From Ginglymostoma cirratum (lineage: Eukaryota), in contig JAHRHZ010000133.1 in assembly GCA_024137785.1 (NCBI GenBank), forward strand, positions 24,306,158 through 24,370,157: a stretch of 64,000 nucleotides of DNA, read 5' to 3'. This document shows, one piece after another, positions 1 through 64,000 of the stretch (position 1 is the first letter of the stretch; every line of letters begins with the position of its first letter). A program made the translations under genes and the position numbers. The notes under the pieces are model-generated. The model was not told the origin of the DNA. It ran no database searches and saw only the letters and a program-made list of their open reading frames with translations.

Positions 1-29
<29 letters not shown>
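1..29. repeat. (AC)n microsatellite, truncated by window start
   Basis: Perfect AC run. Confidence 0.97.
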
Positions 30-31
<2 letters not shown>

Positions 32-59
32 AAAACAGGTAGGTTTGCCCACAGGGTAC

Positions 60-840
60 AGAAACGGGTTAGACATGTGCACTATTTTGAGGAGCAGCTT
101 AGACCTTTCAAGTACAATAATATTGATAAAAGCAACAAACCTCCCCAGAAGGACTAGCAAAAACATCAAGGGCAGAGGACAAATTGCAAATATTGTGGAG
201 GTTATCACACAAAACAGAAGAACCATTTTCAGCGTGGAGAAAATAGGGTTATAACAGTAAGGAACAAAACCACTTTGCTTCTAAGTGTTTAACATGGACA
301 CTAGCAAATCTATGAAGTCGATAGACAAGACTGCCAATGAGTTGTTTGATGACAATTCAGCCAAATCAAGTGTGGATTCTATAGAGATGTTGGGCAAAGA
401 TTTGGAAAATTTAATCTAAACATTAGGTTGGCTGGCTTTGTCACATTTAAAGGAGAAAAATGGTTAGCAAAATAGCGATGAAGACAGCAGAACAAGCGCA
501 TCAAATGAATAAGAAATACCAAATACACACCAACTCTGACACTGGAGCATACAAGTTTTACAGACCTTGAGGCTCTGTAACAAAATGATGCTCACTCCAA
601 GAGGACAAATTATTCTTCGAGGCCAATGCTGTGGCAAATATGGAGGTCTGGAATTCCATCTAATATATACAAAGATAAAGCCATTTATCTCAGCTGAATA
701 ATTGCAAAGCTTGGACAAATAACCATGTTAGAAGAGACTTAGGACACACTGAATGATGAACTGACAAAGTAAGAGCGCAAGAACAAGAGTGTCCAACTGC
801 AGGACAACAAACAGAACTTGATGCTGAAGTCCGATAAGAA
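60..840 (+). mobile_element. Decayed Ty3/Gypsy-type LTR retrotransposon gag-protease relic
   Basis: Hand translation: CKYCGGYH (~185-208) and KEQNHFASKC (~259-288) resemble a gag zinc knuckle. Frameshifted Q-L/D-T-G-A aspartic protease motif at 531-549, then TPRGQIILRGQCCGKYGGLEFHLI..KPFISAE (~594-697). Stops and frameshifts throughout. Confidence 0.7.
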
Positions 841-891
841 AGTTTGTGTTGCCTGACATAGCCAATGGCATTAAAGAAACTGAGTTTAAAG

Positions 892-1130
892 CAACAGTTC
901 ATTAATCTAGTTACTCTCTCTGTTGACATTTTCTTTCCAAGCATGTTCCACGTGCAGATTATTAGCTTTTTGTCCCATGACTGCTGGTTGGAATAATGTG
1001 CTCTTTGGTTCTGTTTCAAAATCATCTCAGCTGACTTAGACGTGGGAGGAAATGCCAATTACCTTCATGTGGAACATGCTTAGAAAGAAAATGTCAAAAA
1101 AGAGGCTAACTAGATCAACAGTTGTTTGCA
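892..1130. repeat. Imperfect inverted repeat (fold-back/MITE-like), ~65 bp arms
   Basis: 904-970 ATCTAGTTA..TTGACATTTTCTTTCCAAGCATGTTCCACGTG is the near reverse complement of 1050-1116 CATGTGGAACATGCTTAGAAAGAAAATGTCAA..TAACTAGAT. Confidence 0.85.
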
Positions 1131-1343
1131 TTATTGGGCAACTTGACTAACTCACAATGTTAATAGTAGTGCACACAAATTGTTATTATTTGTAAGGACA
1201 TTGGGATGGTTCGATGGAAGTTGCACTGATGTGTTTCCTGGCTTGTCTTAGTTATTTGACTCTGCCAGAGGCACTCACTGCAGGCAGATATGTTACACAG
1301 TTAAGTGTACTTAAGAGTGCTAATTACTGACACAGTAAAGCTA

Positions 1344-1439
1344 GTTTTGAGGAAGAGTCACTGGACTCAAAATGTGAACTCTGATTTTTCTTCACAGATG
1401 CTGCCAGAACTGCTGAGCTTTTCCAGCAATTCCTGTTTT
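1344..1439 (+). mobile_element. Short Penelope-like pseudo-LTR insertion with decayed hammerhead motif and 16-bp TSD
   Basis: Perfect direct repeat TGACACAGTAAAGCTA at 1328-1343 and 1440-1455. Internal AGTT-TTGAGGA-A-GAGTC(ACTG)GACTC-AAAA-TGTG-AACT followed by CACAGATGCTGCCAGAACTGCTGAG. Confidence 0.75.
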
Positions 1440-1489
1440 TGACACAGTAAAGCTACACTGTTGTCCTGTTGCTCATCACAAAGATAAAG

Positions 1490-2510
1490 TACTTGTCGGC
1501 CACTGTGGGGCCAATGGCATAATAGGATAAAAGGAGATGCAGCAAAAGGACTAGCAGAGTTAAGAACTAAATTAAAACTTACAACTCATGGTTGGTCATC
1601 TCTAGGTAAGTACCCCCCATGTGATCCACCAATTAGCACAGGAATAGGCAAGTCAGGAATATAAGTATGTGTTTGAAAAATTTGTGTGGGAAGGAGAGGC
1701 TCCATTTCATGGCACACAGATACCAATACTGGGAAATTAAGTAGAAACACCTCTAGGACAACCTTCACCCGAACTGGAGCAGGACCAGCATCCTAGCAGA
1801 AAGAATAAGTATGCTGTGCACAGGAGTTTAAACTAACAAGATGGATGAAGGATTTGGTGAAAATAATCCAAGCCTAAGATGAAAGAAATAGATGAAAATT
1901 ACAGTCATATCAAGGTAACGAATAAGGGTAATACAAATGGACAGAAAATAAATACACCAAAAGAACATCAGTATAAAACTACTGCTCAAATAAAGTGAGT
2001 GCAACATTTTTTTTAAGAAGTTAATAATGCACAGTATCCAAAATACATGGTGGCAAACTGGGGGTAATACATCTGCTGCCTCACTAAAAAGTATTAGGGT
2101 TTACTGAAACATACTGACATAAAGAATATGACTGGTAGTTAAGTGTTGCAGGAGTTAACAGAAATGATACAGAAAAAAGATGGAACTGGAGGGAGTAACA
2201 TAGTTCAAAAAATACAGACAACGTTATGTTAAAATTAACACGAACATAGCAAACATTAAAATCACAACAGTATCCATATGGGTTAAAGGATAAGAAGAAA
2301 TCAGTCATTACAGTGGAAGCAAAATGAAGTATAAACATATCTAAGGAAGTTATTTCTAAACATTTACTAACAATAATGGGAGATTTCAACTATTCCAAAT
2401 AACCTGCCTAGTAGGGAAAGGCAAAAACTGAATGGAATTTGTAAAAAAAAGTGTGTCAGAATTCCTTTCCTATCAAACTTGTTAGAAACATAACAAGAGA
2501 GCAATAATGT
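1490..2510 (+). mobile_element. Old CR1-clade LINE 5' region (ORF1 SGNH-esterase and endonuclease remnants)
   Basis: Degenerate H-vG-aN-(d)I..ELRTKLK esterase motif (~1500-1576) and IMGDFNY endonuclease motif (~2373-2393). Homologous to 7405-9200. Confidence 0.6.
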
Positions 2511-2512
2511 GA

Positions 2513-2570
2513 TGTTCTGATGTCTGGGTCACTGGACTTGAAATGCTAACTCTGTTTCTCTCTCATCAAA
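2513..2570 (+). mobile_element. Truncated Penelope-like pseudo-LTR/hammerhead remnant
   Basis: TGTT-CTGATG..GGGTC(ACTG)GACTT-GAAA-TGCT-AACT-CTGTTTCTCTCTC, same family as 1344-1439. Confidence 0.6.
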
Positions 2571-5500
2571 AAATTCTCATCTCCTGTTTAATTCATACAT
2601 GTATAAGTAGTTCACGTCTTGGGAGATAAAGGGCTCCTTGCCACTTACCTGGCTTAGAAAGACTATGGACCTAGACTCCAGAACACATTCTGGCCTATAT
2701 TTCAACAACTGATTTTTGAGCAACACAAGTGAGGGAAGAACATAGAACCTGGAAGGCTTCCTTTCGCTTCTTGCTGGTTTCTCTCACCATATTGGAAAAA
2801 CAACTTGGGAAAACAACCAACCATTCACTGAGACTCAGAGATATCTACCGATCTGGTAACTGCTGAAGATAAGCATCTACAATTAATCAACTGCGGCCTC
2901 AAGTTTTAAATTTAATTCTTCAAATATTTGAAGTATTTCTAAACTGTGAAACCTTATTTCTCTTTATCTATACCAAGCACTCTTCCTTTAAATTTATAAC
3001 CTGTGTTTATGTGTGTTTGAGGCCACATTTTTATAATTTTTTTCTTGAGGTTAGTATATAATATTATTCTCTTTCTTTCACTCAAGACAACTTTGGTAAT
3101 TGGCATTTTAGTAGAAGAGTGAGAACTGTATGCAAAAAAAAAATGTGTAGCTCCTTACCAAGAGGGGGCATAAAAAGAGGGAACTTGATTCTCCCTTCTC
3201 ATAGCAATAAAGATAGCTATTATTCTATAGATAAATTACTAACAAATGACGTATCAATATAGATACTGGGCTATTAAGAAAGTGGAAGCTAAACCTAGAG
3301 GTCATGACATCATGGTAGACTGTAACTTTGTTTTAGTATTTATCAGGGACGTTATCATGAAACTGGGAGAGATTAAAATATATATGAAGACACTTAGTAA
3401 AGAGAGTAAATTTTAAAGATTGCTAATGCACTAAACTTGGAGGTATGGTAACTAGCAAGGAAAACCTCCTTTTGTGATTTAAGCATATAATGTTCTGACT
3501 TAGATAAGATTGCAACTCTGATCACTAATTCACAACTGAGACAGATTATGGCATTTACAAATACAGGAAAATATGCTTCATAGAAACAGGAATTGTTAAA
3601 TAAAACAAAGACCAAGATCCCCATTTGGTTCACTTCCTGCTGAAAGCAATGCCAAATTCCATGCTCTGATCTCTCTGATGTAGATATTTGTATTTCTATT
3701 CAGTTTTGCATTAATGTAATAGCCAACAGAAGTTTTCAAAACAATGATATGCACACGAGCACCTTGGCATTCTTCGTCAATCAACATATGTTGGACTGGA
3801 AGCTGGAAATCTGCATCTGAGAAGCTCCTTTAAATCTCAATTAAAAACGAAGATCTGTTGTGATAAAATAATACTTATGTTACATGGCTTTATAACTTTT
3901 TGATGGGTGTAGATTAGATATGTCTTAATGGCTTGCTAGTTGTTGGAATATAAATCAAACTATTTCCTTTGAAAGCCAAGGAAGTGCATTCTTGAACTGT
4001 GCCAGACATAGTATTGCCAACTGGCATCTGTGCGGTAGTTGTGTGAAGATAAGGGCTGAAGTGTCTCAAATTAAATTAGCCATCAATGTGACATGTCTTA
4101 CATACTTGCAGGAATTGAGTTTATACATAAAATGTTTCTGAGTCACATTTTTAATTAGTCTGCTTTTAAGATGTTGTAGACCAAATTAACACCTCAATTG
4201 GTGTCTGAAATGCAAATGATGGTTTGTGTGTTTGCTTATGACCTTCTGGGGGGAAGGAAAAAAACCTGTTTATTATTGATTCTTTTCAAAGTTGCAGCTG
4301 CAATTTGAAACAAAAAGTACATTCCCCACAAAAGGCATAAAAATGTAGCCTTGCAGTATATGTCTGACGTGCTTACCATTCTCCAGCAGTTAACGTTATG
4401 AACCTCAAACCGAGATTAAATCACACACTCTCAATTTTAAATAGATTTCCACATGCTAGGTGACCTCTGTAACCAAATTAAAATGCTAAGATGTGTAAAT
4501 TTAGGGGGAAAAAAATGCAAAAAACCCATAAAACTAAACAGCTGCAGATTTAATGAGATGTATGGGGAGTAGGGAAGTAGAAGCAAATAAAACAGACTAT
4601 ACAACTATCCTGAAACACTGCAAAGTTTTATGTTAATCTTGACATAAACAGAAAGAGAGAAAATCATACATTTCAAGCAATGTGGAGAAGATGCTTGGAG
4701 CTGGCCACTTTCATGCTGTCAACTGGATTTGGACACTATAACGTCATGGAATGAGAAGCTTTTTCCCACCTCCAGCCTGAGTTACAAACTGGTGTATCAC
4801 TTCACATAAAAATAACTCACGAGTCTTCCTCATAATTTGCATTCGTTTTTATTTTGTTTCCAGCTGCCTTAGCAACTTATTCATTCCTGTAGAAATTAGT
4901 TATGATTGTTAGTCAATTAAGAAGGTGTTACTTTAAACAAAACATAAGCATTTTTGACTATGATGGATTATTTACTTGATCATTGCTTGCCGGCCACAGA
5001 AGATACAGACTTCATTGGTAAATGCATGTAAGTTGTTCCTATGGGACTAAGGATGTTTAAGTAAGCTAATGATTATGAAGAGTGCAGAGTCTTTACCCTG
5101 TTTTATCCATACAAGTATCCTAATAGTAGCTTGAATTAGCGTAACTCCCTGCAATGGTCAGGTGTTATGTGTTTTTTCTTGACAAATAAATGGTTCCCCA
5201 AGAATTGATCAAGACATTCAATTGAGATGTTCAATGTCTTGGATGTCTTGGGGATCATGTAATAGGTTTAACTGACAGTTATACCCAAAATGCAAAAAAA
5301 ATAGGAATTAGAATGAAGGGTAGGGGCCTGATTATTTGTAATTCATTGGATGGAATACACCTTAGTCAACAGCATGCAATTTTGGGGTATTTTTGCATGT
5401 TCTGACCTGACCATTTAGTCTAAAGTCAGCAGCGATGAAGAGTTAGTCAGAGACTTCTGTGCTATTGTACAACTTAAGGAGCCATGGTTCAATGATCAGT

Positions 5501-5724
5501 CCACTGTTAAAAATTGCTGCAGAAGAAACATATCTGTCGTTCTTGGCACCTAAGAATGACAATGTTTGTAAGTACATTAAATTTACCGGCTGTTCCAAAT
5601 TCTATTCATTTACCAGCTTTATATTCAATAACTATTTAATGTCTTCATAAAAGTTTTGAATGTGATGTTTACTAGAATGGTATCAAGATGAGGAACTTCA
5701 ATTATGTGGAGAGAGTGACATAAC

Positions 5725-6170
5725 GCTCAAGAACTAGCTGTGCTCCTAGCCAAACTGTTCTTGTACCACTGTACTATCAGGCTCATCCTGTCCATAAAAA
5801 AAAGTAGGACAAATCTAACCCAGACAATAGCCATCCTCAGGTGGCTCTCAATAATCAGAAAAGTGATGGGAAGTGCCATCAAGCAACACTTACTCAGCAG
5901 TAAACTGCTCATATATATGCAGCATGGGTTTGCTAGGGCTACTCAGTTGCCAACTTCATTACAGCTGTGGTTCAAACATAAACAGCAGAACTGAGCTCAA
6001 GAGGTGAAGTGATAATGTCAAATGCTGCATTGATGCCGAGGGCCATCAAAAAGCAGCATCCAAGAGCTCTGAAAAACTGAAGACAATGGGAATCAGAGGA
6101 AAAACTCTCTATTTCTTGGAGTCATACATAGCAGAAAGGAAAATGGTTGTGTTGTTGCTTGACAGTTGTC
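5725..6170 (+). mobile_element. Non-LTR retrotransposon RT fragment (CR1/Jockey-group, distinct from the HER1-type copies)
   Basis: Pieces reading ELAVLLAKLF, PVHKK.DKSNP, SIIRKVM, IKQHLLSSKLL..QHGF, MGIRGK, SYIAERKMVV. Multiple frameshifts. Confidence 0.75.
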
Positions 6171-6189
6171 AGAGAAAATGTTCAAAGAT

Positions 6190-7400
6190 GATAAAAGAAC
6201 TTATATCAGGGTATCTGGATAAAAGTTCAGGGTCATGAGGCAAAGGCAATATGATTTTGTGAAAGCAAAATCATGTTTGAACAATCTATTGAAGTTCTTT
6301 GTTGAAACAACTGATACTTGGATGAAGGGAATTGATGAATGCACTATATTTGTATGTATGGGATCATATAATGGTATAGATAGAGGATTAGTGAACGGGA
6401 AGTAGACAATTGGCATAAATGTGTCTTTTCAGGCTAAGAAGAGCAACAGGAGGTGTGCCACTGGGATCTCAATTATTTATCATTTTCATAAATGACTTAG
6501 ATGAAGGGACAGGAGGTGTGGTTGCTAAACTTACTGGCAGCACAAAGATGGCTAGGAATGTAAATTGTGAAAAGGACCTGGGGGAATATATAAAAAAAAA
6601 ATAGATTAGGTGAGTAAAAAGTTGTGGAAAATGGAATATAGTGAGGGGAAAGGTAAAATTGTCTATTTTAGCAGGAAGAATAAAAAAGAAGCATGTTGCA
6701 GAGATTGCAAAATTGTTAGATACAAAGAAATCAAGAGGCCCTCATGCATGAATTATAAAGGGTGAATATGCAGGCACAGCAAGTAATTAGGAAAAGTAAT
6801 AGAATGTTATTTTCTATTGCAAGGTGAAATTAATACAAATGTATGAGGTATTGCTTTAGTTACGAGACTACATCTGGGGTACTGACCATAGCATTGGTCA
6901 CATTTTTTAAGGAAAGATGTAACTGTGCTAGAGGCGGTTCAGAGAAGGTTTATCAGGCTCACACCTGGAACGAGACTGTCACATGAAGAAAGGTTGACAG
7001 GCTAGGCTTGTAACTGCTGGAGTTTAGAAGAGTAAATAGTGACTGGATTGAACCATGCAAGATCCTGAAGAATTTTCACAGGGTAGGTATGGAGCGGGTG
7101 TTTCCTCTTATGGGAGAATCTAGAACTAGGGGTCACAGTTTAAAAATCAGTGGTCACCCATTTAAAACCGAGACTTTTCTTTCAAAGTGTCATGAATTTT
7201 TGGGACTCATTTCTTGAAATGGTGGTTGAAGCAGAATCCTTGACTGCATTTCAAGCAGAAGTAGACAGATTTCCTGTTAAGCATGGGGGTGAAAAGTTAT
7301 CAGGATTAGGTGGGAATACGGATATAAGGTTACAATAATATCAGCCACGATCTTATCGAATAGCAAAGCGGGCTGCATAGCTTACTCCCGTACCAGGTAT
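6190..7400 (+). mobile_element. CR1/HER1-type LINE, degraded RT and 3' end
   Basis: GVPLGSQLFIIFINDLDEG (ORF 6419), VQRRFIRL, SRTRGHSLKI and FFQSVMNFWDS motifs, then a typical CR1 3' UTR. Confidence 0.9.
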
Positions 7401-7404
7401 TCCT

Positions 7405-9001
7405 CAGGGTTCATGTCCTGGGCCCAACCTCCTTAAGTGCTTCATTATTGCCCTTCCCTCCATCATAAGGTCTGAAATGGAAATGTACATTAAACATTTC
7501 AAATTTGGACAATGGTCACGGATAGGACAGTGCGACAAGTAGTGAGGCAGGTAAAGGGGTCCTGAATGCAGCATTGAAGAAGCCACAGGGACAAGTTTCT
7601 TGTTCCCTGTGTGGATGAGAAAAGAGTCTGCAGAGAGGATGCTCGAATTAACCATTGCACATGGTCCAGGAAGCCATTCAAGTGAGCGGAGCACAATGAA
7701 AAGTGATGGTGGTACATGATTTTAATATTGGGCGGGGGACAGATAGCATTCTTTGTGAGCAGGATCTAGAGTCTAGCATGGTGTGTTGCCTGCCTAGTGC
7801 TAAGGTAAGAGACACCTCGAGTCAACTTAAAAAAGATACTGAAGCAGAGGGGGAGGATTCAATTATTGTGGTCCATGTTGACACAAAAATATGGGCAAGT
7901 AGTTCTGTTTGGTGAAAATCAGGAATTAGGAACAAAATTAAAAAATAGGACCTTGAAGTTTATAATAATCATCTCCAGATTATTGCCTAAACCATGTGCA
8001 AATTGCCAAAGAGACAAGAAGATTAGGAAAGTAAATACATGGCTAAATGATTGGTGTGGGAAAGATGGGTTCTGATGTGTGGGGCACTGGCATCAGTGTT
8101 GGGACAGGAGGAAACTGTACCATCGAGACAGTACACTGGAACAGATCTGGGAACAAGGGTCCTAGCGGAACGATTAAATGGATGGAGATTGGGGAGGAGG
8201 GGTGGTGGAGGGGGGGGGTTGTTAGTCACAAATTAAATTAAATCAATAGAAAGAATCTGTGTGGGTAGATTTGAAGAACTACAAAGGAAAAAAGACCCTG
8301 ATGGGAGTTGTGTATATCCTTGCAATAGTCAGGAGGTGGGGTAGAAAATAAATCAGGAGATAGGAAAGGCATGTGAGAAAGGCACTATCACAACAATCAT
8401 GGGGGATTTCAATACGCCAGTGGACTGGAAAAATCAGTTTGGTAGCAGCTCTCAAGAAAAGGAATTTGTGGAATGTCTATGTGATTATTTGTGAAGTAGT
8501 TTTTGGTACAGCCCACTACGGAACAGGCAATTCTGGATTTGGTGATGCGTATTGAGTCAGACTTGATTGGGGAGTTAAGGTGAAGGAATTCCCAGAGGGA
8601 AGTAACAACATCTGATAGAATTCATTCTGCAGTTTGAGCAAGAGTGGCTGAAATTAGATGTAATAATATTACAATATTACAAAGGCAACCACTAAGACGT
8701 CAGGGATGAGCTGGTCAAAGTTGATTGGATGGGGAGCCTAGCAGGGAAGACTGTAGAGCAGCAGGTTTCTGGGGGTAATTTGAGAGACACAGCAGAAATA
8801 TATCCCGAGGAAGAAGGATCATACTACTGGGGTGGTTGAGGCAACCGTGGCTGACAAGGGAATTCAGGGACAGCATAAAAGCAAAAGAAAAAGCATACAA
8901 TGTGGTAAAGATCAGTGGGAAGTCAGAAGTTTGAGAAGCCTTTAAAAACCAGCAGTGGGCAACTGAAAAGAAAGCAATAGCTGGGGGCTGGGGGTGGGGG
9001 G

Positions 9002-9040
<39 letters not shown>

Positions 9041-9200
9041 GAAAAGGGTGAGGTTAAATATGATGGGAAGTCAGCTAGTAATATAAAACAAGATTGCAAG
9101 AGTTTTTTTGGATGTTTAAAAGGAAAGAGAAAGGCAAGAGTGGACATTGGACTGCTAAAAAATGATGGTGGAGAAGTAGTGTTATTGAAGGAGCCTTGGT
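7405..9200 (+). mobile_element. CR1-clade LINE 5' half (ORF1 SGNH esterase, APE endonuclease, linker)
   Basis: ORF track: RGTDSILCEQDLESSMVCCLPSAKVRD..EGEDSIIVVHV and ELGTKLKNRT..IISRLLP..VNTWLNDWCGKDGF. IMGDFN near 8397. NIKQDCKSFFGCLKGKR..IGLLKND near the end. Confidence 0.85.
9006..9038. repeat. (GT)n microsatellite inside LINE
   Basis: Perfect GT run. Confidence 0.95.
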
Positions 9201-10611
9201 AAGTTACTACAGCAGTGATCAGTCCATAAACTATCTACAACAGAATTCAAAAGCAACATAGTTTTAAATAGCTACAGACAGGATGAAAGCAGGACCATAT
9301 ATAACGTTATCAGGTCAATCACTTTCATACAACAGCATTGGGTCAGCACCTTGCACTTCAACATGATGACATGGAATTTTAATTTCAACTATGCCCATCT
9401 TAACAGTTCTTTTATTATATTTGGCTTTATATTTGAAATACAAACTTTTATATGAGTTTTTCACCCCAAACAATTTGTAGCGATACTGTGTCTAAAGGTC
9501 TGAAGACCCACAGCGCTTAAACCTCATTGAAAATAAAACAAAATGTGAGTTTTCATAGGAGATAAGAAAGACTGTCATATTTAATGTCTGCATTATACTA
9601 CCATGTGGGGTCTACACTAAAAATTTCAAGTTTCCTAAGAGTTAGAAGGGTTGCTATTTGGCAATCATTGTTAGTCTCTTTGTATTAGGGCTCACTTCCA
9701 TACTCAGCAACTGCACTCTGCAGTGCTATCGATGAATAATCCTAAACCAACAAATGTTACACAAAAAAACAAACTTAATTCACAAGTGTCAATTCATTCT
9801 AGTAAGCAATAGATAACCAGAACTGGGATTGTATTTTGCTGCAGTGTCAGGTTTTAGCCTTCAGGCAAGTTCTTATCTTATTCTTCAATTTTCATTTTTT
9901 ATAATCTTCATTTCTGTTCTGTTATGTCAGATGATGGCACTGGTTTAAATTTGGGTTTAAATTAATTTGGTGCTTGTGGTTTACACCAGTTCCATCTGGA
10001 GGAGGATCTATTCCGCTCTTTCGTGCAGTGTTCAGTTTGAATTGGAGATTAATATTACTTTTACATTACATACACTGTAAACAATTTTGGCACATCCTGT
10101 GGTCAGGGGAAAAAGAGCTACATAAATCAAATTTCCTTCTTTCTGCCAAGTAGTTATATTGTATTTAAGGTTGTGAGGGATAGGCTGTCAATGTTCCGCA
10201 TTTGTGCAACACTGCTTGTGATTAGTTAAGGACTTTAGTACAACACAGTTTGTTTATGATATGTCTTAGAATGTAGTCCTGGTTATATTGATCTTTCTTG
10301 ATACCATCTGTATAGGGTTAGCTGTAAGAAATGTTTAATACAGTTCTGAATCACAAGCAACTTCACAAATGGAAAGAACGGATGAAGGATGGACTTAATA
10401 GATCCTTTGAATTATGAAGCAATTTAACACTGCGGACAGAGAGAACGATATGAGTCTGTAACAAAGGAAAACAAATTAAAAATATCGATGAACAGACCAG
10501 TTAAAGGAATTAGCAAGAATTTCCTTAGGGTATTTGCAACAACAAACTGTTACATGAAGTGTTATATTCTCTATATTCTACAGAAGAAAAAGAGATATAC
10601 GACATAATGGT

Positions 10612-11270
10612 GATCATAAGACATTGGAACAGAAGTAGGTCATTCTGCCAATCGAGTTTTCTTACCATTCAATGAGATCATGGCTGATCCAGTAATCTTG
10701 AACACCACTTTCCTGCCTTTTCCCTATAACCCTGGATTCTCTTACTGATTAAAAATCTGTATCTCAATCTTGAATATGCTTAATAATCCAACCTCAACAG
10801 CCCTCTGTGGTAAAAAAATTCCACAGATTCACTAACTTCATAGAAAAATTCCTCTTCGTCTCTGGTCTTAGACACTTCCACAAGGGGAAACAACCTTTCC
10901 ACATCTACATTGTAAAACCAACTAAGAATCTTGTACGTTTCAATAGGTTGCCTTTCATTCATCTAAGCACCAAATGAGTACAAATCCAAACTACTCAATC
11001 TCTCCTCATAAGAAAACCCCTCCATACCTGGAATCAACTTAGGGAACTTCTCTGGACTGCCTCCAATGTCAGTACATCTTTCTTCACAGATGAGGACTAA
11101 ACCTGTTCATAATATTATTGGTGAGGTCAAACTAGTGACTTCCCATTTTTGTATCGTAATGAATATGTGATAAAGGGTAACATTCTATTTGCTTTCTCTA
11201 TTACCTGCGGAATCTGCATGCTAACTTTTTGTGATTTGTGCACGCAGACTCCCAAATCCCTGTGCTGCAG
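10612..11270 (-). mobile_element. CR1/HER1-type LINE 3' fragment
   Basis: Minus ORFs QHRDLGVCVHKSQKVSMQ..VIEKANRML and IETYKILS..VDVERLFPLV. Reverse-complemented 3' tail CATAAGACATTGGAACAGAAGTAGGTCATT. Confidence 0.88.
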
Positions 11271-13239
11271 ATAGAATCTCTCAAGGACTTTTAACACCAT
11301 GGAGCAGGAGGTTGATGTAAGACTGCAAGTACTTGAAATATGACTCCACACTCCACAGTGCTTCTTATACTTCTGAACAGGATAAGGAAATGAAAGTACA
11401 CATATGTGGGACATGTATGTGAAGGAGAGTTAAGTGGTGATTAAATTAGGATTTTGACCATTTAGCTACAGTAAGCAACACTTTCAGTGTTAATATTGAA
11501 ATAGGTATAGTCTTCACAGCTGTTCTAATCCATGATAGTTTGACCATCTTTTTAGTTATTCCTGGAATCAATCGAAATTCAGTGTTTTTATATTAGTTCT
11601 GTACAAGGGCTTATTCATTTATCGTGGCTGGATTCTAACTTTCATACTTTCCAGCTATTTTTAGACATCAGAAAGGGGATCACTCTCATGCTGCAAACAC
11701 AAACTGGATATACCGCCTATTCCAGGATAAATGTTTGCATGCCGAAAGTAACGGATAGCTTGGGTCCATTAGCTCATAGACACAGTTAGTGTTGCATAGT
11801 GTATGTAGCTAGATTTGTGTTGACAGCAGGCCGTGACCCAGCAAAAGACTAGGCACTCATAATGAACAGCGTGCCCCTTGACCTAAACATTCAACAGCTG
11901 ATATGTAACCTCGCACAAATGAAATATGTATGTTGAATATAAAATTACTTTAGATTATAATGCCAGGAAGGTATCATTTGGAATTTTATAAAATGCTAAG
12001 AATCGAAAACTTTCTCTTAACGTGAATAGAGAAATTAAAGGAGTTTGGTCTAATTTATGAAAATCTATTTGTGATCTCTAATAGGAAATCATATCACAAT
12101 CTAATCCAAGCACATCTGCATAACCACTTTGGTGTGGTACAACTAAAAATAAATCCACTCCTGTCAAATCTATTCAGCAAAGAATAACTAAGGTCCAAAG
12201 AAAAGTCTAATTGCTACAATTTTCTTATTCCAATTTAGGAGTCAACACCTAATTGATAAAATGCAAACCATATAAAACAGCTTATCTCTCAGAATTGCGT
12301 GATGAAAATAGCCATCTGCAGAAACAAATCTGATTACTAAATTAAACAAAGTAAAGAATTTCAGTAAACACACCTTAAAATAAATGTGATTTTAAAAAAA
12401 ACCTCCAATACTAACATAATACCAACACAAGATCTAAAATGAAACCACAGCACATACAATTATCTACAACGATCAAACAATCTTAGTGGCTACCTTTCTG
12501 TTGGATTGGCAATGGGCAAAATAAATTGAACTAATAAAAGGAACAGTAGATGGTAAAGTGTCAGGTTTGGTTTCAACACCAACAGGGTTTATATTTTGTT
12601 TAGTTTCACAATCAGAAAATTCAGGAATATAAACAACATCCTGACAGGCAGTTTGTTTGTTACACTTTCTGTGGAGTGATAATCGACAGTACCAAATGGC
12701 AGCTCCTGAATCTCTTTCACTAATTGTTAAAACATCTGTGGTGTCAGTTCATTCAGCAGGCTTCTCATTCTTCAAAGTGATTCTTGCACTATTTGTATTT
12801 CAGCAGAATCAGAAAGTCCTTTTTCTTTACACTGGGACAACCTTGGAAAATTTGCATAGAGCTGTAAAAATATTGGGTCTATACATTGGTGAAGGGTCCA
12901 AAAATATTGCAAGTACTTTGCATCATGGAGTCATTTATATTGGAAGGAGACGAGTCAGCCCATGATGTCCATGTCAGCTCTCGATGGAACAATCCAGTCA
13001 ATCCCATTACCCTGTCCTATCCACATAGCCTGGTTGATCTTGTCAAGAATCTTACCACTTGATGAGCCATTTGGTAGGAAGAGTAATCCAAAGAATCACA
13101 CCTCATCACATCACTTTTTGCCTTCTGTGCTCTGGAACTCCTTTGCTTTTTGAATCCGGCCTTCTTTGTCACTTGGACTTTTGAAAGAGCTGATTTCCTT
13201 GCTTACCATTTCAAAAGCAGTGTCTGAATCTTTGTTTTT

Positions 13240-13750
13240 GAGTTTTTGTTATAGCCTATTACCCTGCTGAATTTGTATAGCAATCTTTTGTGATTCATGC
13301 ACAAGGAATCCCTCTGTGCTGTAGTTTTCTACAGTCTTTCTCCATTGAAATAATAATTCGATTTCACTATTTTTCTTGCAACGTGCATAATCTCACATTT
13401 TCATACACTATATTCTGCTCATTCTCACTCATTTAACCTGTTTATATCTTTCTGTAGACTGTGTGTCATCCTCACCATGTGCCTTCCATTTTAATGTCAT
13501 TCACAAACATTATGATAGTAGATTCATTTCCCTCATGTAAGATATAAATATATGTAGTAAATAACAGTAGATCCAGGACTATATCCCTGTGGCACTCCAC
13601 CAGTTACAAGTTGCCATCCTGAAAATGCCCCCTTTATACCAAATCTCTGCCTCTGTTCATTAGCTAATCCTTTATCATTGCTACTATACTACCTTTCTGC
13701 ACATAGGCTCTTACCTTAAGCAGCGTTACGTGCTGTAACTTATCAGGCTA
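13240..13750 (-). mobile_element. CR1-type RT fragment
   Basis: Reverse complement contains GGCAACTTGTAACTGGTGGAGTGCCACAGGGATATAGTCCTGGATC (VT.GVPQG..LG) and downstream CR1 motifs. Confidence 0.75.
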
Positions 13751-15944
13751 CAGTATCAATCCTGGTCCATCAATGAAAGTCCTGTACCCTTAACTATAGT
13801 GACTGGTATTTCTTCAATCTGATATTTATGTGTTTTTTTGAACATTTATTTTTCCAGGGAGTGAAAATAGGATCTGGAGAGTGAGGATATTTCTCAACTC
13901 AGAAAATAAGGTGGTCTCAAAGTTGGAATTTTCATTCCAGGGTGAGAGGGTGGCTTTTGAGTTGGGTGGCTCTGAAATGAGAACTGAAGACTTCCAAGTG
14001 TGGAAATGAGCTGCACAGCTCCTTCCAAGCACGGCGCTGTATTGACATTTTTATGAAGTGAATAAACCATAAACAACCCTCTATCAGACCGCCATCCACT
14101 CAGACCGCCATCCACTCCATATCTATGCTATCTCGTGCACTGTACCCACACCTTCAAAAATAGCCTACGTTCCATCAGCCAACCCCATGACCTCATATGT
14201 GCCCTTGAGCCAAATTATACCCCTCTGCACACAGTCAATGCCCATCATTACCTATATGCCTGGCTTTTACCAAACAAACCTATGCCCCTCTGCCCACACC
14301 CATGGCTATTTATAGCCCCTATGCCAACTTGTACCTCCTACCCAGCTTGCCAACTCAGCCAGCGTCCATCATGGGCAAACCTGAGAGCCCATGCAGAGAC
14401 TAAATAAAATACTAACGCAAATTATTTACGAAAGCTAATTTAGAAAAACACACTTACTGCATCTAAATTTCAACCACATAATGCCCTATACAAGTATTTT
14501 GTTCAAATACATAATCCCTTAAAATATTGAGCAATGGGATTTCACAATCCCACTTCAAACTGTCTACGACTCCTTGTGGCTGTCAACCACATTCTGAAAT
14601 GGAAGGCACATTCTATAATAACGAATGATTGTGAAATCAGTCATGTGAAACGAATCCACTAATGGAAACCTTAATTCAACTGAGAAATATAGTACATTTT
14701 TACACATTTAAATCTTTTAAAAAAAACTGAAAAAACCTTTTAAATGTGTGTAGCTTGATGCCTTGCCTTGACATTTTTGACATTCCTTCTTGATACTTAC
14801 AGCAGGTGCATTTGGCATTTCCTCTTGACATTTGTGTGAGATGCTCTTGACAGTTGCAACAGCTTATATTTTCAATGGGTTTATGCATTTTTATGCACAT
14901 TCATGCATACTTTAATAATCCATAGGGGTATCAGATCTTTCCCAAAGAGGACCTTCCTTACCTCTCCCAGATAGCTCTTGACTTCTCACCAAAAGCTAAG
15001 CCCAGACCATATCCAAAGTATTATCTTCTCTCCTAAATGGGTATCTGGCTGTTCAATCAAATCCACAATGTTCATACCAGGGTTTATGCCTCTTCCACCC
15101 ATTCAGGCAATAAGTAATCAGACTAATTTGCTGCATTACATGGCTGATACAAGATAAAACACTATAGTACCCTGACATAAAACTTTGATTAGGATTCATT
15201 TAGATTAGTACAAGTTCAACTTTCGTCCTATGGCTTGGCAGGTGTTGTTAGTGGCCTTCCGAAAGGGTCAGAGGGACCACAGCATTAATATTCAATTTCA
15301 GAACACAAATTATAATTCCTGGGTCTTTTTTTTTAACACAGATATGTTTATATTATCTAAAAATGCATTTGGCTGGATTAATTGAATTAGAAGACCTAAA
15401 GTTAATGAGGCTACATGCATGGAAATTCCGTAAACATAGAAACAGGTGTCATACCAGCAGGTTATTTGAGGTCTATTGACCTTTGGCAAAAAACTCAGGA
15501 TCAGTTGAGACTGCACATTTTCTGCAAAAGTTCAAAAGGAATTTGTATGAGCTCCAGGCTTAGGAGAATATTACTGTGCACAATAAGTATATTAAATCCA
15601 TAGTTACACGCCTCATGGGCACTGTCATCTTCTGAAACTTTATTTGATTGTCAGGGCACCTGAGGAAAATTATCTATGTTTATTTCCCGAAATTGGCATG
15701 GGGACTTTAAAATCTTACGTCTGCTTCTCCCAGAATGTTACTTGATTGGTGGTCGTTGGGAAGCATTGCAAGTCAAATTCCCAGTTCTAAATAATAGTGT
15801 AGTACAGATCCAATGGACAGGCTGTACTTTACCCTGTGCATTATTTTTATTCTCATGTATCCCGATCACAATAGTGTCTTTAACTTTGGAAAATACCAAG
15901 GTACTTTACTGGACGATTCAACAAAATTTGACAACTGGTCACAG

Positions 15945-16530
15945 AAGGAAGTGCAAAGTCAAATTACCAAAAGCATTCAAGATGATAGTCTTTCAGAAAT
16001 AACTTAAAGAAAGCAAGTTGGAGAAGTTTATGGAGGGAATTTAAAGCTTTAGCAGTTGAAAGAAATGTCTTCCAGCAGCAATTACAATCAGGGATGCAGA
16101 CGATATCAGAGTTGGGTAAGTACAAGGATGTTTGAGGTTGTAGGGCTATAGGAGATTTCAAAGATGAGGAGTGGATAGCGCAATTCTGAAATACAGATGA
16201 GAGAGTTTTATGTTTGAGGCATTGCTTAATCAGGAAATCAGGAAACAATGTAGATTAGAGCAGAGATGATGAGAATGGAACTTGGTGCAAGTTAGTATGC
16301 AGGCAGCAAGGTTTTGCATGACATCAACTTTACGGAGAGTGGAACACAAGAAGCCAATGATGAGCATTTTGGAATCACAAAGTCGACAAAAGAAAAGAAG
16401 GATGAGGAGTTCAGCAGATGAGCTGAGTGAGGGCAAGAGATGGGTAGAAGTGAAAATAAGGGGATCTTTACAACTTCTGGATAAGTGATCAATAGCTCAT
16501 TTCAGGGTCAAAGACAACACAAATTACAAA
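15945..16530 (-). mobile_element. L2-clade LINE 3' fragment
   Basis: ORF 16230-16436 STLRKVDVMQNLAACILTCTKFHSHHLCSNLHCFL matches the L2 C-terminal QN.AAR.LT.TK..HITP.L..LHWLP pattern. Confidence 0.75.
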
Positions 16531-17184
16531 GGTATTGACAGCCAAAATAAATAAAAACACAATCTTATTGCAGAATGCTTACTTTCATTTGTAGAAATGA
16601 CTTCAAAAGTTTTGGAAATCCCTTCCAAAGCAGAGAAAGCACCATTGCCACTTTGCGGGCTAAATTTCGCAACCTGTCCTCTCCATCTCCCAATAAGTTT
16701 TCATTTGTATGGGGTTCACCATTTCAGAAATGGCAGCAACTTTCATTACATTTTTAATATTCCACTATTTATTAATATCCCGTTATAATTGCATATTTTA
16801 AACTAATATTAGTAAGAAAGCGCATTCTCAGTAATTACTACGATGCCCTGGAATAAAATAATTACTTTGTGCTTCAAGTGCCAGATCCCTCAAGCTCCAA
16901 ATGTACTGGATCTTTCGATACAAATCTAAACCAGGGAGTACAATCAAATAAATGTCCGAGTTTCTCAAAATTCAAACACTTAACTGAAATTCATTAAATA
17001 AAATTAGATACAAAATTTGACGGTGATGTGTTCTCTTAAAAATGATCTGGTAAAATCGTAACGGCTGTCATATTCTGAAACAAGAAACATCAGCATCATT
17101 ATAAGTGGTCCTGGGTGATAGCTGGCCACAAAGAAATCCGCCAGAAAAAAAATCTAGCAAATATTTGCTTTCTTATGTCAGGTG

Positions 17185-17492
17185 AAGAGTGCTAAAGGAA
17201 GAGGCCATAGAAATAGTGGATGCGTTGGTGGTTATATTCCAAGAATCTTTAGATTCTGAAACTGTTCCTACAGATTACAGGGTGCTAAGGTAACCCCACT
17301 ATTTAAAAAGGTAGGTTGAGAGTAAACAGGGAATTATAGATCAGTCAGTTTGACATCAGTAGTGGGTAAGATGCTAGAGTCCATTATCAAGGATTTCATA
17401 GCAGAGCATTTAGAAAACAGTGGTAGAAACAGACATAGTCAGCGTGGATTTACAAAAGGGAAGTCATGTTTGACAAATCTGCTGGAATTCAT
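17185..17492 (+). mobile_element. CR1 RT N-terminal fragment
   Basis: VTPLFKK..GNYRSVSLTSVVGKMLESIIKDFIAEHLEN..SQRGFTKGKSCLTNLLEF. Confidence 0.92.
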
Positions 17493-17607
17493 CACAACAG
17501 CAATGTCATCAAGCATTGCAAAATTCTCACTGGCATCAAACCAGCAGGTAAAAACATGCCAATAATCCTTAATTTCCTTAAATTACTTTGCATAGTGAAA
17601 CATTCAT

Positions 17608-18031
17608 ATGAACTGGGATTAAGGTTCAAGCCGAAAAATCGTTTTTTTAATTTCAAAAATGTGGATTTTTCATGGGAGTAATTTGCTGCTACATAAACAC
17701 AAAATCGGTTTTTCATGGCTGCAGAGTCTGCCAAACGGGAACTATGGACTGGCCTTAAAATGCTGTTGTAACTCATTCAACATGGTATAATATTTAAGGA
17801 GCTTTTCTGTGAGATTAATAGCATAAAAATGGGCATTCATATCAATTTAAATGATTCCACAAGATAGCCATCTGTCAGGACTTCAACAGTGTACACGGAG
17901 TGTGGAAATCACTGACAGCACATTCTTGATTTCAACATTTAACCATATGTGTAAAGATGCCCGAATTTGATATCAGTTTTACAACTGTAATGCTGACAGT
18001 TCCATCATTGCAAGTGTAAAATCCAGTTCAT
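17608..18031. mobile_element. Non-autonomous DNA transposon (MITE-like), ~420 bp
   Basis: Terminal inverted repeat ATGAACTGG (17608-17616) / CCAGTTCAT (18023-18031). No coding capacity. Confidence 0.5.
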
Positions 18032-18389
18032 TCTCTGAATTGCACAAGAAAAATTAAACTTTCCTTTTTACTTGCTTTGCATTCATTAACATTCCTTGAA
18101 TACTCATTAACACCCCAACCCACTGATATTGTATTCACATGAACAATGTAGTTAGCTAAAAACAGTAAACACGTATATTCACAAACTATTTATATCGGCC
18201 TGAACCTAATGCAATTCTTTCTCCAAGCTTCAGTGGATATAAATTTCTTCAGTTATTTGGCTCTTTCATAACCAAGGGATTTATTTGCATAATTGCTCAC
18301 TGTATTAAGGGTGAAGCAGCTCATGAGAAGTCTCAGTCACATAAAGTCTGGCTTGTTGCAAATGTTTGAGTTTTATGGCAGAAGCCCGA

Positions 18390-19315
18390 ATGGTTCAATA
18401 AGCCTGCTCAATCTAGGCAGCTACACAAGCTGATGCCAACAAACCCAACTAAAGCAGGTCTTGTGCGGTTGTGTGTTTGTCTATTAGCTTCCCACACAAA
18501 GATTGTATCAAATATGCACATTCTCCTAGTTTTGATGAAAGATCAGTGATCTGAGCCATCAACTGCTGTAGTTCCTTTTCAGTTTGAAGTATGAACCCAG
18601 GCTGACGTGCGAGAGGCAATACCACTGTGGTGCCGGTAGTCTTACACCGGTACCTGCAATAAAGTGACAGACACAGGATCCTTCCGATGGAGCTGGCTGA
18701 CACCCAACCTTTTGTGTGATAGGCCTTTGCAGTGGCAACCTTACAATGCTCATACTTATAGAAGATTGGGATAGTCACCGATACACACTGTAGTAGAGCA
18801 CAACTGATCATTCATCCTCTTGCTGTACCGGAGTCGGGTTCTCGAGCTTCCAACAGGCGTCAATTAATATTGTCATCTCTGTCGAGGCTGCTTTTGTCAG
18901 GTGGGAATTCCTCTTGTTGTCATCCCTAGGATAAAGAATTTCATTTATCTCCTGGACAGCCTTCAGGAGAATCTCCAGGATGGCATCGCTAGAAAGTGTG
19001 AGCCACACTATACCTGGTTTTGACATCGCCAAGGGTGGATGGGGTAATGAAAAGAAGTGATTGATACTCCTGGATTGCAGACAGTGAAGCGCTGTCCAGG
19101 TGCATTTTAAACATGGTGTCCAGGATTTGGAGCCTCCAAAGTTCCCAGTAGGAGATGGGCAAACATCCTAGTTGCGTGCCCTTAAAATTTGCACATGTAA
19201 TCATCGGAAAAAGACATAATCCCATGGGAAAGTCCAACACACTCCCAATTCGAAGTCTCTCTCTTTCTTATGCCCATCTCTACACAGTTTCAAACAAATG
19301 ACAAAATTTCACCCG
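18390..19315 (-). mobile_element. Harbinger-type element remnant with Myb/SANT-like (trihelix) accessory gene exon
   Basis: ORF 18808-19032 SSDAILEILLKAVQEINEILYPRDDNKRNSHLTKAASTEM matches the F.D..LE.L...V....ILYP....R...TK.AW.E pattern. TIR-like end CGGGTGAAATTTTG on the minus strand at ~19302-19315. Confidence 0.7.
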
Positions 19316-19569
19316 TGTTATTTGTCAAAAATGGCTTCTTCCACAGACTGGAATGACACTGTACTTCTTCCAATTACTGTTAAACAGTTCAATAAAATTT
19401 TTGCATATTTGGTTTTGTCAAAGCTTTTGTTTATAATGGCAGAGAAATACAGAGCTAAAAATTGGAATAACTGAGAAACATAGGTTCCTTTGTTAAATGT
19501 TCAAAATTTGCTTTTGGTCACCATTTCAAAAATACTTTATGAATATGCAGCTTAAAGCTTGACCCATTG

Positions 19570-19870
19570 GCATTAAACCTACTGACTCAGATAAGTCCCA
19601 ATTCAAAGCCCCACTTCAGGAACTTGAGCTCAAATTTAGGCTGAGACTTCAATATATAGTTGCGGGTGTGCTGACATTCTTTAGGTTATTTGTTAAACTT
19701 ATGTCCCTTCAGCCCTCTTGGGTAAACAGCACTGAAGAACAGATAGTCCAGTCAACTATCTCATCGTAGTTTGTGCAAGATTTTTATATGCAACTTCCCT
19801 ACATAAAAACAGTGACTGAAGCACAAAATGTGCTTCATTGGCAATGAGGTACTTGGGGATGTCCGGTGGT
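19570..19870 (+). mobile_element. Deu-domain SINE (SacSINE1-like), old
   Basis: Head TTCAAAGCCCCACTTCAGGAACTTGAGCTCAAATTTAGGCTGA and tail TTCCCTACATAAAAACAGTGACTG..CTTCATTGGCAATGAGGTACTTGGGGATGTCC. Confidence 0.65.
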
Positions 19871-21269
19871 TTTAAACGCAAGCATTTTTTTCTTAACCAA
19901 AGTAAACTTTCAACTAATTCTGCACATTGCCACAAATGTAAGCAAGCATCTATTTCTGACAATTTTTTCAAATCCCACAGCCAGACATTTCAATATAAGC
20001 CTGGCTTCAGAAGATCTCAATACAGCATTCAAACGCTTTCTGAGTAAGATAACAATCCTTCATGAAGCAACAGAAAATATTAATGCACTCTCTGATCTCA
20101 ACGTGGTCCCAATAAGGATCATAATAAAACCATACATATGCCAGAATGTTTAATATGAACAAATTACTCATCACTGAATATATAAGTTACTTGTCTAATA
20201 AACTTCACATTCAATGAACTACTGTCATATCCCTCTGCTGCAATGCTTGCCAATGTCAACAATGACATGTGTTGATTTGAGGCATGCCTTCCCCTTCCTA
20301 TATTGGTGTCTCAGTCAAAATTCTAATACTGGAGACTTTATAAAAGGATCCTTTCTCCACATTAAGGCAACACTACAAGCAAGTTGCCAAATAGTTAAAC
20401 TTCTACACGAATCAAATAGCAATTTTGCCAGTTTCTTTGGTTGAGAAAAGGAACAATAAAAAATATTCTCACTTCACTGGACTCTTGCTATTGCTATTAA
20501 TTAGGTAAGTACCGTAAGAATTGGCATTCGGCATTTGCTGGCTTTGACAGGAGACTGGCAGCAGGAACCACATACCATTCTCTGAAATGAAGCAATTTAT
20601 TCACATGTCACTGCCAAATGCATGCTGACTGGTGTAACAGGCTGACGTGTATTCTCCACAGTTAAGGCCTGGGCTTGCTCTTCACACTTCAGATGCAATT
20701 TTTGACAGATCTGCTGATGCTCAATTGAAACTACAGGAATTTTATTACCTGAAAAATAATTTTTTTTTGGCAAATTGCTTAACTGAGAATTCTATTTTGT
20801 TGATTGATGATGCACTTTGAAAACGTACATTCGCAAAATTTAAAAGTTTCATCAATGGTGTTTCCAAAGAAAATTCATGGTGAACATTAGATCATGAAAA
20901 ATACCAGTTTCTGGATTTACAATAGAAAACTGACTTTAACTTAGTTAATGCAGTTATGAATAAATTAAAAACTAGTTTTGGATGATGGATTCTGATTAGC
21001 AGTTTATCAAACTTTATTAACCAGCTTCAAGCGATAGTTGCAAATTGTATTGCATATATTTTATACTTCAAACTGCATTGCTCAACAGAAATTTTGTGAA
21101 GTGAGTAATTACTTTGATTATTGTGAGCTACGCACTTTGAAACCTACAGCCTGTCCATATATTTAAGGTATTAGCGTAAGGCACTAGCAATTTGATATGT
21201 GGCTTGATGTCATTCATGAGTCTCCTGGTTGCTTAGTGTATAAAGGCAATACCCATCACGTCCCTGTAG

Positions 21270-22870
21270 CAACACAGAATCAACAATTTGCATTTATGTA
21301 GTACTTGAAACATTCTCAGCGAAAAAAAATCACGAAGCACTACACAGAAGCATAACCTGACAAAATTTTACAATTTGAAGTAGTAATAAATATTAGGAGG
21401 GGTGGCCAAAGGTTTCTGGATTTTAAAATGCTTCTTACAGGAAGATATGGATGCATGTACACTGAGACATTTATGGAAGTATTGGAAATTCTGAGGCTGA
21501 GGTTGCAGAAGGGACAACCATCTGTGGCCAGGCAGGGTGGAAATTTATATGACAGTCAGGGAAATGGAGTGCTTGGATTAGGGGAGGTATGTAGGGCTGA
21601 AGAGCAGGGAACTGAAGGATTGGGGCCATGAAGAATTTAGACATTTGGATGAGAATTATACATTTGAAGATTAGGGATTGGTAGCCAGTGTTGGTCAGCA
21701 GGAACAGGGGGTGATGAGAAAAGTACAATAACTGGCAGCAGAGTTTTGGGTGAGCTGAAATTTATATTCAGTGAACCGTCAGAGGACAGTGAGGAAACCT
21801 TAGAACGAGATGAGTCTGGAGTTCATAGGTGATAATTAAATTAAAAAATAAGCTAAGGCAGGGATGAAGACTTGTGATGTTATGAAGGCTAGTAAAGTTT
21901 CTATTCAGGGTGACTGAATAGGTGAGTAAGATTGCAAGAAATCTGGTTTAACTTGAGAAAATGTCTCAAGAAGAAAATGGAATCAGTGGCAAAGGTACAA
22001 TATTGAAGGTGCAAGCCCAATGGTATCTTCAGTCTTCTCAATGTTCCAACTGAAACTGTAGCTCCTCCAAGACTGGATTACAGGCAAGAGATACGACAAA
22101 AGTAAATAGACAAGTGGACAAACGTGGTGGGAAGGTGGAGTTGGGTATGTTTTCAGTGTACACAAGGAAGTTGACATGATGCCAATTAATGATATCGCTG
22201 ATAGGCAACATTTTATCGAGCAGGGATGTATGAGCCAAGGATAAATCCAGGAAAAAGAACATGGTGACTTCAGCATAAGTGTTACTATTGGGTTGTGATC
22301 AATTAGGTTAGTATAGACCAAGCTGTTACACTGGGCTATACTATAAAGCAACTCAGGGATAGTGATGGAGATATCTATATTAAAGGCAATAAGAGGCACT
22401 GAAAGACAAGGAAGGGTAATGCACTGTACTTAACAGTTAGAGGGGCTGTCATCAGTCACTGTTGTGAGCAGTATAGAAACGTGGTTGGAGTGGTTCAAAC
22501 ATGGAGCTGTAGGAAATATCAGCACATACTTTTGAGGTGAAACATGTGCAAGAACTTTGGAGGAGCAGAACAGGAGTATGGAGATGGGGTGGCAGCTTAC
22601 AACTGTAGAGGATTCTATACATTTTTTTGGTGGGCAGGAATGATGATAGTGGTTTTGAAAGCAAAAAATGTAAGTGGTGAGAAGAAGGAACCATTTACGA
22701 TGTCATCCAACAGGAAAGGCAAAGGGCTGGTCATCACTTACTGCAGTCGAGACAGCAGAAAGGAAGTTAAGAGAGAAAATGGATACAGTTGCAATTCATA
22801 GCTGGGGCAGGGAGGAGTAGGGGAGAGGAATATTTTTGTTTGATTCCTGATCTCAATGGGTCAAGTTGCT
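21270..22870 (-). mobile_element. L2-clade LINE, degraded RT plus 3' tail
   Basis: ORF 22038-22262 MLPISDIINWHHVNFLVYTENI matches the L2 MLPLGDII..H.V.FH.YADDTQ motif. The 3' tail near 21285-21350 resembles the Deu-SINE/L2 tail. Confidence 0.72.
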
Positions 22871-23877
22871 GTTTGAGCTAGAGTAGAAACCGAGCACTGT
22901 AACCATTTCCAAGCAACTGGGCTTGGAAAAGATGTTTTAAAAATCATTTTTTTCCCTCTGGAATTTCAGTTCATTCGTTACTGTTGGAAGAGATGCTCAA
23001 GTACATATTGTGGATGAAGAAAAGATCAGGCTTGACTGGAACACCCACTTGTTCAGCTTTCTGACATTGACCATCTAAGTTCACACGAAAGACTGACTGC
23101 TTGATTTTTATGATACTTTGCTCAGCAAGAGTTGGATAGTAAAGGAAAGGATATATGCACGTTCATAAAATTCAGTTTGGGAACAGATTTATTCTTCTGA
23201 AGCAGGAGAAAGATAAACGTACATGCCAAATGAAGACTACACTCATTGATCCCATTTTCCAACGATCAGACAGAACCATACTATTTTACTGGGCAAGAGA
23301 AACAGTAATATTTTTGATAACTCAATTACAATAAACCATAGGTCAAGACCTAATGCTTGGAACTAAGCTTCCTTTTGTCATAATCAATACAAATCCTTCT
23401 AAATTTATTTAACTTACTTAATGAATTCTGGTAAAATTTCTTTCAGAATAGATTGTAATTAGACAGCGATAGTTACATTGTCTGACGTGCACTGCCAATG
23501 AGTGGGGAAAGACAAGTCACATCCATGGTTAGTTCGATGCATACACAGTGTTCTGATAAATAGTCTTTGAGTGCTCATACAATTTTATAATTGAAAAGAG
23601 CAGACTAAAAATTATTAGGAACTGACTAGGGCATACAGCTTCACATAACTTCCTTTCTGCTGTCTCGACTGCAGTATGTGCTGACCAGCCCTTTGCCTTT
23701 CCTATTGGATGACATCGTAAATGGTTCCTTCTTCTCATCACTGACATCTTTTGCTTTCAAAACCACTATCATCACTCCTGCCCAGGGCAGCAGGCATGCT
23801 AGACAGGTGCACCCAAACTACCAAATAAAGTGCAAGACTTTTTAAACCACAACAGGCCAGAAAAGAATTAAAAATCT

Positions 23878-23970
23878 AGTTCCAAAGAGGAATCATTGAA
23901 ATCGAAACATCCACTCTGTTCTTCTCTCTCCACAGAACCCTTAACTTTCTCCAGCCCTTTCTGTTTTTAA
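23878..23970 (+). mobile_element. Decayed Penelope-like pseudo-LTR fragment
   Basis: AGTTCCAAAGAGGAATC..TCGAAACATCCACTCTGTT..CTCTCCACAGA..TTCTCCAGC, homologous to 1344 and 40727 copies. Confidence 0.55.
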
Positions 23971-26771
23971 TAACAGAAGTCTATTCTGTTTTGAATGCTT
24001 GCAGAAGAACACATTTGTAAAAGGTTAAATAGAAAAAGAAATCTACGTTCGCCATAGCTGACTTGACAGCAAAGTTCTCCAGGGGCAGGTTACATAATTA
24101 TACCCAAGTTGAATAATTTTTCTCATTCTGTCGAGATTGGTGTGAGTCATTCTGCCGCCAAAATTGAAGGCACACAAAGTACAATACATTTATTATCTGA
24201 AGGTTTGTAGATGCTTTCGAAAATCTCAATGTAGTGAGACAAGTAGTAAGTACGATGTTAATATGTGGACATTAATAGCCAGATTCATACGATGATAATT
24301 ATGTGTTTGTGTGAGTTTCAAATTATCCCTGTACATCTAATATGAAAAAACCCACATATATAAAACCGAAACCTCACACATAAGCAGGTTTAAATAACAG
24401 TTGAAGTGATTTGTCAAAGAGACAGCAAATACACAAGAGATTTATAACACTAAAGCTGTTAATATTTTAAGTTTCAGTACAAAAGGTGCAAATCAAGATT
24501 AGGCTATTGATTTATTCTAAACAGGAGTTGAGAGAGGAATAAAAAAGGGGAAAGGTCAGCAAATTAACACTGTACTCATTGTTCCCACTTTCAAAGTTCT
24601 ATCAAATGTTACTTTTTTTTCCTGGACTGGGAACTTATCGGGTTTTGTTTTAAAGACGATCAGCTATAAGCTCTAGATCAAGACAATTGGGTTTTATTTA
24701 CTTGGGACTATTTTTTTGTAAAGTTCACATTATAGCAAAGTAGCACTTGTGCTGCACCAAATTGTTCAATTGTTAAAAATGCACCAAAGCAGCTTCACAA
24801 TCTAAAATCTACTTGTCCAAGAGAAGGTTCTAGATAAAGAAACTTTAGTTCTAAATCAGCTGAACAGATGTTTAAAACACCGAAACAGTGAATGCAAAAA
24901 TTCAGACTAGAGGGATGGCGGGTGGTTGGAAGAATATCATTAAATTGAGCTTTTAGAAAAGGAATCTCAGTCAAGGTAAACCAACACCACTCTGGAGAAA
25001 CAGAAGGTGAAAACATAAGCGAAAAATAAATTTAATGAACAACGCAAATGCGCAAAATATATTTCAAGTGCATTTCAAATAGCCAAATGCATGCAATCCC
25101 TGATCATGTACACACACAAAGACCATACGCATAAACAGGAGTAGTAATTGAAAAAGATCCTCTGTATTTCCATACATTTTTTTAGAAACTAGCAAACTAA
25201 CACCTGCAATGCAATTCCAGTGTACAAGCAATTGTAATTGAATCCAGCTCTTGCAAATAGTTCAAAAGAAGTTTCTATGGTAACCAACATGCACAGTAAT
25301 AAAGTCTGAAGAAAATACCATTACCCTTTCAATTGCCTGAAAACTGTAAAAGGTCTAAGAAAACAAGCATTTTCTCCGATCAGCTGAGCAAAAATCATTC
25401 ACACGATACTTTGGCTCAAGATACTCACTCATTCCTTTGAACACTTACACATTTTCCACAGAATTCCACAATTCCCACTGGCCTAAAAGACAGGCTCTTT
25501 AAATGTTCATCTAAAACAGCATTTTCAGTGTTTAATTCTCAGGTTACCTCCAACCCTTTTATTTCAAAATGAATGCTTCTAATTTTCCACATTAGATCTT
25601 TAATACTATATTGTACATTTGACAATAATGTAGCACAACTGTTACAACTTCAAGTGCAGTCTAATATGGCATTTCATGGTCATTGATATTTTGCCATCAG
25701 TATCAAGATCACTGCTTTTAAAATTCCAAATGATTAAAAAAACGCTAACTGTGCCAGCAGCATTTTAACTTCACTTCCAATCAAAGACTGCTGAGTAAAG
25801 CTCTTTCCATGTATTTGATGTATCGGATTTCTGATTTTCCTGACTTGAGCAGTGCTTGTGTGTGGTGTAACTAATTACCCACTTCTACTGTTGGCAAAAA
25901 AAAATGCTCATTTATGGGTCTACACAATATCTGTGAAATAAAAGTTTAAAGAATGTTTATAGCTGTCTTACATTCAGCAAAATCTTCCACAATCATCCAA
26001 AATGTGCACTGCAAACTGAAACAGTCTTGTGATTTGGCAAGAGATTTTCACCAGTTCTGTTGGCAAGAGTGCAGAATCAATTACGTGTTCAGTAGGCGTA
26101 AAACATAGGTACCTAGATATAACAGCAGTTTCAATCCTTGGATTCTTGTTGAATGCCATTATGTCTTTTAACATTCATTCACTCATTTAACAATCGAAAC
26201 AAAATCTTACCGGCAAATCATTATTTGTCATATTTTAAAGTGTAATTGGCTCACTTTAAACAATAGTCTTTACATTCATTGACCTTTTCCCTGTCAAATT
26301 TTGAGTTTGAACATGGCCTAGATGAATGAGATTAAAAGCTTTCCTCGACAGCTGTTTAAGTGAAATGGGTTTCAACAGTCTAAACCTAGATCCCAATGGA
26401 TTACAGTGCACAGCATAAAACTCCCCATAATAAATAGACACAGCTATAATTGGATGCTCTCCCTCACGGGAAGCCACAAGGATTAGCCAGTACGAGAAGT
26501 AACAAGCTGGTGTACTTGCAGTAATATACAGAGGCTGGGATTATGTCAAGTTGTATGGAAATTCAAAAGGAATGGAACTGCTTTAAAGGAAAGCAAAGGG
26601 AGAAACAAAGATATTCTTCACCCTGAGCATGTGTTTTTCCCCTAAAACATTACTAAATTAAAACAACTATATTAACATGCAATGCAAAACTGAACACTAT
26701 TTTTTGTGTTACGCTTTCAGGAATAAAATACAGCTTCAATTTTTTTAAAAAAAAAGGTAAATCAATGGATA

Positions 26772-26970
26772 AGAGATAAAAAGGTACTGCAGATGCTGGA
26801 GAATCCGAGATAACAAGCATGGGGCTGGATGAACACAGCAGGTCAAGCAGCATCATAGGAGCAGGAAAACTTGACGTTTCGGGCCTAAACCCTTCATCAG
26901 AAATGTGATGAAGGGTTTAGGCCCGAAACGTCAAGTTTTCCTGCTCCTATGATGCTGCTTGACCTGCTGT
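26772..26970. mobile_element. Young fold-back Penelope-like element with hammerhead motif and 15-bp TSD
   Basis: TSD GTAAATCAATGGATA at 26757-26771 and 26971-26985. Perfect 67-bp inverted repeat 26833-26899 / 26906-26972 (last 2 nt overlap the TSD) with a 6-nt loop. Confidence 0.9.
26869..26904 (-). ncRNA. Minimal type-I hammerhead ribozyme motif (variant with extra A)
   Basis: Minus strand reads AUUU-CUGAUGA-A-GGGU(UUAG)GCCC-GAAAC-GUC-AAGU: conserved core, stem II, palindromic ACGU stem III, GUC triplet, stem I AUUU/AAGU. Activity not testable here. Confidence 0.7.
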
Positions 26971-27879
26971 GTAAATCAATGGATAGTTACCCCAAAGCCG
27001 CAAAGGAATGGTATACCATCACTGATTGTGCTTCCATTTGAGGATAACACCTACACAGGGTCACAAGATTCTACTACGGCCTTGGTCCCTACAAACCTGA
27101 CCCTAGGAAAACTGGCCTGGGAGGTTGGAGTTTCCTTCCAGGTGAGGTATTCCTTGGTGGCAGGCTGGGCAACATGAGAACGGAGCTGCTGGCTGGAGAC
27201 ACAAGCCGGATGCTAGACTGGCCTCTATGGACAAGCACTGTATTGAAGTTTAATTTTTAAAAAATGAATCTAAAAACATCTCTTTGGTCCTCAACCGTAC
27301 AAATTTCCTCTCTTCTCTTTAGACTCTCCCTGGCAAATGCATATTACCTCTAGCTCCATGTGAAGTCTAGACTACCTTCCGACTTGTCCCATGAAAATGG
27401 GAAAAGATGCATTTGGGAGTGAGACTACTGATTTTCAGGGATTTGTGGCATTTTTGCCCATGGCATAGACCCCTCCTATTGCTGCAAAAATCTGGGTGTT
27501 TGGGCTTTCAAGTGAGGTCCGGGCCGATTCTTAACTCTAGGATCTTTGAAAATGGGGCAGGACTTCTCATTTGATAGGGATATCTGGAGAGCAAACTTTG
27601 CTTCCTTTCCTTCTACTCCTCCGTCTCATTTTTCAAGACATCAGGGGTTGAAAATTATGGAGGATGGCTGCTTGGTGCAGTCTAAAATCTCAGTCAGGGA
27701 CGAAAAGTCAGCCCATAAGAAATAATGTCCTTTTAACGGGGAGGAACTCTCATTCTCTGGAGCTGCAAGCCAATCTGATTGACTGGCAGTTCTAAAAGGT
27801 TCCAGCAGTGCCAGAGATTAGTAACAGGCATTGTCAGCATTGCAGGAAGGTCCACAGGGCAGGCATCCATGGAGACTCA

Positions 27880-28060
27880 TATTGCTGGTTTGTGATGCAC
27901 AGAGGTGCCAACAGCATGGGTTCAATTCCTGCACCAGGTGAGGTTACCATGAAGAACTCTCCATCTCAACCTCTCTCCTCTGGTGAGGGTAAAGCCACCA
28001 ACAGCTGTCCGTCCTTCGAAGGAGAGAGCAGCCCTGTGGTCCAATAGGGCTACAGCAACG
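27880..28060 (+). mobile_element. 5'-truncated tRNA-derived SINE
   Basis: B-box GGGTTCAATTCC at ~27918-27929 followed by a typical SINE body ending GAGAGAGCAGCCCTGTGGTC. Confidence 0.55.
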
Positions 28061-28429
28061 TTATGTTATGCATGGTCGGTGGGCTGCTAACTTTTAGTTT
28101 CCTCTCATCCACCCATTTAATGTGCCACCATTCAGAAAACATCTCTCACAGCCTAACAACAGATCTTGAAGTGTGATGCAAGTTGTTGGACAAATTACTG
28201 CCATTCTGAACAACTAGTAGTGAGCTTCTCACAATTATTAAGAACAATGCTGCCACACATCATGGAGAGTTTTAGGGTTCCTATAAAGTGATTTCTTTGC
28301 ACCCCCCGCCCCCACCCCAGTAATATTGACCATTGGAGAGCTGAGAGAATAGGATCTGGCAGGGGAAGATAAATTTTTCACCATATGGCGATGGTGACCA
28401 ATCATAATGACTGAAAACTGATTTTGCAA

Positions 28430-29150
28430 GTGTTTTACCTGACTGCTTATGGAGCTGGCCAGGAGGATGACAATGGTCCTTCCACTGAATCTTGTGGATG
28501 CAGTGGAGGCACTGATGATGGAATTGCTCCAGTGCTCTTATATATCACTGATAACCGAGATCTCACTGCAGTATGGCATAGTGTATAGAATGCCGGATGG
28601 TGGTGATCACAACTACTCTGTCAACTAAGACTTTTGTTGGCTCACAGCAGACTTTTATTTTCAAACACTCATTGCTGCAGATTATAGAAGGTTGAACTTC
28701 TACAGCTGTTCTGGTGTTGGCTCTACTTGATAATAGTGACCTTTTGAAAGAGGTAGCTCTCTAGGTATGGAAAGTGGGATATTTAGCTTACCTGATGTGG
28801 GTTAATGTGAATTTTGTTTTAGCAACATTCAAGAAATTGCTGAATTTCTCTATAGGCATAATTGAGGAGGTCACGAGTGGCTTACAAATCTGGTGCAGAG
28901 TAGGAAATAACAATGTAGTCATCTGCAAACTATAGATCATGTACATCTAGTTTTGGCACATAGGCCACTGAGGTTGAACAGCTTCTATCAAGTCAGTATT
29001 TCATATTGACACCAGAGGGCAGATCAGAGGTAAAGATCAGAGATCAACAGGTTGAGCAAAGGGGCCGAGATATTCTGCAATTGGTGAGAAGACAATTTCC
29101 CCTTTTCCATTGTGAAGCTGAGCATTTGATCTTCATGTGGATTTGACATG
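28430..29150 (-). mobile_element. Degraded RTE-like RT fragment
   Basis: Minus strand TTTGCAGATGAC (FADD) at 28918-28929, with a degenerate LAPLL-like motif upstream near 29053-29070. Confidence 0.5.
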
Positions 29151-31399
29151 ACTTTTTAAATACACAGTTATTTCTCACTTTCAATCAGGAATACATCAAA
29201 TTGAATCACATTGAAATTATAACAGGGGAATAGGCAGTTCAGTTCAACAATCTGTCTGATATATCCCTCCACAGAGGCTATAGTTCTCATCCCATGTGGT
29301 CCACCAGTTCTTAAATGCTTTCATTTCCCTTTTCATCAAAGGCCTATTTTCACTGAGTCTGCTGCAATCATTAACTTCAGTGGTGGTACATTCTACAACT
29401 CACTGTGCAAAAAGGTTTTTCCTGCACATTACCTGCTCAATGCCAGTCTACATCTTTTATATTTAATGATACATTTACTCAGCCTTGTTCTGGAAACAAA
29501 AGAGTCACTTTTACCCATCCTTAATAATTTGATACAGCTTAATTAAGTTGCCTCTCAAGCTCATCTAGTGAAAACAACTTGAATTTGTCAAACACATCTT
29601 TCTATTTCTAATTTCTCAAATGAGTCAACATCTTCTTAAATTGTGCTGCTACCTGATAGACAATAGGAAGTCTGTAATAGACCAGTAAAGACCTTGGAGC
29701 CGGACATTACAAAGCACTTCACAAAAATTCCTACTTTGGTTAATGTTAATATAAGATCTAACTGCATACAACTAAATCTCAGGTTGCGAAGGGTTAATCA
29801 ACATAACAGCAGAAATCTTGTGGTTCACTTGATAGAAAAGGCAATTTACTAGTGTAGATTATGTTTGTTTTATATAAGTATACATCTTAACTATTATTTA
29901 TCAAACATAGTAACAGGGTCCTTACACCACATGTCTTAAAGTAACTAATCATTCCCCAATGACTGTTTTGTAGGTATTTATTAGCAAATAGTTTTAAAGA
30001 GATAGTATTTAAGTGAGTAAATGAAAAATAAAGTAGAATTCATAGTCAGAGATAAGAGGTTGGAGAAGTAAGTACAAATATACCTTTGTACTGAAATGTT
30101 ACACTATAGGATAAGATAGGCTGAGCTGGAAGTTATGGAATTTTAAGAATATTATACAGATTTATTGGTTAGTAGATCCATATTATTGACCAATTGACTC
30201 CTGGGAGAACTTACTGGGTTGATATACAGAAAGTCATAAACAGATGTTAAGTTCATTTTTAAAATATGATGTATATAGAAATGTCTGATTCATAAAGTCT
30301 GGCACCTAAAGTACAGTGAATGACAATGCACTACATCTAACACCCCACTATACAGTCCAAACAGCACACATCAGGCAAAGGAATCAGTGGATATGCACAA
30401 AGCAATTGGTGTTTATTCAACCATGCATAGAAGGCCAGGCCAATACTCACCAGCTATAAAAGTAAACTGTTGAACACAAAAAAGGCAATTCTCTTAAATA
30501 AGAACTCAAATTGACATGAACACATTAATGATTTAAAAGTTATCTGATAACTAATGTAATACAAATCCGTGTAGAACACTAAAGCGGGCAGACTTATTTC
30601 TATTGAGTTTCTGAGTATTTTTAAAATACAGTACATAAATATTTGAAAGACTACATTTATGTGCATTTCAACTCTTCTAAGTGGATGTAAAAGCATTGGT
30701 CATCATTGTCATTGGTCTTCAGCTTACCATGAGATCGAACAGGCTGCTTCTCAACCCACAGGCATTTAGACACACTGCAGGAAATACCATGAGGTAGTGA
30801 GATCCTTATTATAGGATTTGCTTAACTTTCCTTCTTTCTGTCTTCACTCTGCCTCATGGTTGAGTTTGTGAGACAAAGCACGATGAACATTGTGCACAAT
30901 TCTGAATGATTTGTAGCAAACTCCTCCTAGTCATTAATGTCAATGCTCCATTGCTTCAAAAAGACCATTTGAAGTGTTTTATTTGCTCTTCCCCATAACA
31001 TTATTAAAAGTTGAGAAAACAGGACTTGATTTTCACCCATGCAGTCCACCAAATTTGATACTGCAAGGTTTTTTCCTGATTGCTTGTGTATCTGGCTTCA
31101 AGAAGGACAATTATTTTTATTCCTCTGGAATATTACTGAATATTGATGAAGCTGTTGTTTTCAAAAATATTTTGGATTTCAGGGCTTTTACACAGAATCT
31201 TCTCCAAACTTTGAACAGTAGAATCTGTTCATAAATTGTGGATCCCATGTTAACTAATTATTTATTAAGGCAAAACGAAAAAGATGCTCTCAGGAAATCA
31301 TCCGACAGAATTGATTATCTGAGTTCTTTTTCAGGTAAACACATTTAACAACAGCAACATTTCAAAATGCAAGTGTCAAACTGGCAAATGATAATTTCA

Positions 31400-31560
31400 G
31401 AAGAACATTGGCAAGTTTTCTTGGGCAGACATGGCATTGGCAACTGTAATAACAATGGTCAACTTCTCATGAAATTCACCCACAACATAATTCTCTACTC
31501 CACCCGAAGCCACGTTGTCGGGATCACTCTACATCACAAACTGGCCATCCAACCAGATGA
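31400..31560 (+). mobile_element. RTE-clade endonuclease fragment
   Basis: ORF 31367: WQVFLGRHGIGNCNNNGQLLMKF matches the RTE W.GVLG.HG.G..N.NG..LL.FC motif. Confidence 0.75.
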
Positions 31561-33979
31561 GCTAACTGATATAGATTATAAGGTTTTGGAACGAAATGTG
31601 TTTTTAATTTGTTTGAAAAGATACATTGTACAAAAAAATTACATCTTAAACCAAAATGAGTAATTCTTCTATGATAGAGCACTTAGTAATTTGGCTTAAG
31701 TCAGTTAATGGGTGGTAGAACAAATGATTTCACTTCAGAATGACAATTTTGCCCATTTACTCTGTCAGAAACCCTCATTTAATAAATTTAAATTTCCAGC
31801 TCCATTGAAACTTCATTCTTTTTTAAATATTGACCACAGCTGAAGCTTAATTTGTGACAACCTCATGTCTCTACATTCTGAGTGAAACTAGTTTTTTTTT
31901 TGTTTTATATATATGGAACTCTTGGGCTCTAGTTTTCCCAGAAAAGAGACTGATAACAGAATGTAAAATCAAAACATTTGCAACTTTGTTTGACATATAG
32001 CTCCTTGGCCATGGTCCTTAATCAAAGCTGGTTTTGAGTTGTATTCTCAAATTATCCTTGGAGTTATTTCATCATATTTGCTGCTGATCATCAACTTTTC
32101 TGTGCCTTGGAGTTGAAATGTTGTGAATGCGAATTCTGACAGTGAATACTGTCAGATAATCAGTTTGTCTCTTAATAAACTGTTTACTTCAGAAACCCCA
32201 ACCTCCTAAACTGAACATGTCAGTGAAAGGCCATCAAATAGTAAAATGAGATTATGATGATGTGAGATCATGCTCCATCACAGGGCACCTTAAATTCTCC
32301 ACCATAATTTGCTGTGCCAGTTGAAATTACATTCGTCTACAACAATGCTCCATTCATGAAATTGGTACATTATTTAGCACCAATTTATGAGACAAGACTT
32401 ACCCATTTGAAATAGACACTTCAGGCCATAGCTTATCCTATCTCAAACTTGCACTGCCATCAATATTTCACTAATAATCAACTGAGGTTGAGTTTTGGAT
32501 ATATGAAGAATTTAGCAAATGTACTAAGATGAAAAATAGCCAAACATGGAAAAAGTTAGACAACCACATATTTCATTTTGTAAGGATTTTTTAATTGCAC
32601 AAATATGCAATACAAACTGGCTCAATTCATTGGTAAAATATTACCATGCAACTGCATATGCCACATCTGTAACAACATTGGAGCATTTGTAGAATTTTTA
32701 AGCTGCTTCACTTAACTTCAGAGTTGATTAATTAAATATTTATACATTTTCTCCTGCTATATAAACCTTACAAGCAGAGTCCGGCCCCAAAATTTACATA
32801 CTTGATTACATCTCTACTCTGCCGCTGAAGAAAATGCAAACATCCCAATTTACTTCTGGAAATGGAAATGGAAAAACCACAGCCAACCTGATCGAATGCC
32901 AAACATAGCAATAAATTAGAATCCCAAGTCAACCACACTCTAGAGAGCTTTAATTTATACAATAAAAGTAACTACACACATTAATCGTTTGCAATGCTTT
33001 GTTTAATTCTCCACATGATTCTATGGCATTGAAGACATATACCGAGTGGAACCTGGAACAAATTTGCAAAAGTATTTTTTCCTTTTGATAGTGACAGACT
33101 ATTCCAAAAACTAATGCAAAAGACAAATGAATAACCACATATCCTACCTTGCACCATTAACCACTACAATAAAAGGCCTTGTAGTTCAATATTATAAACA
33201 TACTCTGCACTTAGTTACAAGGGAACAATATTCTTTTACCTAAACCTCCTGTTTAGTGCTATAAGTGCTAATCCTTAGCAATCAGTTAATTTGCTTAATT
33301 TTGACTTTAAAGCTACATTCTTCAATTTATTTCTATTCAAAATCCTTTTTTTTTCTCCAGTAAGCTAAGCTTGGTCCAATTGAATTTAACATTTAGTTAA
33401 CAACAGCAGAGAAAATTGACTCTCTCTCCAAGTACTTCAACATGGATTTTATGACACCAATATTACTGCAAAAAAGTTTAAAAAGCAATAATTTCTTTCC
33501 AGATTAGTGCTGCTACAGTGAATCCATTAAATTTCCAACTGGTGGAAGGATACAATTTTAAAATATACAATTTAAATGAATTGTGGTTCTAACGTCAGCA
33601 TAATCATACATCAACCACTTGTTATCGACAATTTTATCCTAAAGTTAACAAGCCAATTGTCAAAATGTTTTTGAACCTCAAGTCCAACTTGAACTTATAA
33701 ACTTGGAATGTTTCAAATGCTCTAACAGCCAGCCATTCCGATTGCTTAATTCTATGTAAATATGTCAAATCTCTACTTAACTCCATAATCACAACCCTTT
33801 TCTTCATAGGCATTCACTTGATGACAAATCAAAAACATGTTTGAGCACAATTAAACCCAAATCAATATTGTTTTATTTCCTCATTTGGCAACAGATAGGC
33901 AAAGGTCATTTGATGCAACTTGAAATGTTGCTAATTCCAAATTTTTGCGTTTTTAGTTTGCATGGCAAATTTACAGGGA

Positions 33980-34740
33980 TGTAAGAATTAGGTGCAGAAA
34001 TATGCCATTTGGCTCCTGGAACCTGCTCTGTCAGTCAATAAGATCATTGCTGATCTTGGTTTTGTTTTCAATTCCATACTTTCAACTATCCCCAATATAC
34101 TTTGAATATTCTTAAAGGAGGAGATACTTTCTTATTAGGCAAGAGAATCAACAACCTCGTCTCCACCAGCTTGCCCTTATTTATATTTTAAATACCAGTC
34201 TTGGATCCACTCTCTTCACTTTCAGGCTGACCGAAAAAACTCAGTCATATATTGTGCTCGCTGCTCTCTAGGGCTGCCTTTATTCTGAGGCCTTTAATGA
34301 AATCCCATCACCTCAAATAATAATAAATTTAATATAACCTGTTCTCCCGACAGTTCCAAATATTTTGCTATAAGCAGCTATCCTTTAAAGCATTGTTTTA
34401 ACTCCTCATCCAGGCTGCCATTTCCAATTTTCCAATTTGTATGTAGATTAAAATCACCCATCTACTATAAATAGCATTTTTGTTTGAATGGTGCTACTCC
34501 TCTACCTTTATCTTGCTTCCTATTCTTCTTGAATATCGTCTCTCCCTCAATACCCAGGACCTGTATCATCATGCAGCCATATTTCCATAATGGCTATCAG
34601 ATCATACTTTATTACATCACAATGCTCAATCAATTTGTTTACTTTGTTATGAATACCACACATATTCAGATAGTAATTCTATTAGACAACATAACGATAC
34701 AGTTTAACAAATAATCCTCATAGAAAAACCTACACACACA
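33980..34740 (-). mobile_element. Old CR1 fragments (3' tail and endonuclease remnants)
   Basis: Reverse CR1 tail GTAAGAATTAGGTGCAGAAATATGCCATTT..AATAAGATCATTGCTGATCT at ~33981-34056. Minus-strand VDG.FNL (IMGDFN-like) near 34445-34465. Confidence 0.6.
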
Positions 34741-35950
34741 GTAACACTAAGAATCAACAGAAAGTAAAACCTTCCAGCCTCTTGTCAGCTTAGCACTAGG
34801 CAGAATCAAGCAAGTTGTTTTCTGTGTTTTTTTAAATGAATGGCCCATTATGTGACGAAGGACCTCTCACATTTTCACTTCCACATGTGTCACTTTTGGC
34901 TACCTTATCCAAATCATGACTGTGAGCCAAAATATACAAAAATTTTTGAGGTGAGACCAACCTCAATTAGTGCGGCCTTTGGAGTATGTTACTGGCAGTG
35001 TGGAAACAGCCTTCACATAGAGATGTTGTAAAAGTCTGGCACATTGCGGTCTAAGCAGTTCACGTACGTTAGCAACCTTTCACATGAATCAGTGTCTCTA
35101 AAGCTGCCAATTCACCACGATGTGTTAAATGGTTTAATATGAATAATGCAATGTTAAAATAATGCATGACATTATACATCGGCATTAGCTTATTCCATTT
35201 GTACTCAGTTTTTAGATTATGTAAGTGGGTTTTGAAACATCAGAATTATCAATCCACAAAATATGAAGTTCTTAATATTCTAGAGAGATTCCATTTGAAA
35301 TATCTGAAGAGGTTTTTGCAGTTGATTAGTACATCCTGCAAAATGGAGATGTATCAATTTATCTTTATTTTAGGTGCATTAGACAAGCATGTAAAAACGC
35401 ATGGACGCTTTGAGAAAAACTTGCATATGTTTGGTTTAGTTTGAACCATGTCAAATTTTTAGGAAGTATTTTTCTGTTTTGATTACAAGCCTTTGTCATT
35501 CGCAAAGATTTTTGTTAAGTTTGAATGATTCAATCACATACTTACTTTTCTATTTTAGGTTCTCTCAGCTGCAGAGAAGTAACACTGGCAAGAGGAAAAC
35601 TCAGACTGCTAAAATAAACTAGAAGGTGAACTATCTTTCTAAGAATGAGTTTGGATGTTAATTGGCCATTGCAATTTTCAAGAATGATAAAGCATTCCAA
35701 ATTACCTCTTCCCCATTTTTAGACTGGGCTCCAATTGAGAACTATCATATGCATTTTACAACAGTTGTGTGTGTTTTAGACTAAAATTAAATTAAATTTG
35801 GGAGGAGACTGAAAAACATAGAAGACAAATACAACAAACAAAGCTTTAAATCAGTAGGAAAGGGAATTTCTTTGGACTAACAGTATTTCACAGGAAAAAG
35901 AATGACAACTAAACCAAGTGTCCAAGATGGACATTTGAATGCAACTCCAC

Positions 35951-38560
35951 AGGGCTGAATGTTCCTATTTTCAGTTGATGTATTTTGCAGAATGAGATTT
36001 GTGCCAACCTATCCACCAAGGATCCGGGAAACTTTTTCTTGGGAAATCTTCCACTCCTCACTTCATTAATATTGTTACGGGTTGGTTCCTCCTCAAGCAA
36101 TCGAGACGCAGGAGAGAAGGAAATGTTTGCCAATGCTATCATATCTCAAGCCCAGCTGTTCACCACTTCAGGTGCTGCAAACCAGGATCTGGCCATCATG
36201 CTGTGACACTTGACCAATATCACTGAGAGAATGCTCCAGAAAGGCAAGTTAGTTGCATGCTCTTCAAACAGTGACCTGGGAGGTGCAGGTGGACAGGGAA
36301 TTGGTAAAGGAGGGCAGTTCTGTTTCCAGTAGACTGCTGAGGAGGCCAAGCTACCAGACTCAGGCAGCCTGGGCACAGAGAGGGGCATAAAGTAATGCAT
36401 AGCAGTGCCATGACAGAAGGTCTTCTGTGCGTCACAAGGGTACACGCGACCATCTTCTCTCTGCTACCTCATGCTCACAGGGCCACCACTTCCTCTAAGT
36501 CTGCAACTGATATAATCCTCACCAAGACTCAAGGACAACAACTCTCTCTATTACATGCACCACAACTACCTACTCATGCATCTACTCCCCTACAGTCTTT
36601 CCTGGTCTCTCTGCTTCCAACTCATGCAGTGGGGCACCTCACCACCTATCCTGCTCCTCATTACCACTAATCATTCTTCCATTGAACTCAATATATCATT
36701 TTGTCTCGCTGTAGGAAACACTGGTCCACACCAGGCTCAATGGACAAAGACAGGCTCAGGATGGTGGATCCAGTAAGTTTCATTGTGCTCTCTCATTAAC
36801 ACTAACTCTAATTCATTTCGAGTACAGGAGCAGAGATGTGTTGTTGCAGTTGTACAGGGCCTTGGTGAGACCACACCTGGAATATTGTGTGCAGCTTTGG
36901 TCTCTTCTTCTGAGGAAGGATGCTCTTGCTCTCAAGGGAGTGCAGCAAAGGTTTACCAGGCTGAATCCAGGGATAGTGGGTCTAATGTATGAGGACAGAT
37001 TGACGAGGTTGGGATTGTTTTCACTGAAGTTCAGACAAAATGAGGGGAGATCTCATAGAGACTTATAAAATTCTAACAGGACTGGACAGGATAGATGCAG
37101 GGAGGATGTTCCCAATGGTGGGTGTGTCCAGAACCAGGGGTCACAGTATAAGGATTTGGGTAGACGATTTAGGATGGAGATGAGGAGACGTTTCTTCACC
37201 CAAAGAGTGGTGAGCCTGTGGAATTCATTACCATGGGAAGTAGTTGATGCGAAAACATTGAATGCATTCAAGAGGCAACTAGATATAGCACTTGGGATGA
37301 ATGGGGTCAAAGGCTATGGGGAGAATGCAGGATTAGACTACTGAGTTTGAACCATGATCATGAAAAATGGCAGAGCAGGCTTGAAGGGCTGAATGGCCTC
37401 CTCCTGCTGCAATCTTCTGCATTTCTAGGTATCCAATCTGAACAGGTTTTTTACCCTCTTACACAACTAAATCCAACTCTTCTCTTATACAGGAACAACC
37501 CAGCGATCCATCACCCTGAAGAGGCCTGTGCCAGAGACCCTTGGCTCCAACTCCACCTCTGAGGAAGAAGCCCCTGAACCCTCGGGGATGCACTGCAAGA
37601 TTTTCACCTACACCCCATACCAGCTCAGAGGCTGTCTCCTCTGTGGGCTCTTTGTTCAGAACAGACCCAAAAGCATTGTCTGATGAGTATTTCAGCAACA
37701 TGCTTCTGCAGCTGGTTGACAAAAAAATAGCCGGAGTCTCTTGAACCCAGAGATCGGCTGGTCACCAGGTAGCTTCTCAGGCAGAAGACGATTCCATGGT
37801 GTCAATCCTCGAGAACCATCAAATTTCACAGAAAGACTCAGGAACATCAGGTGGGTTTGTCAGAGGCAGTCACTAAACTGGATCAAGAGAGTCCACTGAC
37901 CTTATCAGTACCATGCTGGGTCCCACATGTGTGTGTCTAGCTGCCTCCATGGAGGGCTGACTATGGACATGGAGATCCAGGTACAGTGCACTCTGTGTCT
38001 ACTAGATTTGTGCATGGATCTGCGTTTGTCAGAGGGGATCAGCATCCGTACCAAGAGAGAGTGAGGAGAAAAGGGGACTTTGATTCCACTCCAGGTGCCT
38101 GTTCCTCTCAGGGAGTCGGGGTGGTGCCAACTCACACCCACAGGCAGCAGCAGCCACGCACAGGCCCACCAAGTTCCTCCCAGGAGAAGTGAAGACCCAC
38201 CCCCTACACCCCTACCCTTCTCCTGTGCCTTTGATCACAAAGCCTGCAGAACTCCAAGTCGAGGGAGGTAAACTTGTATCTGGGCAAGACAACAGACACT
38301 GGCACTGAGCCGAAATGGCACCACGGATGAATGCCCAAGCCTCCCAGGCCAACGGAGCCAATGACAGAGATGGCTTCCCCCACCGGAGCTATGGCAGTCA
38401 GGACTACATTTCATTGAAGTTGGAGGGAGAAGAAGGGGGCACATAGGTGAGGTCAGATAGGCAGCACGGACAACTTATAAAACTGTAAATAACCATGTAC
38501 ATATATCTCATTGGTACTCCTCAAAAGACTGCAGTGTTATTTTTATCGTCAGACCTGGTT
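35951..38560 (+). mobile_element. Harbinger-type element carrying a spliced Myb/SANT-like accessory gene relic
   Basis: Starts with TIR-like GGGCTGAAT (same as 38707). Exon-1-like S.SDL..VD...RRAVLFP..QTQAAW (~36260-36375). AG-preceded exon 2 ending in TKTGSG (~36715-36775). 37935-37984 is homologous to 40137-40187. Confidence 0.6.
36817..37430 (+). mobile_element. CR1/HER1-type LINE 3' end nested in the Harbinger element
   Basis: LLQLYRALVRPHLEYCVQLWS..VQQRFTRL and RRRFFTQRVVSLWNSLP, followed by the 3' UTR GGCAGAGCAGGCTTGAAGGGCTGAATGGCCTCCTCCTGCT. Confidence 0.93.
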
Positions 38561-39029
38561 ATTCACATCCACATAAGAGATGCCTCTACAGACATTCCAA
38601 ATGATGAAAGAAATAGTAATGACCAAATATTGTTCATCATTCACAAGGGACTGACTCCTCAACTGCAGATAGCACTTTAATGTAGACAACACAGAGGCTA
38701 AATGTAGGGCTGAATCTTACAATTTTCTGATAAGTGAGAGTTGCATTGAACTTCTCAGAGTCTTTTTTGCTGCGAGGTTTTGCATGCTGTACCAAACTCA
38801 CCTCATTAACTACCTGGCCTGCACCGATGGCATTCATTGTGTCCAATTCCAGCCCTATTTTATCACATGCCATTCCCAGAACAACTCACCACTCAGCAGA
38901 TATTTATCCAAAGACCAGTATCCCTCGTGACCACACTATCTTTAAAGGTATCTGTGCACCTGGATGAGCACTAGCATTCCGAAGCTGCACTGCTGGGTCC
39001 AGGACATTTCCAGAAGATGTTGCAGAGGA

Positions 39030-40420
39030 GAAGATGGGACTGCGATTCCCTGGCACAGACCTTAAGGTCCTGGTTGGTGGGATAGTGCAAAGGAAAGGAA
39101 TATTCTTCCCTGAGGACTCATAGAAGAGGCCATGCCACCAGACTCTGGTTGGATGTCACCACCTGGTTCAGTGCCATCTTTACAATCTGAATGGCTGGCG
39201 ATATCAAAAGGAGATCAATGACGCTCTCCACTCCTCCAGGATGAGTGCCAAACTCTTCTCTCCGCAACCTCAGACTCTCTGCTATTCCACATCCCACCAA
39301 GGCTCATGTTCTGCTAATCTCACTATTGACTACAACACCTTCCATCACTTGCTCTCACCCCCATACAACACTAACCTTTTATGCCCTCTCTGCAGAAGCC
39401 TACTCAGTAGTTCAGGAAACTTCATTAATTTTTGCTCACCTACACCAGTATTAACAGCCAGGCTTTCACCTCTCTTAGTTATAGGGCAGAGAGAGCCTGT
39501 ACTGGGGTCCAACAGTAGGTTCCTTGCCCCCTTTCAGGAGAAAATCGTGGCCCAAGCAGGAGAAGACTAGCACCACGGCTGTGGGGATGCTTAACCATCC
39601 ATGTCTTGCCAATCAAGTAAATACCATTCTTCATTCCACTGCAAATCTCACAGTAACCCCATGTCAGTGTCATTCATTGCACAGCACTTCTAACCTCTGG
39701 CTGTGACACCTTCTCTCTCTTTTGTCTTGCAGACATCACCAGCATCTCCTCCACCTCCTTGGTGAAGTGCCTCACTCCCCCAGAAGTCATCACTTCAAAT
39801 TTTGAGGATGAGAGTAAAGAGAACATAAAGGGAAAATAAGCAAGGTTTCCAGGGCAAATACTGACACCTTGGTGGGGACATTCGAGTGGGAGCATCACTT
39901 GGTGAGCACCTCATTCCAACAGTTCTGCAACTGACTGAGGAAGAAATGGCCCCGGTCACTAGCATTTGGACAACTTCCAGGGAGCAGGCACCTGCTCAGC
40001 CCCAGTCAAGACAGAACCTTGTGGTATTGACAATCAGGGGCTTGGTCCACATGCACAGGGAGGAACAGGAGCAGCAGGTAGGAATGTAGGACACAGTGAC
40101 CCTCATTGCCCAGTAGCTGCGTCGGTCATACCACTGTCTAGCTGCCTCCATAGACAGATTGGAGGTTGCCATGGAGACCCAGGTCCANNNNNNNNNNNNN
40201 NNNNNNNNNNNNNNNNNNNNNNNNNNNNNNNNNNNNNNNNNNNNNNNNNNNNNNNNNNNNNNNNNNNNNNNNNNNNNNNNNNNNNNNNNNNNNNNNNNNN
40301 NNNNNNNNNNNNNNNNNNNNNNNNNNNNNNNNNNAGGACTAAAGGCATGGTGATGAGAGGGTGGGGAACCTGACACACATTCCAGGTGCCCATTCCTCAC
40401 ATAGTGACAGGATGGTGCCA
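39030..40420 (+). pseudogene. Harbinger Myb/SANT-like DNA-binding accessory gene relic (multi-exon)
   Basis: LRFPGTDLKVLVGGIVQRKGIFFPED..W..V..(K)EINDALHSSR (39040-39240). Exon 2 after CCTTTCAG at ~39537 (EKI..EKTS). Exon 3 after TTTTGTCTTGCAG at ~39732. Confidence 0.65.
40188..40334. other. Assembly gap (N run)
   Basis: Run of N. Confidence 1.
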
Positions 40421-40726
40421 GGAGGCACCTAGCTGCAGGAGCTACCACACACACACACGCCCGTCAGAATTTTCTATTCAGAACATTCCTGGGGCGATTA
40501 GGCCCTCCGTCTCCAACTGTCTGCTCCCTCCGACAGATCCCAGTGAGCCTCCAAAAAATCCAGGTTCCATTCCTGGTAACCTTCCCTGCGAGTCCCACAG
40601 GCATCGCAATTCTCCAGGTCCCAACTCAAACCCACCTTCCTCCAACACAGCCCTGGGATTATGAGATGACTCATGACAAGTGTGGTCATATGTTTCAAGT
40701 CTAGAATAACTATCTTCCTGAAACCT

Positions 40727-40830
40727 AGAGTTCCAAAGAGGAATCGAGCCGGACTTAATGTTAATTCTGTTTCTCTCTCTCCACAGATGCTGTTAGACCT
40801 GCTGAGTTTCTCCAGCACTTTGTTTTTATA
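40727..40830 (+). mobile_element. Decayed Penelope-like pseudo-LTR fragment inserted in the Harbinger element
   Basis: AGTTCCAAAGAGG..GGACTTAATGTTAATTCTGTTTCTCTCTCTCCACAGATGCTGTTAGACCTGCTGAGTTTCTCCAGCAC. Confidence 0.65.
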
Positions 40831-41279
40831 TCTTTTTAGCCTACCACATGTTGAAACATTGAAAGTTACTGACTTTCAACAAATCAAAAGGAGATTCCTT
40901 AGAATTCAATTTCATCCAGCTGGTTCACATGAGAGATTTCACTGCACAGTACTCAATTATTACGATACTCTGATGGCAGCGTAAGAGCTACTCAATCTTA
41001 GTGCTGTGCGATATCATTTCACCTTCTCAATCACTGCTGCTTTTTTCTTGAAGGTCAGTAGGGGTACGTAATGTGCAAACACTTGAAAGTGGATTCACCT
41101 GAAGGTATCAAGCATTCAATAACATCTATTCAAAAACTGATAAGTTTAAGGACTTAACAAACAATAAGGTCCAGAGGTCCTTTGCACTGAGCAGAGGCTG
41201 CTTTCCAAAAGAATCTAAACCTCATTCAGTCACCTGGGAAACATGTTTCAATGTGGCTCTGTCTTGTTTCTTGTATTCG

Positions 41280-42200
41280 ATGATGCATTATTTTGCCGTG
41301 CGGTCCTTGATGGGCCTCCTCCTAAAATGTCCTCAACCCCAGAGGACTGCTCTTGACTCACATTTCCTCTGCATCCAGGATATGTCCCTTTTGGAGTCTC
41401 CAACTATGGAGGGCACAGCATGGTAGAATAATGTAGCCACATTCGTTCTGAGTGTAACCCACTACGCCACCCCACAGAGCTGTCCAGACACTGAAACCTC
41501 ATCTAGAGGTGGCCTATGGTCTATTCTACTCTGATCCTGTTGAAAGTGTGGGCAACTTGGTATATTCCTCCTATGTCAGCCTGATGGTTTCTTAAAGGTG
41601 CTATCAAGCACATTTGGGTGGGATAGTCCTCAGCAACCATCTCTTTATGACTTGAGGAGTCTGGAAGGCAACAGAAATCTGACAGTTACTCATCATGGAA
41701 GCTCCCAGGATATTTTGCGCAGACCTTCAAAATTTGGCATCAGTGGACACAGATAGTTTGAGCATTGGGAGCTCTCAAAGCAACATGAGTGCAGTCTTTA
41801 GCAGCCTGCAACTGGTGGAAAGCCAGTAATGGTGAAGAATCCCACAGCACGGGCTGCTTAGGTCTCATCACAGGGGAAGCATATGAACAGCAGCAATCTG
41901 GAAAAGATGACATCAGTGACATTCTTGGAAGAATTTATGGGTCAAAGATTAGGAGATGCCTTACATATAGCCAGTTGTGCCGTGAAACAGACTACTGGCT
42001 TTAACTGCAGGAGAACTGTGACCTTGATTGGTGACCATCCCATGCAGTGGCCAGTCCTTCCGAGCCCATGTCCTGCTCCAGCAGATGACACAGTTTGGTG
42101 GCGATGGCCTGGGACATCCTTAGTCGGCACCTGCACTGTCTTTCCAAGTGTCAAAGTAAAGGACAGAGAGGCCGCAGATCTAGGGTCTCACCATTCTCTT
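41280..42200 (-). pseudogene. Harbinger/HARBI1-like DDE transposase relic
   Basis: Minus-strand motifs in the expected order: PIKVT (~42020), DCTHVALRAP (D at 41794-41796), VCAKYPGSFHD (~41692-41724), EDYP (~41622-41633), MRFQCLDSSVGG (~41467-41502), CCALH (41406-41420). Frameshifted. Confidence 0.88.
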
Positions 42201-44183
42201 CTGCCTCCTTGTTGGATCTTCAGCTTCTTTTTTCTCCCTCTGGAGGCTGCTATACTTGCTGATGACAAAGTTGTAATTGCTCTTTCCTTGTCGTTGAATT
42301 GGAAGCGTCCACAAGGACTCTAGTCACAGCAATGCCCACGTGAGATGTGTCAGCCAATAATCTGTGGGGAAGGTCAGAAAGATAAATTTTGTTAAACAAG
42401 CTCCTGAGCCCTCATGTGCAACACATGAAGCCTCATGTTATGCCTTCATGGCATTGTGGCATGGAGGCTTCCCAAGGAGGTCATTGTTATGTCTCCATAA
42501 GGCACTCCAACATAAGTTACTTCACCAAATGCACAGTTCATGACAAAGTTTCATGCCATACTAGGGGAATAAAATTCTCACAGGCCTTCTTCCACGTCAC
42601 AGACGGTGTGATGTTACATTTACAGTTGTGTGCAAAAATAGCATTCCCTAAATATTGTCTTCCAGACATAGTTGTGCTTCTGATGTGAAAAATTCAGGTA
42701 ATCCTTTTAAGTCTGATCGCATTTGCTTAGCCGACATGGCAAGGAAGCAATTAGTAGCACATGTAATATTCATGATTGCTTGAGGCCGTATTTCTTTATA
42801 TGCATTCTTGGATGGTGAAAGACTGGCCAATGAAGTGCAAATTTGATGCAGTTATAATTATTGTAATTACAGCAATTGCCTTAATCAGGGTCTCAAATTC
42901 CAGAAGTTCACTCTGCCTCAGAAGATAACAAAGTTACTTACACTTCTCACTTTGCATGCGACGTCAGCCATTTTGTGCAGTTATTGCATGGTTAACCTTC
43001 GAACCAACACAGCAAGGTTCCAACTTCATGTTCTTGTCAGTTAATTCCAGGCTCCATGTGTGATGCAAGTGGATTATCCCATCCTTTAAGTTCCCTTCAG
43101 TCTTACTATCTCTGTGGCCGTAATGAATGTTTAGTCTCCCCTCCCCCTATTTCTGTTGAGTCTTTTAATATACGTATTACTGTCCCCATTTCACCCTTCA
43201 CCCCACAGCTTTGAGAGCTGTGCACGCCTTTGTTAGCCATACAGTTTCGCCATATAGAGGTCAGAGTGATTGTGACTTGTGATAGATCCTTTCCCAGAGC
43301 TCCCGGATGCCTCCAATCCTCTAGGAGGTCGTGCCTTTCTATCATAAATTGCTCTCTTTCACCATAATCATTCCCTCAGCAACCACATCCAATGAATACC
43401 ATTCCTAGACTCGATTTTTCCACTTTCCCCAGAACACCGTGATCTCCCAATTTCAACAACCTTGACCATTAGTGCCCTAAAAGTGACTGTGAGCCATCTT
43501 CTGGACTGCCTTGGCAGGGCAGCTTCTATTAAATAAGACTTAACCCCTGGACTGATGCCTCCACAGCCCCTAGATGACATACGAGTATTGCCGAGACTGG
43601 ATTCAGCTGACATGCAGGACTGACCGATTATGGCCCTGTCTCCAGACTCTGCTACAGACAAACATATAATCAAGGTCATGTATGAGATGCATGTATTCAC
43701 TATGCACAAAAACATGCAAGTCATACATGTTCCTACGCTCCAAAGGAAAGTGGTGAAAGGCTGCGCTGATGTGAGAGTTGGTCTAGAACAGCCATGGTAA
43801 TGGGATGAGGCTGATGGTATGGTGATGCTGACTTGCCTGTATGAAGTTTTGAGGAGGATTGTGCCCATGGATCATGCAGGCATGTTCTGCTGCATACACA
43901 GTGTTGATAATGGCCAGGGCAAGCCATCGGCAAGCTATGTCCACCAGGTAGCCACTCTGACCTTCATATCTGGAATTTGCATCATCTAGTTTCTCAGGGA
44001 AAGGGATGAGAATTGGAAGCGGTATGTAAATGAGGTGTTTTGGCCTAATAGTGAGATGCAAATGCACAGAAATAAGTTTTTCACCACTCAACAGCTAAAC
44101 TCAGAAGTTGCCATTTGAAGCTTAAGAGGGAAACCACAGAATGTTTTTTGACATCAAAATTCCGATTAATTCATCCTTGTTGA

Positions 44184-44982
44184 ACTAAGGTATCTTCTTA
44201 TACTTCATTATTTTCTGATCATCTTTGGCCTTCACAGTAGCTCATGTCAACATTTTTTCAATTAGACTACTCTTTTTTTAACCTATGTACTTAGACAGTA
44301 TGTGGAAAAGCATGTGTTAGAAACCTTTGCATTTGCCTCAAGGGAATGGTTTCTGTAGAATTAAATAATATTTAATAATAACTTCTCAACTTTGAAGGGC
44401 AATTTGATAATCTTTGCTTACCCAACTTCCTTACCAGTTCCCATGCCACAGGGCAAGTTCAACCCATTTCTTATTGTCTATAAGAAACAATTCAGAAAAC
44501 TTGAAAATGATCATTAATACGCTATTTTAACTGATCTAAGAAGGTATCTGAATTGTATTGGATGCCAGTGAAACACTATTCATTTAAAATGGAATCCAGC
44601 TCCATAAAAAATGCAACATGCTCATTATTAAATAATGCACTGCAGATTTGTCTCTTATTAACCAGTTTGATTACCTGACGCATTCTCACATTGTCCATTC
44701 GACCCAGCGACAATTTCCCGAACAGTTTCAGATAACATACATTAACACACTAAGGTAGCTTCCTCGTGCTTCATTATTTTCTGAGCATCTCTGGTCTTTA
44801 CAGTAGTTTCATAGCTACCATATAAAATAATTCTTGCACTCAGACTCTACTTTTGACAATCTAAATACTGAGATGATATGTGGAAATGCAAGTGTAAGAT
44901 ACTTGCCATTTGCTTCATGACAATGGTTTTCCCGTAATTAAATATTTCTGAATAACTTCTTAACAGTGAAGGACAATTTGAT
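44184..44982 (+). repeat. Old dispersed direct duplication (~230 bp units at 44184-44408 and 44749-44982)
   Basis: Colinear shared blocks ACTAAGGTA.CTTC, CTTCATTATTTTCTGA.CATCT.TGG, TATGTGGAAA.GCA.GTGT, CATTTGC.TCA, AATAACTTCT.AAC..TGAAGG.CAATTTGAT. Confidence 0.85.
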
Positions 44983-45939
44983 CAAAATTGTTTCACTGTG
45001 CGAGTAAAATTGTACAAACAAGAGCTCGAGAACAAAACAAAGTTGTATAGCAACTTACATTAGTTAACTGCTACTTTCAAAAAAAGGCAAAACCTAAATG
45101 CCAAATTTTGTAATGTTACAGCTGCTGATTGCCACTAAAACTCTCAAAAATATACCATAGCTTCACTGAGCAGGAGAAATTCACTGTAGTTTATTACTAA
45201 TATTTCTCCTAAGAAATGTGAACTTCAGAATCAATTATGTTATATATTCTAATCATGATCTAAATAAAGTAACTCATTACTTGTTGTACTACTGAGAATC
45301 ATTATATAATTGAACAGAATATGAGCGCTGGTTTAGTTAGTGCAGCAAATTGGACACAGATAACCCCCTTTATTTCATTTCATGAAATTAGAGGGAATTA
45401 TTCTAAGCAAAAGCTGAAAATAGACTAATAGGTGCTACATTAGCAAACCTGCTTAAACTTGGATTTAGCACACAATTTTGCTCATAAATGCTAAGTATAG
45501 TAAGTTGAATTTATCTGGAGGAGTAAAACCAAACATTTCTATGTTTGGTATTCAATAATTAATTGTAAATTAACTTTGCACAGCTATATATGTGGGCTCC
45601 TTGCACCCATTTTGACTGAAGGTATGGAGAGCATTAGCTGACAGGACATAAGATGATTCCTAGACCAAGCGAATGCATGCCCTCCAGTTTCACAGATGTG
45701 ATGCTGGGGATCCTGATAGAGCAAGGACGTTGTATACCAGCAGGAGGTGGGGTAGAGGAGGACACCAGAACATCCTCATATCCTCCTCTCCAGCAGCAAC
45801 TTCTGCTAATGCTGTGTCTTGCTTTATCACCTCATCCCATTCCTTGTCAAGAAAAGTACCCATTAATCATTACTTTCTCTTTCCTATCCCTCAGCTAATT
45901 TTGTGTTCATGGTACAACTGTCTTTTTTTTTACATCCAT

Positions 45940-46490
45940 GACTAAAAATTTCCTCAAGCCTGTTGTGTGGTACTGAATCAAATGCCTGCTACACGTCCAT
46001 GCACACCACATCAGCAGCCTTGCCCTCATCAACCCTATTGGTGACCTCTTCAGAAATTCACAAGTTTGTTAGACATATCTTATCTTTGTCAATTTAAAAT
46101 CCTTCTAGCGACTGAGTTTCCTCTTCTATCACCATGGCTTGGGCAACATCTGCCTCATCATTAAAGCCAGGCGCAAAGAATTCAATTAATACCACACCTA
46201 TGCCTCTTGCCTCCACGTGCAAATCTTCTTTTTGGTACCTGTTCAGCCTTACTCGTCTTACCACCCTTTCACTATTGATGTGTTTATAGAGGTTGAAATT
46301 TCCTTTAATGAAAGTTGCCAGTCTTTTCCCCCTTGAAATAATCTTCAGGCATTTTAAATGGCAATCAAACCCCTTAATGAATCTGTTGATGACGTGGTGT
46401 TTCAACTCCTTAACACAAGATGTCAACGTGTCTTTTTGAGATTGCAATAGAATACTGGACATTTCTCTCACATTAAATCCAACTCTGGAA
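45940..46490 (-). mobile_element. CR1 ORF2 fragments
   Basis: ORF 46094-46471 KRLATFIKGN..YKHINSERVVR..DLHVEARGIGVVLIEFFAPGF. Minus-strand EFLEEVT.RVDEGKAADVV.MD near 45995-46060. Confidence 0.8.
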
Positions 46491-47799
46491 TGCTTATCAA
46501 TGACCCTACGTACCTGAAATGGAAAAAATCTACCATTTTCCAGTTACCACCTGAAATGTTATACCACAAATTAAAATTGTACACCAAAAACCATCATTTT
46601 ACTATCATACAGTCACAAAATCAAAATGTGTAAATTAACTCATTGAAAATTTAATAAGTTAGAACAAAATAAATTGATTCAAATCTCTCTGTATCACACT
46701 GCAGTCATTTTGACACCCTATGCACAATTAGGTTCATAAACGTCTGATAATTTGGATAAAACAGCTTCAAAAGTGATGTTTCTCAGCTTCTATAGTTGAA
46801 GTTGAATATCAAGAGTCCAGCACGTGCAAAATAAAACCCTTTCAAGTAATCACAGGGTCCAGATTAAGATGTACACACAAAGAGTGAAATTGTATGATAA
46901 GGTTTAATAGGCACCATAAATAAGCAAACAGATTACAACTTGTAGAAAGCATTCCTTCACAATTCCTCATTTTCTCCTATCATTCAGCAACTCTTACTTC
47001 AAAAATGTGACAACTGCAGCCCAACCTTAGTATGGTTGGTTCTCCTTTCTGCTATTACTTCAGTCCTTGTGACTTATATGCCTAGCTCCTATACCTGCTT
47101 CTCATATAAATTTCAATCTCAATAAGGATTATTGTTGCTGCTTTCCTTCCACAAATACTGCATTTTGTGAAACTTGTATCCTGTACTTTAGTCTCATACA
47201 CCTGGATTCCAATTGAGTTATTTCCTTCCCTGTACACAAAAATAATTGATAAAGTGGATGAATTAATTTCCTCATTAAAATTCTATTTGATCATAACTTT
47301 GCTGCTAACTTGTGCATTAATTATATTTAATAGCATGCATTTAAAATTAAGGCCTTCTTTTGCACAAATAAGCATAAATTAATACAAAGGGCAAACAAGT
47401 CATTATAATTGGGGAACAGTAATTTTTAAAATAATGCTTGAATTCATTGTCAGTGAACAATGTCACAGGGTTTTCTAAAATAAATTATTTTTAAAAATCT
47501 GCGTAGGAATAAAACATTATGTTCTTCATACACAGTGGAATTTATGCTTTCACTGTGATAGGGTTTCTGCAAAAAATCTGTGCTTACAGTTATGTGTTGT
47601 ACTGAGTAAATCCTAGGATACATAGTATATCAGCACAGGTATCTTCAGGCTTGGCACTGGACCGTCAAGCAGACTGTGGAAATGTAAGTGAAAACTGTGT
47701 AAACTCAGAAATGATTTTATGTTCCATAAATTTGTTTTACTTAATAGCTGGTACACATGTGGCCACATCCTCCCTTGCTTCAGGCCAGTATATGTATGC

Positions 47800-48755
47800 C
47801 TATGACCAGCGGTATGCCATAAGGATTGGCGCTGGGTCCACCACTGTTTGTCATCTATATAAATGATCTGGATGTGAATATAGGAGATATTTTTAGTAAA
47901 TCTGCAGATAACACCAAAATTGGTGGTGCAGTGGACAGCGAAGAAGGTTATCTTAGAGTACAACGGGACATTGATCAGATGGGAAAATGGGCCCAGGAGA
48001 GGCAGATGGAGTTTAATTTAGATAAAAGTGAGGTGCTGCATTTTGGTAAGGCAAATCAGAGCAGGACTTATACACTTAATGGTAGGTTCCTGCACCTTAG
48101 AGTGCAGGCTCATAGCTCCTTGAAAGTGGAGTCACAAGTAAACAGGGTAGTGAAGGTGGCATCTGGTATGCTTGCCTTTATTGGTCAGTGCACTCAGTAT
48201 AGGAGCTGGAAGGTCATGTTGTGGCTGTACAGATCTCTGGTTAGGCCGCATTTGGAATACTGTGTTCAATTCTGGTCTCCCTGCTATAGGAAAGATATTG
48301 TGAAACTTGAATGGGTTCAGAAAAGATGTATAAGGATGTTCCCAGGGTTGACGGGTTTGAGCTATAGGGAGAGGCTGAATAGGCTGGAGCTATTTTACCT
48401 GGAGCGTCGGAGGCTGGAGGATGACCTTATAGAGGTTTATAAAATCATGAGGGGCACGGATTGGGTGAATAGCCAAGGTCTTTTCCCCAGGGTGGGGGAG
48501 TCCAAAACTAGAGGACATAGGTTCAAAGTGAGAGGAGAAAGATTTAAAAGGGGCCTAAGGGGCAACATTTTCACGCAAAGGGTGGTACAAGTATGGAATG
48601 AGCTGCCAGAGAAGGCCTGGATGGTTATATGAATAAGGAGGGTTTACAGGGATAGCCAAATGCTGGTAAATGGGGGACTAGGTTAATTAAGGCCATCTGG
48701 ATGGCATGGCCGAGTTGGACCAAAGGGCCTGTTTCATGCTGTATATCTCTATAGC
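47800..48755 (+). mobile_element. 5'-truncated CR1/HER1-type LINE with 268-aa open ORF2 remnant
   Basis: ORF 47826-48632 LGPPLFVIYINDLD..SKSADNTK (FADDTK mutated)..LYRSLVRPHLEYCVQFWSP..TRGHRFKV..FTQRVVQVWNELP. Tail GTTGGACCAAAGGGCCTGTTTC is shared with the HE1 SINE. Confidence 0.95.
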
Positions 48756-48782
48756 TTACACATTTGTACCTGCGCAAACTAG

Positions 48783-48883
48783 ATATTTTCTAATCAGCCT
48801 GTTACACACCTCTGGTACAGGTAGGACTTGAACCCAGGCCTCCTGGTCCAGGAGTAGGAACACTATCACTGCAACACAAGAGC
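48783..48883 (-). mobile_element. Short tRNA-derived SINE (with a partial second copy at ~48908-48965)
   Basis: Reverse complement GGCTCTTGTGTTGCAGTGATAGTGTTCCTACTCCTGGACCAGGAGGCCTGGGTTCAAGTCC has A/B boxes. Same family as the 62301 and 62651 copies. Confidence 0.75.
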
Positions 48884-49248
48884 CATCTCTGCCTATGTGA
48901 AGTAAGTATTTTTTAACCAACCTGTTCAGAGAGTTATGAAACACCTCTGGAGCAGGTGGGACTCACTGAATTACTTGGATTCTTGTGGCTGCTTTTCTTT
49001 AACCTTCATTTACCTGGGCATGAACAATTATGTAGAGTCCTCATGCTTTATGTGCCTTATTTCCACCTACATACCAAGTTAGAAAACTATTATCAGATAG
49101 CCAGTTTAACAGATATGATGACTATACAATCAACTTTTTTATGGAAGTTAACACTTTGATGCATGTTACATCATTTTGGAGTCTATCATTTTGCTTTGCA
49201 AAAACAAGATTACTGAATTTGTAGATCATAGTACTGTCATGTGTGGAG

Positions 49249-49680
49249 ACACTAAGGACTACAGATGCTGGAAGCTACAGTCAATAGATGTGAAGCTGGA
49301 AACACACAGCAGGTCAGACTGTATCCAAAGAGCAGGAAAGCCGATGTTTCGGGCCAAAACCCTTTGTCAGGACTGGGGAGGGGGAGGGGAGCCCAGAAGT
49401 AAATAGAGTGAGGGTTTGAGGCTGGGGTAAGTGTAGGTGGGATGGTGATAGGTGGATGCATGTAGGTCTCAGTGTAAAGGAGACAACCAGGGTTGTAGTG
49501 GGAGAGGGACTCACTGAGCCCTCTTCAGAGGGAGGAGGAAAACTTCTTCAAGGTGGGTATCTTTAGAAGACACTTCACAGTGTTGTTTATCAATGACTTA
49601 GATTCTTCAAAACATTGACTTTCCTGCTGCTCAGATACTGTCTGACCTGCTGTGCTTACCCAGCCTCACATCTACTGACA
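49249..49680. mobile_element. Older fold-back Penelope-like element with inverted pseudo-LTRs and internal fragment
   Basis: Left arm 49280-49350 is inverted relative to 49608-49679. Minus-strand hammerhead-like AGUC-CUGACAA-A-GGGUU(UU)GGCCC-GAAAC-AUC-GGCU at 49339-49374. Internal GAGGAGGAAAACTTCTTCAAGGTGGGTATC block shared with 56435-56495. Confidence 0.78.
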
Positions 49681-51572
49681 TTGTGCTGTGTGGAATTTGT
49701 TCACCAACTAACTGTGCATCTCAGAGTTGGTATTGCCTGAAACTTTCTCATTCAGGGTTAGAATCCACCCATACTGAATAGAGTGGGATTTTCCATTATA
49801 CAAATTATGGGATAGAGTGATAGACTCTGAGATTTTCAGCAAGACACAAGCTGTTAAATTGTGACTATTGTGGGGTATTTTTAAGCTTTTAAGTTGCCTC
49901 TCAGGGGCTGAAATGGACAGACTTCATTGCTCTGATCATTTTTTTAAACCAGCTGCAGGCAGTAGTGTATCGCTGGATTTTAGATCCTAATTTATGACAG
50001 CCTTTGAAATCACTGCCACGTACTCCAGATTATACAAAGCAAATGTCATGGAGACAGCAATAATTGAACACTTTATCCTAATTAGAAAAGGCATCCCTTC
50101 ATGCAGTTTATACCCATTTTCACATGACAACTTTACATGATCATTGATATCACTGCTACATCCATCAAGAAATGGTAAGTTAAAGCACATTTTTGATGAC
50201 TGCCACAGTCTAAAACCAACGGTGAAAATCATACTGTTGTGGTTTTTCTTCTGAGTCTTCCCCTTAGTAGCCATCAAGTGAGTCCATTTTCCTTCACTGA
50301 TTCCTATGGTTCTACAAGGCAATCCAATTCCTTGTATAGAAAATGCATTTTGGGAAAATGTTGTGAAAATTATTATATCAGACAATCTCACTACGTCATC
50401 AGCAGAACAAACAAATGTAAGCTATTTATGATAGAAAGTACGTGACAGAGAAGACTTCAATGTGTAGATAAAGAGTTCCAATAAAAGCATTTGGTTAGTA
50501 ATTCCAGTCACAAAAATCTGAAGACCTGTACTTAAATTTTATGATTGCTTTTAGATTTTGCTGTTAGTTCTACTAATCTCATTAATCTAACTTAATTTGG
50601 AAGTAGAACATTCCATTTGTCATCTGCCATGGAATGACCTTTTTGTTTGATATGCGTGTAAAAGGTGAACAGATGTATTAATAAAACTTGCTCAAGCTAC
50701 TCAACAGAGCTAAATAAATATATAACGTAGCTAATAAGAAATCTAGGTGAATTATCACGGTCAGTTTCCTTCACCCCTTTGCTTACACACTACTCGGAGG
50801 TAACAACTAACACAGAATATATACATCTTGAATGAATGTTTTCACTGAGATGTTAAGCTTTTGTTAACTATGCTGTTCCAACATGCAGTATTTTTGTCCT
50901 ATATAACCCTGTCACCTGCTTAAATCAAGGTTTTGCTTTGGTGGATAAAAGCAATGCTCTTCAATCTCCTAAAGTATTAATGGGAAGCTACTGGCTACGC
51001 ACAGATGAAAACAAATAAATAAAAATCCTGGTTATTCTGTATTAGATCGAAGCAAAAGCACCTAAAGCAAAAGAAAAATAAAATTGATTTCATTCAAAAA
51101 GCACTGGTAAGGTGAGTCCAAAATAAGATTAAAAACAAAGAATTGATTCAAACATTGTCTTTAAGTTTTATTTGATGTGCAGGATCGGAACCTTTTTAAA
51201 TTGATTTTAAATCCATCTGTTGTCAAAATGGTTTACTGCGTGCACAGTACGCTTACTGAATAGCGTTTCAGACAGAGTCAGTTTAGGTCTATGGAATCAT
51301 GTTTCGATTAGAATTCAAAACAAAATAACTTTCTTTGGAAATGAAAGCCTTCGCAAAATAGGTGAAATTTATCAATGTGCATCTGTGAATCATGCGCATA
51401 CTAGAGACAAAATATTCCAGAATGCTTAATATTAAACTTATACAAAATGACTGAACAATATGCAAATAACACTACACACACAATGTAATACTGCTGAAGA
51501 AATTACAACTCACCTGTGACAAATGTACAAATAGATTTCAGCAAGATTGCAGAATGACATACCAACAATGTT

Positions 51573-51778
51573 GACAAACAGGAGGCTGGAAGAACACAGC
51601 AAGCCAAGCAGCATATGGAGGAAAGGAGCAATCAATGTCTCAGGTATAATAATTGTTCGGTGGATTATTCTCAAAACACTGGCTGCTCTTTTCCTCCAGA
51701 TGCTGCCTGGCTTGCTGTGTTCTTCCAGCCTCTTGTTTGTCTACCTTGGATTCCAGAATCTGCAGCATTTTTGCCTCT
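51573..51778. mobile_element. Fold-back Penelope-like element with 14-bp TSD (1 mismatch)
   Basis: TSD ATACCAACAATGTT 51559-51572 / ATACCAGCAATGTT 51779-51792. Inverted arms GACAAACAGGAGGCTGGAAGAACACAGCAAGCCAAGCAGCAT / ATGCTGCCTGGCTTGCTGTGTTCTTCCAGCCTCTTGTTTGTC. Confidence 0.85.
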
Positions 51779-52311
51779 ATACCAGCAATGTTAATGAATT
51801 CTAATACTATGAGATGATGGAGAGCGAATTAAAGTTTTATAGTACGGCAGGAAGACAAATCATTTTATAATAAATGTGTTGGTGTACAGATAAAAGGTTT
51901 CCTACATCAGTGGTTTTGGCTATAATATTGATGCTTAAAAAGGTGTATGTGGAGGAGTTGTGATATTGCCAGAAACTCATGCACAATGGTTCCTTCAAGC
52001 GAAAATGCAATTGGAGCAACAATTTAAAAATGTAGATTGAATGTTCTTTAACCTGCACTTGACATTATTTTTAACAGTATAATGACAACAATAGCAAACA
52101 GACTCCATCAATAAACTAACTTGAATTTCTAAGAAAACAAACAAAGTTGCAGAGTTCGAATTAAATCTCACTTTGCATTCTTTTCAGTCATACTTGAAAA
52201 TGTCTGCCTCACAGCAGTTACATATAATGATGGAACAGAATTTTTGTTTTGAACACATGCTGCAGGTAACATTTTCATAGAACAACGATAAGGATCAAAG
52301 TGGTAAACATT

Positions 52312-52633
52312 GGGTGGCACAGTGGCTCAGTGGTTAGCACTGCTGCCTCACAGCAGCAGGAACCCAGGTTCAATTCCACCCTCAGGCAACTGTCTGTGTG
52401 GAGTTTGCACATTTTCCCTGTGCCTGTGTGGGTTTCTCCAGGTGCTCCAGTTTCCTCCCACAGTCCAAAGATGTGCAGGCTAGATGGATTGGTCGAACTA
52501 AATTACCCATAGTGTTCAGGGATATATAGATTAGGTGGGTTATCAGTGGATTTGTCTGGGTGGGATGCTCTGAGGGTTGGTGTGGACTTGTTGGACCAAA
52601 GGGCCTGTTTCCACACTGTAGGGATTCTATGAT
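52312..52633 (+). mobile_element. HE1-type V-SINE (elasmobranch)
   Basis: tRNA head GGGTGGCACAGTGGCTCAGTGGTTAGCACTGCTGCCTCACAGC..GGTTCAATTCC, V-domain TGTGTGGAGTTTGCACATT..CCAGTTTCCTCCCACAGTCCAAAGATGTGC, and HER1-like tail ending GATTCTATGAT. Confidence 0.92.
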
Positions 52634-53338
52634 CTACAAAAGGTCCATGGTACTCAACTTTACACACATTGTGCACTATATGATTGCACATGCAATATTA
52701 TGTTTAAGTTCCTTGTTCAACTGCTTTCTACAGCAGGCACAATAAATCCACAGCTATTGAATAATGAAGCAATCACTGGAAATGAAAACTGATATGTGTA
52801 AATAATTGTAGAAAACATCCTATCAATACTATCACATAATTAGTGCTCTATTGGTCCAATTTCAGATAACAACTCTCATACCTTTGGACAACCTAAAAGC
52901 AAATTCAATTAAACAAATACAGGACTTGATAAGTTAACACTGAATATCTAAGATGGGGATACGATTGGTGCCTGTTATCTGTCACAATGCCACAATTCAT
53001 TTGCACTTAATTACAAGGTAACATTTTCATTCATGGTATTTGAAAGATAATGCAGTTCAATTGAGAGAAGATTCTCAACACTTAAAATGATAATTTTGGT
53101 ATAATACTGAAAGTTCATTGCAAATTGCAGCAAATCCATCTGAATTGCTTGCTGAGAAAGTCACTTCTTACACATTGCCAAAGAAAGACTGAAAATTGAA
53201 GCTTTTCCTGTCTTGCACTCATCAGAATTGAAATGCAAGACACATATTTGAAAAAGAGAGACCCCATTTTATGCAAAATGAGAAGAAGGCCTCAGAGATA
53301 AAAGGTACTGCAGATGCTGGAGAATCCGAGATAACAAG

Positions 53339-53738
53339 NNNNNNNNNNNNNNNNNNNNNNNNNNNNNNNNNNNNNNNNNNNNNNNNNNNNNNNNNNNNNN
53401 NNNNNNNNNNNNNNNNNNNNNNNNNNNNNNNNNNNNNNNNNNNNNNNNNNNNNNNNNNNNNNNNNNNNNNNNNNNNNNNNNNNNNNNNNNNNNNNNNNNN
53501 NNNNNNNNNNNNNNNNNNNNNNNNNNNNNNNNNNNNNNNNNNNNNNNNNNNNNNNNNNNNNNNNNNNNNNNNNNNNNNNNNNNNNNNNNNNNNNNNNNNN
53601 NNNNNNNNNNNNNNNNNNNNNNNNNNNNNNNNNNNNNNNNNNNNNNNNNNNNNNNNNNNNNNNNNNNNNNNNNNNNNNNNNNNNNNNNNNNNNNNNNNNN
53701 NNNNNNNNNNNNNNNNNNNNNNNNNNNNNNNNNNNNNN
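53339..53738. other. Assembly gap (N run)
   Basis: Run of N. Confidence 1.
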
Positions 53739-53740
53739 GA

Positions 53741-53776
53741 TTTTCTGATGAAGGGTTTAGGCCCGAAACGTCAAGT
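53741..53776 (+). ncRNA. Minimal type-I hammerhead ribozyme motif
   Basis: CUGAUGA (53745-53751)-A-GGGU(UUAG)GCCC-GAAA (53765-53768)-C-GUC. Predicted cleavage after 53772. Confidence 0.68.
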
Positions 53777-54717
53777 TTTCCTGCTCCTATGATGCTGCTT
53801 GACCTGCTGTGTTCATCCAGCCCCATGCTTGTTATCTCTGAGAAGAAGGCCTGACTGGTTGAGCCATCTCATTGGCATGGAGATATAGTAAGAAGAGTTA
53901 ATCATCAATCTTAATTCTCTGAGTAGGCAGACAGGTTCTGATTGGTCATAGCATTGCCATTGGAATGCAACAATATTTGGCAGTCTCCATGACGCTTTTT
54001 GTAAAAGTGCAATGTATGTACAAATTCCTTTTGCTTACACAAAACAGGATCCTAAGCACTCATTATGGAGCTTTTACCACATGCAAATTCATCACACTAA
54101 GGACACAGGGGATGATCTTGAATTGGTTTTCAATGTATCTCTTAGTACAGTTTGGATTATTAAATAACTAGTTTCCAACAGCAGAATCATATCTAAATGT
54201 GGATACATTTTCCTGAAGCTTGCAAGCATGGGGTGGTTGAGCACGAGCAGGCTGCTGCTACCTGTGAATGGTCATTGAGCCATGTTGTTTAATACAGTCT
54301 GTAGTTGCTGGGAAATACAGACTACATGCCTGGAGCCCATACCACACCACTTATTTGTGTGGCAGGCAGGGATTCTTTTTGGCATGGTAGCTAGTGGATA
54401 AAACTACTTATGAATTTACTGCGAAATAGAAGCTTGAGACAGCTAGCTTTTTGAGACACCTTCCACTTCTAGAGTAATTTGAGGTAGACAGACATTGAGA
54501 TAAGATTGAAGTTGAGATTGAACTATCCATATGATAATGGATACGCCGATCAAATTATCACTCCTTGTATATCATGAAAACTCATGAAAGGGTCTACATC
54601 CACCACTTTTAGCCATGACTAGTGTCCGGCCTACCTCAGATCTACTGATCTGGCCTAAGAATTAGGATTGACAGATAACCATTCTGCTGCATTTCATGCC
54701 AATGGTGGCCCATCAAA

Positions 54718-55700
54718 TCAAACTGGAGGCCTGTGACCAGCAGTGTGCCACAAGGATCAGTGCTGGGTCCACTGCTTTTTGTCATTTATATAAATGATTT
54801 GGATGTGAATATAGGAATCATAGTTAGTAATTTTGCAGCTGACATCAAAATAGGTAGTGTAGTGGACAGTAAAGAAGTTTATCACAGAGCACAATGAGAC
54901 CTTGGGCCAATGGGCCAAGGAATGGCAGATGGAGTTCAATTTAGTTAAATGTGAGGTGCTGCATTTTGGTAAGGCAAACCAGGGCAGAACTTACACAATT
55001 AATGGTAAGGCCCTGGGGAATGTGGTCAAACAAAGAGACATAGGGTTGGGGATGCATTGTTCCTTGAGAGTGGAGTCACAGGTAGATAAGACACACTTGC
55101 CTTCATTGGTCAGAACATTGAGAATTGGGACACCATGTTGCAAGTGTACAGGACATTGATGAGGCCACTTTTAGAATACTGTGTACAATGCTGGTTGTCT
55201 TTCTATAGGAAGGATGTTATTAAACCTGAGAGGTGCAGAAAAGATTTACAAGGATGTTGCCAGGACAGGAAGGTTTTTTTTATGGGGACATGCTGATTAG
55301 TCTGGTAATGTTTTCCCTGGTGTGTTGAAAGTTGAGGGGTGACCTGATAGAGGTTTATAAAATCATGAGGGGCATGGATAGGGTGCATAGCCAAACTCTT
55401 CTTTGTAGAATGGGGGAGTCCAAAAATCAAGGGCCTAGGTGTAAAGTGGGAGGGGATAGATTTTAAAAGGACCTGAGGGGTAACGTTTTCACACAGAATG
55501 TATGGAACGAACTATCAGAGGAAGTGGTGTAGGCAGATACAATTACAGCATTTAAAAGGCATCTGGATGGATACATGAATAGGAAGGGCTTAAAGGGATA
55601 TATGGGCCAAATGGGACTAGGTCAAGTTGGGCTGTCTGGTCGGTGCAGATGAGTTGGACCAAAGGGTCTGATTCCATGCAATACTACTCCATGACCCTAT
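54718..55700 (+). mobile_element. 5'-truncated CR1/HER1-type LINE
   Basis: VPQGSVLGPLLFVIYINDLD, WAKEWQMEFNLVKCEVLHFG and the HER1-like tail GAGTTGGACCAAAGGGTCTGATTCC. Same family as 47800-48755. Confidence 0.93.
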
Positions 55701-56336
55701 AAATCAACACTCTCCTCTCATTCTGTGTAAAATTATGTTGCTTTTTATAAGTCTGTTTTTTGCATCTTAGTTCTAATGAGTGCAAGATGAAAAGCGTCAA
55801 ATTCTAGTCTGCTTTTTGTGATGGCTAAAGTCCGTAATGTTACTTCTAATTGTAATAGTCACTGGTGAAAATCAATCTTTTATAGACAAAGCAAAAGCAA
55901 TGCCATAGCATAACACTGCATCACTTCTATTACAGATATGAATTGAAAAGTGTAGAAATGATGTTAAAGTATATTATTTTAACTCAATTCATCTTTGATT
56001 AGATTAAAAAGTTAATCTACAATTACCAACTAATGACATACAACAACTTAGGGATAGCAAACAGAAATCTGATACTCTGTGGTTGACTGGCATACCATCT
56101 CTGTAAGAGAAACTTGTAATAATAACCTAGATGAAATATGTTCCAGGTTCAAGAATACGTCAAGAAATTCCAGGTACCAAACAAAACTTGATACCTGCTT
56201 TTTAAAAAATAAACTTCTCCAAAATAATGAATTTTGAAACACTCATCAAAACATAAAAGTGATTGGTAAGGGAGTCATCATTTATGAATGCTTGTTTCAC
56301 TATATGTTAACATATCATCACCTCTAAACATGTTCT

Positions 56337-56600
56337 AGAGATAGTAGGAACTGCAGATGCTGGAGAATCTGAGATAACAAGGTGTAGAGCTGGATGAACA
56401 CAGCAGGCCAAGCAGCATCAGAGGAGCAGGAAGGAGGAGGGTAACTTCTTCAGGGTAGGCATCCTTAGAAGAGGCTTCGCAGTGGGGTTAAAATTATTTC
56501 ATTTCTGAAGAAGGGTCTAGGCCCGAAACGTCAGCCTTCCTGCTCCTCTGATGCTGCTTGGCCTGCTGTGTTCATCCAGCTCTACACCTTGTTATTTCAA
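56337..56600. mobile_element. Fold-back Penelope-like element with hammerhead motif
   Basis: Near-perfect 64-bp inverted arms 56371-56434 / 56535-56598. CUGAAGA-A-GGGU(CUAG)GCCC-GAAAC-GUC at 56505-56532. ATGTTCT flanks both sides (56330-56336, 56606-56612). Confidence 0.88.
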
Positions 56601-56834
56601 CTACTATGTTCTCATCGGGCAAACAGAAAAAGGGTAAATAAAAGAATGCATAGAAGGAGGACATGAAGCTCATTGAATCTACGCTGACTCCTAATAAGAC
56701 TACTTAGCTATTCCCATTTCTTTCCCTGTACCGTAGTTTGAACTTGTCTCTTCAGGTGCTAGACCAATTCCCATATGAATCTACACCTGAGTCTCCCTTC
56801 ACCACCACAACCTCAGACTGTACATTGCAGATAC

Positions 56835-57490
56835 AGTCACAGAGTTATAGAATTATGCGGCACAGAAAAAGACCCTCTGGACCAACTCATCCACGCTGAC
56901 CAGATATCCTAAACTGACCTAGTCCCATTTACCAGCATTTTGCTCATATACCTCTAAACCCTTCATTTTCATATAGCTACCCAAATGCCTTTTAAATGTT
57001 GTAATCATACCCACCTCCACCACTTCCTCTGGCAACTCATTCCATACACGCACTACCCTCTTTGAGAAAAAGTTGCCCCTCAGGTCCCTTTTAAATCTTT
57101 TCCTTCTCACCCTAAACCTATGCCCTCTAGTTGTGGACTCCACTATGCTGGGGAAAAGACCTCAGCTATTCACCCTATCTATGCCCCTTGTGATTTTATA
57201 AACCTCTATAAGGCCACCCCTCAGCCTCCAATGCTCCAGCAAAGAAAGCCCCAGCCTATTCAGCGTCTCCTGTAGCTCAAATGCTCCAATCCCAGCAACA
57301 TTCTTGTAAATCTTTTCTGAACCCTTTCCTTTCCTATCGCAGGGAGAGCAGAACTGTACACAGCATTTTACAAGTGGCCTCACCAATGTCCTGTACAGCT
57401 ACAACATGACGTCCCAACTCCTATATTCAATGCACCGACAAATGAAAGCAAGAGTGCCAAGTGTCTTTTTCACCACCCTATCTACTATGC
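56835..57490 (-). mobile_element. CR1/HER1-type LINE 3' fragment
   Basis: ORFs 57162-57386 (VRPLVKCCVQFCSP) and 56919-57143 (TRGHRFRVRRKRFKRDLRGNFFSKRVVRVWNELPEEVV). Confidence 0.93.
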
Positions 57491-58789
57491 ACCTGCACTT
57501 CTTGCTTTCCTTGTTCGGCAGCACTGAACAGATCTAAACTAGTTGCCGAGTGGAAAAGTTATCCTCACTATACTAGTGCTTTTGCCAATCATCTTAAATC
57601 TGTATTCTCTAGTTTTCAACCTTCCACCAATGGGAACAGATTACTATCTTCTCTATGTACCTTCCCATGATTTTGAATCCCTGTCTGCTCTACTTTTAAC
57701 CTTCTCTTATCAAAGGAAAGTAATTAAGTATTCTCTTGGATTCAGTGTCACTAATAAGTCTTGCAAGGGCAACCTGAATATTCTCTGAATTGGACCAGAA
57801 CTGCAATAGCATACTGTTGAGTGTACTGGAAACTGTGGTATTGCGGATGCTGTGATGTGTTGTAATACATTTTGAAAAACGAATTTACAAACAAGTCTGT
57901 GACGAGGCCAACTGTAAACCAATGAAATAGATTCTCAGCTGAATGGCACTAATCTTAGAAAGACAGACGTCTAATACTGTTCCGGACTCCAAACTGATTT
58001 TGTCTGCCTTCTTTAAGGAAGGAAAGAGATAGAAAACATTCACAATCATGCAATGTTTGGTCTCGGTCTCCTTCCAGCTCACTGGTTTACTAAGATACCA
58101 TTTCGAGTCTACCAGCTAAATTAAGAGACTTTGGATTAGATTAACAATAATTATTTTAGTCAGATAATCCCATTGGACACCTTTAAAAATTAAAACCATT
58201 CCAACAGCAAATGAATATTTCTAGGAAGTCTGAAAACAATGGAGTACACAAGAATACATGATTCAAATGGGTGGTGTTTCAACTACAACTTTGCAAAGGA
58301 CATCCAGATCCAATGACATATTTCTATTTGTTATTAATTATTTCAGAAAGGATTCTTTTTGAATGCTGATACAGTAACAACGGAAGAAAGCATTAACTAA
58401 CTGTTGATACTTCTCAAATTCACGTTTCAAGGCCAGTTGAAGCGTCAGATATATATCATGGATGCTTTCATCGATGTATTGATTCAGACCATTCTGCTTA
58501 AGGTCAGGAAATTACAATTATCCCTCTCTGTTTTAAGTTGCTAAGATGATGGCTGTGTTGTCCAGTTGAATTCTGTTATTAATATTTGGATCAAATTGAA
58601 CTAGTGGAATGTGCACAGAAAGATTTCCTGCTAGGGGACTGAGATGCTATTAGAAGAGGCATTTCCATTTTCCATTCAAGTCATCCTTAAAGCCTTTCTG
58701 AACAACACTAGCAATTTACCATGAGTTCTGAAAGGAATCTTAATCCAATTTTTGATGGATAGCTGACTGTCAAAGAGTCAAATTCCGGC

Positions 58790-59730
58790 CTCAAAGTGGA
58801 ATGTTTCTAAACATGCTACAAAATCTGGACAACAGCAAACTCAGCCCTGTCAGCCCTACAAAGCCCTCCTTGCTAACATCGGGGGTTGGAGGGAGGGGGT
58901 GCTCATGCCAAAATTAGGCAAGCTGTCTGACAGAGTGGTCATTGAACCATAATTTATAGACAATGTCCCAGATACCACGATCAGTATCCCTGGGCATGTC
59001 CTATTCCACTGGTAGGACAGAAGCAGCAGAGAAGGCAGCCCAGGGGTACACAGTTAGGAGGGAGTTGTCCTGTGAGTCTTCAACATAGAGTCACATTAAA
59101 TGAATGCTCAAAGTACAAGGGCAGAGAAACATCCTGCTGAATAGTGAACAGCCTCAAATCCCAGTCTACTCGTCCACTGCACATCCTTCATACTTTGGTA
59201 ATTTCATGTCCCTCCCAGGTTATACTCCTGATTAACACCATGATGCAGTGCATTCAGAGTTGCTGTCAAACTGTGGAACGCGTGCACCAAAGCTCAGTTA
59301 GGGTAACGCTGAGCCACTCATTCCTGGCTTCAAAGCAGCTTTAGTAGAAACAAGGACAAGTGAGCTGAAGTCAAAAGAAAATGTGACAGTGACTGTCCTT
59401 GATATCAAGGCAGTATTTGATAGACTTTGGGAGCAAGGAACCTTAGCAAAGTTGAAGACAATGGAACAATTCACTGCTCATTGAATTTATACCTAGCATA
59501 AAGGGGGATAGTTGTTGAGATACATCATGTCAGGCCCTGTGATACATCACTGTAGGAGTTCCTCAGAGTGTTGTCCTAGGCTCAACCATTTTCAGTCATG
59601 TCATGAATGACCTATGTCATCATTCAGTCTAAAGTGAGAATGTTCAATGCTGACTGCAGTGCTCAGTACCATTTGCGGCTCCCCATATACTTAGCAGTCT
59701 GTTTCCATATGCAAAGCCTTAATGATATTC
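58790..59730 (+). mobile_element. Degraded non-LTR retrotransposon (same group as 5725-6170)
   Basis: Endonuclease-like IPGHVLFHW.DR near 58985, and VLDIKAVFDRLWEQGTLAKL and TVGVPQSVVLGSTIFS RT motifs at 59395-59597. Confidence 0.72.
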
Positions 59731-60029
59731 AGGTTACAAAGATCAAGTGGCTCATGGCCGAGAAGGGATTTGAACATATAAGTAAGAATTTTAAAAGGGA
59801 AGTGCCGATGATTCAAGAATGGGTGTAAATCAAGCGAGACCAGGTATGATGAGTTAGAAGATTTGGTTTGTCTTTGGATGCAGGCAGTAGAGTCTTGGAC
59901 AAATTTGAGTTTTCAAGAGAAAATATTGTGACATGGGGCAAAAGAGTATTTGAACACTCAAATCTGGAAATGGAATCTATAAATAGATGTGGATCATTGC
60001 TGCTAACCCAGCCTATTTGCTCTCAAAGC

Positions 60030-60108
60030 TACACTTTCCTCCAGCTCCACAGTGTTGGCTCTGACTCCAGCATCTGCAGTTCTTGCTATCTCTGAGTGAT
60101 TTTTAACT
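60030..60108 (+). mobile_element. Penelope-like pseudo-LTR 3' fragment
   Basis: CTCCAGCTCCACA..TCTGACTCCAGCATCTGCAGTTCTTGCTATCTCT resembles the reverse complement of the left end of the 56337 element. Confidence 0.6.
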
Positions 60109-60439
60109 TAAAATTGAGATTGATAGATTCTTAACATTTTCATCTCACCTAATCATGCCATCTTTTTGGAGGAAGAGAGTTCCTGATTTACAGTACATTT
60201 TGTGTGAGGTCCTTCATGACATCACCTGAAATAAACTTGCTCTGAATTAAGACTGTGTTCCCTCTCCCCTCTTTTTGTTGTTGACGCTACAGAAGAAAAT
60301 AGTTTGTCTCTCTATTCCAACAAATCCTTCAATCATGTGAAATATGTTACTTAGGTTAGACTTAGTCTTCTCTACATTCACAGATGGACAGGTAGAAAAA
60401 GATAAGACCAGGAATATAATTTTAGATTGATGATCTTTT

Positions 60440-60832
60440 GGCATTTCATGTCCTTATATGTTTCAAATTATTTCACAGTTAATGAAGTACTGGTTTAGAA
60501 TGGAGAAACAAAGCAGCTCACTTGCTCACAAAAAGCAATAAGATAATAATCAGATGATTTAGCTCTATTGTTGATACAGAAATAATGTTAGCCAAGTACA
60601 AAATAAAAATCACCTCCTAACATGGCACCCCAGGATTTCTTACAACAACACTAGGAAGGCAGACAATGCCTTGGCCTAATGCATCATCTGAAAGACAACA
60701 CCTCCAGTAGCACAATACTGCCTAACTACTGCTCATGAAGTATCAGCCTTGATTACCTGCTAAAATCTCTGTAATGGGTTTGAGTTTATTAATCTGACTC
60801 AGGTGAGAGCAGTACATTGCACTAAGGCTAAC
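60440..60832 (-). mobile_element. Deu-domain SINE (SacSINE1-like)
   Basis: Plus-strand text CATCTGAAAGACAACACCTCCAGTAGCACAATACT..TCAGCCTTGATT and ATTTCACAGTTAATGAAGTAC is the reverse complement of the Deu core and tail. Confidence 0.7.
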
Positions 60833-61689
60833 ACGCATTCGCAATTGGTAAAGCTCTCATTAACAGTTTACGAGAATAAATATGCCACCTCGTGAAGATA
60901 TCTCTTGAAGAAAGGAGATTAAAAGATGTGGGAAAATCACAGGGAAACTAGATTTAGAACAGACAATGGAACGAAGTTGTGAAGTAATAATTATAAAGTA
61001 ACTTCTGTCTTTGCTAGAATTTCTATGATTCTAAATTAGAGGCTCAAATATGGCTTCTGAAAAAGAACATGTTAGAACGAATTTAAGAGAAGCCCAAATG
61101 GGCTTCAATGCATATCGTCCAGCGTGACTAATCGGTCAAGTTTTCTCTGTGTTTGCTGGCATATAAGTTAATATTTAAAAAGCACAGGAAGGGGGACTTT
61201 CATTTTCCTTTCTGATAAAGGCAAAAAGATATTTCCCTCAGTTGTTGCCTTCAAATAGATTTGGCCGACTGCCATATCCTTCTGCTATCGCACAACAATG
61301 TTTTCCACTTTTAGAAACCAGGGCATTAATTAAACCATTTATGTTTATCTTAACAGCAATGAATAGAAATCCTAATTACTTTGAATGCATTTTGCCTGCA
61401 AGATTGAGTTAGCCTCGCCAGCAGAAAACTGAACCAATGAGTGCTTCTACAATGATACTCATTCTTCACCTCTCAAGTGGTTCAACAGTCACTTGACTAG
61501 CCAGTTAATTGTCAAGAATGTTAATTCGGATTGCTACTGTGGAAAAGAAAGAAATTAAGTAAACACTGAAGCTGCATGAATTAAAATTTGGGTTTTGAAA
61601 TGGGGAGCTCATTCTTGATGCTTTGTGATGACACAAAAGTGGGAAGGTTAGCAAACAGGCCTGTAGAAGATGTAAAAGACAGACCAGTG

Positions 61690-62290
61690 AGACAAAACAT
61701 AACCTGGAGAATAAGGAGGTATTGGAATTTGAGACAGTAAAATGAGGTACTATGACAATACACTTGATGGTTTGACACTGAAGATAGATGAACACAGCTA
61801 GGAAGTTTACATACATAATTTCCTGAAGCTATCAAAAGTTTATCAAACTGAGGGCTTCATAGATTATGGCATTAAATACAAAAGTAATGAAGTAATTACG
61901 TGCAATGCTGGCTAGGTCACGGTGCCACATACAAATATGTTCACCCCATTATGGAAAGCATATTAAAGGCATTAAGAACATTCAGTGTAAGATTAACTAG
62001 GGTAACGCCAGAGAAACTATGCTTACAGAGAAAGATGCAAGATATGGAGACTATCTCAACAGTAGTAGGCAAAGCCAAGAAGAGTTTTCTTTGAAATGAG
62101 ATTTTTTTTTTAAATTAAGAGTTTTGATTGAATGAATGGGGAAAGATTATTTCCTACAGTTGTAGATCAATGGTAAGGACAGTCAATTTAAAATGATCAC
62201 CCAAGCAATTATTGGGCATGGTATATTTCACCAGATGGAATGGTTGAGACAGAGGCCATTGTTTGCTGTTAAGAGAAAACATGAATACTG
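61690..62290 (+). mobile_element. Very old CR1 3' fragment
   Basis: Faint motifs W..EF....EVL, LARS..HTN, ERLFP and RGxQFK in colinear order. Confidence 0.5.
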
Positions 62291-62300
62291 ATTGAAAAGT

Positions 62301-62412
62301 GGGGTTCTTATGGTGCAATGGTAATGTCCCTATCTTTGGGCCTGGAATCTCAGGTTCAAGTCCCAGCTGCTCCAGTTCGGTGTCATAATGTGTCTGAGCA
62401 GGCTGATTATAA
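62301..62412 (+). mobile_element. Short tRNA-derived SINE
   Basis: A-box TGGTGCAATGG, B-box GGTTCAAGTCC, and tail TCTGAGCAGGCTGATTA. Confidence 0.72.
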
Positions 62413-62650
62413 TAGCTATAGGAAGAGTGAGCAGCATTTGACAGGACAAGTTACAGTAACTATGAGTTATCATGGGCATCATGAACAAAATTGCTTCTTT
62501 TTCTGCTGAAAATTGCAATGGTGCTAATTGCAATAAGTTTTCAGAATGTGGACCCTTAAATGGTAGTGATGTTAGCCATTTTGTGCATCAATTGTTTGTC
62601 AATTGTATAATATGGTCAAGAATCACTGGGTCGGGGTTGGGGCGGGGGGG

Positions 62651-62770
62651 GAGTCTGTGCTGTTGTGGTATAATGGTAGTGTCCCTATCCTGGACCAGGA
62701 GACCAGGATTCAAATCCCACCTGTTCCTGAGGTGTGTAATAAGATCTCTGAACAGGTTGATTAGTAAAAT
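62651..62770 (+). mobile_element. Short tRNA-derived SINE
   Basis: A-box TGGTATAATGG, B-box GGATTCAAATCC, and tail TCTGAACAGGTTGATTAG. Same family as 62301 and 48783. Confidence 0.72.
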
Positions 62771-63349
62771 GGGTTAAATAAAAGAAAATTAAAACTTAAG
62801 AACCTTTTGAGGGCTGGCAAGGCCCAATCCTTCCAAAATATCAAACAACACACTTGCCTTCACACTCCATTTTTCTGGAGTTCACCTACAATCAACCATA
62901 TTTATTGAACTCAATTCCAAAGTTGCCACACTGAGATTTGATAAAAGTCATGGCAATACACTATATCGGCTGAATTCAAATAAAAATATATATAAAAATA
63001 ATACCTTGATGGACTAACAATAGGTTAAGGTGTCAATAATTAATATCAATTCTGCAACAGTCATTTCAAAATAGTTTTGAACAAGCTACACCCCATGACT
63101 GTGCTTAATGTGGTTCATGTCTAAAATTGATCATCATTCGATAACATGGGTCATTTCATATATGCAACTTACACTCATTATTTACAGATCTTTCAACAAT
63201 CAATCAAGTCCTCAGGTATACTTCAAAACGGCATTATTTTTAATTGTAAAGGGATGTAAAAATACCAACACATGAATGTTAGAATATCAAAATTGTCCAC
63301 ATTGGTAACAAAAGCAAGAAGGCAAACAGATTGGGAAACGAGCCTCCAA

Positions 63350-64000
63350 TGTTCTTGTACACCAATCACTGAAAGCAAGTATGCTGGTACAGTGGGTAAT
63401 GAAGAAAACAGGTTGTATGTTGACCTTCATAGTGAGAGGATTTGAGTACAGTAATAGGGATATCTTGCTGCAATTGTACAGGACCATGGTGAGACCCCAC
63501 CTGGAGTATAGCGTGCAATTTTGATCTCCTTATCCTTGTTTCTTGATCTCCTTGTTTTGGCTGTTCAGGGAGTGCAACAGTGGTTTACCAGACTTATTCC
63601 TAGGACAGCAGGACCGACATACAAAGAGAAACTGGATTGGTTAAGACTATGTTCATTAGTGTTTAGGAGAATGAGGGGTGATTTCATAGAAATCCATAAA
63701 ATTCTAACAGTGTAAATATAGAAAGGATGTTCCTGAGGACCAGAACTAGTCCAGAAAAAAAGGGTCACAATCTACAAATATGGAGTAATCTATTTGGGAT
63801 TAAGGTGACCAAAAATTTCTTCACCCAGAGAGTGGTGAGACTGTGAAATTCTCTGGCACAGAAAGTAGTTGAGACCAAAATATCTCCAGAAGTTGTTCCA
63901 AGTTACGTATAGTTCTTAAAGCTAAAGTGATCAAAGGGGATGGGAAGAAACTGACAACAGGTAATGAATTGCATGATCATACGTGGTCATATTGAATGGC
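63350..64000 (+). mobile_element. CR1/HER1-type LINE 3' fragment, running off the window
   Basis: ILLQLYRTMVRPHLEYSVQF, VQQWFTRLIP..RRMRGDFIEIHKILT and FFTQRVVRL. Confidence 0.9.

Follow-up and report, generated by a model that had tools for sequence, protein, structure and literature searches.

Hammerhead copies in the window

The window, that is, the whole stretch of 64,000 nucleotides of Ginglymostoma cirratum DNA that was analysed, carries scattered short copies of a hammerhead motif. Judged by sequence, these are copies of the minimal type-I hammerhead (min-HHR) of the pseudo-LTRs (pLTRs) of Penelope-like elements (PLEs), known from Cervera and de la Pena (2014; PMC4209133). The PLE core, CUGANGA ... 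GAAA ... UH, is intact in three of them. By eye we recognised no PLE open reading frame of at least 90 aa in the window, and Rfam covariance models gave no hammerhead family among 12 matches at E ≤ 10. The miRNA matches that Rfam did return are inverted pLTR pairs, not miRNAs; an old pair at 51574..51765, with no recognisable hammerhead left, is the source of one such spurious match.

Family B is represented by a solo pLTR copy with a short tail at 1343..1441 (plus strand; 85% identity to the family-B reference), whose first base is that of stem I and which has a target duplication of 16 nt (1328-1343 / 1440-1455). Its min-HHR (1343-1380, plus strand) has decayed through four core changes, C3>T, G12>A, C15.2>T and H17=G. 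A B-like remnant at 2514..2563 (plus strand), reading CTGATGTCT, has a broken core without the extra A and without NUH, and no downstream pLTR follows it. A further family-B pLTR remnant, without a core, lies at 40757..40827 (plus strand; 87.5% identity).

The remaining copies described here belong to family A. A young inverted pair at 26772..26972 is enclosed by a 15 nt target duplication (26757-26771 / 26971-26985). Its minus-strand arm (26772..26905; long tail, 99% to the A1 reference) begins 5 nt before C3 and contains an intact min-HHR at 26869-26904, and its plus-strand partner (26906..26972; short 3′ end) begins at U4 of the core, retaining GAAAC-NUH but neither C3 nor the 5′ side of stem I. 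At 53292..53338 the long-tail end of a young minus-strand arm runs into N; the young plus-strand arm at 53742..53838 (99% identity, short tail) has an intact min-HHR (core from 53745) and a 14 nt target duplication (53279-53292 / 53839-53852). Two arms of subfamily A2 follow: a minus-strand arm with a long tail at 56337..56432 (99% identity), beginning 3-5 nt past the cleavage site, and a plus-strand arm with a short tail at 56499..56599 (98% identity), whose core is intact (from 56505) and whose stem I has only 2 bp. Before the former, in permuted order, lies a piece of 5′ UTR and ORF start (56429..56501, minus strand; 96% to the 5′ part of the near-full-length element L340). The intact copies at 53745 and 56505 are on the same strand, 2,760 nt apart.

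An older family-A insertion consists of a minus-strand arm with a piece of 3′ UTR and a long tail (49246..49414; 74% identity), a 5′ UTR and ORF-start piece (49489..49582, minus strand; 79% to the 5′ part of L340) and an inverted partner arm (49619..49670, plus strand; 79% identity). Its min-HHR (49339-49374, minus strand) has decayed at G8>A and G16.2>A (49370, minus strand). A tail-only remnant lies at 60036..60093 (plus strand; 88% identity). We rejected non-LTR retrozymes, which are head-to-tail tandem units, as an identity for these copies, since same-strand copies in the window lie kilobases apart. They resemble the retrozymes of Li et al. (2026, preprint 10.64898/2026.07.22.740005) in that short non-coding units derived from PLEs carry a type-I hammerhead; retrozymes, however, form head-to-tail arrays, whereas the window copies occur singly or head-to-head and have target duplications.

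An earlier note on this DNA had described a covarying hammerhead layout in several divergent families. The motifs are real, and the stem I pairs (AGUU/AACU, GUU/AAC, AUUU/AAGU, AGUC/GGCU) and stem II pairs (GAGUC/GACUC, GGGUC/GACUU, GGGU/GCCC) that it quoted are present at the coordinates given; in six copies of the window an A separates CUGANGA from stem II (1354, 26893 minus, 26912, 49363 minus, 53752 and 56512). The GAAAC-NUH part is complete at 26900 (minus), 53745 (plus) and 56505 (plus); the copies at 1343, 2514 and 49370 (minus) depart from it. The cited copies belong to two families only, A (26869, 49339, 56505) and B (1343, 2514), whose downstream sequences are homologous. GAGUC/GACUC and GGGUC/GACUU turned out to be variants of one family with the majority GGGUC/GACCC, and most of the covariation seen among the cited copies is not distinguishable from decay. 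An A-U pair at 10.2, for example, occurs in 2 of 70 B copies, with ∼0.6 expected under independent decay (expectation by hand). The suggested CpG decay was borne out: among tail-anchored family-B copies, G12 is changed in 29/83, and the CG at 15.2/16.2 in 54 of 179 letters.

The motif in its elements and across the genome

Family A lies about 260 nt downstream of an ORF with a Neptune-type reverse transcriptase (RT), a CX4CX2C linker and a GIY-YIG endonuclease. In L157:4801-6915 this is a single 705-aa frame, with RVT_1 (30.5 bits) followed by a C-terminal GIY-YIG domain (24 bits), both above Pfam cut-offs, and with the hammerhead 259 nt past the stop. The hammerhead also stands at the very start of the near-full-length elements L316 and L340; the likely ATG of family A is about 165 nt past C3. 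Domain order and the linker motif (CX2-5CxxC type, between RT and endonuclease) thus suggest that family A is a Neptune-type PLE, as does the likeness to Neptune-clade elements, which have the same C-terminal GIY-YIG and linker and leave inverted 5′-truncated copies whose 30-40 bp tail is often confined to one end (Craig et al., 2021; PMC8557442). Direct or inverted pLTRs with an optional tail of 30-40 nt and a target duplication were likewise found for family A. Family C frames lack the linker, as in Poseidon, the PLE of the anole. Families A, B and C all sit behind GIY-YIG frames, as expected of a PLE pLTR; for families D and F we found no ORF link.

Genome-wide counts were made with exact patterns instead of a DNA similarity search; a 100-nt copy used as a genome query gave no match because very common words are skipped. 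Four disjoint exact patterns gave 86,745 matches, i.e. at least 86,000 exact core matches, in keeping with the high abundance that the earlier note had suspected, and we extrapolate to a total of ∼190,000 intact cores. Family F, with an AGCU palindrome, gave 2,689 matches (control 13). Run on unselected DNA (564,052 unmasked bases), a family-blind descriptor of the layout matched 52 times against once for the reversed control, far above chance, and 48 of the 52 matches had a single extra nucleotide. The extra nucleotide is A in families A, B, D and F and U in family C; a G directly after CUGANGA gave just 887 matches (control 108), most of those listed being A>G mutants.

The stems and the 4-nt palindrome vary between families while pairing is kept. 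In five families all 35 tested pairs can still form (shuffle mean 19.4), a number reached by none of 20,000 shuffles in a test that ignores relatedness; in 12 subfamilies 80/84 can. Helix III swaps its palindrome between families, ACGU in A-D and AGCU in F, without a loop 3, and G10.1-C11.1 is G-C in 12/12 subfamily majorities, several patterns having required it. Within families compensation is rare: one-sided changes numbered 45, 49, 37 and 80 in A1, A2, A3 and B, and re-pairing double changes 0, 0, 2 and 7. The earlier note had also proposed setting the core against its flanks. The core, CUGANGA ... GAAA ... UH, is invariant across the 12 subfamily majorities, which is partly built into the patterns, and by eye families C and F have no evident downstream sequence in common with A and B. 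Sequence comparison of this kind supports the earlier note's proposal that RNA structure was under selection in the source elements; the five window copies that the note relied on do not show it.

Single-copy folding gave no significant z-score (0.54 to -1.46), as expected because the motifs are so small, and a hammerhead-like fold was the clear MFE in none of six real copies evaluated (B ties; A1, -3.4 vs -9.3 kcal/mol). Stem I has only 2 bp in the abundant A2 and A3 subfamilies.

The literature already has the motif, the extra nucleotide and the covariation. CUGANGAH is the published PLE min-HHR consensus (PMC4209133, supplement), and the extra nucleotide, which the earlier note took for a new non-canonical variant, is one of four published hallmarks (PMC4209133). 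The copies further resemble those of Cervera and de la Pena (2014) in G10.1-C11.1, the missing loop 3, the palindromic 15.2-16.2, a short helix I, many covarying families per genome and opposite-strand pairs 100-700 bp apart. They differ in the shorter helix II of family A (4 bp) and in number, 86,745 exceeding the 4,000 of coelacanth and 9,000 of Xenopus, counted with different descriptors. Cartilaginous fish terms were not found in the supplement file of that paper that was searched, and insertion ends, mapped here, are not mapped in the parts of it consulted. Lunse et al. (2016), on small PLE hammerheads, may already cover such variants and counts. A record of insertion ends was not found in print.

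Ends of the insertions

In unselected DNA, 5′ ends fell within the 10 nt before the core in 39 of 102 copies (family A, 23/60; B/D, 16/42 before C3) and at the cleavage site (-2 to +3) in one (A, 1/60; B/D, 0/42). The larger set gave 77 of 256 A copies before the core against 6 at the cleavage site, and 37 of 84 B copies against 3. No peak of copies at the cleavage site was detected in family A (∼1.2 per position, ∼0.9 beside it). A cleaved and re-ligated circle would leave that site unmarked in DNA. A TATA-like box precedes the A that starts stem I by 29-31 nt in families A, B and D, and the truncation point ∼30 nt past such a box distinguishes these copies from the described Neptune-clade elements. 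In family C the box is displaced upstream by 15 nt; 46 of 51 long copies have it at -46 to -48.

The 3′ ends use two sites 30-40 nt apart, at +62-70 and +97-100. Each of the 31 young inverted pairs flanked by a target duplication of at least 8 nt combines one long and one short tail, again beyond what is described for Neptune-clade elements; target duplications are mostly 13-16 nt. Once the element's own C is excluded, the base before the stem I A is G in 60/100 A and 48/100 B junctions (25% expected; hand counts, P = 3e-13 and 9e-7), an excess that is confounded, as several junctions fit re-priming on the core CUG and the partner arm or the duplication supplied the template for some Gs.

In poly(A), unstranded RNA reads (run X23), 59,012 of 12,895,792 reads fell on the 1.9-kb element end, equally on both strands, without a pile-up of read ends; run X24 had 30 and 8 reads on element sequences. 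Read joints at the proposed start (7170-7171; 526-527) are transcribed genomic junctions and hence not evidence of promoter use.

Proposed origin of the copies

We estimate at roughly 60% the probability that the short copies are mostly run-off cDNAs of uncleaved RNA starting at stem I, the hammerhead being predicted to cleave only as a dimer. The TATA-like box in the upstream 3′ UTR would yield a capped transcript beginning at stem I. In the anole, a PLE protein cuts and extends both DNA strands, two internal RT start sites set the tail, and the substrate is mainly unprocessed RNA (Frangieh et al., 2024; PMC11167929). By analogy with that Poseidon protein, the element protein would cut both strands ∼14 nt apart, and reverse transcription would be primed from both DNA ends at two internal RNA sites, giving head-to-head arms and a target duplication. 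The 5′ pile-up and the one-long-one-short pairs fit such two-ended priming on uncleaved RNA from stem I. Helix III would form from two hammerheads pairing through ACGU (or AGCU); because two must pair, cutting would be occasional and unneeded for insertion. Once inserted, copies would decay neutrally. As in Poseidon_Ac (PMC11167929), two 3′ end sites lie ∼65-100 nt past the hammerhead, RNA-seq ends are absent from the cleavage site and the template would be uncleaved RNA; the anole ORF, however, begins at stem II, compared with ∼165 nt past C3 in family A, which moreover has the Neptune linker. Against a start at stem I, truncated family C ends are split (of 19, six at -15 to -20 as predicted, seven at -3 to -9 and six further up), most truncated family F ends fall 1-3 nt before the core, closer to it than expected from the family's TATA box, both arms extend beyond the proposed start in 5 of the 31 pairs, and 50 of 256 A copies begin inside the core.

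In the model of Cervera and de la Pena (2014), hammerheads act as a dimer to cut a tandem transcript, and the resulting unit RNA, ligated into circles, serves as template. This would account for the palindrome and core kept in every family, its seamless ligation junction would escape notice in DNA, and the window insertion 56337-56501 can be read as a permuted single turn beginning 3-5 nt past the cleavage site. We nevertheless consider it unlikely: a circle has no 5′ end and so leaves the pile-up before stem I, which is also the start of full-length elements, unexplained, and that permuted copy is the sole one in 413 sequences, its joint a 2-nt microhomology and not a cleavage-site junction. 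It is rather improbable, too, that the pile-up reflects no transcription start at all, RT having been halted by the hammerhead fold or by the C-rich tract that follows, or antisense strands having primed themselves (Arkhipova et al., 2013), as PMC3846280 proposes for head-to-head palindromes. The seven of 19 truncated family-C copies that end at stem I, not 30 nt past the TATA-like box, would fit; the constant TATA spacing in A, B and D, the displaced box of family C with its second end cluster at -15 to -20, and the 94 of 256 A copies that read through the hammerhead do not, and the G excess and re-copied 5′ words at junctions fit a true template end. That the motif of the dominant family is no longer a ribozyme, kept as a protein-binding site or promoter sequence or by hitch-hiking, is very doubtful, even though A2/A3 amplified while stem I shrank to 2 bp, anole catalytic mutants insert normally in vitro (PMC11167929) and Naiads proliferate without hammerheads (PMC8557442), given that all catalytic positions, a free N7, an H17 that is never G, G10.1-C11.1 and the swapped palindrome are kept in 12/12 subfamily majorities of two PLE types (core letters partly required by the patterns).

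A speculative and rather unlikely extension of the reading with uncleaved RNA as the template is that the hammerhead forms the first 32 nt of a capped RNA, that its cutting is a dimer-triggered decapping off-switch and not a template-making step, and that each insertion is a two-ended reaction that has to use both priming sites once. If so, the ∼190,000 intact ACGU-sharing cores would make this vertebrate genome more densely loaded with ribozymes than any described so far, and same-strand neighbours in host pre-mRNAs, such as 53745/56505, could pair and cut host transcripts. For bench tests, families B, C and D offer better-folding ribozymes than the dominant family A. The value of this genome lies in sample size: it offers young insertions in tens of thousands, with ends that serve much as an in vivo assay would, and these bear on the role of PLE hammerheads and on the origin of the inverted pLTR with a one-sided tail. 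These ends suggest that the template is uncleaved and has a fixed 5′ end and that two priming sites are used as a pair, which goes beyond the one PLE protein studied in vitro.

Hammerheads in the window and their conservation

The motif is a genuine hammerhead feature of a kind already known. Its hallmarks (extra nucleotide, G10.1-C11.1, a palindrome and covarying families), with the consensus CUGANGAH, appear in the available text of Cervera and de la Pena (2014; PMC4209133), and the extra nucleotide was originally reported for a viroid hammerhead. Within the window (GC 38.6%, CpG observed/expected 0.23) we found the stem pairs quoted in the earlier note, and six copies carry the extra A. The shared layout that it described held at 26900 (−), 53745 (+) and 56505 (+), where the core is intact, but the 1343 and 49370 copies lack some catalytic bases; in the 2514 copy both the extra A and NUH are missing. 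What had been called several divergent families amounts, for the copies cited, to two related ones, A and B.

Most window insertions are inverted pairs of pseudo-LTRs (pLTRs) with 5′ ends facing each other, e.g. at 26772–26972, 51566–51748 and 56370–56599, and three insertions have exact target duplications (16, 15 and 14 nt). Inverted pLTRs, one-sided tails and TATA/Inr-like pLTR motifs are described in the accessible parts of PMC8557442 and PMC3846280. The intact cores at 53745 and 56505 lie on one strand with 2,760 nt between them.

Within families, changes were one-sided and CpG-driven, as expected of dead copies. At non-CpG core positions the rate of difference from the family reference was at most about half that seen downstream (A1, 0.6% versus 3.7%; B, 7.1% versus 13%; the downstream value includes subfamily differences). 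Between families, double changes preserve pairing, which bears out the proposed structural selection on the hammerhead: the first stem I pair is U-A, A-U or C-G, pair 10.2 is G-C, A-U or U-A, pair 10.4 is U-G, U-A, A-U or G-C, and 15.2/16.2 is CG or GC. Across five families (D represented by three copies), 35 of 35 pairs were kept, with a mean of 19.4 and no value as high among 20,000 shuffles, a shuffle that ignores relatedness. In subfamilies A2 and A3, however, stem I comprises just 2 contiguous bp, which counts against a tidy covariation picture.

A further hammerhead-like family, absent from the earlier note, occurs at 53194–53229 (−) and 55769–55802 (+). It has CUGANGA without the extra base, a stem II of ∼2 bp and a 6 nt palindrome, AAGCUU, as helix III; its 171 exact genome-wide matches (control, 0) are mostly CpG-decayed. 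The window also holds LINE 3′ pieces, which we take to be CR1/L2-like, at 36715–37344, 47793–48735, 54724–55698, 56841–57420 and 63670–63883; a 269-aa frame within one of them (47823–48632) had no Pfam match. Two inverted repeats, one of 144 nt (22631–22774/23641–23784; 94% alike, 866 nt between) and one of 81 nt that is not related to pLTRs (902–982/1038–1118; 80% alike), had no further copies among the fetched loci.

Abundance and parent elements

The suspected high abundance was confirmed by 86,745 exact matches in the 4.36 Gb genome, summed over four disjoint pattern sets: family A (71,944; control, 0), family B (8,590; control, 0), extra base C or U, mostly family C (3,522; control, 20), and family F with its AGCU palindrome (2,689; control, 13). 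In an unselected set, comprising the window and 80 stretches of 10 kb (564,052 of 864,000 bases unmasked), a family-blind descriptor gave 52 matches, 48 of them with one extra base, and one in reversed sequence. This set contained 136 pLTR fragments and 25 fully intact cores, which extrapolate to ∼190,000 genome-wide, a rough figure because masked stretches often adjoin pLTR copies; among the 25 there were five cases of neighbouring intact cores on the same strand within 5 kb. The listings and passages covered by our literature search contained no paper on shark hammerhead counts, and the sample for tandem retrozymes in the available text of Li et al. (2026; 10.64898/2026.07.22.740005) includes one chondrichthyan.

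Upstream of the family A hammerhead, an open frame encodes RT and GIY-YIG domains and a CX4CX2C linker, a kind of linker given as a mark of Neptune and Nematis in the part of Craig et al. (PMC8557442) available. Family B shares this linker; family C has GIY-YIG without it. A 190-aa query from the family A ORF returned 115,254 candidates, 150 of which were scored. Two near-full-length copies from elsewhere in the genome (L316 and L340) start at the hammerhead, followed in order by tail, short 5′ UTR and ORF. In four loci (L316, L323, L334 and L341, upstream of 1500) the family A ORF has a variable N-terminal Thr/Pro/Ala/Asp-rich repeat tract before the RT. Another locus combines Penelope-like element (PLE) copies with a BCR-like host gene exon (Bcr-Abl oligomerisation domain; L164:1796–3232, +) in the same 10 kb stretch. 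The exon marks the genome as that of a vertebrate, and the repeats suggest a cartilaginous fish. One element end accounted for 0.46% of poly(A) reads in RNA run X23.

Ends of inserted copies

Copies were located by their downstream part, with no core required, and for unselected DNA those of < 80% identity or adjoining N were dropped. Starts fell ≤ 10 nt before C3, the first core base, in 23/60 A and 16/42 B/D copies, versus 1/60 and 0/42 at the cleavage site. Over all loci, leaving out copies on which searches were centred, the counts were 77 versus 6 of 256 for A and 37 versus 3 of 84 for B. Counted from the cleavage site, three further near-full-length copies start at −27, −9 and −8, and no start is at +1. 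In the literature listings and passages covered, no paper related insertion ends to the cleavage site.

In families A, B and D, stem I opens with an A that lies 29–31 nt downstream of a TATA-like box; among 51 long family C copies, 46 have the box at −46 to −48. The truncated copies of family C (n = 19, after leaving out four full-length of 23 rows) have 5′ ends at −15 to −20 (six), −3 to −9 (seven) or further upstream (six). By hand count, G precedes the opening A in 60 (A) and 48 (B) of the first 100 listed matches (25% expected). Copying of a cap might underlie this excess, a reading that is suggestive only because partner arms, duplications and re-copying of 5′ words account for part of it. 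In L351, L354, L359 and L371 (around 1500) the element's first 7–15 bases are present twice at the 5′ junction, resembling reiterative synthesis at a template end.

The 3′ ends fall at two sites, +62–70 and +97–106. A target duplication of at least 8 nt accompanied 31 of the 45 young inverted pairs, and each of these 31 combined one long with one short arm. One arm (56337–56501, −), the sole permuted case among 413 sequences, has 5′ UTR and ORF start preceding a pLTR piece; its pieces sum to exactly one turn of the 165 nt unit, and the joint has 2 nt of microhomology.

A possible insertion mechanism

We propose that transcription of a tandem element would be driven by the TATA box within the 3′ UTR upstream, and that the RNA would begin at stem I. 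The protein encoded by the element would cut both DNA strands and use both DNA ends as primers, at two internal sites of the RNA; arms begun in the 5′ pLTR would run off the capped end after 100–135 nt, and those primed in the 3′ pLTR would extend into the ORF, with random truncation. This agrees with the anole protein in the available account (PMC11167929), which in vitro extended both strands from two internal starts and used unprocessed RNA. By comparison, the D. virilis promoter is internal and TATA-less, as far as the accessible text of PMC2377424 goes.

Linear cut RNA gave rise to at most a few percent of copies. Alternatively, the template may be a ligated circle. Cleavage is predicted only for hammerhead dimers, which would pair via a 4 nt palindrome, and the anole protein assists cleavage by its element's own hammerhead in vitro (PMC11167929, available part). 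In read-through RNA, the inverted pairs would fold as long near-perfect hairpins, possible substrates of ADAR or Dicer. The map of insertion ends provides a testable mechanistic lead.
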